A stretch of 64,000 bases of DNA, taken from NCBI GenBank assembly GCA_963786955.1, contig CAWBAT010000005.1:736001-800000 (forward strand), given 5' to 3'. Below are positions 1-64,000 of this stretch, one piece after another (positions within the stretch are counted from its first letter, which is position 1; every line of letters starts with the position of its first letter). The notes under the pieces are model-generated. The model ran no database searches. It was not told the origin of the DNA and worked only from the letters and a program-made list of their open reading frames with translations. This DNA is from an uncultured Acidimicrobiia bacterium (lineage in GTDB: Bacteria > Acidobacteriota > Terriglobia > Versatilivoradales > Versatilivoraceae). Both the position numbers and the translations under genes were made by a program.

Positions 1-99
1 CATTTTCTGGCTGACATGAACCGAATACCTTAGTATTGTCGCTCAAGGATGTCAGGTGAGGCAACCCGCAGAAATTGAGCTTGGATCCGTTCTTGAAAG

Positions 100-1296
100 A
101 TGAATCAACAAAAAGACAACGTCACCGGTATCCTCGGATTCCTATTCCTGATTGGGCTTTTAGGAGAATTGGATTATCAGCTCATTCCCCCGCTTCTCCC
201 TCTGCTAACCAATGACTTTCAAGTCGATCCTGGTTATGGAGGCCGTGCCGTCACGGTCTATTCATTATCCTCCGCTTTCTTTTCACTGCTATTTGGTTAC
301 CTCTCCGACCGGTTGGGTCGCAAACCATTTATCTTGCTGGGTCTGCTTGGCTTTTCGAGCGTATCATTCTTGACACGTTATGCCGGGTCTATGGAGATGT
401 TCTTTCTCCTGAGATGTTTATCTGGAATGGCAACCGGAGCTCTCGTGCCCTCCATGACTTCCTTTGCAGCTGACTATTTTCGCTATGAACAGCGCGGCCG
501 TGCCATGGGAATCCTCTCCATGCCGTATTTTGTGGCAGCGATTGTCGGGATTCCGCTCGCGGCAGTGGTTGCGAGCACTTGGGGGTGGAGGCCTATCTTC
601 CTGGCACTTTCAGCCGCCGCACTCGGCTGCGCGGCGCTCGTCTATCGGATTCTTACGGATCCTTCAACTCACGTGGAAGCTGTCGCCATTCCACAACGAT
701 TGGAGTTGGAACGCATTCAAATGGTTTGGAAGCGGATCCTCAAAAACCGAGAAACAACTTCAATCCTGCGTGGCGTCGATGCTCTCTTCGAGTGCCATCG
801 TAGGATTCATTACTTATTTGGGGAGTCATCTGGTAGCCGATCGGCATCTTTCTGTCAAACAGGTCGGTTTTGTTTATTTATTTTGCGGAGTCGCGTCTTT
901 GTTGGGAGCCCCTTTGTCGGGAATTCTTTCCGATAAATGGGCAAAGCGCCCATTCTTATTTTAAGTGGCGTCGTGCTCGCCTTATGTTTTCTCCTCATCC
1001 CTGCTCTCCCTTGGAATTTCTGGCTTTTTGGAGCCTTAGGACTCGCCGGACTAGCGATCGCATTCCGCATTGCCCCGTTTCTGGCAATCACGACAGAGCT
1101 GGTTCCCCTGAAGAACGCGGCACCGTCTTGGCACTTCGTGTGGCACTTTCGCAACTTGGAATCGCCCTAACGACCTATCTGGCCTCTCATGCCTTCCTTT
1201 ATAAAGGGTTCCGTCTCGTTGGATCTCCTGGTCGCCATGGAATTGCTCTTGTCGTCTGCCTTCGTATTCTTTTTTGTGAGTAGAGCCAGAAACGTA
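100..1296 (+). CDS. MFS transporter (frameshifted; 3' end approximate)
   Basis: MFS motif A (GYLSDRLGRK) and multiple TM helices. The C-terminal half continues in other frames (LSDKW-GKAPILIL, ERGTVLALRVALSQLG). Confidence 0.8.
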
Positions 1297-1472
1297 GTTT
1301 TCTCTTTGAGGATTGATGTAAGATCCGACAAACTACTGTCCCGGGAGAATCAAAGGATACTATCAAGATACTGTTTGCAATGAGATTCGAATTTTTGGGG
1401 GAACTTGAGAGAATCCCACTCCAGAAAAAATCATCGAACCAACGATCTTCACGACAAGAAAGGATTGCATTG

Positions 1473-3163
1473 ATGCGTATGAACAAATTTTTTCGTTCAC
1501 CAAAGACCCTTTGGCATTTTGCGGCGTGCGGGGCGTTTGGTCTTTGGATGATTCTGGCGGCATTGACCTCGAGTCTTTTCGCACAACGATTGCCCTTTCT
1601 ACAACATCCTAGATCTATGGCGCGAAAGCAGACGGGAAAACGATCAATACAGCGGCTATCAATCAAGCCATTGAAACTTGCAATAAAGCCGGGGGAGGAA
1701 CCGTGTTTATACCTGCGGGAGAATTTCGTTCGGGCACAATAGTCCTCCTCAGTAACGTCACCCTCCACCTGGATGCCGGAGCTATCCTCAAAGGCAGCGA
1801 TGACCTAAAGGATTATGTAAAGGAGAAGGAGGAGCAGTTTGGGCTCGTTCTGGCAAGAAACGCGGAGAATATTGCTATTACGGGTCGAGGCATCCTGGAT
1901 GGAAACGGGACTTACTTCATGGATCTGAACAAGAAGCGCATCGAACCTGATTTCGATGGCCAGTATACGCGCCAAGGGAAAAGCTACATGTACGGTGACA
2001 AAGAGATGGGCGATGGACCGGTGCTGCCCAAAGACCGTCCCGGCAACATGTTTGTGCTCTCCGAGTGCAGGAATATCTTGATCCGTGATGTAATCATTAA
2101 AGACAGTCCTATGTGGACCATTCACATCGCCGACTCCGCTCATATTTTTATCAGCAATATCCAAATCGACAATGGAATCAGTTATGCCAACGCTGATGGC
2201 ATTCACTTCACGACCTCGCGAAACATTCACATCTCGAACTGCGATATCAAAGGGGGAGACGATGGGATCGTAGTCAGAGGAGTCGGACCTAAGAAAGGTA
2301 TTTCCGAGAATATTACCGTTAATAATTGCACGATCCAGAGCCGGTCTAGCGGTATTCGCATTGGTAATGGCGACAATACCATGCGCAATCTGGTATTCCA
2401 GAACCTGGTGATTTATGGCTCGAATCGTGGGATTGGTCTTTTTACCCGGGACAAAGGGAACATCGAGAATGCCGTGTTCTCTAATATTACGATCGAAACC
2501 CGCCTACATACGGGACACTGGTGGGGGCATGGTGAGCCTATCCACATTTCTGCCGTTCCAGGCTTCGAAGGAGTAGAAGTCGGAGTGATCAAAAACGTCC
2601 GGTTCTCGGATATTGTTGCCAGAAGTGAGTCGGGCATTCTGGTGTGGGGCCTTCCAGAGAGTCGTATACAAAACTTGAGCTTCGATCACATCCGGCTTCA
2701 GATTCTCCCCAGTCCTCTAGCCGCTACCTATGGCGGGAATTTTGATTTGCGAAATACACTGACTTTGGAAATGGGCATTTTCAAACACGACATCCCTGCA
2801 ATCTACTGCCGCTACGTGCAGGGTCTAAAAATTCAAGATTTCGAGTTGAGCTGGGTAGACCCTCTCGCCGATTATTTGTCCCACGGAATTGAGTGTGAAT
2901 ATTTTGAAGATGTCACAATCGACGGCTTTAAAGGAAGGCAAGGAGCAAAAGCTCCCAACGGAGCTGCCATCGCTCTGGAGCATGGCAAAACAGTTTCGAT
3001 TCGCAATAGTCAGGCAGTTGACGGAACAGACACGTTTTTGCTTGTCTCCGATGTTCTGGATCAAAGGCTCTTTGTAAACAATGATCTGTCCAAAGCGAAA
3101 ATAGCCTTTCGTCCTGAGAAAGTTTCCTTTTCGAGCTTTGGAAATCTGCTGCCAAAGAAATGA
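1473..3163 (+). CDS. GH28/pectin-lyase-fold glycoside hydrolase, secreted (copy 1; N-terminal frameshifts)
   Basis: Signal peptide from ATG 1473; YNILDYGAKADG...AINQAI...GGGTVFIPAG; NADGIH and GDD motifs of the GH28 beta-helix. Confidence 0.85.
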
Positions 3164-3256
3164 AATGTGGAAGTTATTGGAACAATAAGACAGGAAACAA
3201 AAATATACTGGGGGGTGAAGCTCCGCCATTCTTCAAGACAAGAAAGGATTGCATTG

Positions 3257-4946
3257 ATGCGCATGAACAAATCTTATCGTTCACTAAAGACCCTCTGGCA
3301 TTTTGCGGCATGCAGGTCGTTTAGTCTTTGGCTGATTCTGGGGGTATTGACCGCGAATCTTCTTTCCCAACGATCTGCCCTTCTACAACATCCTAGACTA
3401 TGGTGCAAAAGCGGACGGGAAAACGGTCAACACAGCGGCCATCAATCAAGCTATTGAAACCTGCAATAAAGCCGGAGGAGGGACCGTGTTTGTTCCGGCA
3501 GGAGAATTTCGATCGGGGACAGTTGTTCTCCTCAGTAACGTCACTCTTCACCTCGATGCCGGCGCCATCCTCAAAGGCAGCGATGATTTGAAGGACTACA
3601 AGAAGGAGGGCGAGGTCCAGTATGGGTTCGTCATGGCAAAGAATGCAGTGAATATTGCCATTACGGGTCGAGGCACCCTGGATGGAAACGGGACTTATTT
3701 CATGGATCTGAACAAGAAGCGAATCGATCCTGATTTCGATGGCCAGTACACGCGCCAGGGAAAAAGCTACATGTACGGGGACAAAGAGATGGGTGACGGT
3801 CCAGTACTCCCCAAAGACCGTCCCGGCAATATGTTTGTGCTCTCCGAGTGCAGGAATATCTTGATCCGTGATGTCCTCATTAAGGACAGTCCTGTGTGGA
3901 CCATTCATATCGCTGACTCAGAGTATATTTTCATCAACAATATCCAAATCGATAATGGGATCAGTTATGCCAATAATGATGGCATTCACTGCACGACCTC
4001 GCGAAACATTCATATCTCAAACTGCGATATCAAAGCCGGTGACGATGGGATCTGTATTACCGGGTTCGGACCCAAGAAAGGTATTTCCGAGAATATCACC
4101 GTTAATAATTGCACGATCCAGAGCCGGTCCAGCGGCATCCGGATAGGTTATGGGGCCAATACCATCCGCAATCTGGTGTTCCAAAATCTGGTGATTTATG
4201 GCTCGAATCGTGGGATTGGTCTTTTTACCCGGGACAATGGAAACATTGAGAATGCCGTCTTCTCTAATATTACGATCGAAACTCGCCTGCATACCGGGCA
4301 CTGGTGGGGGCATGGCGAGCCCATCCACGTTTCTGCCGCTCCGGCCTACGAAGGAGTAAAATCTGGAGAGATCAAAAACGTCCGGTTCTCAGAGATTGTT
4401 GCCAAAAGTGAGTCGGGCATTCTGGTGTGGGGGCTCGAGGAGAGTCGGATACAAAACTTGAGCTTCGATCACATTAACCTTCAGATTCTCCCCAGTCCCT
4501 TAGCCGCTACCTATGGCGGCAATTTTGACTTGCGACCCACTCTCAGTAAAGCTTTGGCCATTTTCACGCACGACATCCCTGGAATCTACTGCCGCTACGT
4601 GCAGGGGCTTAAGATTCAAGACTTCGACTTGAGCTGGGTAGAGCCTCTGGCCGATTATTTGTCGCACGGAATTGAGTGTGAATATTTTGAGGATGTCACG
4701 ATTGACGGCTTTAAAGGGAAACAGGGCGCAAAGGGCCCCAACGGAGCTGCCATCGCCCTGGAGCACGGCAAAACGGTTTCCATTCGCAACAGCCAGGCTT
4801 TGGAAGGGACCGATACTTTTTTGCTCGTCTCCGATGTACTGGATCAAAGGCTCTTTGTAAACAACGATCTGTCCAAAGCGAAAACAGCCTTTCGTCCTGA
4901 GAAAGTTTCCTTTTCTAGCTCTGGGAATCTGCTGCCAAAGAAATAA
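3257..4946 (+). CDS. GH28/pectin-lyase-fold glycoside hydrolase, secreted (copy 2; N-terminal frameshift)
   Basis: Colinear 486-aa paralog of copy 1; NNDGIH and AGDD motifs. Confidence 0.85.
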
Positions 4947-4991
4947 AGGGCGAAAGTTATTGGAACAATAACACATGAAGCAAAAATATCA

Positions 4992-5065
4992 TGGAGGGCG
5001 AAGCTCCGCGAGGCCGCGCTTCAGCGCAGAAGACAAATGTGGCCTCGTACAACTACGGCCCTGCA
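4992..5065. repeat. REP-like imperfect inverted repeat between convergent genes
   Basis: TGGAGGGCGAAGCTCCGCGAGGCC ... GGCCTCGTACAACTACGGCCCTGCA; a left-arm remnant occurs at 3209-3226. Confidence 0.55.
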
Positions 5066-5074
5066 TTGATGAAG

Positions 5075-6653
5075 CTACTTCCCTTCCAGCCCGAAGCAAT
5101 ACACCTGGGATTTGTAATCGACTGCGTAGACACGGCCATTTGCAGCGGCCAGTCCGCTAAAGTGGACCCAGCGTGTCCATAGCATCTCCGCTCTGGTAGA
5201 GAACTTTTCCCGTCTTTGCGTCGAGTGCGTAGAGAACCGCATGGTTCGTTTTTTCTTTGCGCTGTGAAATGTTCAACTGCGTGAGACCAGGGTTCGTGAT
5301 GACACCCCCTTCCTTGGTCTGCCGCACATCCTCACCAGTCGAAAGAGCAAAAGCAATTCCGTTGGCAATTACCACCGGATCTGGAATATTGAAATCACCT
5401 GAAATCCATGCCGGCCCTAAAATGGGTGTGCTTTTCTGGGGGTCCGTGGTGACCTTAAATGCCATGACGCTGCCGTTTGGATTCGGGCCATTGCTGAGCG
5501 GAAACTGAGGAGCTAATTTGGAAACCGGTCCTTGGACTGGGACATAGACCCACGAATCACCTTGATCATCCTGCCAGGCTGAAAGTGCTCCCCAAATCCC
5601 TTTTCCTTCGAAACTGTCCTCATCATTCCCCAATCTTGGGGTCGTATAGAGCGGGGTGAAGTGGTCTTTGTCCCCCAAAAGATCTGCGTCCATTAAATAG
5701 ACAACGCCTTCTTTGGCACCCAGCGCAAGAAGATTCCGGTCTCGATGAGCGAACCACACCGGGCTAGTAGAACCTAAATCCCAGTCGTAACGATTGATCT
5801 CTCTCCAGTTCAGCGGGACGAAATAATCCACTAATTTCAGGTCCTCGAGAGACGCGGCAAGCACGGTGCTGCCATATTCATTGGCCCAAGGGTTAAAATT
5901 TCCGTCTCCGGCCGCTCCATAGACCCGCTTATTATTCCCAATCACCGGACCGCCACGCCCCCAAATGCCACCTCCACGCTTCGCGACAACCAGACTGTTA
6001 ACGGCTGGTCGATACGGATCTCGTGTGTCCATGGCATAAATTCCGGAAGGAGCGCCCCCACATCCCTGGGAAAGAGAGGTATAAACATAACCATTTATTA
6101 GATTGAGACTCCAACTCTTGGAAAAAGGAGGAACAAACTGAATGGGGCCCCACGAAATCTTTCCGGTTCCCAGATCCAAACCGTTGAGCTTTCCGTCTGC
6201 TGTAATTACGAAAATCAAATTCCGTGAGCGATCAATTACTGGAGTTGCATTCAAATTATTCGGACACAACCAATGTACTTCGTTCTTGGGGAGTGAAAAG
6301 CTGCGAAACGTTTGAGTCCAGATCACCTCTCCCGTTTGAGCATCCAGAGCAAATAAGTTACTGGCGCCTCCTCCGACGTAGACCAGGGTCTTTTCTCCCT
6401 GGGCGGTGACGACGTTGCTGGCAACAACCGGCGCCGTCAGTGATGCCAAAGCCAACGCTTCGTTTTTGACCGCTGTCTTCCATTTCAATTGAAGTTTTCC
6501 CACGTTTTCAATGGACAGAGATTTCTCTTCCATCGCCCAACCGGAGCGCTGCGGGTCGTGACCGAACATCAGCCAATCGGCTGCTTGAACGGGTTCGTGA
6601 CTCAGACTCAACAAGAGAAATAAAGGCAAAGATCTGAATAAAATCTTACGCAT
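5075..6653 (-). CDS. PQQ-binding-like beta-propeller repeat protein, secreted (copy 1; C-terminal frameshift)
   Basis: Signal peptide, ADWLMFGHDPQRSG, LFALDAQTGEVIW propeller blades. The C-terminus WVHFSGLAAANGRVYAVDYKSQVYCFGLEGK* is in a shifted frame. Confidence 0.8.
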
Positions 6654-6737
6654 GAAGAATCGCCTAATCATTAAATTCGGGTAATGAAGCAGTTGTGTCA
6701 TCATCTAGGTGGACCCGTCAAGACTACATTCAGAAAA

Positions 6738-6846
6738 CTAGTACTAACTTGCATAAGTCCGTGTTGTAGCCGGCCCCGCTGTTTAGGCCCGGGGGCAACG
6801 ACCCCGGCTACAGCAATTTACGCGAATTTGCTCAACTTAGCACTAG
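6738..6846. repeat. 109-bp CTAG-ended REP/MITE-like element (copy 1)
   Basis: Terminal IRs CTAGTACTAACTTG / CAACTTAGCACTAG with an internal TGTAGCCGG...CCGGCTACA; homologue at 46871-46979. Confidence 0.8.
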
Positions 6847-6905
6847 GGTGGATTTTTGCAAGAGATTCAAGGGATGCTGGCCCGGCGAAGGATTTGAACA
6901 AGTAG

Positions 6906-8485
6906 TTATTTCCCTTTGAGTCCGAAGCAATAGACATTGGATTTGTAATCGACGGTAAACACCCGCCCGTTGGCAACGGCCAATCCACTGAAGTGGACCC
7001 AGGAATCCATGGCCTCACCACTTTGGTAGAGGACTTTCCCAGTTCGAGCATCGAGTGCGTAAAGAACGGCCCGGCTAGTTAATTCCTTTCGTTGTTCATT
7101 GGTGAGTAGCGTGAGTTTGGTCCAATTGATAACCCCCCCTTCCTTGGTTTGCCTGACATTTTCACCAGTCGAGAGGGCAAAGACAATTCCATTGGCGATG
7201 ACGACGGGATCGGGAATATTAAAATCTCCTGAAATCCAGGCGGGTGCCAGCATTGGTTTCTTTGTGATGTCATCCAAGGCGACTTTAAATGCCATGACAC
7301 TGCCATTAGGGTTGGGTCCATTGGTTAACGGAAACTTCGGCGATCTCTTGGAAACGGGCCCGAGCACCGGGACATATACCCAGGAATCCCCTTTGTCATC
7401 CTGCCACGCAGAAAGCGCTCCCCAGACTCCCTTACCTTCAAAACTGTCTTCATCATTTCCCAGGCGAGGTGTGGTGTACAGCGGGGTAAAGTGATCCTTT
7501 TCTCCTAATGCCTCTCCATCCATTAAATAGACAACCCCTTCTTTCGCTCCGACAGCCAACAGGTTGTGGTCTCGATGGGCAAACCAAACCGGACTTGTAG
7601 ATCCTAAGTCCCAATCTAAGCGGTTGACTTCTCTCCAGTTTAGCGGAATGAAGTAATCGAGGACCTCCAGCTTCTTGAGCGAAGCGGCAATCACCGTATT
7701 GCAGTAATCATTCAGCAAAGGATTGAAATTGCCATCTCCAACGGCTGCATAGATCCGTCCATTAGTGCCAACAACAGGGCCTCCCCTTCCCCATATTCCT
7801 CCGCCTCGCTTAGAAACCAGCATGACCTCTGACTGCTGGCCGGTAAGGGTCGCGCGTATCCATAGCAAAGATCCCCGAGGGCGTTCCGCCGCAACCCTGT
7901 GAGGTGCTTGTGTAAACAATCCCATCCACAAGATTGAGACTCCACACTTTGGCAAAAGGAGGAACAAACTGGATGGGTCCCCAGCCCACCTTTCCTGTCC
8001 CCAAGTCCATGCCATAGAGTTTTCCGTCTGCCGCGATCACAAATATCAAATTCCGGAGACGATCAATAACGGGCGTGGCGTTAAGGTTGTTAGGACAGAG
8101 CCACATCCCTTCTTCCTTGGGAAGAACATAGGCTTTGAAGCTGTGGCTCCAAACCATTTCTCCACTTTGGGTGTCCAGGGCAAACAAATGATTGGAGCTG
8201 CCGGCAACATAAGCCAAAGTCTTAATTCCCTGAGGGGTCGTCACATTGCTGGCCACTAGCGGAGCCGTCAGAGAAGCCAAAGAAAGTGGCTCGTTTTTCA
8301 GAGGCAGCCTTCCACTTCAGCTCCAGACTGCCGACGTTTTCTAGCGACAGGTCTTTTTCTTCTACTGCCCAGCCCGAGCGCTGCGGATCATGCCCAAACG
8401 TCAACCAATCAGCTGCCCGCAACCGCGGCGCCCCCAGAGGGCACAACAGTATCAAAAGCAAGATTCTCTTCAGCCTTGAACCCAT
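6906..8485 (-). CDS. PQQ-binding-like beta-propeller repeat protein, secreted (copy 2; two frameshifts)
   Basis: ORF pieces 8222-8506, 7810-8280 and 6906-8015 join into a colinear paralog of copy 1. Confidence 0.8.
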
Positions 8486-8530
8486 ATCTATCCACCTATC
8501 CTCCAAATTGAATGTCTGTAACTTGATTTG

Positions 8531-8953
8531 CTAAGAACCGTTTGATTTTCGAATGGCCGCGATCCAGTCCGACAGAGCAACACCAAAAGATGGATTTGAA
8601 GTGACTGTTTGCCCCTGTATAGAAAGTCCAGCACGAGCCAAAGTTGCCAGAACTCTCGGAGCATATTCCCGTTTCTCGGGCAACAATCCGTTATAGGCTT
8701 GAATGGCTTTTTCATCTCCATGCCGGTCAACCATCAACTTCAGGATGCTCGTGCCGATGTCTATGTTCTCCTCTGGATTGAGCAGGTTTCTTTGTTCGAA
8801 ATCGAAGGATCTGGCATGGATTTTTGCATTGACTTGCATCAGGCCCAGGTCCCCTGAAGAGGAAACCGTCAGTGGATTGCCGCCGCTTTCCACTACAATC
8901 ATGGCTGAGACAATCGCCGGATTCAGCTCCTTCTCCACGCAATTTCTTGCCAC
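8531..8953 (-). CDS. Lytic transglycosylase (SLT domain); true start probably further upstream
   Basis: AMIVVESGGNP, GDLGLMQVN, NIDIG, AIQAYN SLT motifs; the frame stays open to ~9160. Confidence 0.85.
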   Translation of the reverse strand: MARNCVEKELNPAIVSAMIVVESGGNPLTVSSSGDLGLMQVNAKIHARSFDFEQRNLLNPEENIDIGTSILKLMVDRHGDEKAIQAYNGLLPEKREYAPRVLATLARAGLSIQGQTVTSNPSFGVALSDWIAAIRKSNGS

Positions 8954-9267
8954 TGCGTCCGCATAGCGTTCCTGTTCTTCTTCCGGGCGTTGAGTCTGCT
9001 TGAGAACCTGTTTTGAAATCTCACAGGCCCTGGCTATTCGGATGTTGAAGACCCCGACGGAATATTTTCGAAAGGCCAGAATCGATCCAGCACAAACGTC
9101 AAAAGGACGAGAGCAGTCGCCCAGAATTTGAATTTCTTGAAACTCCGTTTCCGCTTGGAATGGCTACGTCGATCTTGGCTGGAATTCGAGGGAGCCCTGC
9201 TTCGGGCCTACACGTCTTCTTCTTTGTCCCATGGACGATAAATGGTTTTGTCAGCCTTGAATGAACC

Positions 9268-9726
9268 TTAGGCGAGTTGATCAAATCCTTGCCACGATAT
9301 CTTGGCAGAAATTTCTTCTACTCTTGGCCAGGCTGATTGGTGTTCTTTAGATTGAGCCCAGGCAGCACGCTGTTTTTCACTTTTGAACGAAATATCGATT
9401 TCGTAGCTGCTATTCGAATCATACGTCCTCAGCAACCGGGTCCAGAGGAAGCCGTCTTGAACCTTAATCGCCGGGATGTATGCAGTTTGAAAGATCTTTT
9501 CCAGTTCCGGCCCTTTCCCGGGCTTCACTTCGATAGAGATGTGGAGTTGGACAGGATTCGGTGCCTTATCGGTAACCCCTTTATTTAAGCCAAACAAACT
9601 GCTGACCATGCCTTTATCGACGATGGTCGCGGCAACTCCCATCCCTACAATTTTCGCAAGCTTTCTTCTTGAGGTGCGCACCGAACGCCAAGAGTCGGGA
9701 GAGGGGTCAGTGGGTTTAAGTCCCAT
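9268..9726 (-). CDS. ABM (antibiotic biosynthesis monooxygenase-like) domain protein with Tat-like SRR motif
   Basis: VKPGKGPELE...QDGF...F.SE.....W..S.EH dimeric alpha-beta barrel pattern; N-terminal SRRKLAK plus a hydrophobic stretch. Confidence 0.65.
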   Translation of the reverse strand: MGLKPTDPSPDSWRSVRTSRRKLAKIVGMGVAATIVDKGMVSSLFGLNKGVTDKAPNPVQLHISIEVKPGKGPELEKIFQTAYIPAIKVQDGFLWTRLLRTYDSNSSYEIDISFKSEKQRAAWAQSKEHQSAWPRVEEISAKISWQGFDQLA

Positions 9727-9832
9727 ATATGCGGTCTCCTTAGCTTTTGAGAACTAAATTCGTGAAAGTATACCGTCACAGTGTAACAAACGGAAAGAAA
9801 AATGAATCCAGGTGAGATCAAGGATGGGAGGC

Positions 9833-9873
9833 TAAAGCAAAAAGCCCTTCATCTCTGAAGGGCTTTTTGCTTT
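9833..9873. terminator. Rho-independent terminator (symmetric)
   Basis: TAAAGCAAAAAGCCCTTCA-TCTC-TGAAGGGCTTTTTGCTTTA hairpin with A/T tails, downstream of the minus-strand ORF 9959-10294. Confidence 0.8.
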
Positions 9874-9958
9874 ATTCTAAATTGAAGGATTTAATTCATC
9901 ATTCGGTAGCTGCCGTTGAAGGGGCTCGGCATTCAATCATTGTGTACCAAGTCCTTCA

Positions 9959-10294
9959 TTAAGCAGCAAGTGACGGTTTCAACTCAGCCGAGAGTTTGGG
10001 GAATCTACGAACAATATTTTCGAGAACATGCTTCGACAAGTGATGAAGCTCACTTTCGAGGTATTTGTCGCCCTTTTTCACAAAGAATTTCAGGTTCTCT
10101 TTATCTCCATCACGTTGTTTAATTACAACCCACTGGGTCTTTGCACTCGGTTCAAATTCATAAATATCCACTCTCGATTGGGCCAGGGGCAATGAGATGC
10201 TTCCCACATAAATAGCGCGGCAAGGGACATCGGAGTAAACCGAAAAATTCATATCGTGGCCACCGTAGTAAAATCTACATTCCCTCAATTCCAT
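9959..10294 (-). CDS. Hypothetical protein
   Basis: 111-aa ORF with AAGGAGG RBS upstream and a terminator downstream. Confidence 0.65.
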   Translation of the reverse strand: MELRECRFYYGGHDMNFSVYSDVPCRAIYVGSISLPLAQSRVDIYEFEPSAKTQWVVIKQRDGDKENLKFFVKKGDKYLESELHHLSKHVLENIVRRFPKLSAELKPSLAA

Positions 10295-10613
10295 GGCGCC
10301 TCCTTGATTCAGAAATCCAACCTCTTTATATTCAAGAAATTGATGAAAAACTCAGGAACCTGTGTTGACTTATTCGCATCAACTATTATCCTCATATAGA
10401 ATACAGATGCATATTCTTGGCCAAAGGCTTCAAATCTATTTTACGATATTCATTTTTATTTGATTGGAATCAGAAGGTGATGGATACAATTGATGTGTTC
10501 AGTAGTCGAATATTGATTATGAACATCTTATCGAGAGGAACGGTTGTCCAAATTAGCCTGAACATCATGCAATCAGATATTGTGAATTCTTTCTCATTGA
10601 GAGGAGGTTCGGT

Positions 10614-12539
10614 ATGAGACGGATCTTTCTTAGCAGTATCCTGCTGTTTCTGATTCCAAGCCTCATTCTCATTGCACAAGAAAGTATAACGAAGGTTTCT
10701 ATCGAGACTTATCCCAAGGATCGGCGTGTGCGTCCTTTAGAGTCAATGGTTTTACAACTGGTTGTGAATGGGGATGTCAGTGACCGAAGCGGTGAAAGAA
10801 AGAACGTTCTTCTAAAGGAGAATGCCACCAACTTCAAAATTCTCGACAAGAATGGAGGCTGGCTCTCAAAACCTTTTCTTTACCAAGGTAATAAAACGCT
10901 TTTGAACGAATTTAAGACGACCAACCCGCTTGAGGCTCTCATGGGAGTGGGTAAAGATTTTCTTTGGCAAGACAGCGTCCTATACACCGCTCCGGAGAAA
11001 TCTGGAAAGTATAAGATTGAAGTGAAAGTAGCGAATAAGGTTGCAACAGTTGAAATCGAAGTGACACCAAAAGCTTCATCTTCCAGGGGTTCAGAGAAAA
11101 TATTTTTTTCAGGAGAAAAAGTTCAATCCGATCCATACTTCACTCTCGCCCAGCATTACGCACCCTTCATTGCGCAGGAAACATGGTTTACGCCTAAAGC
11201 CGACTACCTTGCCCGATTTGATTTTGACGGGGATTGGCGTGGCGAAAATAATTGGGATGACCTTGAAATCGGGAGTTCTCAAGCCTATGTCTATTACACG
11301 GTCATGGAAACCGGTTCCCATTGGTTTGTGATCTATAATTTTTTTCATCCAAGGGACTATTCGGACCGCTGCGTGGCCGGCACATGCCATGAGAACGACA
11401 ACGAAGGGTTAATCTTGACGATTGCCAAGGATGGAACTCAATTTGGGCGATTGCAGGTTATGGAGACCCTTGCCCATAACAACATTTATTCTTACCGTAT
11501 TGACCAACGTATCAAAAATGGGGTGCATGACATTGATGGGGAGATCGAATTGTGGAGTCAATCCCATCCGGTTGTCTTTATTGAGTCCGGCGGGCATGGC
11601 GTCTTTGGTTCTGCCGCCGGGCACTCTCGATTTATCCTGTCAAAAGGCTTTACGACGGGCACGGGCGTTACCTTCATTTACAAAGGCAAGGCGGAGCGCC
11701 CGAGGTATCCGAATGATCGAGACATAGGGTATGAACTATTGCCGATTGCGGATCAGTGGTGGAATCGAGTTGGAACCGGGGAGAAAGAGAAGATGTTTGA
11801 TGAGTACTTCATCTATCAGCCACTGGGGGGACGTCCTGTCACCCGAGTTTCCCCAATCCCTGGTTCCTTTCTCGGCCGAAAAGAAGCCTCGAATAAGGCG
11901 AAGCCTTTTTGGGGATGGAGCGACAATCTTACCAGTAAGAAAAAAGTGCTGGCGGTTGGACAATGGGGGCTGGATCCGGCATACGCCGTTTTTCATAATC
12001 TCCAGTTTCCTGCTACTGAACCCTTCTCGTTGGATTATGTTTTCAACCCATATCTCAGTGTCGACAACAACCATTTGCCTGCAGTTCCCGCGAGCAATGG
12101 ACGAGTCGTTGAACCTAAATCATCTTCTCAGCCAACGATCCCGACCGATCAGGCGAGGAATTCAGGATTCCCTCCCCCAGCGCCATCTCTGCTCGAACTC
12201 CCGTCCTATCGAAGCAAAGACTACAATGCAAAATCCAAGGAAGGCACCCTGAACCTCAGACTCCACGTGGATGGCTCAGTAAAAATTTATGTCCAGGGAG
12301 AAAGAATCCGCTACGAAATTGAAAGTGGACGCCCCCCGCGAGAAGATGGATCTGATTTCACTCAACCCCTTCCAGGTGTTCCGGTGAAATCCTTTAACGT
12401 TAAGAAGAAGGATGGGCGCGGAGAAGTCCAAATATTGGAGCAGCCTAACAAGAATAATCAATACAGGGCATGTCTCCAGATCAATGATCCGAAGGGAGGA
12501 GAAGACCGCTATTGGGTTGAAATCAAGTGGAAGAGGTAG
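10614..12539 (+). CDS. Secreted multidomain hypothetical protein (central NPP1/Vps62-like domain suspected)
   Basis: GGAGG RBS, signal peptide, HYAPFIAQ...FDFDGDW...HENDNEG...HPVVFIESGGHG, Pro-rich linker, C-terminal beta domain. Confidence 0.7.
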   Translation: MRRIFLSSILLFLIPSLILIAQESITKVSIETYPKDRRVRPLESMVLQLVVNGDVSDRSGERKNVLLKENATNFKILDKNGGWLSKPFLYQGNKTLLNEFKTTNPLEALMGVGKDFLWQDSVLYTAPEKSGKYKIEVKVANKVATVEIEVTPKASSSRGSEKIFFSGEKVQSDPYFTLAQHYAPFIAQETWFTPKADYLARFDFDGDWRGENNWDDLEIGSSQAYVYYTVMETGSHWFVIYNFFHPRDYSDRCVAGTCHENDNEGLILTIAKDGTQFGRLQVMETLAHNNIYSYRIDQRIKNGVHDIDGEIELWSQSHPVVFIESGGHGVFGSAAGHSRFILSKGFTTGTGVTFIYKGKAERPRYPNDRDIGYELLPIADQWWNRVGTGEKEKMFDEYFIYQPLGGRPVTRVSPIPGSFLGRKEASNKAKPFWGWSDNLTSKKKVLAVGQWGLDPAYAVFHNLQFPATEPFSLDYVFNPYLSVDNNHLPAVPASNGRVVEPKSSSQPTIPTDQARNSGFPPPAPSLLELPSYRSKDYNAKSKEGTLNLRLHVDGSVKIYVQGERIRYEIESGRPPREDGSDFTQPLPGVPVKSFNVKKKDGRGEVQILEQPNKNNQYRACLQINDPKGGEDRYWVEIKWKR

Positions 12540-12552
12540 AAGGGTGAACCCT

Positions 12553-14064
<1,512 letters not shown>

Positions 14065-14102
14065 TCATGACCTCACGCAGTTCGTTTTTCGAGGCGGCAC
14101 GT

Positions 14103-17033
14103 TCACGATGCTTTCGCGCCACAACATTTTTTGTATTTCTTCCCGCTCCCGCAAGGACAGGGGTCGTTCCTTCCAACCTTCGGCCCCCTAATGACCGTCT
14201 GCGGCGCTTCCGCAGCAGATTCACTGCTATTGAGGATAAGCTGTTGCTTCTTATGGTGGCGCTCCATTTCTCTCACCCTTTCTTCTTCATCCACGGGCTG
14301 GAGCAGGTACAGGTAACGAAGGCTCTCTTCCTCAATAGTGTTCATCATCGTTTGGAAAGTCTCGAAAGATTCCTTCTTATACTCGACAAGCGGATCACGC
14401 TGTCCGTATCCCCGCAGCCCAATGCCTTCTTTGAGCTGGTCCATGGAGAGAAGATGATCCTTCCAGTGCGAATCCAAAACATTCAAGAGAATGACTCGCT
14501 CATGCATCCGCATCGCTTCAGAACCGATCTTCTGTTCCTTAGTCTCCAATCGCTCTTTGGCTCTTCGAAAAATAGCTTCTTGTAACTCTGCTTGACTCAG
14601 CTGGGTGGGATGGATCTTTTCATAAACGATATCGATCCCAAATTGATGCATCACCGCGTGACGCAACTCTTCGACAATCCAATCGGTAGGATTCTTATCA
14701 GGATCGCAATGCTTCTGGAGTGAATCGGCAATCAAATCTTCAGTCAAGGTAAGCAGATATTCTTTGTGAGTGCTTTCACTTAAGAATTGGTGTCGAAGAC
14801 CGTAGATGGTCTTCCGCTGCTGGTTCATCACATCGTCATATTCCAGCAAATGTTTTCGAATGGTGAAATTATGCGCCTCTACCTGTTTCTGGGCAGCCTC
14901 GATGCGGCGGCTGATCAGTCTCGACTCAATGGGAACTCCCTCCTCCATTCCGAGCCGTTGCATGATATTGGATACTTTTTCGCTGGCAAAGATTCTCATC
15001 AAGTCGTCTTCGAGCGAAAGGTAGAACCGGGAGGTCCCAGGATCTCCCTGGCGGCCGGAACGTCCGCGTAATTGATTGTCGATTCGGCGGGACTCATGGC
15101 GCTCAGTGCCCAGGATATGGAGTCCGTTCAACGCGATCACATCATTATGGTCCTTTTGAACTTCCGCCAGAATCTTTTGATAGACTTCGTCCCATTCCTC
15201 TTTGCTTGCCAAGTCAGGATTAACACCTTTTTTCCGGAGTTGCTCCCTCGCCTGGTATTCAGCATTCCCACCCAGGAGGATGTCAGTACCACGTCCTGCC
15301 ATATTGGTGGCAATGGTCACTGATCCTCGACGCCCGGCTTGCGCGACGATTTCCGCTTCTTTCTCGTGATATTTGGCGTTGAGAACGACATGCTTGATGC
15401 CTGACTTCTTGAGCATGGCACTGAGCCGTTCAGACTTCTCAATCGAAATGGTGCCGACCAGAATGGGCTGCCCTTTCTCGTGGAGTTCTTTGATCTCCTC
15501 CACCACGGCGGTGAACTTTTCACGTTCTGTCCGGTAAACCAAATCCGGATAGTCCGTCCGGATCATGGCTCTGTTGGGGGGGGCGACGACGACTTCCAAG
15601 TTGTAAATCTTATTGAATTCTACAGCCTCAGTATCTGCCGTACCCGTCATCCCGGATAGTTTCTTATACATACGGAAATAATTCTGGAACGTGATCGTCG
15701 CAAGCGTCTGGTTTTCCCGTTCGATCTTCACCCGCTCTTTGGCTTCGATCGCTTCGTGCAAACCGTCGCTCCAGCGACGGCCCGGCATCATACGTCCGGT
15801 GAACTCATCAACGATCATGATCTTATTATCATTCACGACATACTGGACATCCTTCTCATAGAGCCAGTAAGCTTTGACCAGTTGCTGAATGGTATGGATT
15901 CTTTCCGTGACTTCAATGTAGCGCTCTTCGGTATAGCTAGGGTCTTCCGGGTCCGGGATGATGTAGTCTTCCATCCGGTCACCCGCCAGATACTCTCGCC
16001 CCTTTTCAGTGATTTCGACGTTGTGTGATTTCTCGTCGATGACGCAAAAGAGCTGATTGTCAAATTCGGACATCTGTTTATTGACCATCAACTCTCCCTC
16101 AACCTGGTCAATCTTCTTCTTCAGGTCACGGGACTTGGACATCAGATCGAGATACTGCCGATTCTTGGGGTCACCCCGTTTCACCAGGAGGAGTTGCTCC
16201 AGAGCCTCCGTGGGATAGCTGCCATTTCCCTCAATCTTCTCAATAGCTTCCCGCAAACATTGACTAATCAGCCGAGATTGAGCTTCTCGTATCTTCTCAG
16301 CCAGAGGCCGCATGGAAATGTAATTCTTTTGCTGTGAACTTTCGACCGGCCCGGAAATGATCAAAGGGGTCCTGGCTTCATCGATCAAAATGGAGTCCAC
16401 CTCGTCGACAATCGCGTAATGGTGGCCCCTCTGGACTAACTCATTCACCTCAAACTTCATATTGTCCCGAAGGTAGTCGAAGCCAAACTCATTATTGGTT
16501 CCGTAAGTGACGTCACAGGCGTAAGCCTCGCGCCGTTCTTCGTCATCCATGTCGTGCTGGATAGTGCCTACGCTCAGGCCCAGAAATTTGTAAATCTTCC
16601 CCATCCACTCACTGTCACGGCGGGCCAAATAGTCGTTTACCGTGATCACATGAACACCCTTTCCTTCAAGGCTATTGAGATAGACAGGCAAGGTGGCAAC
16701 TAGCGTTTTTCCTTCGCCAGTCTTCATTTCAGCGATCTTACCTTGATGGAGTATGATACCGCCCATTAACTGAACATCGAAATGCCTCATGTTCAAAACT
16801 CTTTTGCCTACTTCACGGACGACGGCGAAAGCCTCCGGAATCAGGTCATCCAGAGATTCTCCATTGGCCAAACGGTTTCTGAATTCGGAGGTTTTGGCGG
16901 TCAATTCCGAGTCGGTAAGCTTCGAAATTGAGGGTTCAAGACTGGAAATCGTCTCGGTTAAGGGGCGAATTGCTTTGATGTCCCTCTCATGCTTGCTGCC
17001 AAAGATCTTTTTTAAAACGGTATCTACGATCAA
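14103..17033 (-). CDS. secA: Preprotein translocase ATPase SecA
   Basis: MKTGEGKT, DEVDSILIDEARTPLIISG, QLRGRSGRQGDPG, C-terminal GRNDPCPCGSGKKYKKCC. Confidence 0.98.
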   Translation of the reverse strand: MIVDTVLKKIFGSKHERDIKAIRPLTETISSLEPSISKLTDSELTAKTSEFRNRLANGESLDDLIPEAFAVVREVGKRVLNMRHFDVQLMGGIILHQGKIAEMKTGEGKTLVATLPVYLNSLEGKGVHVITVNDYLARRDSEWMGKIYKFLGLSVGTIQHDMDDEERREAYACDVTYGTNNEFGFDYLRDNMKFEVNELVQRGHHYAIVDEVDSILIDEARTPLIISGPVESSQQKNYISMRPLAEKIREAQSRLISQCLREAIEKIEGNGSYPTEALEQLLLVKRGDPKNRQYLDLMSKSRDLKKKIDQVEGELMVNKQMSEFDNQLFCVIDEKSHNVEITEKGREYLAGDRMEDYIIPDPEDPSYTEERYIEVTERIHTIQQLVKAYWLYEKDVQYVVNDNKIMIVDEFTGRMMPGRRWSDGLHEAIEAKERVKIERENQTLATITFQNYFRMYKKLSGMTGTADTEAVEFNKIYNLEVVVAPPNRAMIRTDYPDLVYRTEREKFTAVVEEIKELHEKGQPILVGTISIEKSERLSAMLKKSGIKHVVLNAKYHEKEAEIVAQAGRRGSVTIATNMAGRGTDILLGGNAEYQAREQLRKKGVNPDLASKEEWDEVYQKILAEVQKDHNDVIALNGLHILGTERHESRRIDNQLRGRSGRQGDPGTSRFYLSLEDDLMRIFASEKVSNIMQRLGMEEGVPIESRLISRRIEAAQKQVEAHNFTIRKHLLEYDDVMNQQRKTIYGLRHQFLSESTHKEYLLTLTEDLIADSLQKHCDPDKNPTDWIVEELRHAVMHQFGIDIVYEKIHPTQLSQAELQEAIFRRAKERLETKEQKIGSEAMRMHERVILLNVLDSHWKDHLLSMDQLKEGIGLRGYGQRDPLVEYKKESFETFQTMMNTIEEESLRYLYLLQPVDEEERVREMERHHKKQQLILNSSESAAEAPQTVIRGPKVGRNDPCPCGSGKKYKKCCGAKAS

Positions 17034-17294
17034 CTAGGACTCTCCTACCTCACTGGCTAAAACTCCATATTATGAATGGATGAGATTCAAAGTCAAGGAA
17101 GGCTGCCATCCGGCCACTCCAGATGCATTGAAATCCCAAGCATGGACCCTTGAAATTTGAGGGTGAGCACTCCCCCTATCGATTTCGTGAACCGATTCAT
17201 CCCGATGGAAATTGCGGCGGGATGGTATCCTCTGTTGCAGGAATGTGAATTGAGATAGACTGAACTCCAGTCATTCACGTGGAAGGAAGTCTTC

Positions 17295-18302
17295 ATGAAG
17301 ATCAAATCGATGGGGAAAACGGGGCTGAAGGTCAGTGAAATTTGTCTGGGAACCATGACCTTTGGATATCAGGCCGATGAGGCTACCGCCATCAGAATAC
17401 TGGACATTGCAGCCGATTCCGGCATCAACTGCATTGACACGGCTGATGTCTACCCTTTTCCCCCTTCTTTCGAGCGAGCTGGGAATACTGAAACGATTAT
17501 CGGACGCTGGTTAAAAGGAAAACGAGACCGGTTTGTTTTGGCCACGAAATGCGGAATACCCATGAGTCAAGACCCCAACTGCGGTGGACTTTCGAGGAAG
17601 CATATCTTCCAGGCCCTGGAGGGAAGCCTGCGGCGACTTCAAACCGATTACATCGACCTGTATTACGTGCACCAACCGGATCTTGAGACCCCGATCGAAG
17701 AGACCTTACGAGCCCTCGACGATCTGGTTCGCGCAGGACGGATCCGGTACATCGGCTGCTCAAACTTCACCGCCTGGCAGATAGCCAAATCACTCTGGAC
17801 CTCCGACAAGAGGAATTTGCACTCCTTCACCGCGATTCAACATCGTTATAATCTGCTTTTTCGGGAAATCGAGAATGAAACCCTCCCTTTGTGTCAAGAA
17901 CAAGGCTTGGGCGTGTTTGCGTATAATCCTCTCTCAGGAGGTTTTTTGACCGGAAAATATGAACGAGGTCAAGACCCCGACAACCACTCTCGATTTGGCC
18001 TGGTTCCCGACCCAAAAAGCCTGTACCGTGAACGCTACTGGAAGTCCTATCATTTCGACGCCATTGACAGGATGAAACAATTCTTCAAGCCTCGTGGAAA
18101 AGAATTGATCCATGTTGCCCTGGCATGGGTACTGGGCCAACCCGGGATTAGCTCCGCCATTCTCGGCGCCAGCCGTCCAGACCAATTACAACATGGATTG
18201 GCTGGGGTTGGACTTGTGTTGGACGATGAAGAAAAAATATTCTGTGACGACTTGTGGTTTTCCTTGCCTAGAGTCAAAGATCCAAAGTTTTCGTTACGCT
18301 AA
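17295..18302 (+). CDS. Aldo/keto reductase
   Basis: GLKVSEICLGTMTFG, DTADVY, SLRRLQTDYIDLY, IGCSN. Confidence 0.95.
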   Translation: MKIKSMGKTGLKVSEICLGTMTFGYQADEATAIRILDIAADSGINCIDTADVYPFPPSFERAGNTETIIGRWLKGKRDRFVLATKCGIPMSQDPNCGGLSRKHIFQALEGSLRRLQTDYIDLYYVHQPDLETPIEETLRALDDLVRAGRIRYIGCSNFTAWQIAKSLWTSDKRNLHSFTAIQHRYNLLFREIENETLPLCQEQGLGVFAYNPLSGGFLTGKYERGQDPDNHSRFGLVPDPKSLYRERYWKSYHFDAIDRMKQFFKPRGKELIHVALAWVLGQPGISSAILGASRPDQLQHGLAGVGLVLDDEEKIFCDDLWFSLPRVKDPKFSLR

Positions 18303-18315
18303 AAAAGAGGGAACA

Positions 18316-18594
18316 ATGACTGACACAACCGAGCCTACTCAAGAGAAAAGTCCGTATTCAAATACGCTGGTGATTGAGGCAAAAGACTTTCGCTTTACCA
18401 CAATTGAACATGCCAATGGACTGGCAACTGTGGTTCGGTTTCAACTAATGAATTCTTCTGTCAAACCCGGCGATGTCTTGCTGGTATTGACAGGAGCAGA
18501 CGTTCACTTTCATGGGCTCATACGTTTGATCGAAGACGGGTGGGCACTCGCCACAGACTCCCAAAGTCTTCTCCCCGTTCCTACCGTCAATTAG
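18316..18594 (+). CDS. Small hypothetical protein (92 aa)
   Basis: GAGG RBS then ATG 18316 (MTDTTEP...); fits exactly between the AKR and the peptidase. Confidence 0.6.
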   Translation: MTDTTEPTQEKSPYSNTLVIEAKDFRFTTIEHANGLATVVRFQLMNSSVKPGDVLLVLTGADVHFHGLIRLIEDGWALATDSQSLLPVPTVN

Positions 18595-18597
18595 ACT

Positions 18598-19751
18598 ATG
18601 ACCTCTCGTTCAATAAGGACAATCGCGGAGGCTCGCCTTATCTTCGCCTCCAGCGAGAAAGATGCCAATCTGCTTTATGCCACCCGCTTCTTTGCGCCGG
18701 ATGCGTTCATCTACTTTACTTGCCGGGGAGAATCATTTTTGGTCATGAGTGATTTAGAAATTGATCGGGCCAAAAAGCAGGCCCAAGTCGATCACATCCT
18801 CTCTCAATCTGAAGTGGCTCGATCGATCAAGGCGGAAGAAGAAAAGGACCCCTGATACCGGGGGAATCTTGAATTATTTGTTCTCCCAAAGGAAGAATCC
18901 GGACGATTGAGGTTCCTCAGGATTTTCCAATCGGGCTGGCCGACAGGCTCAGGAAGGACGGTTTCCACCTGGGACCTTCTCCGGGAGAGTTTTTTGAGGA
19001 ACGCGAAATTAAGACTCGAGATGAGATTCGTGCCATTCGCAAGGTTCAACAGGTAGCTGAAGCAGGGATGGAGGAGGCCATCGAGATGATCCGGCGGGCC
19101 CGTATCAGCTTCTACCGGGCTGCTGCTCCTAGAAGGGGAAAAACTGACCTCAGAGAGAGTGAAGCAGAGGATTGCAGAGGCGGGTCATCGGTATGGATGC
19201 GTTGCCGCACACACGATTGTGAGCTGCGGACGGCAAGCTTGTGATCCTCATGAAGAGGGGCATGGCACATTACGCGCCCATCAACCAATCATTTTGGATA
19301 TATTCCCCCGCTCACAACAAACAGGCTACTGGGGGGACATCACCCGAACCGTGGTGAAGGAAGGGTCTCCGAGCGTTTAGCACTTGTGTATCAGACCGTA
19401 TTGGAAGGCCAATTGATGGGATTGAATGAGATTAGAGAAGGTGCCCGCGGGGACTTAATCCATCAGTCAATCGTAAGCCACTTTAAGTCCAAAGGGTTTG
19501 AAACCGGGAAAAGAAACGGCCGGATGGAAGGCTTCTTTCATGGAACCGGCCACGGAGTTGGATTAGAGATTCATGAACTTCCACGAATCGGTCACTCGCG
19601 CAGAAACTCCACTCAGAGCGGGACACATCGTGACAGTTGAGCCGGGGCTTTACTATCCAGAGATCGGGGGGATTCGCATTGAGGATTTAGTCCTCGTAAA
19701 AAGAAGGGGCATCAAAATCTAACGCAGTTTCCTAAATATTTTGAAATCTGA
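18598..19751 (+). CDS. Xaa-Pro aminopeptidase (M24), multiply frameshifted
   Basis: DPHEEG, ILDIFP, YWGDITRT, FFHGTGHGVGLEIHE, VTVEPGLYY, GGIRIED across frames. Confidence 0.85.
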
Positions 19752-19769
19752 CCATCCCCATAGCCAATA

Positions 19770-19867
19770 CTAATACGCATTCATGAATTCAATGAGTATG
19801 CATTAGATGGGCGCCAGCGTGGGGTCCATGGGCTACATAGCTGACGCCGGGTCACCGACCCGGCGTT
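19770..19867. repeat. Short IR plus REP-like hairpin between convergent genes
   Basis: CTAATACGCATTCAT..ATGAGTATGCATTAG followed by ACGCCGGGTC-ACC-GACCCGGCGT. Confidence 0.55.
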
Positions 19868-19913
19868 CGCATCGAATTTCTGGAAAGCGGTGCCATGCAG
19901 CATTCCACCTGCA

Positions 19914-21619
19914 TTACTGGCTGATGCCGGCTCGGTTTAGCGCCCCCGGTTGCAGCAAGGATACCTGACTCGCTATTTTCCCCCTGAAATGCTGATTTGC
20001 AGAATCCCTCCATTGATCAGCGATTGCACGGCAATGATTGCCCCCAATCCCGTCACCGCTAAAGAGGAGAATACGGGTAACGATTTTCCAAAGACGGCCT
20101 TCCCCCGTGAACCTCTCCATAATAACCTCGAGCATAAATCATCATCAACCCAATGGCCATCAAGACCACGGCCAATCCCAGGCTGAAGGCGACAATTAAA
20201 TTAATCCTAATCCAACTCGGTTAATGGAAATTGCGCTCAACAGTACCACTAACGCCGAAGGACAGGGGACCATGCCTCCTGTCACCCCCAGAGTGAACAG
20301 GTCTTTGAATTTAACCTGCGAATAATCGTGAGAATGAGCCACGCCACCGTGCGTATGAACGAGATCGCCATGACTGTGAGTCAAATGGGAGTGTTCATGA
20401 TCCGTGTGAGTTGGATGAGTATGATCGGGTGCACACGTGGGCATGCGAGTGGCTTTGGCCACCATGGGAATGGAGATGGAGATTTCTGTAGCGCTGAAGA
20501 AATAACCCAAAACCAATCACGACTACTCCCAAACCAGAACCAAAACCCAGCCAGGGATAGAGTTTTTCAGGGAGTACATACTTTGAGGCGTATAGCGTAA
20601 TCAGTCCGAGGATAAAAACTCCCAGTGTGTGTGTGATCGTGACAATAGCTCCGAGCAGAATGGCATGTTTTGCAGTTCCCCTCGTCCCGACCAAATACGC
20701 ACCTACCACAGTCTTACCATGTCCGGGAGAGAGGGCGTGGAATGCACCCAGGCTAAAAGCGACGATGAGCGCTAACAGGATGATGCTCGTCTTGAGTTCT
20801 GATTGGGATAGTAATTGTACAAGGCGTCCCTGTTCTGCTCGCGCCATGGAATCATTATTCCGGAAGAGGGCAATGCTTCCAGGGGAATCACCTTTTCTAG
20901 AAGAAACTCCCCCGCCGGAGGACAACCCAACAGACGGTGTTCCCATTCTGAATCGGATCGACGCAGTCAGATTCTGGGGAGAGGGGATGGCCGGATCTTC
21001 AGGGTATACGCTGAGTTCGTTGGTCTTATCGCTCGTCGGTACCGTGGCCTCAACAAAATCAATCCCTTCTCCGGGGGTCGCCACAATTTCTTTCCACCCT
21101 TGCCGACCTTCGAAATTCTTGTCTTCATAGTCCAGAATCATAGGCTCAACGAAGGAGCCGAGGGAAATCTCGGCGCGATAATCTCAATGTAATCTTCATC
21201 GTCGGCAAATTGTACCCCCCGGGAATCAAGTCCAAGGACTGAGACATCCGCTGAAATGAAATCTTCCTGCCGTTCAGGCGGAGAGAGAGATTCCAGGTTA
21301 AGTCTTCGACCTTCCGCGCAAGGTAGCGATCTTTTTCAGGAACCTCAATCTGGCCGTTGCCGTTCCCATCAATCACATTCATTTCCTGAAACGTAGGAAT
21401 CTCGGCCGTATCGATGATGTAAAGAAGCTGGATTACTTGAGGATCGATCTGAATCTTGGAGTAGTGGCTAATCGAGAAGTTCCCCATCGGGTGGGCAAGA
21501 ATGGCTTCTGGGAAAAAGACAACCAAGAGTGTATGCCAATAATATGAGAGAAATATGTTTTGAGCGGCGGAAAGTTGACAAGGACCTGCCTCTTCTCTCT
21601 TCGGTCCCGGAACCAGCAC
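19914..21619 (-). CDS. Ni/Co transporter (RcnA/NiCoT-like) with N-terminal periplasmic domain, frameshifted
   Basis: HPMGNFSISHY, GAFHALSPGHGKT, His-rich loop, GGMVPCPSALVVLL. Confidence 0.85.
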
Positions 21620-21773
21620 CAGGAAATCGAATCAAATGGAATTGAAGTAATTTTAGCGCAGGTTTTCGGGACAAAACGAGAGGGTTCTTGCGGACAGCCG
21701 ATATCAGCCATTCATAGCCGGCCTGACAGGCCTGAAGTTTGTCGGGACGCCAAGGGGCGCGAATTCAACGAGG

Positions 21774-22777
21774 TTAATTCTTCTTCCCGAGAGAACGGCA
21801 GATGTCTTTAATGACGATCTCCCCGTGAAACCTGCCGTTTTCAATGAAGACTTCATTCGTATTCATGCCGGCGACCACCACTCCTGCCAGATACACGCCC
21901 GGGACTATGACTTTCAAAAGTCTTTTCATGATAAAGAGGTCTTTGTCCGGCAGATTCAAGGTGGATCCCAACGGATTGGAAAAACTCCAGGTCTGGACGA
22001 TAACCTGTCATGGCAAATACGAAATCATTTTTGAGTTCCCAGGTCTCTGCTGCGTTGATTTCTCAAGCGAACGGAACGCTGTGCAATTTCGATCACGGAG
22101 GTCTCAAAAAAGGCCGCAATCTCATGATTCTTAATTCGATTTTCAATGTCGGGTCGGATCCAATATTTGATACTGGTGCTGAGCTCCTTCTCCCGATGGA
22201 TCAGAGTCACACGCGCCCCGGTCCGATAGAGTTCAAGCGCAGCAATGGCCGCTGAGTTCTTCCCCCCAATGACGGCTACATCCATTCCATAATACGGATG
22301 AGGTTCCGAGTAATAGTGATAGACCTTCGCGAGATCCTCTCCGGGAACACCCAAGATAATTGGGAATATCGTAATAACCCGTTGCCAGCACGACTTTTTG
22401 GGTTAAGTAAGTCAGCGGCTCCCCATCGCGGGTCTTTGTTCGAATTTCGAAGGAACCATCTTTCCCGGTGACGGAAGAGACTGTCTCGTAAAGGCGCAAC
22501 TTCAGCTTGATAGGTGTCGGCGACACGACGATAGTACTTCAAAGCTTCATTCCGAGTGGGCTTGTCATAGGAACTGACAAAAGGTAAGCCACCGATTTCC
22601 AAAAGTTCTGGAGTAGTAAAGAAAGTCATATGCACTGGAAAATTCTTGATCGAATTCACGATACAGCCCTTGTCGATGACAAGATAATCCAGCTGATTTT
22701 TTTCGGCCTCGATCCCACAAGCCAGACCAGTCGGCCCGGCTCCAATAATGATGACGTCTTTCAGAGCGGTCGTTCAT
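21774..22777 (-). CDS. ypdA: YpdA-family (putative bacillithiol disulfide) reductase, frameshifted
   Basis: IIGAGPTGL, MTFFTTPELLEIG, PTRNEALKYY, ATGYYD, GGKNSA, VFIENGRFH. Confidence 0.85.
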
Positions 22778-23792
22778 CGGTTATCCTGAATTCGCCCGTG
22801 ATCTTTACCCGTTTACCCGTCCGGGCTGATCTCTTGAGGGCGTCGATGACAATCATGTTTCTCCATCCATCTTCGGGGGGGATCAGCGGAGGCTTGTTTG
22901 TAAGAACACAGCGGCTGAAATGGTTTACTTCGTTATGATAGATTTCCCCCCCATCCCGGATCTCAATAACTTTGGCTTTACCATCCACTTCAAGAGTAAA
23001 GGTTGAGAGTTTGCCATCTGGCTTCCAAGGGGAAGGCGCCAGAATCTTTCCTCGCGTTCCAATGATCTCAATTCCCCGATCCAGAACTGTCCGAAAACTC
23101 GAATTGAAGATCCCCAATTTTCCTTCTGAGAAAACCAAAGTGCCCGCGAAATTCATGTCGACTTTCGTCCGTTTTCCACGCTCGGCATGACCCAAGACCA
23201 GCGATGGCTCTTCGCCGAAAAATGTTCGGATCGCATTCACGCAATAGCATCCGACATCCATCAGGCATCCTCCGCCCATTCTCGTCTCCAGTCGCACGTT
23301 GCCGGAATCTTCGTCGAGGGTGAACCCGAAGCCTGCCCGCATCACCCGGATCTCTCCGATCGTTCGTTCGCGGAGAAGCTCCTGAATCCTCAGAGTCTGT
23401 GGGTGGACCCGATACATGAATGCTTCCATCAACAGCCGGTTATTTCTCTTGGCAGCGGCTATCATTCGCCGGCATTCGGCAGCATTCTTGGCCAACGGCT
23501 TTTCACATAAAACATGTTTCCCTGCCTCCAGGGCACGAATGGTCCAGGCACAATGGAGGTGATTCGGGAGAGGATTGTAGATCACATCGACTTCGGGATC
23601 GTTCAACAATGTCTGATAGCGCTCGTAACATTTTTGAAAGCCGTATTCGCGGGCAAAGGCTTTGGCCTTCGGGAGACTGCGGCTCGCCACGGCATAAGAA
23701 CAGGCCAATTTTGAATCCCGTAAAGCTATTGCCAATGACCGGGCAATCTTGGCGGCGCCCAAAACTCCCCAATTGACCGTTTTCTTCTTCAA
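22761..23792 (-). CDS. Gfo/Idh/MocA oxidoreductase
   Basis: WGVLGAAKIA, GKHVLCEKP, GGGCLMDVGCY. Confidence 0.95.
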   Translation of the reverse strand: MKKKTVNWGVLGAAKIARSLAIALRDSKLACSYAVASRSLPKAKAFAREYGFQKCYERYQTLLNDPEVDVIYNPLPNHLHCAWTIRALEAGKHVLCEKPLAKNAAECRRMIAAAKRNNRLLMEAFMYRVHPQTLRIQELLRERTIGEIRVMRAGFGFTLDEDSGNVRLETRMGGGCLMDVGCYCVNAIRTFFGEEPSLVLGHAERGKRTKVDMNFAGTLVFSEGKLGIFNSSFRTVLDRGIEIIGTRGKILAPSPWKPDGKLSTFTLEVDGKAKVIEIRDGGEIYHNEVNHFSRCVLTNKPPLIPPEDGWRNMIVIDALKRSARTGKRVKITGEFRITDERPL

Positions 23793-23936
23793 GCAAGCCC
23801 CCTTTCCATCTTCCTCAAAGAAGGCTACCTTACGCGTAGATAAACCGCAACTGAAGATCCTTTCTGAATGGATCAGAAACGTTAGTATTCCTGTTCAACC
23901 AGTGAGGATTAAAAGGAACGGCTAGATTGAGATCTT

Positions 23937-24146
23937 TTATGAGCGGGACTCTTCCAAACCAAACTCTTCTCTGGAAATGAATTCTTCCAGAAAGGGAAGA
24001 TCCTGTTGGGTGCAGAGGACAATCGGAGTAAACGGCAGCTTCTTGGCGCAGCTCAGCGCCTCTTTAACGGACTGGCAAAAATTAAAGAGTTGCAGCGTTT
24101 TGCCGCGGTAAGCCCAAACACTAATTGGGAAAAGACTTTTTCTCAT
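23937..24146 (-). CDS. Small hypothetical protein
   Basis: 69-aa ORF with GGAG upstream; no recognisable motif. Confidence 0.4.
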   Translation of the reverse strand: MRKSLFPISVWAYRGKTLQLFNFCQSVKEALSCAKKLPFTPIVLCTQQDLPFLEEFISREEFGLEESRS

Positions 24147-24689
24147 TGGGATACTCCATCAAAGCAACAAGCAAAAACGTAAAACAACATCAATGATACA
24201 CATTGTTATTTTGACTTGAAAAGTCGAAATTGCGTTGACTATCAATACCAGCCGGAGGACAAGGCCAATAGTCTCTGACGAATCGGATTGCATTGACCTT
24301 ACTTAGATTGAGTGTGCAACAAACAACAGAAAGCCATTGAAAACGGCTTCATGAAAACCTTGGCGGAATTACAGATTGTTCTCGATATACACCCACCTTA
24401 TCGTCATCACCACTTCCAAACTTTAGACCCGACCATCTCCATTTTACAAATGCGGGAAGCTTCTTCGCTCAGGGACACCTTCCTGAATTTCCATATTTTG
24501 ATTTGTCTGTTTACCGATCTATTAGATTAATCTGAGCTGGCTAGGGGTTGCCTGAAAAATCCTGATCAAAAAAACAAACTGCCATTGCAAAGTGCCACTT
24601 GTCAAATCAGACAAATCATGAAAGAGACAATACAATGCGTGTGCTAAACTCACCGAACAAGGAGATCAACATTCGAAAGGGACCTTGTC

Positions 24690-25598
24690 ATGATTAAGAC
24701 GCTCTATCTTCGAAGGATTGTCAGCCTTAGCTTTCTCTCTCTGTGTTTGCTTGCTCCGGTTGCGATCCGGACCGATGAGAAACCCGAAGTCGGCCAAAAA
24801 AGCTGTCTTTGGAAAGTAACTTCAAAGCAGAGCACGGTTTATCTTCTCGGGGCGATCCATCTCATGCGGGAAGATGGCTACCCGCTCAACCAGTCGATTG
24901 AAAGTGCCTACCATGACGCACAAACATTGGTGCTGGAAATCAATCTGGATGAAGCCGCTTCCAGCGAAGCTCAATCATTAATGATTTCAAAAGGACTATA
25001 TCCTGCTGGTCAGACTCTGCGAGAGAGCCTGTCACCGAAGACGTTTGAGCTGGTTAAGAAGAAAACGGAAGAGCTAGGGCTTAATATTCAACAAGTGAAT
25101 CGGCTGAAACCCTGGCTGGTCACGATGACTCTGGCCGCCATGCAGCTGGAGCAGTTGGGCTATGACTCCAAGCTCGGAATTGACAAGCATTTCTTCGATC
25201 AGGCCAGAACAGACAAGAAGGAAATTCTCAGCCTGGAATCGATTGAATATCAAGTGAGCTTATTGGAAGGCATGTCTTCTGGCAATCAGGAAGCGGCATT
25301 GCTTGAGACAATTCAAGAACTAGACCTCTTTAAAAAGGAATTCGAAGAAATTGTCAAAGCCTGGTCAAACGGGGAGAGCAAGAAGCTCGACGAGCTACTT
25401 TTTGAAAGCTTCAAAGATTATCCTGAACTCCTCAATCAATTAATTGTCCAAAGAAACAAGAACTGGGTCCCCAAAATCGAAGAGTTCTTGAATCACAAGG
25501 GCAATGTTCTGGTCGTCGTAGGGGCCGCCCACCTGATCGGGAATAGAGGCGTGATCGAAATGCTCCGGCAAAAGGGTTATGTTGTCGAACAGCTATGA
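24690..25598 (+). CDS. TraB/GumN (TIKI-like) family protein
   Basis: Signal peptide, LWKV...YLLGAIH, GID, LE, QRNKNW, VVVGAAHL. Confidence 0.92.
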   Translation: MIKTLYLRRIVSLSFLSLCLLAPVAIRTDEKPEVGQKSCLWKVTSKQSTVYLLGAIHLMREDGYPLNQSIESAYHDAQTLVLEINLDEAASSEAQSLMISKGLYPAGQTLRESLSPKTFELVKKKTEELGLNIQQVNRLKPWLVTMTLAAMQLEQLGYDSKLGIDKHFFDQARTDKKEILSLESIEYQVSLLEGMSSGNQEAALLETIQELDLFKKEFEEIVKAWSNGESKKLDELLFESFKDYPELLNQLIVQRNKNWVPKIEEFLNHKGNVLVVVGAAHLIGNRGVIEMLRQKGYVVEQL

Positions 25599-26930
25599 AG
25601 CCACAAATTCATCCGGGGAAAAACTCGGTGACACTTCCCAACCTACATAGGTCGTGAGAGGAATCACTTCAGGGATGGTTGCTGGTCTTCTTGGGCTATT
25701 ACGAAAGAGCCACATGGCGGTAATTGATGCCAAGAGAACCATGGCCGCTCCAGCCCAAAGCCAACTCCGCCAGGTCATTCGATCGGCAAACTTGAGGCGG
25801 GTTCGACTTCCTGCCTCGATAGTCTCTTCCACTGCCTGTAGTGCGCCCCTGAGTTCCTCCACGGTCTGCCAGCGGGCATCAGGCGACTTTTCCAGGCAGC
25901 GATTGATGATCTTTTCCAGGTCGGGGGGAAACGCGGTCGAGATCTCGCAGATAGGCTTGGGATCCTTCTTTATGATCGCTACCCTCGTCGAGGTCTTTGA
26001 GTCTCCCCGAAAAGCCTTCTGGCCGGTCACCATCTCATACAACACCGAGCCAAAACTGAAGATGTCTGATCGTGTATCCGTCTTTTTGCCTTCAGATTGC
26101 TCAGGAGACATGTAAGCGTCTGTCCCCAGGATTTCTCCCTCCTGCGTATAGGGGCCGCCGTTAGTCCTAGGAGATGGCACTCGATAGGACACTCCCCTGT
26201 CAGCTTGTTCAGCCAGCTTGGCCAAGCCGAAATCCAGTACCTTCACCAAACCTCTTTCGCTCACCATCACGTTGCTGGGCTTCAGGTCGCGATGCACAAT
26301 GCCTACCGCATGGGCGCTGATCAAGGCTTCCGAAATCTGGAGCGCATAACACAGTGCTTCGTTCAGATCGAGCCCAGTGGGAGGGATTAGCTGATCCAGA
26401 GTCTTGCCTGCGATATACTCCATCACCATGTAATCAATCTCATATTCACGGTTTGTATCGTAAATGGTGATGATGTTGGGATGGTTCAGGGCCGAGGCCG
26501 ATTTGGCTTCTTGCAGAAACCTTTGCTTGCGTTCGGCATCAGCGAGTTTCGCCAGACGCATCATCTTGATGGCAACAAAGCGCTCCAGCCGGCTATCACG
26601 GGCCTTATACACAACCCCCATCCCGCCTTCACCCAGCTTGTCGAGGATTTGATAATGTCCTATGGCTTGCCCGATCTTTCGGCCATCGAGGAGTGAATTC
26701 CCGTTCAGTTCAGGGACCGCCTGATTGAGCAATGAAACCACTGAACCTACTAGCGGCTTATCGATGTAACTGCCGGCCTTATCATGCTCGGCGAGCAGTA
26801 ACTCGACCTCTTGCCGCAATTCCTCATCGCCGGTACAGAAGTCCCTTAAGAAGTCTGGGCGCTCGGCTGGTTAGCGCTCCAGCACGGCATCCAACAGCTC
26901 CGTAATTCGCTGCCATCGCTCTGGAGTCAT
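25593..26930 (-). pseudogene. Ser/Thr protein kinase, membrane-anchored, with premature stop and truncated PD40 C-terminus
   Basis: MTPERWQRI start at 26930, in-frame TAA at codon 20 (26871-26873), LGEGGMGVVY, HRDLKPSN, DFG, TM helix; ends after the first PSFSPD motif. Confidence 0.8.
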
Positions 26931-27061
26931 CTTTAAAGTCAGGAGTGATCAGTAAGAAGTGGGAGTAATTATAGACACGTTGGTCCAGACATTGAAAGAG
27001 CGATTTAAAGTTTTGGGGAACTCTGGTTAAGGATGGGTTCGTGTCTTTTGGTCGTTAACCG

Positions 27062-27637
27062 CTACCTGTCTTGCTTTACCACATTGCCGACTTCCCGATG
27101 AAGCCAGGCTTTGGCGGCACTCCAGTCCCGTTTTACGGTCTTTGGCGCCACACCCAAAACCTCAGCCGTTTCTTCTACTGTCAGGCCACCAAAAAAACGC
27201 AATTCCACGATCTGAGTCTGCCGGGGAGACAGTTCAGCCAACCTCGTCAGTGCTTCATCCAGTGCCACCAACTCTCGTGAACGTTCGGGAGAAAAGCATT
27301 CCAGCTCTTCTTCTAATGTTACTTCCATCTCCCGGCCTCTCCGCTTCCCTGTTTGATGGGCCCGAGCATAATCGACCAAAACACGGCGCATCATTTGAGC
27401 TGCCACCCCCAGGAAATGGGCGCGGTTTTGCCACTTAACTTCTTCCTGCCCAACCAGCCTCAGGTAGGCTTCATGAATCAAGGCAGTGGGTTGCAGCGTG
27501 TGATCGGGCCGCTGCTGGCTCATATAGTGCAGGGCCAGCCGGCGCAGCTCATCGTAAACCAGCTCCATGAGCTTCGAAGAAGTCTCGGGCTTTCCGTTTT
27601 TTAAATTGGCCAGCAGATCCGTAACATCACCAGGCAT
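27062..27637 (-). CDS. ECF sigma factor, kinase-associated (TIGR02999-like)
   Basis: VYDELRRLA, HTLQPTALIHEAYLRL, ELRFFGGL, TVKRDW..AKAWL. Confidence 0.93.
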   Translation of the reverse strand: MPGDVTDLLANLKNGKPETSSKLMELVYDELRRLALHYMSQQRPDHTLQPTALIHEAYLRLVGQEEVKWQNRAHFLGVAAQMMRRVLVDYARAHQTGKRRGREMEVTLEEELECFSPERSRELVALDEALTRLAELSPRQTQIVELRFFGGLTVEETAEVLGVAPKTVKRDWSAAKAWLHREVGNVVKQDR

Positions 27638-27754
27638 AGTCGGCTCCCCTTAACTTGCAGAAATCATGATAGATGTCCGACTCCTAATCCCAAACCTTAT
27701 TTTATACCCAGGGCTTGATCCGTTGCAGAAATTTATGCCTCCTCGCAAAAAAAA

Positions 27755-27785
27755 TGACCCAATTTTAGAAAAAAACTCGCGTTAA
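27755..27785 (+). promoter_or_regulatory. Candidate ECF-type promoter for the divergent secreted ORF
   Basis: TGACCC-N17-CGCGTTAA upstream of 28025; pattern inference only. Confidence 0.3.
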
Positions 27786-28024
27786 TAAAGTGAAAGCAAA
27801 AAGATGCGAGTTTTTGAACGAGGGAGACCTGATTAATCTGAATTAGTCGGGAATTCAAGTTTTGCCAAACGAACTGTCCAAACGCAGCTTATCTGTTGGG
27901 CCGGATGGGGGGGGGTCCGGCCTGTCGTGCCCGAAATTTTTGATAAACGAAGTTGTCGTTAAAAGTTTCGAAATGAAGCTCAGTTTCTGATTTTCAATTT
28001 TGATTTCCATAAAGGAGAACAACG

Positions 28025-28246
28025 ATGAGAAAAAGTCTGCTGCTCACCATAGGTCTAGTTGTCTGCGTTCTGGTTACCGCCGCTTCGTTTGCGGCAGGGG
28101 GGAAACCAGGCAGCACAGCCCCTAATGCACAGGAAACCTACGGAAATAAAACATGCTCTAATAGCCACGGTCGATACAGACATCGCAAAACTAGAGCCTG
28201 GGTTACTGTGATGGCCGATTGGCCCAGAGTGGCTTTTCCTTGCTGA
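28025..28246 (+). pseudogene. Truncated secreted protein (probable ECF target)
   Basis: AAAGGAG RBS and a clear signal peptide, then runs into the 3' end of the convergent GH127 gene. Confidence 0.55.
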
Positions 28247-30110
28247 AGCGGACTGGTTCGACATTCGCGACTTTCAACCAGGTCTTATAAGGATTTCCAT
28301 AGGCGCCCGCCGAAGCAAAATCACATAGCGTCACCTCCACACCATTGATCCCCTTCACTTTAATCATCATCCACGGCTGAACCGGGCGTTTCGAAGCAAC
28401 GAATTGAAACCCCAGAGTTCGGGCATCGAATTCTGTCAGATTATTGTCTTCATACGAATCAAAAGCGGGGTCATAAGCAAGTAAGATGGGCCCTCGATAG
28501 ATCGAGGTCTTTCCAAGCGATTCTCTTTCGCCAACCCAATAATGGAAGGACATGTCTAGATCCATCGATAACGTATCTCCATCCTTCCAATCACGAGTCA
28601 AGGCTCAAATAGGAACCGGTCTTGACGTCGATAACTGGCGATCCATTAAGCTCAACATTCGTCCTTTTAGACCAGGAAGGGATCCGCAGTTTCAATTCAA
28701 ACTTTTCGGATTTTGGGAATCCCGATTCGCAGTGCGATCTTGCCATTAACAGGATAGTCCGTGTCTTGGTGGAGCGTCAGCATTTGTCCACCCGGGGTCT
28801 TTGTCTTGAATTCAGAAGGACCATAATAATTAAGCACCACCCCTTCTTTGGAGCGAAGCAGAACCCACTCACTCAAAAGAACCATGCCGCGAGGACCGTT
28901 CACTGAACAGCAATTGAGCTCCGGACTCCCGGCGCGGCATTGAAAATGGATCGTGTGAGCTGAGGCTTCCTTGATCCCTTCCATAGGTGTTGTATAAGTC
29001 CACCAGCTTCCTGACGGCGATTGCCCACCGATGTTGGCATTGAAGGTCGTTAACTCGATCTCGTCCGCAACGAGCGAGTTTCCGGTGAGTTTCAACATCG
29101 CGATGCTCATATCGATCCAGCCTACGGTGGAACAAGTCTCAATGTTGGAAGTGTCATAAGGATTGCCGGTAGCCCGTTCTCCAGAACTAAATCCCCCCGT
29201 GTTATGCCGGTCTCCTTTTAGAATGCTGTACCAGATATGGGTGAAGGCCTGGCGATACTTGGGGTCTCCGGTAAGAAGGGCCATTTCATACAGGCCAAGG
29301 AAGTCATGCAAACTCTCCCAGCGGTTCCCTGGGAATTGGTGCATTTCATAACCCGTCAACGCCATCCTCAGATAGAGAGGGCCCTCGGGTTGATCCCACT
29401 GATTCACAATCCAGTTGGCCATCTCCAGATATTGCGGCTTTTCGGTCAATCGATATAAAAGCGCAAACGCATGGATGACGGCATAGTTCATCTGGCCATA
29501 GCTGCCATCATTTCTCATATCCACATTTTGATTGAGGTAGGTTTTGACAATCAGGTCCGCTGCTCGTGTTGCCGCTTCAAGCGCCTTAGGATCTCCAAAT
29601 TCCTGGTAATAAAGGAGCAATGCCCGAATGACCCAGTAATGGCCCCAGACATCCCAGTTTTGAGGGGAACTCGGGGGTTTTCGAATTCCGGTTAAGCGGC
29701 TCTCTTGATTGAAGGGCCCCAGGTAGCCATCAGGTCCTTGGCTTTCCAGGAAGCGTTGCATGACTTTCTGAATGAGGGCTTTTTGAGCGGGATCACGAAG
29801 AATCCTGTAACTGAGAATTGAAGCACACAAATACTTCCCAACAAACTCTCCGTGCCAGGGAAGCAAATTTCTGCTCGGTTTACTCTCACGGTCAAAGAAG
29901 ACTTCAAGCATCGCGGGATTGGAATCAGGCACTCGAAGCTCCCACCTTTCCATGTTCGCGACCAGCCTCTGCCCGACGAACCCACCAAAACGGAACTGGG
30001 CATCAACCGGTTCATCAAAGACAGGATCGATCTTGTATCACCACCGGCGCTCCCCAACAGAGATGGTGAAAGCATCATCAGGAGAAGCAGAAAGGCACAA
30101 CTTTCAACGC
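28203..30110 (-). CDS. GH127-like beta-L-arabinofuranosidase, frameshifted (start approximate)
   Basis: [51 protein letters not shown]. Confidence 0.85.
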
Positions 30111-30598
30111 ATCGATTAGGAAGAAATATTTTTGGCAATGAAACCTCCTGGTGTGAAATACTTTGTCCTGCGAACACTGTGAGTGAGAGCAGGCATTATA
30201 GACATTTGGCAACTTATACAACCCAGAAGATATGTGTCTAATACCAGGTGACTTCCAATGCTTAGGGAAGATGAGAAACGCAAATACCCCCTCATTCGCC
30301 ACACTGCGGATCGATTTGAGAAATGAGTGGTCAATTCATGAGAAGGAATGTTCCAAATTAACGCAGCCTTAGATGGACGAATACACTTTCCCCGCAATTT
30401 AATTAATTTCATTCTATCGGGCCATTCCGCGGGGCCAGCTCGCACACAGGTCACTCCTAACGGAGCTACGTCTATTGACAATTCTGAGGTTCTATAAAAG
30501 ACCGCCGCGCCGCGGGTATTCATGGTGAAACTCCCCCGTCTATGTCGATTGACAAGTATGGCTCCGTTAGGGCCGCCTCCTGTCTGTAGTGTCCGGTT

Positions 30599-31630
30599 TC
30601 AATCGGTCCTGAAAGTCTCCAGAGGAGCGACCGGTAAAGAATGTTCTCTTCGCGAAGCATCAGAGTCGCATTGTAACTTGCGCGGTTCGTCGTGAAGAAC
30701 CAAAACCCGCAGAACCAGAAATCGAATCTGCGCTACACCACCCTGTGTTGACATCATGGTGAACACGTTGGCAGTTGACAAGTTAGCGGTAATCCGATTC
30801 CCGAACCACTTCTTAGGCGGTCCAAAATTGACGGTCATTCCCAGAATGAACTGATAATCCAGAAATCCCCCATAAAGACCCAGTTGTTGAGTTGCCATTT
30901 CCACGGCAATTTTCTCATTCACCTGATACTCCAATCCTTCCACCAGAGAGAGTCCATGGAAACCACCCGTGGATCGTTCATACACCATATTCCCATAGGG
31001 AGTAAAGTGACTCATGGCTCCCGCATTGGCAAGCTTTCTCCCGTAACCTCCCACTAAATCCAGAGTCCCAGCCGGATTGGTTGGCGAAGGTGAAGTGGCA
31101 CCGGTCCAACTCGCACTAACTCCCGCGGTATTCGCCCCCGATTCGTATCGGGCAATGGCGACTGCTCCCAATCGCGCGCCTTTTTCATCTCGCCAGTAAA
31201 ATGTGGCCACCGGGGCAATCGCCACATTCCATTTCGGGCCTGCGTAAAGTACGGTGGTTGAGGCAACCGTAATATGATCGCTGAATTGAACGGACCGCTG
31301 GTCAGTCAGTTTGGAACTGTAAACCGAATCAAAACTGGCACTCAACTCCGTCCGTCCCCAAAAACCCGTCCCCGTGCCTGGAGTTAATTTGAGAGTCGTC
31401 GGCATGAAGAAGGTTCCGGTGGTCGAGTAAATATTGCTCCACTCGGTTTCAAAGGTGCCTGGCTCGGTAATGATGGAGTTAATATTGAGACGCCGGCGCA
31501 GGCTTGGCCCCGCGGATCTCTGGCCAGGACGGCGAGAGCGGATCTTGCCTCGAGAAGGCAATGTAGCGAGTAGACCACCAAGGGATCCCAAGAAGAAGAA
31601 CGTAAATCCCAGCAACTGAGTTCGAACCAT
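30599..31630 (-). CDS. Hypothetical protein, probable outer-membrane beta-barrel/transporter-like
   Basis: Hydrophobic N-terminus, ITEPGTFETE, amphipathic beta strands ending LGMTVNF. Confidence 0.5.
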   Translation of the reverse strand: MVRTQLLGFTFFFLGSLGGLLATLPSRGKIRSRRPGQRSAGPSLRRRLNINSIITEPGTFETEWSNIYSTTGTFFMPTTLKLTPGTGTGFWGRTELSASFDSVYSSKLTDQRSVQFSDHITVASTTVLYAGPKWNVAIAPVATFYWRDEKGARLGAVAIARYESGANTAGVSASWTGATSPSPTNPAGTLDLVGGYGRKLANAGAMSHFTPYGNMVYERSTGGFHGLSLVEGLEYQVNEKIAVEMATQQLGLYGGFLDYQFILGMTVNFGPPKKWFGNRITANLSTANVFTMMSTQGGVAQIRFLVLRVLVLHDEPRKLQCDSDASRREHSLPVAPLETFRTD

Positions 31631-31911
31631 TTACAAAGATAGGGCTGATCGAGTTCGCAGTGATATTCGCCGGATTTGAAGACAGAGTCTGATAGGCAGA
31701 ATATCAAAGCAATGTGAGAACTCTTTGACTGCCTCAAGAGTTCTTATACTCCCTTCCATCTGGCGCTTTCATTTCTCTTGGAATGGACCAACGGGAATCC
31801 ATTCGGGAAACAGTAACGTGCTAAGTTGTTAATTCTGAGATCCTTTTCCCCTTCGGGCAACAATCGGAAAAACCGGCCAATGTCAACCGCATTCGGGGTC
31901 ACCGCCCCCAT

Positions 31912-33606
31912 TTAAAGCAATACAGAAATGGTGAGACTACACTGGGCGGGAGTTTCGGATACCTTTATGCCAGGGAGGAGGGAAAGGGATACCCATGGCT
32001 TTACTAGAATCTTCTCTGCGGCCAGGATGCCTCTATATTGAGCTTCCTCGAAAATCGAAAATCCGCTGAGATCTGAATGGGCAAAGTGAATATTCCCGAT
32101 CGACTGTGCCGCCTCTTGCCTGGCGGCCCCCCACATGAATCCGGGTCTTGGTCGCACCATGGCGTGTCCCCAGCGGAACACGTCAACCTGAGTGATCAAT
32201 TGTGCAATGTCGGGATGGGGTTTGCTAAGATCTCGAACAATGAAGTCGAGCCAACTTCTCCAATCCATCTCCAACAACCGAGTTCTCTCATGGGAAGCCG
32301 GAGGATCCCGTCATCGCGTAGTAGTAGGTGAACACGGTTTCAGGAATAAATGTCTTTAGACTCTGATGTGTCGCGACCACATATCCGAGAGATTCACTGT
32401 CGTAGATGACATTATCCCAGGAAAGAGGGAAGCCGCTTCGAGGGAGCGGGAAATTTTTCAAGCTCAGGTTGGCGACCATCCAGGGGGCATATTCGAATTC
32501 AGCCGAAATTCTCGAGGTTGTCTTCTGCCGCAGGATCTAACAAGTATTTTCCCAAGAATCTCGGACAGGAAAGAACCACATGGGATGCCTGAATGCGTGT
32601 CGAGCTCCCCGTCTGGAAATGATAGACATCGACCAGCACCGAGTTTTTTGCCGGCTGCAACACGAAAGACCAATGAGCTGAGTCGTGATCGACGTTGCCA
32701 GTGATTCCCGCAATCGGCGAATGATCCAGCCATTCCCTTCGGGCCAGGTCAGCACACTTGTATTTTCGATCTCTTCGTCTCCCGCATCCCGACTGGCAAA
32801 ATAATGCAGTCCCGCCCAGGCGGAAACGATGGTATAAGACGTCCCAAAGTCGTCACGACAGGCATAATTGATATACCAGTGCAAGTGAGGAGAATCAAAA
32901 TGATTACTCTTCAGATACTCGTGCATCGAAATTCGATCCAAATCCAGAAACTCCGGATCCCGCGAGCTGAAATCCATGGGGATCGCAAACGGTTTCCGCC
33001 CATCTTTGCCGCGCCGGTGCCGATAACTGAGCATCAAATCCTTAAATCGATTGTACTCGTCCAGATCCCTTCGTGTGGCGCCGACCAGCGGGAGAAGTCC
33101 TTCTTGCCAGCGTCCATGGAGATAAAGACGTTCTTGGGGATCAGAAGCAAAGATACTGCTCCCGATAAATGGGCGTCCCTGCACTCGTGTAGCCTTCAAT
33201 AACCCCAACTCTTCCAGGAGTTCAACAACCGCCTTCGACTCACGGGTCGGAATGGGAAGGTAATGAGCCCCCCACGGAAACGGCGTAATCCGGTTTTCTC
33301 CGAAGATGGCATTCCCTCCGCACTCCGGCTCAAGCTCAAAGAACTGAAATTCATGGAACCCTGCCTTCTTGAGCTTCCAGGCTGCGCTCAACCCCGAGAC
33401 TCCACCCGCCGATGATGACTACCGGGACCTTATTTCATGCGATGGTGCAGGGATCTTCCCCTCTCGAAGCAAATGTCCGACCTGGTGAAAGGGGCCCTTA
33501 AGTTCACCTGTGATGGAGTGAAGTGGGGAGTCTTCCTGCAGGAAGAAAGAACTCCACCTGCAGAGGCAAGAGCGGATACCAATTGAAGAAACTTACGGCG
33601 GTTCAC
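31912..33606 (-). CDS. Tat-exported FAD-dependent amine-oxidase-like protein, frameshifted
   Basis: GTG start overlaps the speE stop; NRRKFL...LSSC; GG.GVSGLSAAWKL; PWGAHYLP; WGHAMVRP; FAHSDLSGFSIFEEA. The true stop may be 31965. Confidence 0.8.
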
Positions 33607-35101
33607 GGCGTCACCTGATGCCACTCGGATTCGTAGTATTGGACCAGAGCCTGGTTGTTGAGCCGGTTGATTTCCACTTCGACCGGCTGCATATCGTTGG
33701 GAAATTGGAAAAGTGCCGGAGCCGTTTCCGCCGTCAGAAACTTTAGGTCCGGGAGAAAAGTTTGGGGAACAGCATAGGGCCGCTTGGTAGCCAATACGAA
33801 ACCCCCACTCTCCAAAAGACGGGACATAGGTGTGGTAAGGCTTTACCTGGAATCCGACGCTTTCTAAGGTTTTCGTGATGCACCAAAATGAGCGGCGAGC
33901 AAACAAAGGCGACGTGGCTTGAACGACGACTGCGCCATTTACTGACAGATGCTTTTCCAGTAGCCGATAAAAAGCCGTTGTATAAAGCTTCCCCAGGGAG
34001 TGACTGGTCGGATCCGGGAAATCGATCACCGCAAAATCAAACATCTCATCACTTCCGTCCAGCCAGATAAAGGCATCGGCATTGATCACTTTGACTTTTG
34101 GCGAATGAAAGGAGTCCTGATTGAGCTTCCGCAGAAGAGGATTCTGCGTGAAAAGCCGGGTCATCTCCGGGTCTAAATCGACCAGCAGAATCTGTTCGAC
34201 ACATTCGTATTTCAGAATCTCGCGAATCGCCAATCCATCACCACCGCCCAGCACCAAAACATGCTTTGGCGCTTGTAGGAATTGAAGCCCGGGATGAACC
34301 AGAGCTTCGTGATAGCGATATTCGTCCCTGGAACTGAATTGCAGGTGACCATTGAGGAATAAACGCAGGTCATCCTTCCAGCGTGTCAACACAATCCGTT
34401 GATAGGGAGAAGACGTGGCGAAAATGATTTCATCACTGTAGAGATTCTCCTCGGAAAGCGTGGTAATCGGGTCGGCATAAACCAATCCCAGGAGAAGTGC
34501 CAGCGATGACGGCTAGACATTGACTGCGCATAAAGAGCACCTGAGGGAGTTGCCGACGAAACACCCAGGTTGTCCAGGCAGCCACCAAGGCATTGAGGAG
34601 TCCAAAAAAAAGGCTAGCCCTGACTAACCCCAGCTTGGGAGCTAGTACGATAGGGAACAAAAGGGATGCAACCAGCGCGCCTAAATAGTCGAACGTCAAG
34701 ACCTGCGAGACCAAATCTTTAAAGGCGAGTCGCTCCTTCAAAATTCTTAGCAAAAGCGGAATTTCCAGTCCCACGAGGACACCAATGATTGAAACCAAGA
34801 AGTAGAGGACGATCCGGAAAGAGTTGACATACGAGAAGATCAGGAATAAAGCGGCCGCGGAATAACCTCCGATGATGCCAACAAACAGTTCCATGAGAAT
34901 GAATTTGGAAATCAGGCCTTTGCCGATGTATCGAGAGAGATAGGACCCCATCCCCATCGAAAACAGATACGTCCCGATGATGGTGGAAAATTGAGTGACC
35001 GAATCCCCTAAGAGGTAGCTCGCCAGAGTACCCGCGATCAGTTCATAAACAAGTCCGCAAGAAGAAATAATGAAAACGGAGATCAGGAGAGCGTAAGTCA
35101 T
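33603..35101 (-). CDS. speE: Membrane-bound polyamine aminopropyltransferase (spermidine synthase-like), frameshifted
   Basis: N-terminal multi-TM domain (CGLVYEL); [39 protein letters not shown]. Confidence 0.9.
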
Positions 35102-35263
35102 GAGGGATTGGTCGAGGACAAGTGGTGAGTACTGGGCAATCTATCGAAGCTGCCCATTTGATACTGGGCTGACTGGCCGGCCACTCAAAAAAGGCCGGCC
35201 GAAGTTAAGGTGCCATGAGCGCTAACTTTAAAGTTCTGTCGCGAACTTGCATACAGAAAAGCG

Positions 35264-35400
35264 AAACGCCGCGGGACGGCGCCAAGAACACAATAGCAGC
35301 AGAACCTGAGGCCGCCGGAGTGCTTTCAACAATGTCTTTGGGTACTTCGTCGGCAGTCACGATTAGCTGTACCTTGGCGATCTTTGCGTTCCTGGCGTTT
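35264..35400. repeat. 9-bp CGCCAAG inverted-array element, copy A
   Basis: Degenerate left arm AAACGCC..GGCGCCAAG; right arm CTTGGCGAT CTTTGCGTT CCTGGCGTTT. Confidence 0.7.
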
Positions 35401-35432
35401 CCATCAGCCGATTAAGCGCTGTCTCAAGCGAG

Positions 35433-35651
35433 TCAGGAATGAATCGCGGCAGCAATGATGATACAAATGCCTAGCGACATCGCTCCAACTACAATGGCGA
35501 GAGCCGTATTATGCTCCTCAATAATTTCCTTCCACAGGTGATAGGGCGTTAGTTTGTCTATCAAGACAAATGAAACCCAGAAAATAAAGATCCCCAGAAC
35601 AGAAAAGACAACCGCATTCAATACGAAACCAAAATTGATCAGTCCGCTCAC
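35433..35651 (-). CDS. DUF350 (YjfL-like) small membrane protein
   Basis: IDKLTPYHLWKEIIEEHNTALAIVVGAMSLGICIIIAAAIH. Confidence 0.88.
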   Translation of the reverse strand: MSGLINFGFVLNAVVFSVLGIFIFWVSFVLIDKLTPYHLWKEIIEEHNTALAIVVGAMSLGICIIIAAAIHS

Positions 35652-35674
35652 GTTCGCCTCCCCTCCTTTGCCTT

Positions 35675-35845
35675 TCACTTGTGATAGAAACGCTGATAGA
35701 CACTTCGATAGGCGCCTGGATTGTCACGTATCGATTTGGGAATATTTTTCACTTCATCGTAACTCGTCAGACTCCACCCCCGATATTCAGCCCCCGTGTA
35801 AAGCCCCAGGACCAAAGTCCCGAAAAGCAAAAGAAAACGATACAT
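35675..35845 (-). CDS. Small membrane-anchored protein (56 aa, absent from the ORF track)
   Basis: Hand translation MYRFLLLFGTLVLGLYTGAEYRGWSLTSYDEVKNIPKSIRDNPGAYRSVYQRFYHK*; AGGAGG RBS; fills the operon gap. Confidence 0.75.
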   Translation of the reverse strand: MYRFLLLFGTLVLGLYTGAEYRGWSLTSYDEVKNIPKSIRDNPGAYRSVYQRFYHK

Positions 35846-35847
35846 GC

Positions 35848-37173
35848 CTATTCATCCTCCTTAGCGGTAACCATGGGGTGGTCACTTTCCGCCCATCTCC
35901 GGTATTCGAAGGAACGTCTTCTTGACCAAAGCATGAGAGGAATCAATAACAGGCCACCGAGAGCCATAAAAAAATACGTCCAGCGGGGGACGTCCCGGTA
36001 CACCCGAATGGAATAGTTCATCTCCCGAACTTGTGCATCCGGCTCGATGCGCAAGTAGTAATGTCCAGAAGGCACGGCAGGGATAATTGCCTCATCGCTT
36101 GGGCTGCCTTCTTTCCATGATTCGCCCCCATCGTAACCGTGGTAATAGCTGACCTCCCGGCCAAAGTCGTAGGCATTGCCAGTCTCTTCGTTGATCAGGG
36201 CCAGATTGAGATAGATCCAACTGTTATCCACGTTTGCGCGGCTTTCAATAATTACGTTGGAAGGGCGGCCTGTCAGTTCAAAGATGTCGGTGACTCGCGC
36301 CTTCTCCACATCCGCCTGGTGAAAAGCAAAAGCGTTCTGATAGACGAGCCTATTTTGAGAGAGAAGTAAGAAAAGTATTTGGAGAAAAAGGAGCAAGAAG
36401 AATAAAACGCTCCAAACCTTCCATATTTTTCCAGATTGCTCTTCGAAAGGCGAGGGTTGATTGGGAGCGACTCCGACCTTGGGCGGAATCGGCGTTTTCA
36501 GTTGAAAACTGCTCCACACAGTTTCCGGCTCAGTGTAGTCACCGATCGACCAGGTAACTTCCTTGTCGGTAACCTCTTTGCTTAGGATGTGAGGAGGAGC
36601 AACATAATCATGGACAGTACAGGTTTCTCCCACGGCAACCTTCCAATAAAACTCTCCGACCACGTAGCTCACTTGGGCCACGCAGGACTGGAAATGAAGG
36701 AAGGATTCTCCAAGATAATTCACCGGCCCCGTCGCCACTGTGAAAGTTTCTTTAGGAACATTGGTTGTGGTCCTTACATAGTTCCAATGTCCGTTGTATT
36801 CGGTCAGCCATCGAAACCCTTTGTAGGGGTTAAACAGGAGATACTCACTCCACTCATATTCGACGCCTTCCACTTCAATCTTGCGGCGAAGGTAACCGAT
36901 GGCCTCAAAGGGTTCTCCGCGAAGCTTTCCGCGAGTACCCAGAGGAATCATCGGCTCATATTTGATTCGAGCTTGGTAGGTCTCTATGATCCGCAGGTTT
37001 TCATCCGTCAGATCGATGACGGAGCCGCAAGTTTCACAGACGATGGACTCGGTCTGCTGCATGCCTCGGACAGTCAGAGAGTTACCGCAGCCCGGACAGG
37101 CAAAGGCTTTGACTGAGGGCGCGGATGGAGGGGAAAGCGGTGGTTGCAAAGTCGAATCCAATTTACCATCCAT
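35848..37173 (-). CDS. DUF4178 domain protein with Zn-ribbon and two TM helices
   Basis: CPGCG..CETCG; WSEYLLFNPYKGFRWL; YVVGEFYW; YYHGYDGGESWKEG. Confidence 0.85.
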   Translation of the reverse strand: MDGKLDSTLQPPLSPPSAPSVKAFACPGCGNSLTVRGMQQTESIVCETCGSVIDLTDENLRIIETYQARIKYEPMIPLGTRGKLRGEPFEAIGYLRRKIEVEGVEYEWSEYLLFNPYKGFRWLTEYNGHWNYVRTTTNVPKETFTVATGPVNYLGESFLHFQSCVAQVSYVVGEFYWKVAVGETCTVHDYVAPPHILSKEVTDKEVTWSIGDYTEPETVWSSFQLKTPIPPKVGVAPNQPSPFEEQSGKIWKVWSVLFFLLLFLQILFLLLSQNRLVYQNAFAFHQADVEKARVTDIFELTGRPSNVIIESRANVDNSWIYLNLALINEETGNAYDFGREVSYYHGYDGGESWKEGSPSDEAIIPAVPSGHYYLRIEPDAQVREMNYSIRVYRDVPRWTYFFMALGGLLLIPLMLWSRRRSFEYRRWAESDHPMVTAKEDE

Positions 37174-37792
37174 CGAATGCTTTTAACCCAGAGAGTTGTA
37201 ACTCGTCGAATTCAACATACTCGCCCAGAAAAACCAATGGGCTTTCTTCGCTATAGTCAATCGTTGCAAAAGTATTGTCTTCACCCACTAAGTCGACCAC
37301 GGGCGCTTCATAGCCCGGGCCAACTTGAAAGGGCAACTCCCCTTCTCCAGCGATACAGAGGGCCTTTTGGATATCCCGAATCTCGTACCGCTTTCCATTC
37401 AATTGAAGCTTTTTACCGGGAGCAACGTCTACAAAGGCCGGGACTGTCTCAGGGACCTGCACTAGAAACGAAACGGCATAAGTCCCTTGGGCTTCACCGA
37501 GCCATCCGTCTCGCATATCGTCAAACAAGAGATGCCATTCGTTCCAAAGCCCTTGGTCATAGCGCAATTGAATTCGTCCCACCACTCCGAAATGGACATT
37601 TCGGTAAATGCCCTCGGCCCGCAGTTGTACAGGGGTTCCGTCAACCTGCAGCTGAGCCATCTTGCCGATGTCCTCTAAGTTGAGGTCATGACGAACCAAG
37701 GTGGAGTGGCAGTACTCGCAAATGGCCAAAATCGAAGCTGCCGATTGGAAGTGAATGGCCGCGCCGCACGAGGGACAATTCGAAGTCATCAT
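37163..37792 (-). CDS. DUF4178 domain protein with Zn-ribbon
   Basis: CPSCGA..CEYC; GRIQLRY..GLWNEW; EGELPF; TIDYSE. Confidence 0.85.
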   Translation of the reverse strand: MMTSNCPSCGAAIHFQSAASILAICEYCHSTLVRHDLNLEDIGKMAQLQVDGTPVQLRAEGIYRNVHFGVVGRIQLRYDQGLWNEWHLLFDDMRDGWLGEAQGTYAVSFLVQVPETVPAFVDVAPGKKLQLNGKRYEIRDIQKALCIAGEGELPFQVGPGYEAPVVDLVGEDNTFATIDYSEESPLVFLGEYVEFDELQLSGLKAFDGW

Positions 37793-37801
37793 TGAGCAAA
37801 C

Positions 37802-38170
37802 TCAAAGGGAGGATGTCTTCCCCTCCCTGTCGTAACAGCGGAGGTATTGCCGGACTTCGATGTCAGAGGCGCCGAGACGTGAAGATAGCGACGCCTTCCA
37901 GTCTATGGCTGGCCGGGGCCGGCAACAAAAGACATTCAAACAAACGGAAGAAAATTCCGGAAAAGAGTGAATCGTCAGATGCGACTCCTGCAAGAGCCAA
38001 ATTCCAGTAACCCCTCCATGCCCTGCAAATTGATGCCAAACTGGCTTGCCAATCGGGTTCAATCCCATCTCGCCAACGATTTGCTGGAAAAGCCCGCGCA
38101 ACTCGGTCAAGTCCTGCAAAGCCTCAGACCGGCACCCAAAAGCTTCAACCAACCACTCAACGCCACCCAA
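37802..38170 (-). CDS. speD: S-adenosylmethionine decarboxylase proenzyme
   Basis: HQF..HGGVTG..LLQESHLTIHSFPE containing the E|SH pyruvoyl cleavage site; NVFCC. Confidence 0.88.
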   Translation of the reverse strand: MGGVEWLVEAFGCRSEALQDLTELRGLFQQIVGEMGLNPIGKPVWHQFAGHGGVTGIWLLQESHLTIHSFPEFSSVCLNVFCCRPRPAIDWKASLSSRLGASDIEVRQYLRCYDREGKTSSL

Positions 38171-38229
38171 GCGATACTCCTTCCGTACTTAATACGAACA
38201 CAATAAATCGTGATATGTATCCAACCCAG

Positions 38230-38305
38230 ACCCCCCTCAAGTCCCCCCTTTTTTAAGGGGGGACAAAGTAGAGACTGCTCCACCCTTGCACATGCAAGGG
38301 GGGAC
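38230..38305. repeat. C/G-tract double-hairpin REP-like element
   Basis: GTCCCCCCTT-TTTT-AAGGGGGGAC and TCCACCCTTGCA-CA-TGCAAGGGGGGA. Confidence 0.6.
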
Positions 38306-38403
38306 ACTGGTTGGTGAAGAACGAATTCCTCATTGGGGGATTGAGCATCTCCTCGAAGTCTTGAAACCCATAAAACTCGCGAGACGCCTGTACTCCCAGA
38401 ACT

Positions 38404-39405
38404 TCAGATGAGTTTCTTGAGTAACTCTGCCTTTTTTACTTCGAACTCTTCTTTCGTAAGAACCCCTTTGCTCATCAAATCATGTAATTTCTCAAGCAGT
38501 GCCGTGACTTCGGCAGTCGCATCAGTCGGGAGCTTCGGGGGCTGCATGGCGCTGGCCATCGAGGTCGCCATGGTCTGGCCAATAGTTAACCCCGCACCCA
38601 GCCCGGCTCCAATCCCTGCCACTCCGCCTTCGTTACCCGCCGCAATCGGAATGCTCTGAGCCGTTTGATACTGCGTGAACTTGGACATGTCTCCGATCAA
38701 TCCCATTCCGATGCGTTGATCCAGAACCTTTTGCAATTCGTCCGGAAGAGAAACATTTTGGACTTGGAGCGTATCGAGTGCCAAGCCGATCCGCTTGAAT
38801 TCCTGATCGAGTTTCTGCTTCATCTGGTTGCCCAGTTCATCCTGATTGGCTGCCATATCCAAAAAGGGGATAGACGATTGGCCAAACAAATCGGAAATGG
38901 AGGCGACAATTGTATTGCGCAATTGCCCGTCCAGGTCTGAGACCATATATTGTTCACGTGTACCACTCACTTGCATGTGAAAGGCACGAGGATCGAAAAT
39001 CTTGTAGCTATAGATTCCAAAGGCCCTTAGCCGGACAGCCCCGAATTCCTTGTCTCGAATAGTGATGGGATTTGCCGTTCCCCATTTTTGGTTCAGCTGT
39101 AATCGCGTGCTGAAAAAATACAGATCCGACTTGAAGGGAGATTCGAAAAGCTTATCCCAATTCATCAGGTTGGTTAGGAGAGGCAGAGTCTGGGTTGTCA
39201 ACGTATACCTTCCAGGGGGGAAGACGTCGGCAATTCTCCCTTCATTGACAAAGACAGACATCTGAGATTCGCGAACCGTCAGCGAGCCTCCATATTGGAT
39301 TTCAAAGTCCTGCATCGGATAGCGATAGGACAGAATTCCTTCACTGTTCTCCGTCCATTGAATGACATCAATAAACTGTTTCTTAAGAAAATCTTTCAGG
39401 GCCAT
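38404..39405 (-). CDS. SPFH/band-7 domain protein (YdjI-like) with C-terminal SHOCT
   Basis: QFIDVIQW, LTVRESQ..VFVNEG, KWGT.NPI.IRD.EFG.VRLRAFG; LEKLHDLMSKGVLTKEEFEVKKAELL. Confidence 0.9.
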   Translation of the reverse strand: MALKDFLKKQFIDVIQWTENSEGILSYRYPMQDFEIQYGGSLTVRESQMSVFVNEGRIADVFPPGRYTLTTQTLPLLTNLMNWDKLFESPFKSDLYFFSTRLQLNQKWGTANPITIRDKEFGAVRLRAFGIYSYKIFDPRAFHMQVSGTREQYMVSDLDGQLRNTIVASISDLFGQSSIPFLDMAANQDELGNQMKQKLDQEFKRIGLALDTLQVQNVSLPDELQKVLDQRIGMGLIGDMSKFTQYQTAQSIPIAAGNEGGVAGIGAGLGAGLTIGQTMATSMASAMQPPKLPTDATAEVTALLEKLHDLMSKGVLTKEEFEVKKAELLKKLI

Positions 39406-39637
39406 CGAACCCCTCCTTTGCTGAGGTCACCACAGGCTTCGGTGAATGAAACGTACTTTAAGTGATATTTGTTCCCATTTCCAAATTCAATCTATCAGAC
39501 TACACTGCGGGATGAACATGCCAATGTATTTATCTTGGAAAATGCCTTCCTTGAAGTCTTGTACTTTCAACAGGCTTGGCTTTATAGCCCTTCCGAGCTA
39601 AGATTCAATCCTGACTCTGAAGCACTGGAGAGGAATT

Positions 39638-40021
39638 ATGTCGGAATCAGTAACACGCGGGATTCGCGTTATCGCAGAGGCGACTTATCAGCCTGAACGT
39701 TCCTCCGCTAAGGACCAACACTATTTTTTTAGTTATCAAATCACCATTAGGAACGAAGGTGAAGAGACCGTCCAATTACTCTCGCGGCACTGGAAAATTC
39801 ATGACGCCGACGGCAACCAGGAAGAGGTCACTGGGCAAGGGGTCGTCGGGGAACAGCCCATCATTGTTCCGGGCGAACAATTTACTTATTCTAGTTTTTG
39901 CCCCTTGAAGACGGAAGTGGGCTCTATGCGAGGAACTTATCAGATGGCCACAGAGGAGGGGGAAAAATTTGATGTCGTCATTGCGCCCTTTACTCTCGCC
40001 ACCCCCTATTCCATTCATTAG
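39638..40021 (+). CDS. apaG: ApaG protein
   Basis: YQITIRN, QLLSRHWKI, GQGVVGEQP, GSMRGTY. Confidence 0.95.
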   Translation: MSESVTRGIRVIAEATYQPERSSAKDQHYFFSYQITIRNEGEETVQLLSRHWKIHDADGNQEEVTGQGVVGEQPIIVPGEQFTYSSFCPLKTEVGSMRGTYQMATEEGEKFDVVIAPFTLATPYSIH

Positions 40022-40044
40022 ATCAATTCAAACGGAGTGTTGAT

Positions 40045-40919
40045 ATGCCTAAATTGAAGAACCTTATCTGGAGTCTTGCCCTGATGATCTGTTTGTGCCT
40101 ATTGGGCTGCGGAGGTCAGCCAACCAAGGAAACACCATCGCCCGCTCCTGCTCCTCCCCGTCAGAAAAAGCCCCTACTCCAGGGACTTCAGAGGAGCCGA
40201 GAAACCTGCAGCGCAACCGAGCCTGCAGCACCGACCGAAACCCCCGCCAAAGAGCCATCACTGAGTCAGCTCAAACAAAGAAACCCGGAACCAAACCGGG
40301 AGCTGAAACTGGCGCTCTTAAGCCGTCCCGGCCAAGCCAAAGGGACCTGCCCCAGAACTGTTTGACCCTTCCTTGGCAAAGGCAGTAGCCCCGCACAATA
40401 TAAGGTAAGGTTTGAGACCACAAAAGGAGATTTCGTCATCCAAGTCACGCGAGCCTGGGCGCCGCTCGGAGCGGACCGTTTCTACAATCTGGTGAAGGCC
40501 GGGTACTTCACCGATGTGGCCTTTTTCCGGGTCATCGAGGGATTCATGGCACAATTCGGGATCCACGGCGATCCAAAGGTCAGTGAAAAGTGGGAACCAG
40601 CCCACATCCAGGACGATCCGGTAAAAGAATCCAATGTGCGCGGGATGATTTCCTTTGCCACAGCGGGTCCAGGAACGCGAACCACCCAGCTATTCATCAA
40701 TTTTGGTGACAACAGCAAGTTGGATACGATGGGATTTTCGCCGTTCGGGAAAGTCATTGAAGGGATGTCAGTGGTGGACGCGCTCTATAAAGATTACGGA
40801 GAAGGTTACCCGAATGGCCGAGGTCCTTCACAAGGGCGAATTCAATCTGAAGGCAACACTACTTGAAGAGCGAATTTCCGAAATTGGATTACATTAAGCA
40901 GGCAACTTTTGTGAAGTAA
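40045..40919 (+). CDS. Cyclophilin-type peptidyl-prolyl isomerase, lipoprotein, frameshifted
   Basis: Lipobox LLGC; FFRVIEGFMAQFG, ISFATAGPGTRTTQLFIN, FGKVIEGM. Confidence 0.88.
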
Positions 40920-40971
40920 GGTCGAACCCTGAAGAACTGAGTTTCTTCGCGGGTGGACCCCAAAAAGATGG

Positions 40972-41030
40972 AAACGCCAAGAACGCTAAGATCGCCAAGT
41001 TTCCGCCGCTTTTCTTGGGCCTTGGCGTTT
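40972..41030. repeat. 9-bp CGCCAAG inverted-array element, copy B (minimal)
   Basis: AAACGCCAAG AACGCTAAG ATCGCCAAG ... CTTGGGC CTTGGCGTTT. Confidence 0.8.
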
Positions 41031-41065
41031 CGGTTTATTTACAACTAGGGACACAGGGCTGCGCC

Positions 41066-41661
41066 TTAACCGGGTTTGGAAGTGGCTTGTTCGATGAGCC
41101 TCCGGGTCGCCTCGTCGAGATCCAATTGCAGAGCCATTCGCGTGCCCCTTGGAGCTCATTTTTTTCCAGGTTTTTTGAATGATCTCGACGAGTTTAGCTT
41201 CTTCTGTTTTTTCAGAGAACTCGGCAAATTGGCTTTCTAGAAAGACTAGACAGAGGGCGTCCTCCAACACTTGTGTCTCAAGGTCATGTCGGATGTCTTG
41301 TTTCAAGTTAAGTTCCCGGACTCGTTGAACGATTTCTTCAGAATAATGGAGGGCCCGAAGTGTTTCCTCCGCTCGGGAGGCATGATATTGGGACAGCTTT
41401 TTGCGCCAGTTCAAATATCCAACCCTTCCGGGGGGAAAGTCGCTTCGCGGAATTTTCCACCGCTCCAGATGCTGGGAGCGGGCGGCCAGCCGCAGGGCCT
41501 CGGAGGCGTTGGGTTGGAGTTGCAATACCCAACGCGTCAGTTCCCGGGCATACCACAATTCTCTGGGATGCTCCTGTCCCTGAATTCGCAGAACGTTCGG
41601 GTCTTGTCGCATTCAAGTAATCAAAAGCCTGAATGGCTTGTTGAAAGAGATCTTCCTGCAT
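41066..41661 (-). CDS. DUF4202 domain protein, frameshifted
   Basis: AARSQHLERW.IPR..FP.GRVGYL.WR; LEDALCLVFL; KTWKKMS. Confidence 0.85.
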
Positions 41662-41740
41662 CGCTTCTATTCCTTTTTAATGAGACCCCTACTATGCTCT
41701 GCACTAATTCTCACCCCAGCACAAATATCCGGAGAAAACC

Positions 41741-44700
41741 ATGCGCATTAAACAATGATGCCTTTCATGCTACTCCTTCTTTTTGGAGGAACCAACACAC
41801 TTGCCCAGTCTGAAGCCCGATTACTGCGCTTTCCTGCGATTTATGACAATCAAATTGTCTTTAGTTACGCGGGGGACCTTTACGCTGTTTCTGCCACAGG
41901 CGGGACAGCCCGCAAACTGACCAGTGACAACGGGTATGAAATGTTTGCGCGTTTTTCGCCTGATGGCAAGACCATTGCCTTTCACCGGCCAATACGATGG
42001 GAATACCGAAGTTTATCTGATTCCAGCCGAAGGCGGAGTTCCCAAAAGACTCACGTTCACTGCGACACTAGAGCGGGATGACGTGGCGGATCGCATGGGG
42101 CCCAACAATATCGTCATGGGATGGAAAAATGACACCAGATTGTTTTTCGTTCCAAGAAAACTCAATTTAATGAATTCAAAGGACAATTACTGCTGGCGTC
42201 GATTGAGGGAGGGATTCCCGGAAGAACTGCCTTTACCTCGAGGCGGGTTCTGCTCGTTCTCCCCTGACCAAAATAAACTCGCCTACAACCGGATTTTCCG
42301 GGAATTTCGAACCTGGAAACGCTATCGCGGCGGACAGGCAGACGATATTTGGATTTACGATTTTCAAACCAAAACAACCACGAACCTGACCAATAATCCG
42401 GCCCAGGACATTATCCCAATGTGGAGTGGAAATAAGATCTACTTCCTCTCGGACCGCGATGAAAACAAGCGAATGAATCTCTACGTTTATGATCTGGGAA
42501 CCAAGAAAACCAGCGCTCTGACCCATTTTGTCGAATTTGACATCAAATTCCCGTCGCTGGGCAATCGAGCCATAGTTTTTGAGAATGGCGGATACTGTGT
42601 ATCGGATGGATCTATCGAGTGAAAAGGCCGAAAAGGTGCCCATCTTCATTCATGAAGACCTTGTCTGGAAGCGAGGTGGTCTGATCGATGTGAGCAAAGG
42701 GATTAGCAATTATGAGATCGCTCCCGATGGCAGTCGTGCGTTATTGGGTTCCCGAGGTGAGATTTTTACTACTCCCGGCAAAGTACGGCAATACACGGAA
42801 TCTGACAAACTCTTCCGGAATTCACGAACGGAATTCTAAGTGGTCTCCCGATGGCAAGTGGATCGCATACATCTCGGACGCTACCGGAGAAGAAGAGATT
42901 TACATCATGCCGCAGGATGGAAGTGGACCTGCCAAGCAATTGACCCACAACGGAGACACATACAAGTACAAGCTTCTCTGGTCACCCGACAGCAAGAAGA
43001 TCCTCTGGTCCGACAAGAAACTCCGCCTCCAGTACGTTGATATTGAGACTGAAAAAGTCACTCTGGCGGCGCAAGCCAAGGCATGGGAATTCGAGGACTT
43101 CAACTGGTCTCCAGACAGCCTGTGGATCACTTATGCCCAAATCGAAGAGGATAGACTCCCCACGGTCTCTATTTATTCCTTGGAAAAACAGCAGCGGATC
43201 GAAGTCACCGATGGCTGGTTCGCTTCAGGAGAACCAGCTTTCAGCTCGGATGGGAAATTCCTTTTCTTCGTTTCAAACCGGGATTTCAACCCAACCTATG
43301 GCCAGACGGATCGGGACTTCATTTATAGCGACTTGCAGAGAATCTATTTCGTCACCCTCGACCGCTCTACGAAATCTCCGTTCGAACCAAAAAGTGATGA
43401 GGTGAAAATCACCGAGAATGAACCGAAAGAATCATGCCGGAAAGGACAAAAAAAAGGAAGAGGAACAGAAGAAATCAGTGATTGTCAAAGTCGATGAGTC
43501 GGGGCTGAAGAGTCGAATTATTGAATTACCAGTTACTGCCTCTTCCTATCGAAATTTGGCGTCCGTGGGTGAGCGACTTTATTATGTTCGCAGCGGTAGC
43601 AAAGACGAGAAGCCCAAACTCCTGATGTTTGAATTAGACAAGCAAAAAGAGACCGAACTCGGTGAGGTCAATGGCTTTGAAGTTTCGGCGAATGGAAAAA
43701 AGATGATCGTAGGGCAGCAGGGTTCTTATGCCATCCTCGATGTTCCTAACTCCCGCCTGGATCTCAAAGAGCGTTTGAATTTGTCTGACATGAAAATGAA
43801 CCTGGATCGGTCTGCCGAATGGAGGCAGATCTACAATGAATGCTGGCGCCAGATGCGGGATTTCTTTTATGCGCCGAACATGAACGGAGTGAACTGGGCA
43901 GGAGTCCGGAAGACATATGAGCCTCTTTTAGAGCATGTGGGACACCGTGCCGATTTAGATTACGTCATTGGAGAAATGATTGGCGAGTTGAATGCTGGAC
44001 ATACTTATGTGGGCGGGGGCGATATGCCCAAAGTGGAGCGAATCAAAATGGGTTTACTGGGAGCCCGCATCGAACGAGACCCCGCTTCAAAATACTACCG
44101 GATCAGAAAAATTTTACCTGGCCAAAACTGGGACAAAAAAGTTCGTTCCCCTCTTTCGGAGGTGGGCGTAGACGCCCACGAGGGGGATTATATTCTGGCA
44201 ATCGACGGCAAGCCGACCAATTCCATGGTTGACATCTATGAATCTCTGGTAAGCACAGTCGATAAACAGGTTCGTTTGAAATTGAATGCTCAGGCGAAAG
44301 AAGAAGGGAGCCGGGAAGTGGTCGTGATCCCCATCAGCGATGAGCGACCTCTTTACTATTACGAGTGGGTAGAGAAGAACGTCGAAAAAGTCAGCAAAGC
44401 CACGGATGGGAAAGTCGGATACATTCATATCCCAAACATGAGGGTGGAAGGTCTCAATGAGTTTGCCAAATATTACTACCCTCAACTTCGGTAAGGAGGG
44501 ATTGATCCTCGATGTCCGGGGGAATGGTGGGGGCAACATCTCTCCGATGTTGATTGAGAAATTGCGCCGCGAAATCGCTCTATTTGGAGTGGCTCGGAAC
44601 ACAGCCATCGTCTATAACCCCAGCGGGCTGGTCCTCGGTCCAAAAGTCTGTCTCCTCGATGAATTTTCGGCTTCAGACGGAGATCTATTTCCTTACCGTT

Positions 44701-45017
44701 TCAGGATTCACAAACTGGGAAAACTGATTGGGAAACGCTCATGGGGCGGCGTCGTCGGGATTCGTGGAACGCTTCCGCTTGTCGACGGAGGATATTTGAA
44801 CCGTCCGGAATTTTCGGTTTTTGATCTGTCCGGGAAAGAATGGGTGATTGAGGGTCATGGCGTTGATCCGGATATCGTTGTGGATAACGATCCTGCCAAA
44901 GAATACGTTGGGATTGACGAACAACTCGACAAAGCCATTGCCGTCATCCTGGAAGAGATGAAGAAACAGCCCGTGAAACTGCCCACCCCTCCGCCTTATC
45001 CGGATAAGAGCAAGTGA
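41741..45017 (+). CDS. Tricorn-like S41 protease, frameshifted
   Basis: LLRFPAI, WKRYRGG, PD40 propellers, GELNAGH, PDZ, DVRGNGGG, SASDGD, RSWGGVVGI. Confidence 0.92.
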
Positions 45018-45035
45018 GCAGCCTGCCTGTCGTCT

Positions 45036-45142
45036 GGTAGCCACGATTGCCGTGTCTTCCGCGGCTATCGTGGGGTAATATCATCGAATCCCGTCCCAAC
45101 CCACGATTGAACTCCAAAAAGCCGAGTTCAATCGTGGCTACC
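45036..45142. repeat. GTAG-type REP doublet (REPIN-like)
   Basis: GGTAGCCACGATTG ... CAATCGTGGCTACC with internal hairpin CCACGATTGAACTC..GAGTTCAATCGTGG; lies between convergent genes. Confidence 0.8.
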
Positions 45143-45199
45143 TAATGGGACATAAGCCCCACCTTTGTGGCTCTCAGCTTCTGAAACTGTCAGGTATTA

Positions 45200-46536
45200 C
45201 TAATGTGAATCTTTTGGTTCAGGAAGACTCAACGCAACGGCGAGAGCAGGCAGAAAGAGGAAAGACGCATAGAACAGGGCAACGCGAAAACTGCCAACCT
45301 TGGAAAAAAGTCCGAAAAATACAGTGCCCAAAGCAGCCGCGATTCGTCCAATGTTATAACAGAACCCCGCTCCGGTCGTGCGCAGGAGAGTCGGGAAAAG
45401 AGGCGGGAGATACATCGTAAATAAGCCAAAGACACCTGAACAGAACCCAATCAAAGGCAGCCAGAGAAGGAGAGCAACGGTGGTCGCGCGGGACGCTATA
45501 GGCACCAAACATGGCCAGAAAAAAACACAGAACACAATAACGCAATACTCCTCCGGTATCCGAATAGGCTGGCAATCCATCCCGCAAAAAAATTTCCTCC
45601 CATCGAAGCCACGACGACGATGAAGAAAAACTTGCTCACCAGTTGCTCTCGATCATAGACCGTCCAGGTTGCCAATTCCGGAAGATTTCGCACATGCTGC
45701 TGGTTCCAGAACATGGAATGCCCACCAGGCGGTCAAGGAAAGAGAACAGACCAGGATCGTCTTGACAGTAATGGGGAGCACCTCCCCTCGAAAAAGCTCC
45801 ATAATCGAAGGTTCATGATGCTGCGCTTTGAGCTTTCGCGGCGTGCCACTCTGCCGGCTCAGGAACGGCTCGTCGAATCCAGAACACCAAAATGGCGGGA
45901 AGAATGCCGACGAAGAAAAACCCAGCGCGGATTCTGGTCCGCCATGACGTAAACGGTTACACACGCCAGCAACACGCCGATATTCACGCCGGTTTGAAGG
46001 ACGGCCGCAATCCAAGGACGCCACCGGCGCGGCCAGGTTTCCGACAAGAGAGCCGACCCAACGGCCCACTCGCCTCCAATTCCTAACGCCGCGAGGAAAC
46101 GAAAAATTAATAAATGCCACCAAGTCTGAGCAAAAGAAGAGAGGCCGGTAAAAATAGCATAGGTCAGAATCGTCAAGGAAAGCGCCCGGCTTCGTCCGAG
46201 AAGATCTCCGATTCGGCCAAAGAAACCGCCTCCCAAAGCCCATCCGATGAGGAAGGCTGCTTGAATCCAGGAACTGTACAGTTTGACCTTGGGGTCCGCG
46301 AAGCTATGCACCTGCAGCAACTGCATCACAAACGGGGCCGCCACGAGCGTGTAGAGATGCATGTCCAGTCCATCAAATAACCAGCCGAGCCAGGCTGCTG
46401 TGCCGGACTTCCATTGTTGGGAAGAGATTTCACTGAGACGAGTCGCTTCGGGGATCGTGGCCGGACGAGTCTCCTTTTCTACGAGCCTTCGATCTGGAGT
46501 CTCTCGCAAGAAATTTTCTGCCTCACGGTTTGCCAA
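45200..46536 (-). CDS. MFS transporter (sialate/aromatic acid-like), frameshifted
   Basis: WLGWLFDGLD, GRIGDLLGR, GIGGEW, LFPTLLRTTGAGFCYNIGR. Confidence 0.85.
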
Positions 46537-46725
46537 GTGACCCTCCGGGCTGATGATTTGATGGGATGGCGAGAAGTTCGAGTTGGAACGAGAAAACTAA
46601 CATTAACACAAACTCCTCATGAATATTCAATTCATCGGGCGGTGAGATGAAAAAAATTCAGAACTGATTACCCAACGAGACGGCACGAGAAATATCAAAA
46701 AACATGAGTAAGCTGGAAAGATTTG

Positions 46726-46860
46726 AACCGCTAAGATCGCCAAGAAAAGCAACGAAAACTCATCTCCAGTGAAATTTCATTCCTGCATATCCAAGAGTTC
46801 CCCAATGAAGCTTTAACCCCAATGTTTTTACTCTTGGCGCACTTGGCGTTCTTGGCGTTT
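46726..46860. repeat. 9-bp CGCCAAG inverted-array element, copy C (135 bp)
   Basis: AACCGCTAAG ATCGCCAAG ... CTTGGCGCA CTTGGCGTT CTTGGCGTTT. Confidence 0.85.
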
Positions 46861-46870
46861 CTGAATCTCT

Positions 46871-46979
46871 CTAGTACAAACTTGCAGAATTCTGTGTTGC
46901 AGTTGGCCCCGCTATTTAAGCCCGGGGTCAACGACCCCAGCTACAACAATTGCCGCGAATTTGTGCAATTTAGTACTAG
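46871..46979. repeat. 109-bp CTAG-ended REP/MITE-like element (copy 2)
   Basis: Colinear with 6738-6846 and the same length. Confidence 0.8.
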
Positions 46980-47001
46980 AACTCCCCTGCCAGGGCTTGA
47001 T

Positions 47002-48225
47002 TCAAGCTCCGAATTTGTCAAACAACCCGGCATTGGCCATCATGTAACGAATGAGGTTTTTGCTCTTGAAGACGCCTAGAGAGCCTCGATTTGCATTGGT
47101 TTCCGTAAAGCGTTCCAATTTGTCACTGCCGCTTACAGAACCCGCGATCATCACGGGTTGTGGGTGCCAGCTGTGGGACTTCATCGGAACCGGAGTGGAA
47201 TGATCACCCGTAATGGCCAACACGGTTGGCCGCTTCTGTAACAGGATGGGCAGGGCCTTGTCCACCTCTTCAATAACGGCAACTTTCTGATCAAATCGTC
47301 CGTCTTCCCCTGCCATGTCGGTTCCCTTCACATGAATGAAGAAATAATCGAAGTTGTCGTACTCCGCCAGGTATTTTTCAAACTCCTCCTGAACGGTACC
47401 GGTCCCTTCCAGTTTTTTCATTCCGATGAGCTGCGCCAGTCCCTTGTACATGGGATACACCGCAATGGCGCCGGCCTTGAGGCCAAAGCGTTCTTGAAAC
47501 GAAGGGATCTTCGGCGAATGAGCAATACCGCGGAGGAGAAATCCATTGGCCGGATGTTCTTGGGCAATCAGAGGCAGAGCTTTAGCGTAAAAGTCATTGA
47601 CTATATCTGCTGCTTCCTTTGCCTTGGCTGATTTCACGGCAGCTTGTACTTTCTTAATTGGTTCGCCTTCACGATGCGGGTCAGAATCCGTCAGTGGTCC
47701 TTCGAGACCTTTTCCCCGAAAAACGACGACGAAACGATGGGATTTCCCCGGCTTGATGATGATCTCGGCGCTACCAACCTTTTTCACTTTCCTCAGTTTT
47801 TCGCAGAGTTTCTCATTGACCTCTGTGGGAATCCGACCGGCACGTCGATCGGTCACAATACCCTTTGGGTCAAGAGTACAGAAATTCGCCCGCGCTGCCA
47901 CATCTCCGGTTTTCAAATCGATGCCAAGCCCAAGAGCCTCGATGACGCCACGGCCGACTTCATACTCGAGCGGATCATAGCCAAACAACCCCAGGTGCCC
48001 GGGGCCGCTTCCGGGAGTGATTCCAGGAGCCACGGGAATCATGCGCCCCATGGCGGCAGCCTTGGCAAGCTGATCCAATTGTGGAGTTCGGGCCGCCTCA
48101 AGCGGAGTCAAGTAGTTCGTACCCGGGGTAGCAATGTCTCCCACCCCATCCAGAACTAATAAGACCAACTTGGTGTGGGGTGGATTGGGAACCCGCAATG
48201 ATTGATAGACATTTTCAATATTCAT
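47002..48225 (-). CDS. apgM: 2,3-bisphosphoglycerate-independent phosphoglycerate mutase (ApgM type)
   Basis: VLDGVGD, TPLEAA.TP, PGSGPGHL, DRRAGRI, HVKGTD.AGEDG, TGDHSTP. Confidence 0.93.
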   Translation of the reverse strand: MNIENVYQSLRVPNPPHTKLVLLVLDGVGDIATPGTNYLTPLEAARTPQLDQLAKAAAMGRMIPVAPGITPGSGPGHLGLFGYDPLEYEVGRGVIEALGLGIDLKTGDVAARANFCTLDPKGIVTDRRAGRIPTEVNEKLCEKLRKVKKVGSAEIIIKPGKSHRFVVVFRGKGLEGPLTDSDPHREGEPIKKVQAAVKSAKAKEAADIVNDFYAKALPLIAQEHPANGFLLRGIAHSPKIPSFQERFGLKAGAIAVYPMYKGLAQLIGMKKLEGTGTVQEEFEKYLAEYDNFDYFFIHVKGTDMAGEDGRFDQKVAVIEEVDKALPILLQKRPTVLAITGDHSTPVPMKSHSWHPQPVMIAGSVSGSDKLERFTETNANRGSLGVFKSKNLIRYMMANAGLFDKFGA

Positions 48226-48475
48226 AAGCCTCCTGATTGAAGAGAACCAATGATCATAACCTTACTAGTTTAATCTAACTCAAACGCTGAAACGCATAAA
48301 ATACACCGTCGATTGACCCGGGAGATTCTAGGTCGGCAGAAGAGCAGCTCTTCAGAATGTGTCAGCATGTTCCCATTCTTCGATTTGAATTCGCTGCCCC
48401 TCCGTGTAAAATGACCACGCTTTCATCAGAAGGTTTTGCTCGCCACGAAGGCCGCAAAAACATCAATGGGTCTCT

Positions 48476-51400
48476 ATGAAGAAACTACTTGCCGCTAATC
48501 GAAGTGAAATTGCCATCCGCATCATGCGGGCCTCCACCGAATTGGGGCTGAGAACGGTCGCCATCTTCTCGGAAGAAGACCGACTGGGACTGCATCGTTT
48601 CAAGGCAGATGAAGCCTACCTTGTCGGGAAAGGCAAAGGACCGATCCAAGCTTACCTGGATATCGATGGGATCGTGGCGATTGCATTGGAAACGCAGGTC
48701 GATGCCATCCACCCAGGCTATGGCTTTCTCTCTGAGAATCCCGCTTTTGCCAGGGCTTGTCAGAAAGCCGGAATCACGTTCATAGGGCCGGAGCCCGAGT
48801 TGCTCGAACTTCTCGGGGACAAAGTGGCGGCACGTCGCTTGGCAGAAAAGGCCGGAGTCCCGGTAGTCCCCGGAACGCTCCAAGCCGTACATGGGTTTGA
48901 GGCCGCTAAGAAGGCTGCCCGGTCGATCGGTTATCCGCTCATCATTAAGGCCGCTTTTGGAGGTGGTGGCCGAGGGATGCGCGTCGTCCGAACCGCAGGG
49001 GAGCTAGAGCCCCTGCTGGAAGAGGCCCGACGGGAAGCCGAAGGCGCTTTTGGCGACGGTTCCATTTTCCTCGAGCGCTTTGTTCAGCGGGCCAAACATA
49101 TTGAAGTCCAAATTTTAGCGGACCAGCATGGTCACGTGCAGCATCTATACGAACGGGATTGTTCGGTTCAGCGCCGGCATCAGAAAATAGTCGAAGTCGC
49201 TCCGGGAGTCGGTGTCTCTCCAAAATTGAGAAAGCAACTTTGCGAAGCAGCCGTGGCTCTGGCTAAGGAGGCTCGCTATTCTAACGCCGGGACGGTTGAA
49301 TTCCTGGTAGACACCGATTCAGAAGAATGGTTTTTCATCGAGGTGAACCCTCGCATCCAGGTAGAACACACCGTAACCGAAATGGTTACGGGGGTCGATT
49401 TGGTTCGCTCGCAAATCTTGATTGCACAAGGCCATCGTCTGCATGAGGCCCCCCTGTTTCTGCCGAAACAAAAGGATCTCCCCCTTCACGGTTTCGCCTT
49501 GCAGTGCCGAATCACGACAGAGGACCCTGAGAATAGTTTTTCTCCGGACTACGGGAAGATTACGACCTATCGTTCCCCCGCCGGATTTGGCATTCGCCTG
49601 GACGGTGGGACAGCCTACGGCGGAGCCATCCTGACCCCTTATTACGATTCCTTGCTCGTCAAAGTGACCGCCTGGGGAGTCAGCCTCGTCGAAGCCTGCC
49701 AACGTATGGACCGGGCTCTCCGTGAGTTTCGTATCCGTGGAGTCAAGACAAACATTCCCTTCCTGGAGAATGTGGTGCATAACGAAGTCTTCCAGGCAGG
49801 CCGCTCGACCACCACATTCCTCGACGAGACCCCAGATCTTTTTCGATTTATCCGGCGAAAGGATCGCGCAACCCGGCTGTTGAATTACTTGGGCGACGTG
49901 ATTATCAACGGCAATCCTGAGGTCATAGGGAAGAAGTGGCCTGAAGGATATGGAGCGGGGTCCAGTTCCGTGAACAGTGAGCCCATTCTCCTCCCTGAAT
50001 TGTCTTTTCCAAAGGGCCAGGCGCCCCCTCCGGGCACACGCCAACTTCTCCAGGAACTTGGCCCCAAGGGATTTGCCGTGTGGGTTCGAAAACAACGGCG
50101 ATTATTGGTCACCGATACCACGTTTCGTGATGCGCACCAGTCGTTGCTGGCAACCCGCGTCCGATCCCTGGATATGCTTCGCGTGGCCGAAGCCGTGGCA
50201 CATCAACTCCCCAATCTTTTCAGTCTGGAAATGTGGGGCGGAGCCACTTTTGATACCAGCATGCGTTTCCTGTTGGAAGATCCCTGGCAACGATTGCAAC
50301 AGTTGCGAGAACTGATTCCCAATATTTGTTTTCAAATGCTCCTTCGGGGATCCAACGCCGTGGGTTACACGAGTTACCCGGACAATGTAGTCGCCGAATT
50401 TGTCCGGGAATCAGCCCGCCAAGGAATCGATATTTTCAGGATTTTTGATTCCTTAAACTCTGTTGAGAATATGAGGGTTGCGATTGATGCAGTGCTCGAA
50501 ACCAAGGCAATTTGTGAGCCGGCGATCTGTTACACGGGAGACCTCCTCGATCCCAACCGGCCAAAATACTCGTTGAAGTATTACGTCAAAATGGCCAAGC
50601 AGTTGGAGAGGTGGGGGGCTCACATTCTCGGAATCAAAGATATGGCCGGTTTGTGCAAGCCCTATGCGGCTTTCCAACTCGTGAAAGCATTGCGGGAGGA
50701 AATTGAGATTCCCATTCACTTCCATACCCACGATACCAGTGGCGTCAATGCGGCCTCTATTCTCAAGGCTTCTGAAGCGGGCGTCGACATTGCCGATGCG
50801 GCCATTTCGTCAATGAGTGGACAAACCAGTCAGCCCAATCTGAATTCTCTCATTGAGGCCTTAAGACATACTCCGCGAGACACCGGTTTAAATATTGAAA
50901 CCCTCAACGAATGTTCCGACTATTGGGAAAAGGTCCGGACCTATTATCTTCCTTTCGATGGTGGGCCGAAATCCGGCGATGCAAGAGTTTACTTGCATGA
51001 GATCCCCGGCGGCCAGTACACGAATTTTCTTGAGCAGGCAGCAGCGATGGGACTCGGACACCGCTGGGCCGAGGTTGAACAAACTTATGCAGAAGTCAAT
51101 CTGCTGTTCGGAGATATCGTGAAGGTCACCCCTTCCAGTAAGGTTGTAGGGGATATGACGATGTTTCTACTGACTAAGGGAATGCGTGCAGCCGATATCT
51201 TGAACCTGGATCTTCATCACGACTTATCCATTCCTAATTCAGTCATTGACATGTTTTCCGGTTCCTTAGGAACACCGCCCGGGGGCTGGCCACGCCAATT
51301 GCAGAAGATCATCCTAAGAGGCGCTGAACCCAAGAAGGGTCGGCCAGGAGCAGATTTGCCTGATGTTGATTTCGAGGAAACCCAGGTTGTCCTGGAAAGA

Positions 51401-51955
51401 AAAGTGGGGCGTTCAGTCCGGCATGACGAAATCTTGAGCTACTTAATGTATCCTGAAGTCTTTCTCAAATACGCCAAGCAGCGGCATAGCTTTGGAGACG
51501 TGAGCGTCCTGCCCACCCCCCAGTTTTTTTATGGGATGCGCTCTGGAGAGGAAATCACTGTGAATTTGGAGCCAGGGAAGACCTTGGTCATTAAATTTCT
51601 CACGGTAGGAGAGCCTCATCCCGACGGAAACAGGACGGTTTTCTTCGAACTGAACGGTCAGCCCAGAGAGGTGGTTATCCGCGATAAAACGCTTCGGGCT
51701 GCCGCTCCCGCTCATCCCAAAATCAATCCTGCCGAGCCCGGTCATGTTGGCTCCCCTTCCCCGGGAATCATCACGAGTGTCTTCGTCCAGCTCACTCAGA
51801 AGGTCAAACGGGGAGATAAGTGTCTAGCTTTGGAAGCAATGAAGATGCAAAGCACGATTTATGCTCCCATCTCCGGTCGCATCAGCCATCTCCTTGTCGA
51901 GTCCGGGCAAAGAGTGGATGTCAAAGATTTGTTGCTCGTGATCGAAAGCGAATAG
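48476..51955 (+). CDS. pyc: Pyruvate carboxylase
   Basis: ANRSEIAIR BC domain, DTTFRDAHQSLLATR CT domain, EAMKM biotin carrier. Confidence 0.98.
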   Translation: MKKLLAANRSEIAIRIMRASTELGLRTVAIFSEEDRLGLHRFKADEAYLVGKGKGPIQAYLDIDGIVAIALETQVDAIHPGYGFLSENPAFARACQKAGITFIGPEPELLELLGDKVAARRLAEKAGVPVVPGTLQAVHGFEAAKKAARSIGYPLIIKAAFGGGGRGMRVVRTAGELEPLLEEARREAEGAFGDGSIFLERFVQRAKHIEVQILADQHGHVQHLYERDCSVQRRHQKIVEVAPGVGVSPKLRKQLCEAAVALAKEARYSNAGTVEFLVDTDSEEWFFIEVNPRIQVEHTVTEMVTGVDLVRSQILIAQGHRLHEAPLFLPKQKDLPLHGFALQCRITTEDPENSFSPDYGKITTYRSPAGFGIRLDGGTAYGGAILTPYYDSLLVKVTAWGVSLVEACQRMDRALREFRIRGVKTNIPFLENVVHNEVFQAGRSTTTFLDETPDLFRFIRRKDRATRLLNYLGDVIINGNPEVIGKKWPEGYGAGSSSVNSEPILLPELSFPKGQAPPPGTRQLLQELGPKGFAVWVRKQRRLLVTDTTFRDAHQSLLATRVRSLDMLRVAEAVAHQLPNLFSLEMWGGATFDTSMRFLLEDPWQRLQQLRELIPNICFQMLLRGSNAVGYTSYPDNVVAEFVRESARQGIDIFRIFDSLNSVENMRVAIDAVLETKAICEPAICYTGDLLDPNRPKYSLKYYVKMAKQLERWGAHILGIKDMAGLCKPYAAFQLVKALREEIEIPIHFHTHDTSGVNAASILKASEAGVDIADAAISSMSGQTSQPNLNSLIEALRHTPRDTGLNIETLNECSDYWEKVRTYYLPFDGGPKSGDARVYLHEIPGGQYTNFLEQAAAMGLGHRWAEVEQTYAEVNLLFGDIVKVTPSSKVVGDMTMFLLTKGMRAADILNLDLHHDLSIPNSVIDMFSGSLGTPPGGWPRQLQKIILRGAEPKKGRPGADLPDVDFEETQVVLERKVGRSVRHDEILSYLMYPEVFLKYAKQRHSFGDVSVLPTPQFFYGMRSGEEITVNLEPGKTLVIKFLTVGEPHPDGNRTVFFELNGQPREVVIRDKTLRAAAPAHPKINPAEPGHVGSPSPGIITSVFVQLTQKVKRGDKCLALEAMKMQSTIYAPISGRISHLLVESGQRVDVKDLLLVIESE

Positions 51956-52027
51956 TTCACCGCAACGCGCTTGATTTTTTTGAGTTGGTCCCCCCCTACT
52001 CCCCTTCCCTTAGCCCCCTGTTGAAAG

Positions 52028-52163
52028 AAACGCCAGGAACGCAAAGACCGCCAAGAATCAATGCATTAGAGCCAACACCTTGCTGAGATTGTTTTTGGAT
52101 GAATAGGATTGAATTGCGTTGGAGATGAGTTTCAGTTGCTTTCCTTGGCGTCCTTGGCGGTTT
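52028..52163. repeat. 9-bp CGCCAAG inverted-array element, copy D (inverted homologue of C)
   Basis: AAACGCCAGG AACGCAAAG ACCGCCAAG ... CTTGGCGTC CTTGGCGGTTT. Confidence 0.85.
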
Positions 52164-52227
52164 ATATTTTTGTTGGGCCGAACAAATGGAAGAAATGCAA
52201 AGGCCGTCATGTCCTCCGAGAAAACAC

Positions 52228-52268
52228 TTGACTTTTGATTCATATTTCGACTATAGTCGAAATATGAA
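52228..52268 (+). promoter_or_regulatory. arsR promoter with ArsR operator
   Basis: TTGACT-N18-TATAGT, overlapped by the perfect 30-bp palindrome TTCATATTTCGACTATAGTCGAAATATGAA (52239-52268). Confidence 0.8.
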
Positions 52269-52605
52269 GACGAAGGATCGACGCACCAATTACTACGCAG
52301 AGCTTTTTAAGGCCCTCGGTTCCGCCCCCCGATTACAGATCGTTCGACTGTTGGTGACCTACGGGGAAATGGGATGTTGTGTCGGTGATATTCAAAAGGA
52401 GATCGGGGGAGCCAATTCGACTCTCTCTCATCACCTGCAGACACTTCAACAACAAGGATTGATTCATTCTCGCAAGGAGGCCCAGTGGATTTATTACTCG
52501 TTGAATTTTGCAACTGTGAATGAGCTGCTTCATTTTCTGATGGAAGATTGCTGTGGCCGGAGTCGTCCGTTAGTCACGATTCAGAACGGACAATTTGACT
52601 CATAA
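52264..52605 (+). CDS. arsR: ArsR/SmtB repressor
   Basis: FKALGSAPRLQI, STLSHHL..L, C-terminal EDCC. Confidence 0.9.
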   Translation: MKTKDRRTNYYAELFKALGSAPRLQIVRLLVTYGEMGCCVGDIQKEIGGANSTLSHHLQTLQQQGLIHSRKEAQWIYYSLNFATVNELLHFLMEDCCGRSRPLVTIQNGQFDS

Positions 52606-52646
52606 TTTTTTTCATTATTATTTCTACTATTATAGAAATAAAGGAG

Positions 52647-53627
52647 ATGACTATGCCAGGAAAAAACAGGACAAACGTTCAGTTAGAAAGCCAGGGCGAG
52701 ATTGGGCAGGCAGGCGGAAATCTTGGGCCTTCCGACATCAAAACCATGGTTCAAGAAAGATATGGCGAGGCAGCATTACGAGTCCGTTCCAAGAAAAGCG
52801 GTTGCTGTGGAACGTCTTCCAACTTAAGCCAGAAGGACCCCATCACATCGGATCTTTACGAGAGCCAGCAGGTCGGCGAAATACCCGAAGAGGCGTTGCA
52901 GGCCTCATTAGGATGTGGAAACCCGACGGCCTTGGCCAGTCTGCGTCCCGGAGAAACCGTATTGGATCTGGGATCCGGTGGAGGGATCGATGTTTTGCTT
53001 TCGGCCAGACGGGTGGGGCCTACAGGCAAAGCCTTTGGCTTGGATATGACCGATCCGATGCTCGAACTGGCACGGGAGAATCAACGCAAGTCGGGTCTCA
53101 CAAACGTCGAATTCTTGAAGGGGGACATTGAGAATATTCCCCTTCCCGATCATTCGGTGGATGTCATCATTTCCAACTGCGTGATTAATCTGGCCGCTGA
53201 CAAAAATCGAGTGCTGCAGGAAGCGTTTCGGGTCCTGAGACCAGGGGGTCGGCTGGCCGTGTCGGATGTCGTGGTCAGAGGTGAAGTGCCACAAGAGATT
53301 CGCCGAAACATGGAGCTCTGGATTGGTTGCGTGGCCGGCGCGCTTCAGGAGTCAGAATATCTGGAGAAACTCGCCCAGGCAGGGTTTGAGGATATTCAAG
53401 TACAGCCAACTCGCATCTACCAAGGGGAAGATGCACGGGATTTTCTGACCGATTCCGGCCTGGATCCGGAAACTCTGGCTCCGGCGGTCGACGGGAAATT
53501 CATGAGTGCATTTATCCGAGCGAAAAAAGCCATTAATGTCATGAACCACGACGGTGGGAACGAAGGGCGGGCAGCGACATTATTGGTTATCGGTTATCGT
53601 CTATTTGTTATTGGTTATGTGTTGTAG
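52647..53627 (+). CDS. arsM: Arsenite S-adenosylmethionine methyltransferase
   Basis: [46 protein letters not shown]. Confidence 0.93.
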
Positions 53628-53722
53628 TCTTCGTTTCCCAGTGGTCATTTTTCATTTCTCAATTCGCCGTCATAAGTCAACGAAAAATGAAAATAGTAGA
53701 GAACCGATAGCGAATAACAAAT
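53580..53722. repeat. Inverted heptamer tandem-repeat element
   Basis: TTATTGG TTATCGG TTATCGT CTATTTG TTATTGG ... AACCGAT AGCGAAT AACAAAT, with a nested TCATTTT/AAAATGA pair. Confidence 0.65.
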
Positions 53723-53756
53723 TCCACTTTTTTTATTCTCCGGTGGCTTTCCCCAA

Positions 53757-55353
53757 TCAATTGACTCGTTTCTCGCGTCCTTCCCAGAAAGGGCTGACGT
53801 AATTCCCGCTTCAGATATTTTTCCGGTCCCTCCTTTGGGTAACGAATCTCTGAAATGCACGGCTTTGGGGCACTTGAAATGAGCGAGTCCGGGTACGCGT
53901 GAAATCAATGATCTCTTGCTCGTTCAACTGGGTCCCAATTTTGGCACGACAATGGCAATTGGCAGCTCTCCCCAGCGGTCGTCCGGGATCCCAATGATCG
54001 CGCACTCCAGAACGGCTGGATGACTATAGAGGACGTTTTCAACTTCCGCCGAGGAAATATTTTCCCCACCGGAGATGATAATGTCCTTACTGCGATCTAC
54101 AATTCGCAGAGATCCTTCATTATCAACCGTTGCCAGGTCTCCGGTGTAAAACCAGTCGTCGCGAATGGCGTCCCGAGTGGCTTGCGGGTCTTTGAAATAT
54201 TCATTCATCACGACGTTGCTGCGGACAATCACTTCTCCAATCTCTTCATCATTAGGGGCTACTTCCTGACCTTCGGAATTGACCACGCGAATCTCGGCAA
54301 CGATCATTTCCCTCCCAGCCTTGTTTGGACATTCAATCTTCGAAGCGGATCCCACGTTTTCATCGGTGTCAGTTGGCAGTGCCAGGGAAATCACCGGAGA
54401 CGTTTCGGTAAGGCCATAGCCGGCGATGGCCAGACATTTGAACTTTTCTTCAATGCCTTGGATCAAGGTCAATGAAGCGGGAGCGCCTCCAATGATGGCC
54501 ATTTGAAGGCTACTCAGATCATAGTGGACCCGTTCCATGGCATGAATCAAAGCGGTAAAAACGGTGGGGACGGCGAAGATTCGACTGACCTTTTCATCTT
54601 GAACGAGTCGGAATATCTCTTGAGGGAGTGATTTTCCGAGTCATGACATGCTTGCCGCCTACTGCGGTCAGGAAGTGAGGTGAGCCCCATCCGTTGACGT
54701 GAAATAAAGGGACAACATGCAGAAGGACATCACGGTCGGAGAAATGCAGACAGGTCAAGAATCCCAAGGGCATGGAGATAGAGCGCCCGATGACTCAGCA
54801 CCACTCCTTTGGGGCGGCCCGTTGTCCCTGAAGTATAGAAAAGTTCAGCAGGAGCATTTTCGTCAGTTGACCGGTTCAAAAATGTATTTTCGCCCGCTGC
54901 GGCAAGCAAAGCCTCATACTCTTGACAATTTCCGGGAAGCGTTGAATTGGTATCAATCTCGACGAAATACTTCACTGTATTCAGGCGCGGTTGCAACTTT
55001 TGGATCAAGAGACGAAAGTCGGAGTGGTAAAAAACAATTTGCGACTCGGAATGGTTGAGGATGAATCCAATTTCTTCGCCTGCTAGGCGGACATTAATCG
55101 GATTGAGGATGGCTCCGAGCTTGAATGATCCCATAGTAAGCTTCCAACAGGTGATGGGTATTATTTGAGACAAATGAAACGACATCTGCTTTCCTGAATA
55201 CCCATGAGAATGCAGTCCCATGGCAAGCCTGTTGACACGATCCCCAAATTCCGAATAGGTAAATCGCTTCGAGCCATCAACAACTCCTATCTTTTGAGGG
55301 TAGAGATGGATTGCACGGCGGCGGAATTCCAATGGGGTCAGAGGAACAACCAT
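53757..55353 (-). CDS. Long-chain fatty-acid/acyl-CoA ligase, frameshifted
   Basis: YTSGTTGRPKGV, PLFHVNGWG, GYGLTE, TGDLA, DRSKDIIISGGENISS, LPKGGTGK. Confidence 0.9.
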
Positions 55354-55766
55354 TGATTTCGTTTACTCCTCAACGTATTTTTCGTTCATAGATTGAGCAA
55401 TTTAAAGGGAGAGCGAGACTTCCGGCCAATCTATCAAACGGAAGGCTGATTTCTAGAGAAGGATGTCCCATAATTCCTGATTTCCATCCCATGGGCATTC
55501 TTGCGGGCAGGATTTTGACCGGAATCGATTGCAAATTCCAGCCCGGATTGTTAGATTTTAAGCGTAGTTGAGGAGTCCATCCAAAATCAACAATATATTG
55601 AAGATTGCAAGACATCTTACCGAACCCCTCATTCGGCTGAGCATGACGGACTCCTCTCCCGCACGAATAGAGGGGTGCCGAAGGCGGGGGGGGGAGAAGC
55701 ATAAAACAGAGTCACCTTTGAAGCAGTCAACTCTGATTTGTAAACATCGAAAATGAGGAGATCTTC

Positions 55767-56658
55767 ATGAGACCAATCTCTAGGCGACAGTTTGCTACCC
55801 AACTCACTATGGCCACAGGGAGCATGGCATTGCCCCTTCATCTGGCATGGGCACAGAAGGCACCGAGTTCGATGGTCGATGGTGTCCAACTGGGTGTCCA
55901 AAGTTATAGCTTTCGCGATCGGGACTTTGAACAAGCCATCAAAGCGATTGTAGAAGTGGGCATTAACAGTTGTGAACTCTGGAGCGGGCATTTGGAACCG
56001 CAGGGACTCGGGCCTGACAAGCTCCGCCGCTGGCGATTGGAAACTCCGTTGTCCTACTTTGAGAATGCCGGGCAGAAACTTCGAAACGCAGGGATTCAGT
56101 TGAACGCTTATAACTACAGCTTTAGAAAAGAAATGTCGGAGCGAAGAACTCCAACGTGGATTTCAGATGACCCAGCGCGCTAGGAGCCCCATCCATTACT
56201 GCCTCATCCAACCCGAGTATGGCCAAGCGGATAGACGAGTATGCCTCAGAAATTCAAAATGCGAGTCGGCATGCACAACCACGCTCAGGGAGGAAAAGGA
56301 GATGAATACGATGGGCCAAAGGACTTTGCGGCTGCCATGACTGGAAGCTCACTCTACATTTGCATCAATCTCGATATCGGGCATTTTGTGGCCGCCGGAT
56401 TTGATCCCGTGGATTTTATTGATCAGCACCACGCCCGAATCGTGACGCTGCACATCAAGGATCGCAAGAAGAATCTTGGCGTGAGACTCCCCGACTTTAA
56501 AATTCGGTACCGGCGACACGCCCATCCGGGAAGTCCTTTTACTCCTCAAGAAGAAGCAATACAAGATTCCTGCCAACATCGAGCACGAGATCGATGGTCA
56601 ACCTTCTCTCGAAGGAGTGAGAGAATCGCTCGATTACTGCAAGAAAGCACTCGCTTAA
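55767..56658 (+). CDS. Tat-exported sugar-phosphate isomerase/epimerase (TIM barrel), frameshifted
   Basis: SRRQF, GVQSYSFRD, VGMHNH, NLDIGHF, LHIKD, PANIE. Confidence 0.85.
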
Positions 56659-56727
56659 GAGTGGCGAACAGGCCATTGAATATGTCGGCTATTGCACTCC
56701 CCTTTAGCCTTCACTCGTAAAGATTTG

Positions 56728-56901
56728 AACCGCCAAGAAAAGCTAAAAAGGCTGAAGCTGTCACTTACGACTTCGGCTCCAGCTCACTTCTTTCAGGCCA
56801 ATTTGAGATCCGACTTATCCAAACAAAAGGGTTTCAGTAAGGTCCTTGCCTTCAGTCTTTCTTTCTTGGCACACTTTGCGTCCTTGGCGTTCTTAGCGAT
56901 T
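56728..56901. repeat. 9-bp CGCCAAG inverted-array element, copy E
   Basis: AACCGCCAAG... and right arm CTTGGCACA CTTTGCGTC CTTGGCGTT CTTAGCGATT. Confidence 0.8.
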
Positions 56902-56931
56902 CCTTCATTTGTTTGGCCCAATAAAGACTAG

Positions 56932-57218
56932 AACCGCCAAGAGCGCCAAGAAAAGGGTCGAAAACCTGGACCCCCTGGCCCATTAGTCCTATTGGTCGAA
57001 TGGCCCTTCCCGATGATTTCTGAGAACTCGCTGGATGCCGTCGCGCACGGGGTGCGCGCCTTACTACAGCGACCACCGCTTCCCCCTCCTTAGCTAAGGA
57101 GGGGAACCAAAATTGAGTTCGTTCACAACTTCCTCCACTGGAGGGGAATTGAGGTAGGTCCGCTTCTTCATTCGCCCCAAGAATTCCGGCTTGGGGGAAC
57201 TTTGCGTCCTTGGCGTTT
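56932..57218. mobile_element. 9-bp CGCCAAG inverted-array element, copy F, with GxxExxY 3' remnant
   Basis: Arms AACCGCCAAG AGCGCCAAG / CTTTGCGTC CTTGGCGTTT; minus strand 57045-56989 reads RDGIQRVLRNHREGPFDQ*. Confidence 0.8.
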
Positions 57219-57379
57219 CGATCTTTTGAGATACTTGGGAACAACAATGATTCAATCTTGAGTGGATGTTCATAAGCAAACGTCACATGCTAGGCATTTC
57301 ACGCATTTCGCCGTTTCATGAACAGTGAGAACGGCTTCCCCGCAAGATTTGACAATAGGTTGGGAGAGCATCTTTCCGT

Positions 57380-57988
57380 TTACTTCGACACAAAGGAATT
57401 CCCTTTAATATAAAACCTCCATGATTTTGAAAGCCACGGCTCTGGTGTCTTGCCGAGTCCGATCCGAGGAGAAGCGATGATCTCTCTGTCATCGGGTTTT
57501 ACTCCGGGTTCGATCCTGAGCGAAGATGCTTTCTCACAAAAATCTAAACCATTTTCAGCTTTTTGGATGGCCATCGCCTGAGTGAGACGACCGGGGCCCT
57601 TGCAGAGCAGCGAAATCTCGTTCATTCCACGCAAATGGCGCATGACCTCGATTCCTTCGATGGGTTCAACGGCTCGAATGAGGACCGCTGCCGGAAACCC
57701 TTCCTTCTCTGCCACGACGTTTAGCATCCAATGCATCCCATAAGTAAAGTAAACGTAAGCAAAGCCGGGAGGCCCATACATGATTTCCGTTCTCTTTGTC
57801 CGGCCAGCTTTAGCATGACAGGCGAGGTCCTCTTCCCCTCGATACGCCTCTGCTTCAACAATTCTGCCCGAGAGCCGAGTCCCATTCGATTGCCGGACCA
57901 GCAGACACCCAAGCAAATCGCGAGCCACAACTTCTGTGCGGCGCAGGAAGAAGGAGCGTGGTATTGAAGTTTGTGAATTCCGTCTCAT
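57380..57988 (-). CDS. mpg: DNA-3-methyladenine glycosylase (MPG/AAG)
   Basis: VARDLLG, IVEAEAY, YVYFTYGMHW, AVLIRA, GPGRL, PRIG. Confidence 0.95.
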   Translation of the reverse strand: MRRNSQTSIPRSFFLRRTEVVARDLLGCLLVRQSNGTRLSGRIVEAEAYRGEEDLACHAKAGRTKRTEIMYGPPGFAYVYFTYGMHWMLNVVAEKEGFPAAVLIRAVEPIEGIEVMRHLRGMNEISLLCKGPGRLTQAMAIQKAENGLDFCEKASSLRIEPGVKPDDREIIASPRIGLGKTPEPWLSKSWRFYIKGNSFVSK

Positions 57989-58028
57989 CGTTCAGCCGTT
58001 TGGGAAGACCGACCTTCTTTGAGAATAC

Positions 58029-59066
58029 TTACTCTACCCAGTCCGCTATGAAAACGTTTGTTTCTCCCCGTACTTTTCCATTTCGGTTGGAAGCAAACAC
58101 GAGTTTCTTGCCGTCGGGAGAGAACATGGGGAAGCCGTCAAAAGTTTCATTGAAAGTAATCTGCTCGAGTCCCGAGCCATCCAGGCTAATCAGGAACAAA
58201 TCAAAGTTCCTGCCCTTAGGGTCTTGGACATTTGACGAGAAGATGATCTTCCTTCCGCTGGGATGAAAAAAAGGACAAAAAGTTGCTGCATGAAACGAGG
58301 TGATTTGAGTGGAGTGAGAGCCGTCCGCATCCATGACAAATAGCTCCAATTCCCGAGGCTCGATCAGATTTTGGGCTAGCAACTCTTTGTAATGAGCCAG
58401 AGCTTTTTCGTCGGCTGGATGATGAGCCCGATAGACGATCTTTTGGCTATCCGGAGAGAAGAAAGCACCCCCGTCGTACCCGGGTGTCCGTGTCAGGCGG
58501 CGAACATCCGTACCATCCGTCTTCATAGAATAGAGTTCCAGATCTCCATCCCGAACGGAGGTAAAGACAATTCTTTTCCCATCCGGGGAAATCGTTGCCT
58601 CGGCATCATAGCCGGGGGTTGTCGTGAGTCGCTTTAATTTTCCGCTGAGATCGGAAAGAAAAATGTCGTAATCCTTCTCAAGGGACCAGACATAACCGCG
58701 GGAATAATCCGGCTTGGGTGGGCAAGCCTCTCCTCCCAAGTGGGTTGAGGAATAAATAAAATGCTGCCCGTCTGGAAGGAAGTAAGAACAAGTCGTTCGC
58801 CCTTTCCCTGTGCTGACCCGGTGGACGTCACTGCCATCACCATTCATGATGTAGATCTGATCACAGGGCCACTCGCCGCGGGTGGATTGAAAGATTAATT
58901 TCTTTCCATCAAACGAGAAATAAGCCTCCGCGTTTTCGCCACCAAATGTCAATTGACGGATGTTCTTAAGGTGTTTCTCAGGGCTGGATAATTCTTGAGC
59001 AGCAGGCTTCATCGAAAAGAAAGCGACCGGGAATAGAAGAGCAAGTATCAGTTGGCGAATAGTCAT
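58029..59066 (-). CDS. TolB-like PD40 beta-propeller protein, secreted
   Basis: QLTFGGENAEAYFS, PGYDAEATISPDG, GYDGGAFFSPD, FDGFPMFSPDG. Confidence 0.9.
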   Translation of the reverse strand: MTIRQLILALLFPVAFFSMKPAAQELSSPEKHLKNIRQLTFGGENAEAYFSFDGKKLIFQSTRGEWPCDQIYIMNGDGSDVHRVSTGKGRTTCSYFLPDGQHFIYSSTHLGGEACPPKPDYSRGYVWSLEKDYDIFLSDLSGKLKRLTTTPGYDAEATISPDGKRIVFTSVRDGDLELYSMKTDGTDVRRLTRTPGYDGGAFFSPDSQKIVYRAHHPADEKALAHYKELLAQNLIEPRELELFVMDADGSHSTQITSFHAATFCPFFHPSGRKIIFSSNVQDPKGRNFDLFLISLDGSGLEQITFNETFDGFPMFSPDGKKLVFASNRNGKVRGETNVFIADWVE

Positions 59067-59300
59067 GGCAGGGAAGTTTTTAACGGGGGAAAATGCGGAC
59101 GAGACGCCTGCGCCCCCGGTTTGATTCATCGAATTGAAAATGGCTCCATAAACTCCGTGCGACAGAGTTATTATACATCCAGCAACCCTTTATACTGACT
59201 ACTGCGAACGTGCAAAGGTTTGCGGAAATTGCCGTAGCCGAGCACGTTGACCAATGCGCGCTAACTTTATAAGGCTTTCCTCGCCTGCCGCAGGAAGAAC

Positions 59301-59802
59301 GAAACGCCAAGAGCGCCAAGTACACCAAGAAAAGGGGATACACCTCGGTCAGCGGCCTGATCTTAACCTACCCGTAGTTCTTCAGGATGCTTTCTGGCTA
59401 CCCGCTGGATGCCGTCGCGCAACAAAATCGCGTTCCAATTGATGATCAACCCCAAAGACAAGCCGCTCAATTTCAAGTATGTCAGCAACTGAGCGAGGTG
59501 GATGGGGAGAACTTTTTCGACCGTCTGGTTTTCCACCAACACCAATTGGTCGATTCGCATGTCGATGCGGCAACCGACCTCAATAAGCACCCCTGCAAAC
59601 TCTAGCGGAAAAGCGACTTGGCATTCGACCTGGTGGCGACGTCTTTGGAGCTCTTGTGCCAGACAAGCCTGATAGGCCGATTCCAGCAGCCCGGGCCCCA
59701 AGGCGCGAGGCACCCTGAGTACAGCGTAACAATATCCTGAGCTACTTCGTCGGCGGACATGAAGGCTCCAACTCTTGGCGAACTTTGCGTTCTTGGCGTT
59801 TC
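59301..59802. mobile_element. GxxExxY cassette bounded by inverted 9-bp repeat arrays (copy G)
   Basis: GAAACGCCAAG AGCGCCAAG TACACCAAG on the left, CTTGGCGAA CTTTGCGTT CTTGGCGTTTC on the right, with one gene between. Confidence 0.75.
59363..59760 (-). pseudogene. GxxExxY protein (PD-(D/E)XK-like), probably decayed
   Basis: LGPGLLESAY, RID, VENQTV, AQLLTYLKLS, GLIINW. GGAG-ATG at 59760 (MSADEVAQDIV) is one base out of frame, and ExK appears as ENQ. Confidence 0.85.
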
Positions 59803-59955
59803 CCAATTCTGGGCCTCATCTGCTCAACCGAGGATCCCCGAATGAACCCATCATCCAAGCTTTGGTTAGCACTTATGGGTTGTTGACCCTGGCCGACCCC
59901 AGAGGAGCCATGGATGACACGATCTTCTGATACTTAGGATTGGCTCCAACCTGCG

Positions 59956-61320
59956 TCAGCCGGTCACAGCCCGGATGCTCTCGTATGTGGCTTCGAGTAA
60001 TTCACTCAGCTGTTTCTTCGTGATGCTGAGCGGTGGCATGATGACGATCACATCCCCTAAGGGACGAAGAATAACACCCCTTTGGCGGGCCTCCAAGATC
60101 ACTTGGTGGCCAACACGCGCATTTGAGGGATAGGGAGTGCGCTGCTTCTTGTCTCGGACCAGCTCAATCCCTACGATGAAACCGGCTTGCCTAATATCTC
60201 CCACATGAGGAAGCATCTCAAACGCTTTGAGCTGATTTGAAAGATAGCGGATTTTAGGTTGGAGGCGACGTAATGTTCTCTCCTCTCGAAATATCCGCAG
60301 GTTCGCGAGTGCGGCGGCACACGCCACCGGGTTACCGGTATAGGTGTGGCCGTGAAAAAAGGACTTAAACTCCGAATGCTCCCCCAGGAAGCCATCAAAG
60401 ATCTCCTCAGTGGTCAGCGTCGCAGCTAATGGCAAGATACCTCCGCTGAGTCCTTTGGCGAGAGCTAAAAAATCCGGACGGACTTTTTCACGCTCGCAGG
60501 CAAACATCGTCCCAGTCCGTCCAAAGCCTGTTGCCACTTCATCCAGAATCAGATGAACCTGGTATTTCCGGCATTCTCTTTCAATCTGTTTCAAAAACCC
60601 CGGCGGCATGGTCAGCATTCCGGCAGCCCCTTGGATGGCGGGTTCAACGACGACCGCACAGACTTCCTGGTGATGAGCTTGCAGGGTTTCTCTAAAATCC
60701 TTGAAGCAATAAATGTCGCACGAATGCACTTCCTTCCCGAAGGGGCAACGATAACAAGACGGGTAGAAGGATTTGATCGAATGAAACAACAAGGGCTTGA
60801 ACATCTTGTGGAATAGGTCAACCCCGCCCAAACTCACCGAGCCAAGAGTGTCTCCGTGGTAGGCATTGGTAAAGGAAACAAAGGTGCGTTTTCGCGAATG
60901 GGCCTTTCCTTTTTGCCTCCAATATTGGAACGACATCTTCAGTGCCACTTCCACTGCCGTTGAGCCATCATCCGAATAAAATACTCTGGAAAGATTCGCT
61001 GGTGCGAATCGCAACAGTGCTTCTGCCAGTTCGATGGCAGGAATGTTCGACAGTCCGAGAAAGGTGCTGTGATCTAGTCGGCTGACTTGTTTTCGAACTG
61101 CTTGAATCAGGGTGGGATGACGATGGCCGTGAATATTAGCCCACAACGAGGAAACGCCATCCATGTATTTCTTTCCTTGGACGTCGTAGAGATATACGCC
61201 TTTAGCTCGTTCAATCACGAGCTGAGGGGCATTCTGCCATTCCCTCATTTGAGTGAAGGGATGCCACAAGTGAGACTTGTCAGCAGATTCGTAATCTTTA
61301 GGGGTGCGTTTGGATTTCAT
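59956..61320 (-). CDS. bioA: Adenosylmethionine-8-amino-7-oxononanoate aminotransferase
   Basis: HLWHPFTQM, DGVSSLW, YSDDGSTAVEVALK, YHGDT, DEVATGFGRTG, AKGLSGG. Confidence 0.96.
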   Translation of the reverse strand: MKSKRTPKDYESADKSHLWHPFTQMREWQNAPQLVIERAKGVYLYDVQGKKYMDGVSSLWANIHGHRHPTLIQAVRKQVSRLDHSTFLGLSNIPAIELAEALLRFAPANLSRVFYSDDGSTAVEVALKMSFQYWRQKGKAHSRKRTFVSFTNAYHGDTLGSVSLGGVDLFHKMFKPLLFHSIKSFYPSCYRCPFGKEVHSCDIYCFKDFRETLQAHHQEVCAVVVEPAIQGAAGMLTMPPGFLKQIERECRKYQVHLILDEVATGFGRTGTMFACEREKVRPDFLALAKGLSGGILPLAATLTTEEIFDGFLGEHSEFKSFFHGHTYTGNPVACAAALANLRIFREERTLRRLQPKIRYLSNQLKAFEMLPHVGDIRQAGFIVGIELVRDKKQRTPYPSNARVGHQVILEARQRGVILRPLGDVIVIMPPLSITKKQLSELLEATYESIRAVTG

Positions 61321-61425
61321 TGGAGGAAATCAGTGCTATTCTCCAATGAGAATGGATATCGAATAGAATGGCATTCGGCACTACAGCAAAATGAATCCGA
61401 AAGACGGGATGAGACAGTACCTTTC

Positions 61426-61917
61426 TCAAGTCTTGGACTTGTCGTCAGGTCCCTTCTCTTTGAGGGACCGGTCGTAGTATTGCGTGATGTCCCCTTTGGA
61501 ATATTGGACTCCCAAGACTGTAAAATCCACTAAGGCAGATTTCACCACAAACATGAGTCGATTGTTACTGTTCGGGTCGGGGGGCTTTAAGTAAAAACCA
61601 TCTTCCACGAGAAACTTAATCGTATTGGCGACGATGCCCTCGATGGATTCGCTATCCAGGAAATGCAAACGGACCCACAGGCCATCGATCTTTGGTTGGC
61701 TCTCAAAGAACTTGACCTCTGAATACTCTTTGTCTCCGGAAAATTTCCGGACAAAGAAGAGCGCTTTGACATCCCGCTTGGAGATCTGAATTGTTTCCTC
61801 AGTCAAAGAGGCGATCGTGAGTTGATCCGCCGTAAGCAGATCGGGTGTGCCTTCAATATACCCTTTCAGGACTTCCCCATTCAGTTTTCTGAGAATCACT
61901 TTTCGTTTCTCGTCCAT
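61426..61917 (-). CDS. Conserved hypothetical protein (DUF6982-like)
   Basis: KVILRK...KGY, KALFFVRKF, GLWVRLHF.D.E.IEG, PPDPNSNN. Confidence 0.65.
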   Translation of the reverse strand: MDEKRKVILRKLNGEVLKGYIEGTPDLLTADQLTIASLTEETIQISKRDVKALFFVRKFSGDKEYSEVKFFESQPKIDGLWVRLHFLDSESIEGIVANTIKFLVEDGFYLKPPDPNSNNRLMFVVKSALVDFTVLGVQYSKGDITQYYDRSLKEKGPDDKSKT

Positions 61918-62063
61918 AGATCCTCTGGAAAGAATTCCGCTCTGCGCTTTATCCTTTAAGCCAATGGTTCATCCCGCTAGTTTCATCGGCACCATATCAT
62001 GAAGTCAAAGAAATCCGAAATCAAGGTCGTTTTAGAAATCACTCCAGACGCCGTTGTGGTAAC

Positions 62064-62166
62064 TAATACAAACGCATTAAATTGGCGTCGCAATCTCGCT
62101 TGGGTAGCCACGCTGAGCAAAGCGAGGCGTGGGTGATTCGTAACAATACATAATGCGTTTGTATTA
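62064..62166. repeat. 103-bp MITE-like element with perfect 16-bp IRs and an internal GTAG REP
   Basis: TAATACAAACGCATTA ... TAATGCGTTTGTATTA enclosing GGGTAGCCACGC..GCGTGG. Confidence 0.75.
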
Positions 62167-62357
62167 ATATTGTTCTGGTGACAAGAGCGAAACAGTTTTA
62201 CTCAACAAACCTTCCTTGAGATGAGCATTATACGCATGGGGCAGGGAGGGGACAACTAAGTTATAAAGAGAGGCCACTGGAATCCGGAAAGGGGATCCGC
62301 TTGATATCTCAGCGGAGAATAAGTGATAATCGTGCGGCCCTCTAAGTTCCCCCTTGC

Positions 62358-62447
<90 letters not shown>

Positions 62448-62498
62448 ATTATTTCAATCATTTAAACGAGTATTTTTGGCAAGAGACTGGAAGTCTTT

Positions 62499-62822
62499 TC
62501 AAGCGGAAATATTGGCTGGTGCTGGCTTATACCCTGAAACCAGGGCTTCCTTGGAATCACTTGAAACCGGGTCATGGTCAAGCGTAATCCCCAAAGTCTC
62601 TAACAACCTCTTTGTCTGCCCCTCAAGCTTGTTGAGGATACGCTTTCTTTTCTTGAAACTCGTCCTATCCCCAATGATCTTCATGTTCCCCCTGTACTTC
62701 TGAGCAATACTTTCGAGCGCTTCAACGAAGCTGAGTAGCTTGCAGATCCTCTGCAAGCACTCCAGTTGGTCTTTGTTAAAGACAGAACTGCTTTTGTCTC
62801 GACTCCGCTGGCTCAGTAACAT
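62499..62822 (-). CDS. Hypothetical protein
   Basis: 107-aa ORF with a GAGGG-like RBS; predicted helical; no motif. Confidence 0.45.
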   Translation of the reverse strand: MLLSQRSRDKSSSVFNKDQLECLQRICKLLSFVEALESIAQKYRGNMKIIGDRTSFKKRKRILNKLEGQTKRLLETLGITLDHDPVSSDSKEALVSGYKPAPANISA

Positions 62823-63344
62823 GGACGCTTCCCTCGGCTTTCCATGTTTTAAGTTTGTCGGGCAGAGAAGGCGGAAAAGTTCCTTCCTTTTCGGGGATCA
62901 GCCTATCCCGACAAATCAAATTACGGTCTATTTTTTCTTGCTATTCGCCTTAGTCAACGCAATTCAGAGGGCACGAAAACCAAGAAGGGCAGTAGTGCTT
63001 AAGCCACTTTGATGCCAGGGGGAAGTCATATGGGGTCGTCACAGGATGTATGGACTCAATCACTTTCCGCCTCTGCAGTGTCAAGGCCAATTACCCCTAA
63101 GAAGGGCAAAATGACCCAATATCCTCTGGAGATTAGGCCGATAGTCAAGGAAACCTATTGAATTTGTTGGCTCTTGCAGATTGGAACCTTCCCTGCAAAT
63201 GGGTTAGATGATGTGGATGAAAGTCTCGCGGTTTGTCCAAAATGAAGATTTCGGTTGGTGGTGACATAAGTTATAGATTCTTATTGATCCTAGGATCTGT
63301 AACACAATGACCAACAATAGGATCTGCATGGCGGAGGTCAAAAA

Positions 63345-63386
63345 ATGAAAAGACTAATCACCTACATTCGAGCAGTCCGCCAATGA
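63345..63386 (+). CDS. 13-aa micro-ORF MKRLITYIRAVRQ
   Basis: GGAGGT RBS; its TGA overlaps the next ATG (ATGA). Confidence 0.5.
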   Translation: MKRLITYIRAVRQ

Positions 63387-64000
63387 GGACTCTCGTCGTC
63401 ATACCGACTCTCATGCTCGATTGCTCGTTTTCCGCGCCGCTTGCCTGGATGTTCGCCAAGCATGCCGACAGAGTAAAGGGAGTATACGGTTTCGAACTGA
63501 CACGGGATATGGTTCTGGAACACGAGCAATTCATCATCGAGCTCAATTGGTTTGTCACATTGCATGAGTTTGGGCTGATTGTGGATTTCATCAGAACTCA
63601 CAATCGGTCGGCGAAGATACTATTCGGTGGAATGTATGCAGGCATTCGGTACCAGGACATATTCCAGCGATACGACGTGGACTACTTCATCCTCGGCGAC
63701 AATGAGCTGCCGATTCAGCTGTTCGTCGAATCCGTAGCGCCCCAGAAGATCCCGAATTGTGTCGGACGCGAGTTTGCGAACCCCATTTCCTACACGTTCA
63801 CCGAGGAGCAATATGGCCACTTGGACTTTGATCTAAGTTGGTTTCCGAGCTACTTCAAATACAGAACGCTGGACGACCAATTCCTTTTGCCCCACATTAT
63901 CACGACCAAGGGTGGCTGCAACGCCGTCCATGATGGATGCGGCTATTGCATGGGATCAAAACGTCAAGAACTCCGGCGCCTTTACAATAGGCCGCCGATT
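63383..64000 (+). CDS. B12-binding-domain radical SAM protein (partial, runs off the window)
   Basis: Hand translation open to the window end: KILFGGMYA, DVDYFILGDNE, KIPN, TTKGGCNAVHDGCGYC. Confidence 0.8.
   Translation, partial: MRTLVVIPTLMLDCSFSAPLAWMFAKHADRVKGVYGFELTRDMVLEHEQFIIELNWFVTLHEFGLIVDFIRTHNRSAKILFGGMYAGIRYQDIFQRYDVDYFILGDNELPIQLFVESVAPQKIPNCVGREFANPISYTFTEEQYGHLDFDLSWFPSYFKYRTLDDQFLLPHIITTKGGCNAVHDGCGYCMGSKRQELRRLYNRPPI

Follow-up and report, generated by a model that had tools for sequence, protein, structure and literature searches.

All seven short elements in the window (the 64,000-nt stretch of bacterial DNA analysed here) are decayed members of one family, type-a, whose repeat unit is CGCCAAG. 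The reading we favour, with about even confidence, is that they are type-a copies from a widespread class of small selfish, hairpin-bracketed gene cassettes, namely IVS-type elements outside rRNA. Their cargo would be a GxxExxY PD-(D/E)XK nuclease; a sister class would carry a four-helix-bundle 'IVS protein' in its place. What we observe is the architecture of the cassettes, its generality, the co-variation of the two arms, a decay series, deleted copies that multiplied, and presence or absence of elements in a congener.

Direct reading of the window found inverted arrays with a period of 9 bp and the sequence CGC[CAT]AAG in all seven intervals, as the preliminary description had stated. The two-unit pattern CGCCAAGNNCGCNAAG has nine matches in the window and none in 100 shuffles. 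The terminus GAAACGCCAAG, with at most one mismatch, has 11 matches against a shuffle mean of 1.5, and ten of the 11 fall at element ends, which bears out the termini as described. Each arm is built of a non-palindromic 9-mer in tandem, not of a single palindrome with 5' GTAG in doublets, and the CGCCAAG unit has two spacer bases that are non-complementary between arms. Every element is located between protein-coding genes, in spacers among housekeeping genes, and the relics fold as RNA modestly better than shuffled sequences (z -1.0 to -4.5).

Gene remnants persist in two of the six shorter elements. Cassette 1 (35264-35400, minus strand, with its 5' array as the right end and its 3' array as the left end) retains an N-terminal GxxExxY remnant in its interior, has an AGCGCT box at about 35215-35228 and gives a predicted RNA fold of -46.3 kcal/mol (z -1.7). 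Cassette 6 (56932-57218, minus strand) retains a C-terminal remnant and lies 30 bp from cassette 5 (56728-56901, minus strand), whose right end is a four-unit array, the two forming a tandem pair. Tandem cassettes are seen in relatives too (loci L013 and L134). Element 2 (40972-41030, plus strand) has lost its gene and is a minimal hairpin of three units, a 14-nt loop and two to three inverted units, with a fold of -19.1 kcal/mol (z -2.0). Cassette 3 (46726-46860, minus strand; -47.4 kcal/mol, z -4.5) is adjoined by a REPIN-type doublet at about 46870-46990, and cassette 4 (52028-52163, plus strand) folds with a z of -1.0.

The longest element is a near-full-length type-a cassette on the minus strand, which runs from outer AGCGCT box to outer AGCGCT box (59253-59876). 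Its 3' array is at 59301-59329 and its 5' array at 59774-59802, and copies of a REP hairpin are found just outside, at about 59240-59252 and 59877-59889. The preliminary description had placed the limits of the elements at the arrays; these are real, but in the best copies the repeated unit continues past them for ~50-80 bp at either end, as far as a near-palindromic AGCGCT box that adjoins a REP-type hairpin. It had also assigned a GxxExxY gene to the longest element, and the ORF at 59363-59806 (minus strand) does match PF13366 (E = 1.3e-28, 100 bits against a cut-off of 22). However, the reading frame (59363-59760, with the ATG at 59760-59758) is shifted after about 11 codons and the catalytic lysine of the E-x-K motif is a glutamine (E-N-Q), whereas intact type-a relatives in G002 and G011 read E-N-K. 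The window copy is therefore a pseudogene of the GxxExxY family. The full copy has no sigma-70-like site, and the search for terminator-like signals gave one weak match, at the level of shuffles.

Genome-wide, there are 52 arrays of at least two units compared with five in a reversed-sequence control. Eleven of the 52 fall within this 25-kb stretch, against an expectation of about 0.2 under an even spread. CGCCAAG array loci number 38, of which 14 are pairs and 24 solo arrays; chance probably accounts for a few of them. All type-a genes in this genome are frameshifted or deleted, and the family is probably extinct here as an autonomous element. An alignment of nine type-a copies revealed nested deletions of the gene-bearing form, with deletion breakpoints common to two pairs of copies and a frameshift common to two copies. 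The gene-less type-a subset thus consists of internal deletions of the gene-bearing form, some of which multiplied after the deletion. Of the gene-carrying and non-autonomous pair that had been proposed, the gene-less forms and their origin as type-a deletions stand, but no type-a copy in this genome carries an unbroken gene. Just beyond the AGCGCT box, REP-like hairpins are present at the 5' end in 9/9 aligned copies and at the 3' end in 7/9, the other two being diverged there, and GTAG faces outward in most of them. They belong to a separate GTAG-hairpin REP family in the genome, which contains 154 matches to the REP motif with one mismatch and 23 matches to Y1_Tnp (PF01797).

None of the 23 Y1_Tnp matches falls inside the window or any cassette, and the region from 33.4 to 61.3 kb has no transposase among its 24 larger ORFs, in agreement with the earlier statement that no DDE or HUH transposase was seen in the window. 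Likewise no target-site duplication is visible, as had been noted: direct repeats were absent from the ends of the seven elements and of 26 cross-phylum loci. The REP hairpin duplicated at one copy is ambiguous in this respect.

Comparison with the congener G002, a check for empty orthologous sites that the preliminary description had suggested, showed five of the seven to be empty. One site is common to both genomes but deleted differently; at the site orthologous to cassette 1, G002 has a less-deleted copy. The site of cassette 3 measures 359 bp in the window and 26 bp in G002, cassette 5 is missing from the orthologous spacer, and the spacers orthologous to element 2 and cassette 4 hold unrelated sequence. 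The copy at 59253-59876 is flanked left and right by a REP hairpin; the corresponding place in G002 has one REPIN. Genes of same-genus genomes are 84-91% identical, and their intergenic DNA is too diverged for the insertion ends to be fixed at base level. We also compared Logan contigs of related strains (sharing at most 0.27 of words) over 45-61 kb. Contigs from four sediment runs covered cassettes 5 and 6, and no clean joint across any element was found in this interval; the joints listed run between repeat copies, their sides being 20-60 nt long. In a set of 31 genomes of the family, array abundance follows the presence of the type-a gene, in keeping with the expected correlation of repeat and gene. 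Of the 10 genomes with 13 or more arrays, 8 have a type-a hit of at least 67% identity; all 14 genomes of genus g4 lack both the arrays and a type-a gene, and G001 has no type-a hit alongside its 13 arrays.

The frame extends well beyond type-a. Inverted arrays of 7-10 bp tandem repeats flank GxxExxY genes as well as those of an unrelated family, the four-helix-bundle "23S rRNA IVS protein" (PF05635, TIGR02436). In this genome a flank inverted-repeat score of at least 14 was reached by 6/13 GxxExxY genes (8/13 at a score of at least 13.5), by 8/8 four-helix-bundle genes and by 1 of 1000 random intervals. In other genomes of the phylum, arrays were present at 20/26 GxxExxY loci (displaced control 0/22) and at 22/27 four-helix-bundle loci (control 0/25), and in more than 15 phyla at 45/75 loci (controls 1/59 and 0/75). 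Three of three cultured, named examples have the array frame; cultured carriers of an intact cassette include Bacteroides finegoldii and Sphingomonas parapaucimobilis. The association of arrays with GxxExxY genes, first suspected from the window, is thus seen at each of these scales. A typical cassette consists of one gene, about 125 codons long, between inverted arrays made of 2-4 short tandem repeats, and the 5' array usually ends a few bases from the start codon. At several loci, including L069, L071 and L076 of Chloroflexota, the arrays make local hairpins next to the gene instead of enclosing it. In 96/111 loci the upstream neighbour shares the strand of the cassette gene, compared with 74% for anchor ORFs of this genome, and a Sphingomonas copy sits between fabD and fabG.

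The unit sequence varies between GxxExxY paralogs, and the two arms of a locus co-vary, as had been anticipated: arm identity within a locus is 0.77, whereas arms paired at random reach 0.59 (at most 0.72 over 1000 shuffles). Mismatches between arms lean towards G-U pairs in the sense strand (38 G/A and 16 A/G), and transversions account for 56 of the 139 mismatches. A core, CRCNRAG, occurs at least twice in 17/20 GxxExxY arms compared with 0/22 four-helix-bundle arms. A stem alone would not need such a common core, which fits recognition by a protein better. In the four-helix-bundle unit families, similarity between gene-less hairpins and gene-bearing relatives is confined to the arrays, so a deletion origin is not shown for these hairpins. 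In a search of this genome for a third cargo family, the larger inverted tandem pairs (gaps of 900-1400 bp) proved to flank ordinary host genes, and none was found here.

Arrays and cassettes of 10 loci matched no Rfam family at E values up to 1 apart from tRNA and chance microRNA matches. No relatives were detected in viral contigs (two peptide patterns) or in 50,697 phage records, and plasmid records gave relatives in only 7 of 72,556, mostly very large replicons. The preliminary description knew of no account of such a system. Searches of the main texts of openly accessible literature likewise turned up no report of GxxExxY or four-helix-bundle genes flanked by arrays outside rRNA, but a relative has been described, the 23S rRNA IVS (in the relevant parts of PMC4990558).

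In the GxxExxY protein the G, Y, D, E and K residues, including the D...E-x-K set, are invariant across 81 aligned sequences, and the predicted fold is restriction-endonuclease-like (pLDDT 91.6), with 3ijm as its best structural neighbour (Z 8.5) and Cas4 and Hjc at Z about 6. A sequence search of the PDB gave one marginal match, 2f8l (E = 0.011). Three scanned paralogs match TIGR04256 (E 1e-34 to 3e-41), and protein identity between phyla is 65-89%.

We read the elements as IVS-type cassettes outside rRNA since the Coxiella 23S IVS has an identical layout. In the sections of PMC4990558 that deal with it, three tandem heptamers are placed between the Shine-Dalgarno sequence and the S23p start, and RNase III cuts at the first repeat, within the stem. 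The same sections describe the ORF as decaying while the stem persists, ascribe the sporadic distribution of IVS to horizontal transfer and regard them as selfish. Like the 23S IVS of Salmonella, Leptospira and Coxiella, the elements have a small ORF in the loop of a long inverted-repeat stem, and like that of Coxiella they have tandem short repeats in the 5' arm beside the start codon; the four-helix-bundle cassettes of this genome encode members of the IVS protein family itself (PF05635, TIGR02436). They differ in lying in intergenic spacers and not in rRNA, in the cargo of the window family (a PD-(D/E)XK gene, PF13366, instead of S23p or a four-helix bundle), in units of 8-10 bp with a common CRCNRAG core, and in their many copies per genome, gene-less derivatives and tandem cassettes. 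The 23S rRNA of this genome is 2955 nt long against a model of 2925 positions and hence has no insert.

By analogy with the rRNA elements, the arms would pair in the transcript to form a long imperfect stem around the ORF, and RNase III could cut this stem. Cutting would release the cassette from the host transcript, so that a promoter-less cassette in a transcribed spacer might be freed without harm to that transcript. A promoter-less cassette would suit the full copy with no sigma-70-like site, the upstream neighbours mostly on the same strand and the Sphingomonas copy between fabD and fabG. Against the stem reading weigh the modest folds of the window relics, the 56 transversions among the arm mismatches, the non-complementary spacer bases, the common CRCNRAG core and the loci with hairpins next to the gene, and not one of the cassettes is inserted in rRNA. 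Mobility is indicated by the common deletion breakpoints, the five sites of seven empty in the congener and the 65-89% protein identity across phyla. With less confidence, we suggest that spread within and between genomes may proceed through the cassette's own nuclease acting on the arrays or on a repeated palindromic target.

A stronger and more doubtful proposal, that of the preliminary description, which our results support in part, makes the GxxExxY protein the mobilising enzyme, which would bind and cut the tandem units at both ends as DNA and move its own and gene-less cassettes in trans in the manner of RAYT; in a variant it would be a homing endonuclease on a repeated palindromic target, with the cassette copied in by repair. 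The invariant D and E-x-K residues in 81 proteins and the predicted nuclease fold are consistent with such an enzyme, as are the CRCNRAG core in 17/20 of its own arms and none of 22 four-helix-bundle arms, the tracking of the type-a gene by array abundance, and the multiplication of deleted copies. The REP hairpins on both sides of the window copy, against the single REPIN of G002, fit repair-mediated copying. However, the four-helix-bundle family, which lacks a nuclease fold, has identical architecture, and the frame alone therefore does not imply a nuclease-driven transposon. Furthermore, target-site duplications were not found, this genome has 38 CGCCAAG array loci yet no intact type-a gene, G001 has its 13 arrays and no type-a hit, and the association of array and gene could be mere linkage of a gene with its frame.

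The multiplication of copies although every type-a gene is broken would also agree with movement by the resident REP/RAYT machinery, type-a being carried as an oversized REPIN between inverted REP hairpins while the inner arrays stay idle. We consider this unlikely. The hairpins outside the AGCGCT box (9/9 and 7/9 on the two sides, mostly with GTAG outward) and the 154 REP and 23 Y1_Tnp matches of the genome argue for it, but REP is absent from the ends of window cassettes 2-6 and of many further CGCCAAG loci, and cassettes of other unit families and in other phyla lack REP ends. In other genera, moreover, the outer box and a GC hairpin accompany type-a. Known REPINs measure about 100 bp, far short of the 700-800 bp that this reading would require. 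Less probable still, and in our view improbable, is that nothing here is mobile and the arrays are host intergenic repeats (stabilisers, terminators or iterons) that regulate ordinary genes. Their position among housekeeping genes would suit this, as would the heptamer arrays beside start codons in Beggiatoaceae, possible translational regulators according to the pertinent part of PMC4679880. Against it stand the five empty sites in the congener, the copies with common deletion breakpoints, the pseudogenes and relics, the 65-89% identity of proteins between phyla with matching arrays, and a terminator-like signal no better than in shuffles.

The IVS-type cassettes that we favour also share features with other repeat systems. 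With REP/REPIN-RAYT they have in common a short intergenic family that tracks one small gene, hairpin-forming inverted pairs and non-autonomous copies that far outnumber the gene. In contrast, their protein is PD-(D/E)XK and RAYT is a Y1 HUH enzyme, and their arms are tandem arrays with the gene inside the pair while REP is a single palindrome with GTAG; the genuine REP system of this genome is distinct from the cassettes. MITEs and the Correia elements of Neisseria are likewise short spacer elements with terminal inverted repeats, of internal-deletion origin and, as proposed for the cassettes, co-transcribed with neighbours, and Correia stems are RNase III substrates. Terminal inverted repeats together with internal deletion of a gene-bearing parent are indeed found in the nine-copy alignment, but neither a DDE parent nor a target-site duplication was found here, the parent encodes a GxxExxY protein only, and the ends are built of tandem short repeats. 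The STRR of heterocystous cyanobacteria and the TAACTGA arrays of Beggiatoaceae resemble the elements in having tandem units of ~7 bp in spacers. The TAACTGA arrays often stop 1 nt short of the start codon (in the part of PMC4679880 concerned), but both are described as direct arrays upstream of varied genes, with neither inverted partner nor dedicated cargo gene. A reading as integron attC sites was considered and set aside as improbable, given the dispersal of the cassettes, the usual position of the ORF within the hairpin and the lack of GTT/AAC core sites on inspection by eye.

GxxExxY and the four-helix-bundle/23S IVS protein are two very common "hypothetical" families with no assigned role. 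Inverted short tandem repeats frame the genes of both systematically and match the frame of the rRNA IVS, so that the two families can be placed together as cargo of selfish hairpin-bracketed cassettes. The old open question of how IVS arise and move becomes testable with hundreds of non-rRNA copies, including some in cultured Bacteroides and Sphingomonas. We speculate, as a tentative extension, that GxxExxY and four-helix-bundle 'IVS proteins' make up one pan-bacterial superclass of autonomous mobile cassettes, in which GxxExxY drives movement through the CRCNRAG arrays with no DDE, HUH or recombinase partner. If so, GxxExxY would recognise its own arrays or their structure, leading to excision, insertion or homing, and the classic 23S rRNA IVS would be copies that landed in rRNA. 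A nuclease that moves its cassette would be a new kind of transposition enzyme, with a new PD-(D/E)XK-based mode of mobility. Some short tandem-repeat hairpins in intergenic DNA may have their origin here, and under the superclass reading many unexplained intergenic heptamer or nonamer hairpins would be gene-less relics. For annotation, the NAK and FAK repeat peptides, already called spurious when first noticed, are simply arrays read in frame, and ORFs of this kind are artefacts.

Direct reading of the intervals showed inverted arms of 1-4 units nnCGC[CAT]AAG in all seven of the proposed elements (35264-35400, 40972-41030, 46726-46860, 52028-52163, 56728-56901, 56932-57218 and 59301-59802), with outer ends that read as GAAACGCC or GAACCGC, in agreement with the preliminary description. 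The two-unit pattern CGCCAAGNNCGCNAAG gave nine matches in the window against none in 100 shuffles, and the terminus GAAACGCCAAG, with at most one mismatch, gave 11 against a shuffle mean of 1.5, 10 of the 11 lying at element ends. A strict scan of the genome (metagenome-assembled, from sediment, 5.65 Mb in nine contigs, the window being C5:736001-800000) for CGCCAAG-type arrays returned 52 with at least two units versus 5 in the reversed sequence, and a 25-kb stretch of the window contains 11 of these 52. The elements are therefore non-random and locally clustered. The genome arrays sort into 14 inverted pairs and 24 solo arrays; many of the latter are accompanied by a degenerate partner, and at least two, sited in coding-like sequence, are probably chance matches. 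The NAK/FAK peptides noticed earlier in spurious ORFs are repeat-derived, being the arrays translated in frame. Nine arrays of a related unit subfamily (outer TCTCGCCAAG) form another local cluster, within 17 kb at C3:238600-255300, around an intact GxxExxY gene (C3:250961-251311).

The longest element has arrays at 59301-59329 and 59774-59802, and the enclosed ORF matches PF13366 (E 1.3e-28). We aligned it with eight further copies from the genome (the type-a family). Arrays do stand at its ends, as first described, but the repeated unit is longer, extending beyond them by a leader of about 80 bp and a trailer of some 50 bp. In the nine-copy alignment leader and trailer terminate in a near-palindromic box whose core is AGCGCT, and a GC-rich, REP-type hairpin of this genome adjoins the box on its outer side. 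The assignment to GxxExxY likewise holds, although the gene is a broken copy with a frameshift after about 11 codons. All seven type-a copies that were translated are broken: the window copy shares its frameshift with C4:154818, C6:452486 is frameshifted at a different place, and the remainder are interrupted by stop codons or have lost internal segments. In addition, the E-N-K of intact relatives is E-N-Q in the window copy. Two pairs of copies (C7:47318 with C4:533661, and C6:874077 with C6:1065593) have identical deletion breakpoints, hence copies kept multiplying after the gene was lost. On reading the sequence, element 1 (35264) retains an N-terminal and element 6 (56932) a C-terminal GxxExxY remnant, so that two of the six shorter elements are relics of the cassette. 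The others have in common with it only the arrays and end motifs, the 59-bp element at 40972 consisting of two arrays, a 14-nt loop and nothing else, and fit later stages of the same decay. The window contains dead cassette copies only.

The genome has 20 matches to PF13366 and 10 to PF05635 (the four-helix-bundle "23S rRNA IVS protein"), and we inspected the flanks of all of them. Nearly all these genes have a tandem array upstream, which often stops no more than about 40 bases from the start codon, and its inverted counterpart downstream. The unit varies between paralogs, examples being CACGGAG, CACAAAG, CACGGGG, AACGGAG, CACAGAT and CGCAAAA for GxxExxY and heptamers such as AAGGTCN, GAGTTCN, GATGCGN and CATTGTT for the four-helix-bundle genes. 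When the upstream flank was locally aligned with the reverse complement of the downstream flank, scores of at least 14 were found for 6 of 13 GxxExxY genes (8 of 13 at 13.5 or above), 8 of 8 four-helix-bundle genes and 1 of 1000 random intervals. An unbiased search for inverted repeats whose arms are periodic recovered the same families, as well as numerous gene-less hairpins built from these types of unit. The larger inverted pairs of this genome merely bracket host genes, and thus no third cargo family was found among them.

The expectation that GxxExxY genes of other taxa would be array-flanked was borne out. A scan of one genome per species, with a three-paralog alignment as query, kept 80 loci from Planctomycetota, Verrucomicrobiota, Acidobacteriota, Chloroflexota, Bacteroidota, Desulfobacterota, Gammaproteobacteria, Nitrospinota, Lentisphaerota and others, their proteins being 65-87% identical to the query and 66-89% to the first sequence of the protein alignment. 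Excluding five with truncated ORFs or N in the flanks, 45 of 75 score at least 14, as do 1 of 59 displaced windows and 0 of 75 shuffles. The typical form is an outer TCTC[AG]C, 8-bp units and ATG, with the mirror image after the stop codon. In a separate, evenly drawn phylum sample, whose counts exclude the loci of one unpublished genome, 20 of 26 GxxExxY loci (control 0/22) and 22 of 27 four-helix-bundle loci (control 0/25) passed the score test. Horizontal spread has been wide. A search for vehicles found none, the matches being seven plasmid records, no phage records and, with the patterns used, no viral contig. The plasmid collection supplied three cultured, named carriers in which arrays were also present (Sphingomonas parapaucimobilis, Bernardetia sp. 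and Bacteroides finegoldii), each cassette sited between co-oriented housekeeping genes. The class is directly testable in cultured bacteria. The Sphingomonas GxxExxY cassette (NZ_CP155749.1:482494-483635) lies between fabD and fabG with spacers of 33 and 2 nt and is a convenient case for testing read-through expression and processing; its 3' arm falls in sequence annotated as coding for the C-terminus, some 20 nt before fabG starts.

Cassettes are present or absent between congeners. In G002, of the same genus and with flanking genes 84-91% identical, five orthologous sites (46726, 52028, 56728, 56932 and 59301) are without the element, the 40972 spacer is unrelated sequence, and the 35264 element occurs with a smaller deletion and is therefore older than the split. 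Array abundance was compared with gene presence in 31 genomes of the family, which are kin rather than independent samples. In line with the proposed correlation, 8 of 10 genomes with at least 13 arrays have type-a matches of at least 67% identity, whereas G001 (a congener) and G006 (another relative) have arrays without a type-a match. In the 14 genomes of genus g4 there are 0-2 arrays, the control level, and no type-a match. Tandem cassettes occur as the window's 56728/56932 pair, at locus L013 and as a triple in the relative G003. That triple (G003:C59:287250-289050), three head-to-tail 477-bp GxxExxY cassettes with CACGAAG-type arrays, two of them with identical scores, reads as tandem amplification of whole cassettes.

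We file these elements as IVS-type selfish cassettes, a class thereby widened to a further cargo family and to sites outside rRNA. The Coxiella burnetii IVS is described as a 428-nt selfish element within 23S rRNA. Its S23p (four-helix-bundle) ORF, which is undergoing reductive evolution, occupies the loop of a stem that RNase III cleaves at the first of three tandem heptamers, these being placed between Shine-Dalgarno sequence and start codon; older ideas quoted in that description regard IVSs as transposition remnants or as mobile elements whose ORF serves mobility (PMC4990558). That architecture, including tandem units abutting the start codon, is the one seen here, but our cassettes lie in spacers and differ in their second cargo family, copy number and gene-less derivatives; the 23S rRNA of this genome is without an insert. 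The direct heptamer arrays of Beggiatoaceae also end beside start codons but are described with neither inverted partner nor dedicated cargo (PMC4679880). In the searchable literature we found no account of GxxExxY or four-helix-bundle genes that are framed by arrays and lie outside rRNA, and the class appears undescribed there.

By analogy, the arms would pair in the transcript to form a stem processed by RNase III, and a promoter-less cassette would be expressed from the host transcript and cut out of it. Expression from a host transcript is suggested because the full cassette copy has no sigma-70-like site and upstream neighbours are co-oriented in 96 of 111 loci versus 74% for anchor ORFs of this genome, a modest excess over a rough baseline. 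In 22 loci anchorable at both outer ends, arm-to-arm identity was 0.77 within a locus versus 0.59 when arms of different loci were paired at random (at most 0.72 in 1000 shuffles); independent drift would leave the two equal, and hence the likeness of the arms is maintained, be it through pairing, a shared binding protein or copying. Arm mismatches lean to G-U in the sense transcript (38 G/A vs 16 A/G; overall 50 sense vs 33 antisense, with 56 transversions), a lean owed in part to GGAG beside the start codon. Against the RNA reading are the modest fold z-scores of the window relics, the non-complementary inter-unit spacer bases, hairpins that in some phyla lie beside the gene and not around it, and a conserved core in GxxExxY arms. 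This core, C-R-C-N-R-A-G, defined on loci other than those scored, occurs at least twice in 17 of 20 GxxExxY arms of the phylum sample and in 0 of 22 four-helix-bundle arms; such conservation exceeds the need of a stem and is the best argument for recognition by the GxxExxY protein.

The preliminary description proposed that protein as the mobilising enzyme; its observations are confirmed and its interpretation is supported in part. In an alignment of 81 GxxExxY proteins the residues G, Y, D, E, K, Q and N never vary. The confident AlphaFold model (pLDDT 91.6) has restriction-endonuclease-like folds as its nearest solved neighbours (best 3ijm, Z 8.5, 100 residues aligned, rmsd 3.3), with Z 6.5-7.6 for Cas4 nucleases and 5-6 for archaeal Hjc. 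This confirms the protein as a minimal PD-(D/E)XK nuclease, with no particular substrate indicated; a 2012 PD-(D/E)XK survey assigns PDDEXK_3 no known function and notes multiple transfers (PMC3424549). Less securely than the RNA steps, the nuclease would drive spread by acting at its own arrays, or alternatively would cut a repeated palindromic target such as the REP hairpin, repair then copying the cassette in. A live rival is that the REP/RAYT route moves the type-a copies of this genome. The 59.3-kb site of G002 is occupied by a different gene and one REPIN, whose hairpin stands on both sides of the window cassette. Type-a genes are intact in G002 (two copies) and in the relative G011, and there too the outer box and hairpin of the type-a unit accompany them.

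An abundant repeat, found at 46870-46990 and genome-wide (e.g. C6:573700-576900), consists of GTAG with a GC-rich hairpin after it and is often arranged as doublets; the REP 12-mer has 154 one-mismatch matches, and some of the 23 Y1_Tnp (PF01797) matches lie among REP clusters. These repeats look like a classic RAYT/REPIN system, separate from the 9-bp arrays. Two loci in G006 (C13:169350-170400 and C22:113950-114850) have inverted CGCCAAG arrays around about 690 bp, conserved between them and without an evident GxxExxY or four-helix-bundle ORF, which may be a different or non-coding cargo. In G001, the congener without a type-a gene match, CGCCAAG hairpins share spacers with CATTG-type heptamer arrays, the two being interleaved (C17:2900-3500 and C37:15500-16000), and unit families seem to accumulate at common sites. 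Several window housekeeping genes look split or truncated (42712-45017, 53924-55353, 45859-46536) and may be pseudogenes or assembly frameshifts; a tricorn-type protease is spread over three ORFs (PD40, Tricorn C1/PDZ, S41), an AMP-binding enzyme over two, and an MFS transporter is a fragment only. A tRNA gene (Rfam RF00005, 57 bits; L005:5859-5945 in the extracted locus) lies at about 62358-62444, just downstream of the studied stretch.
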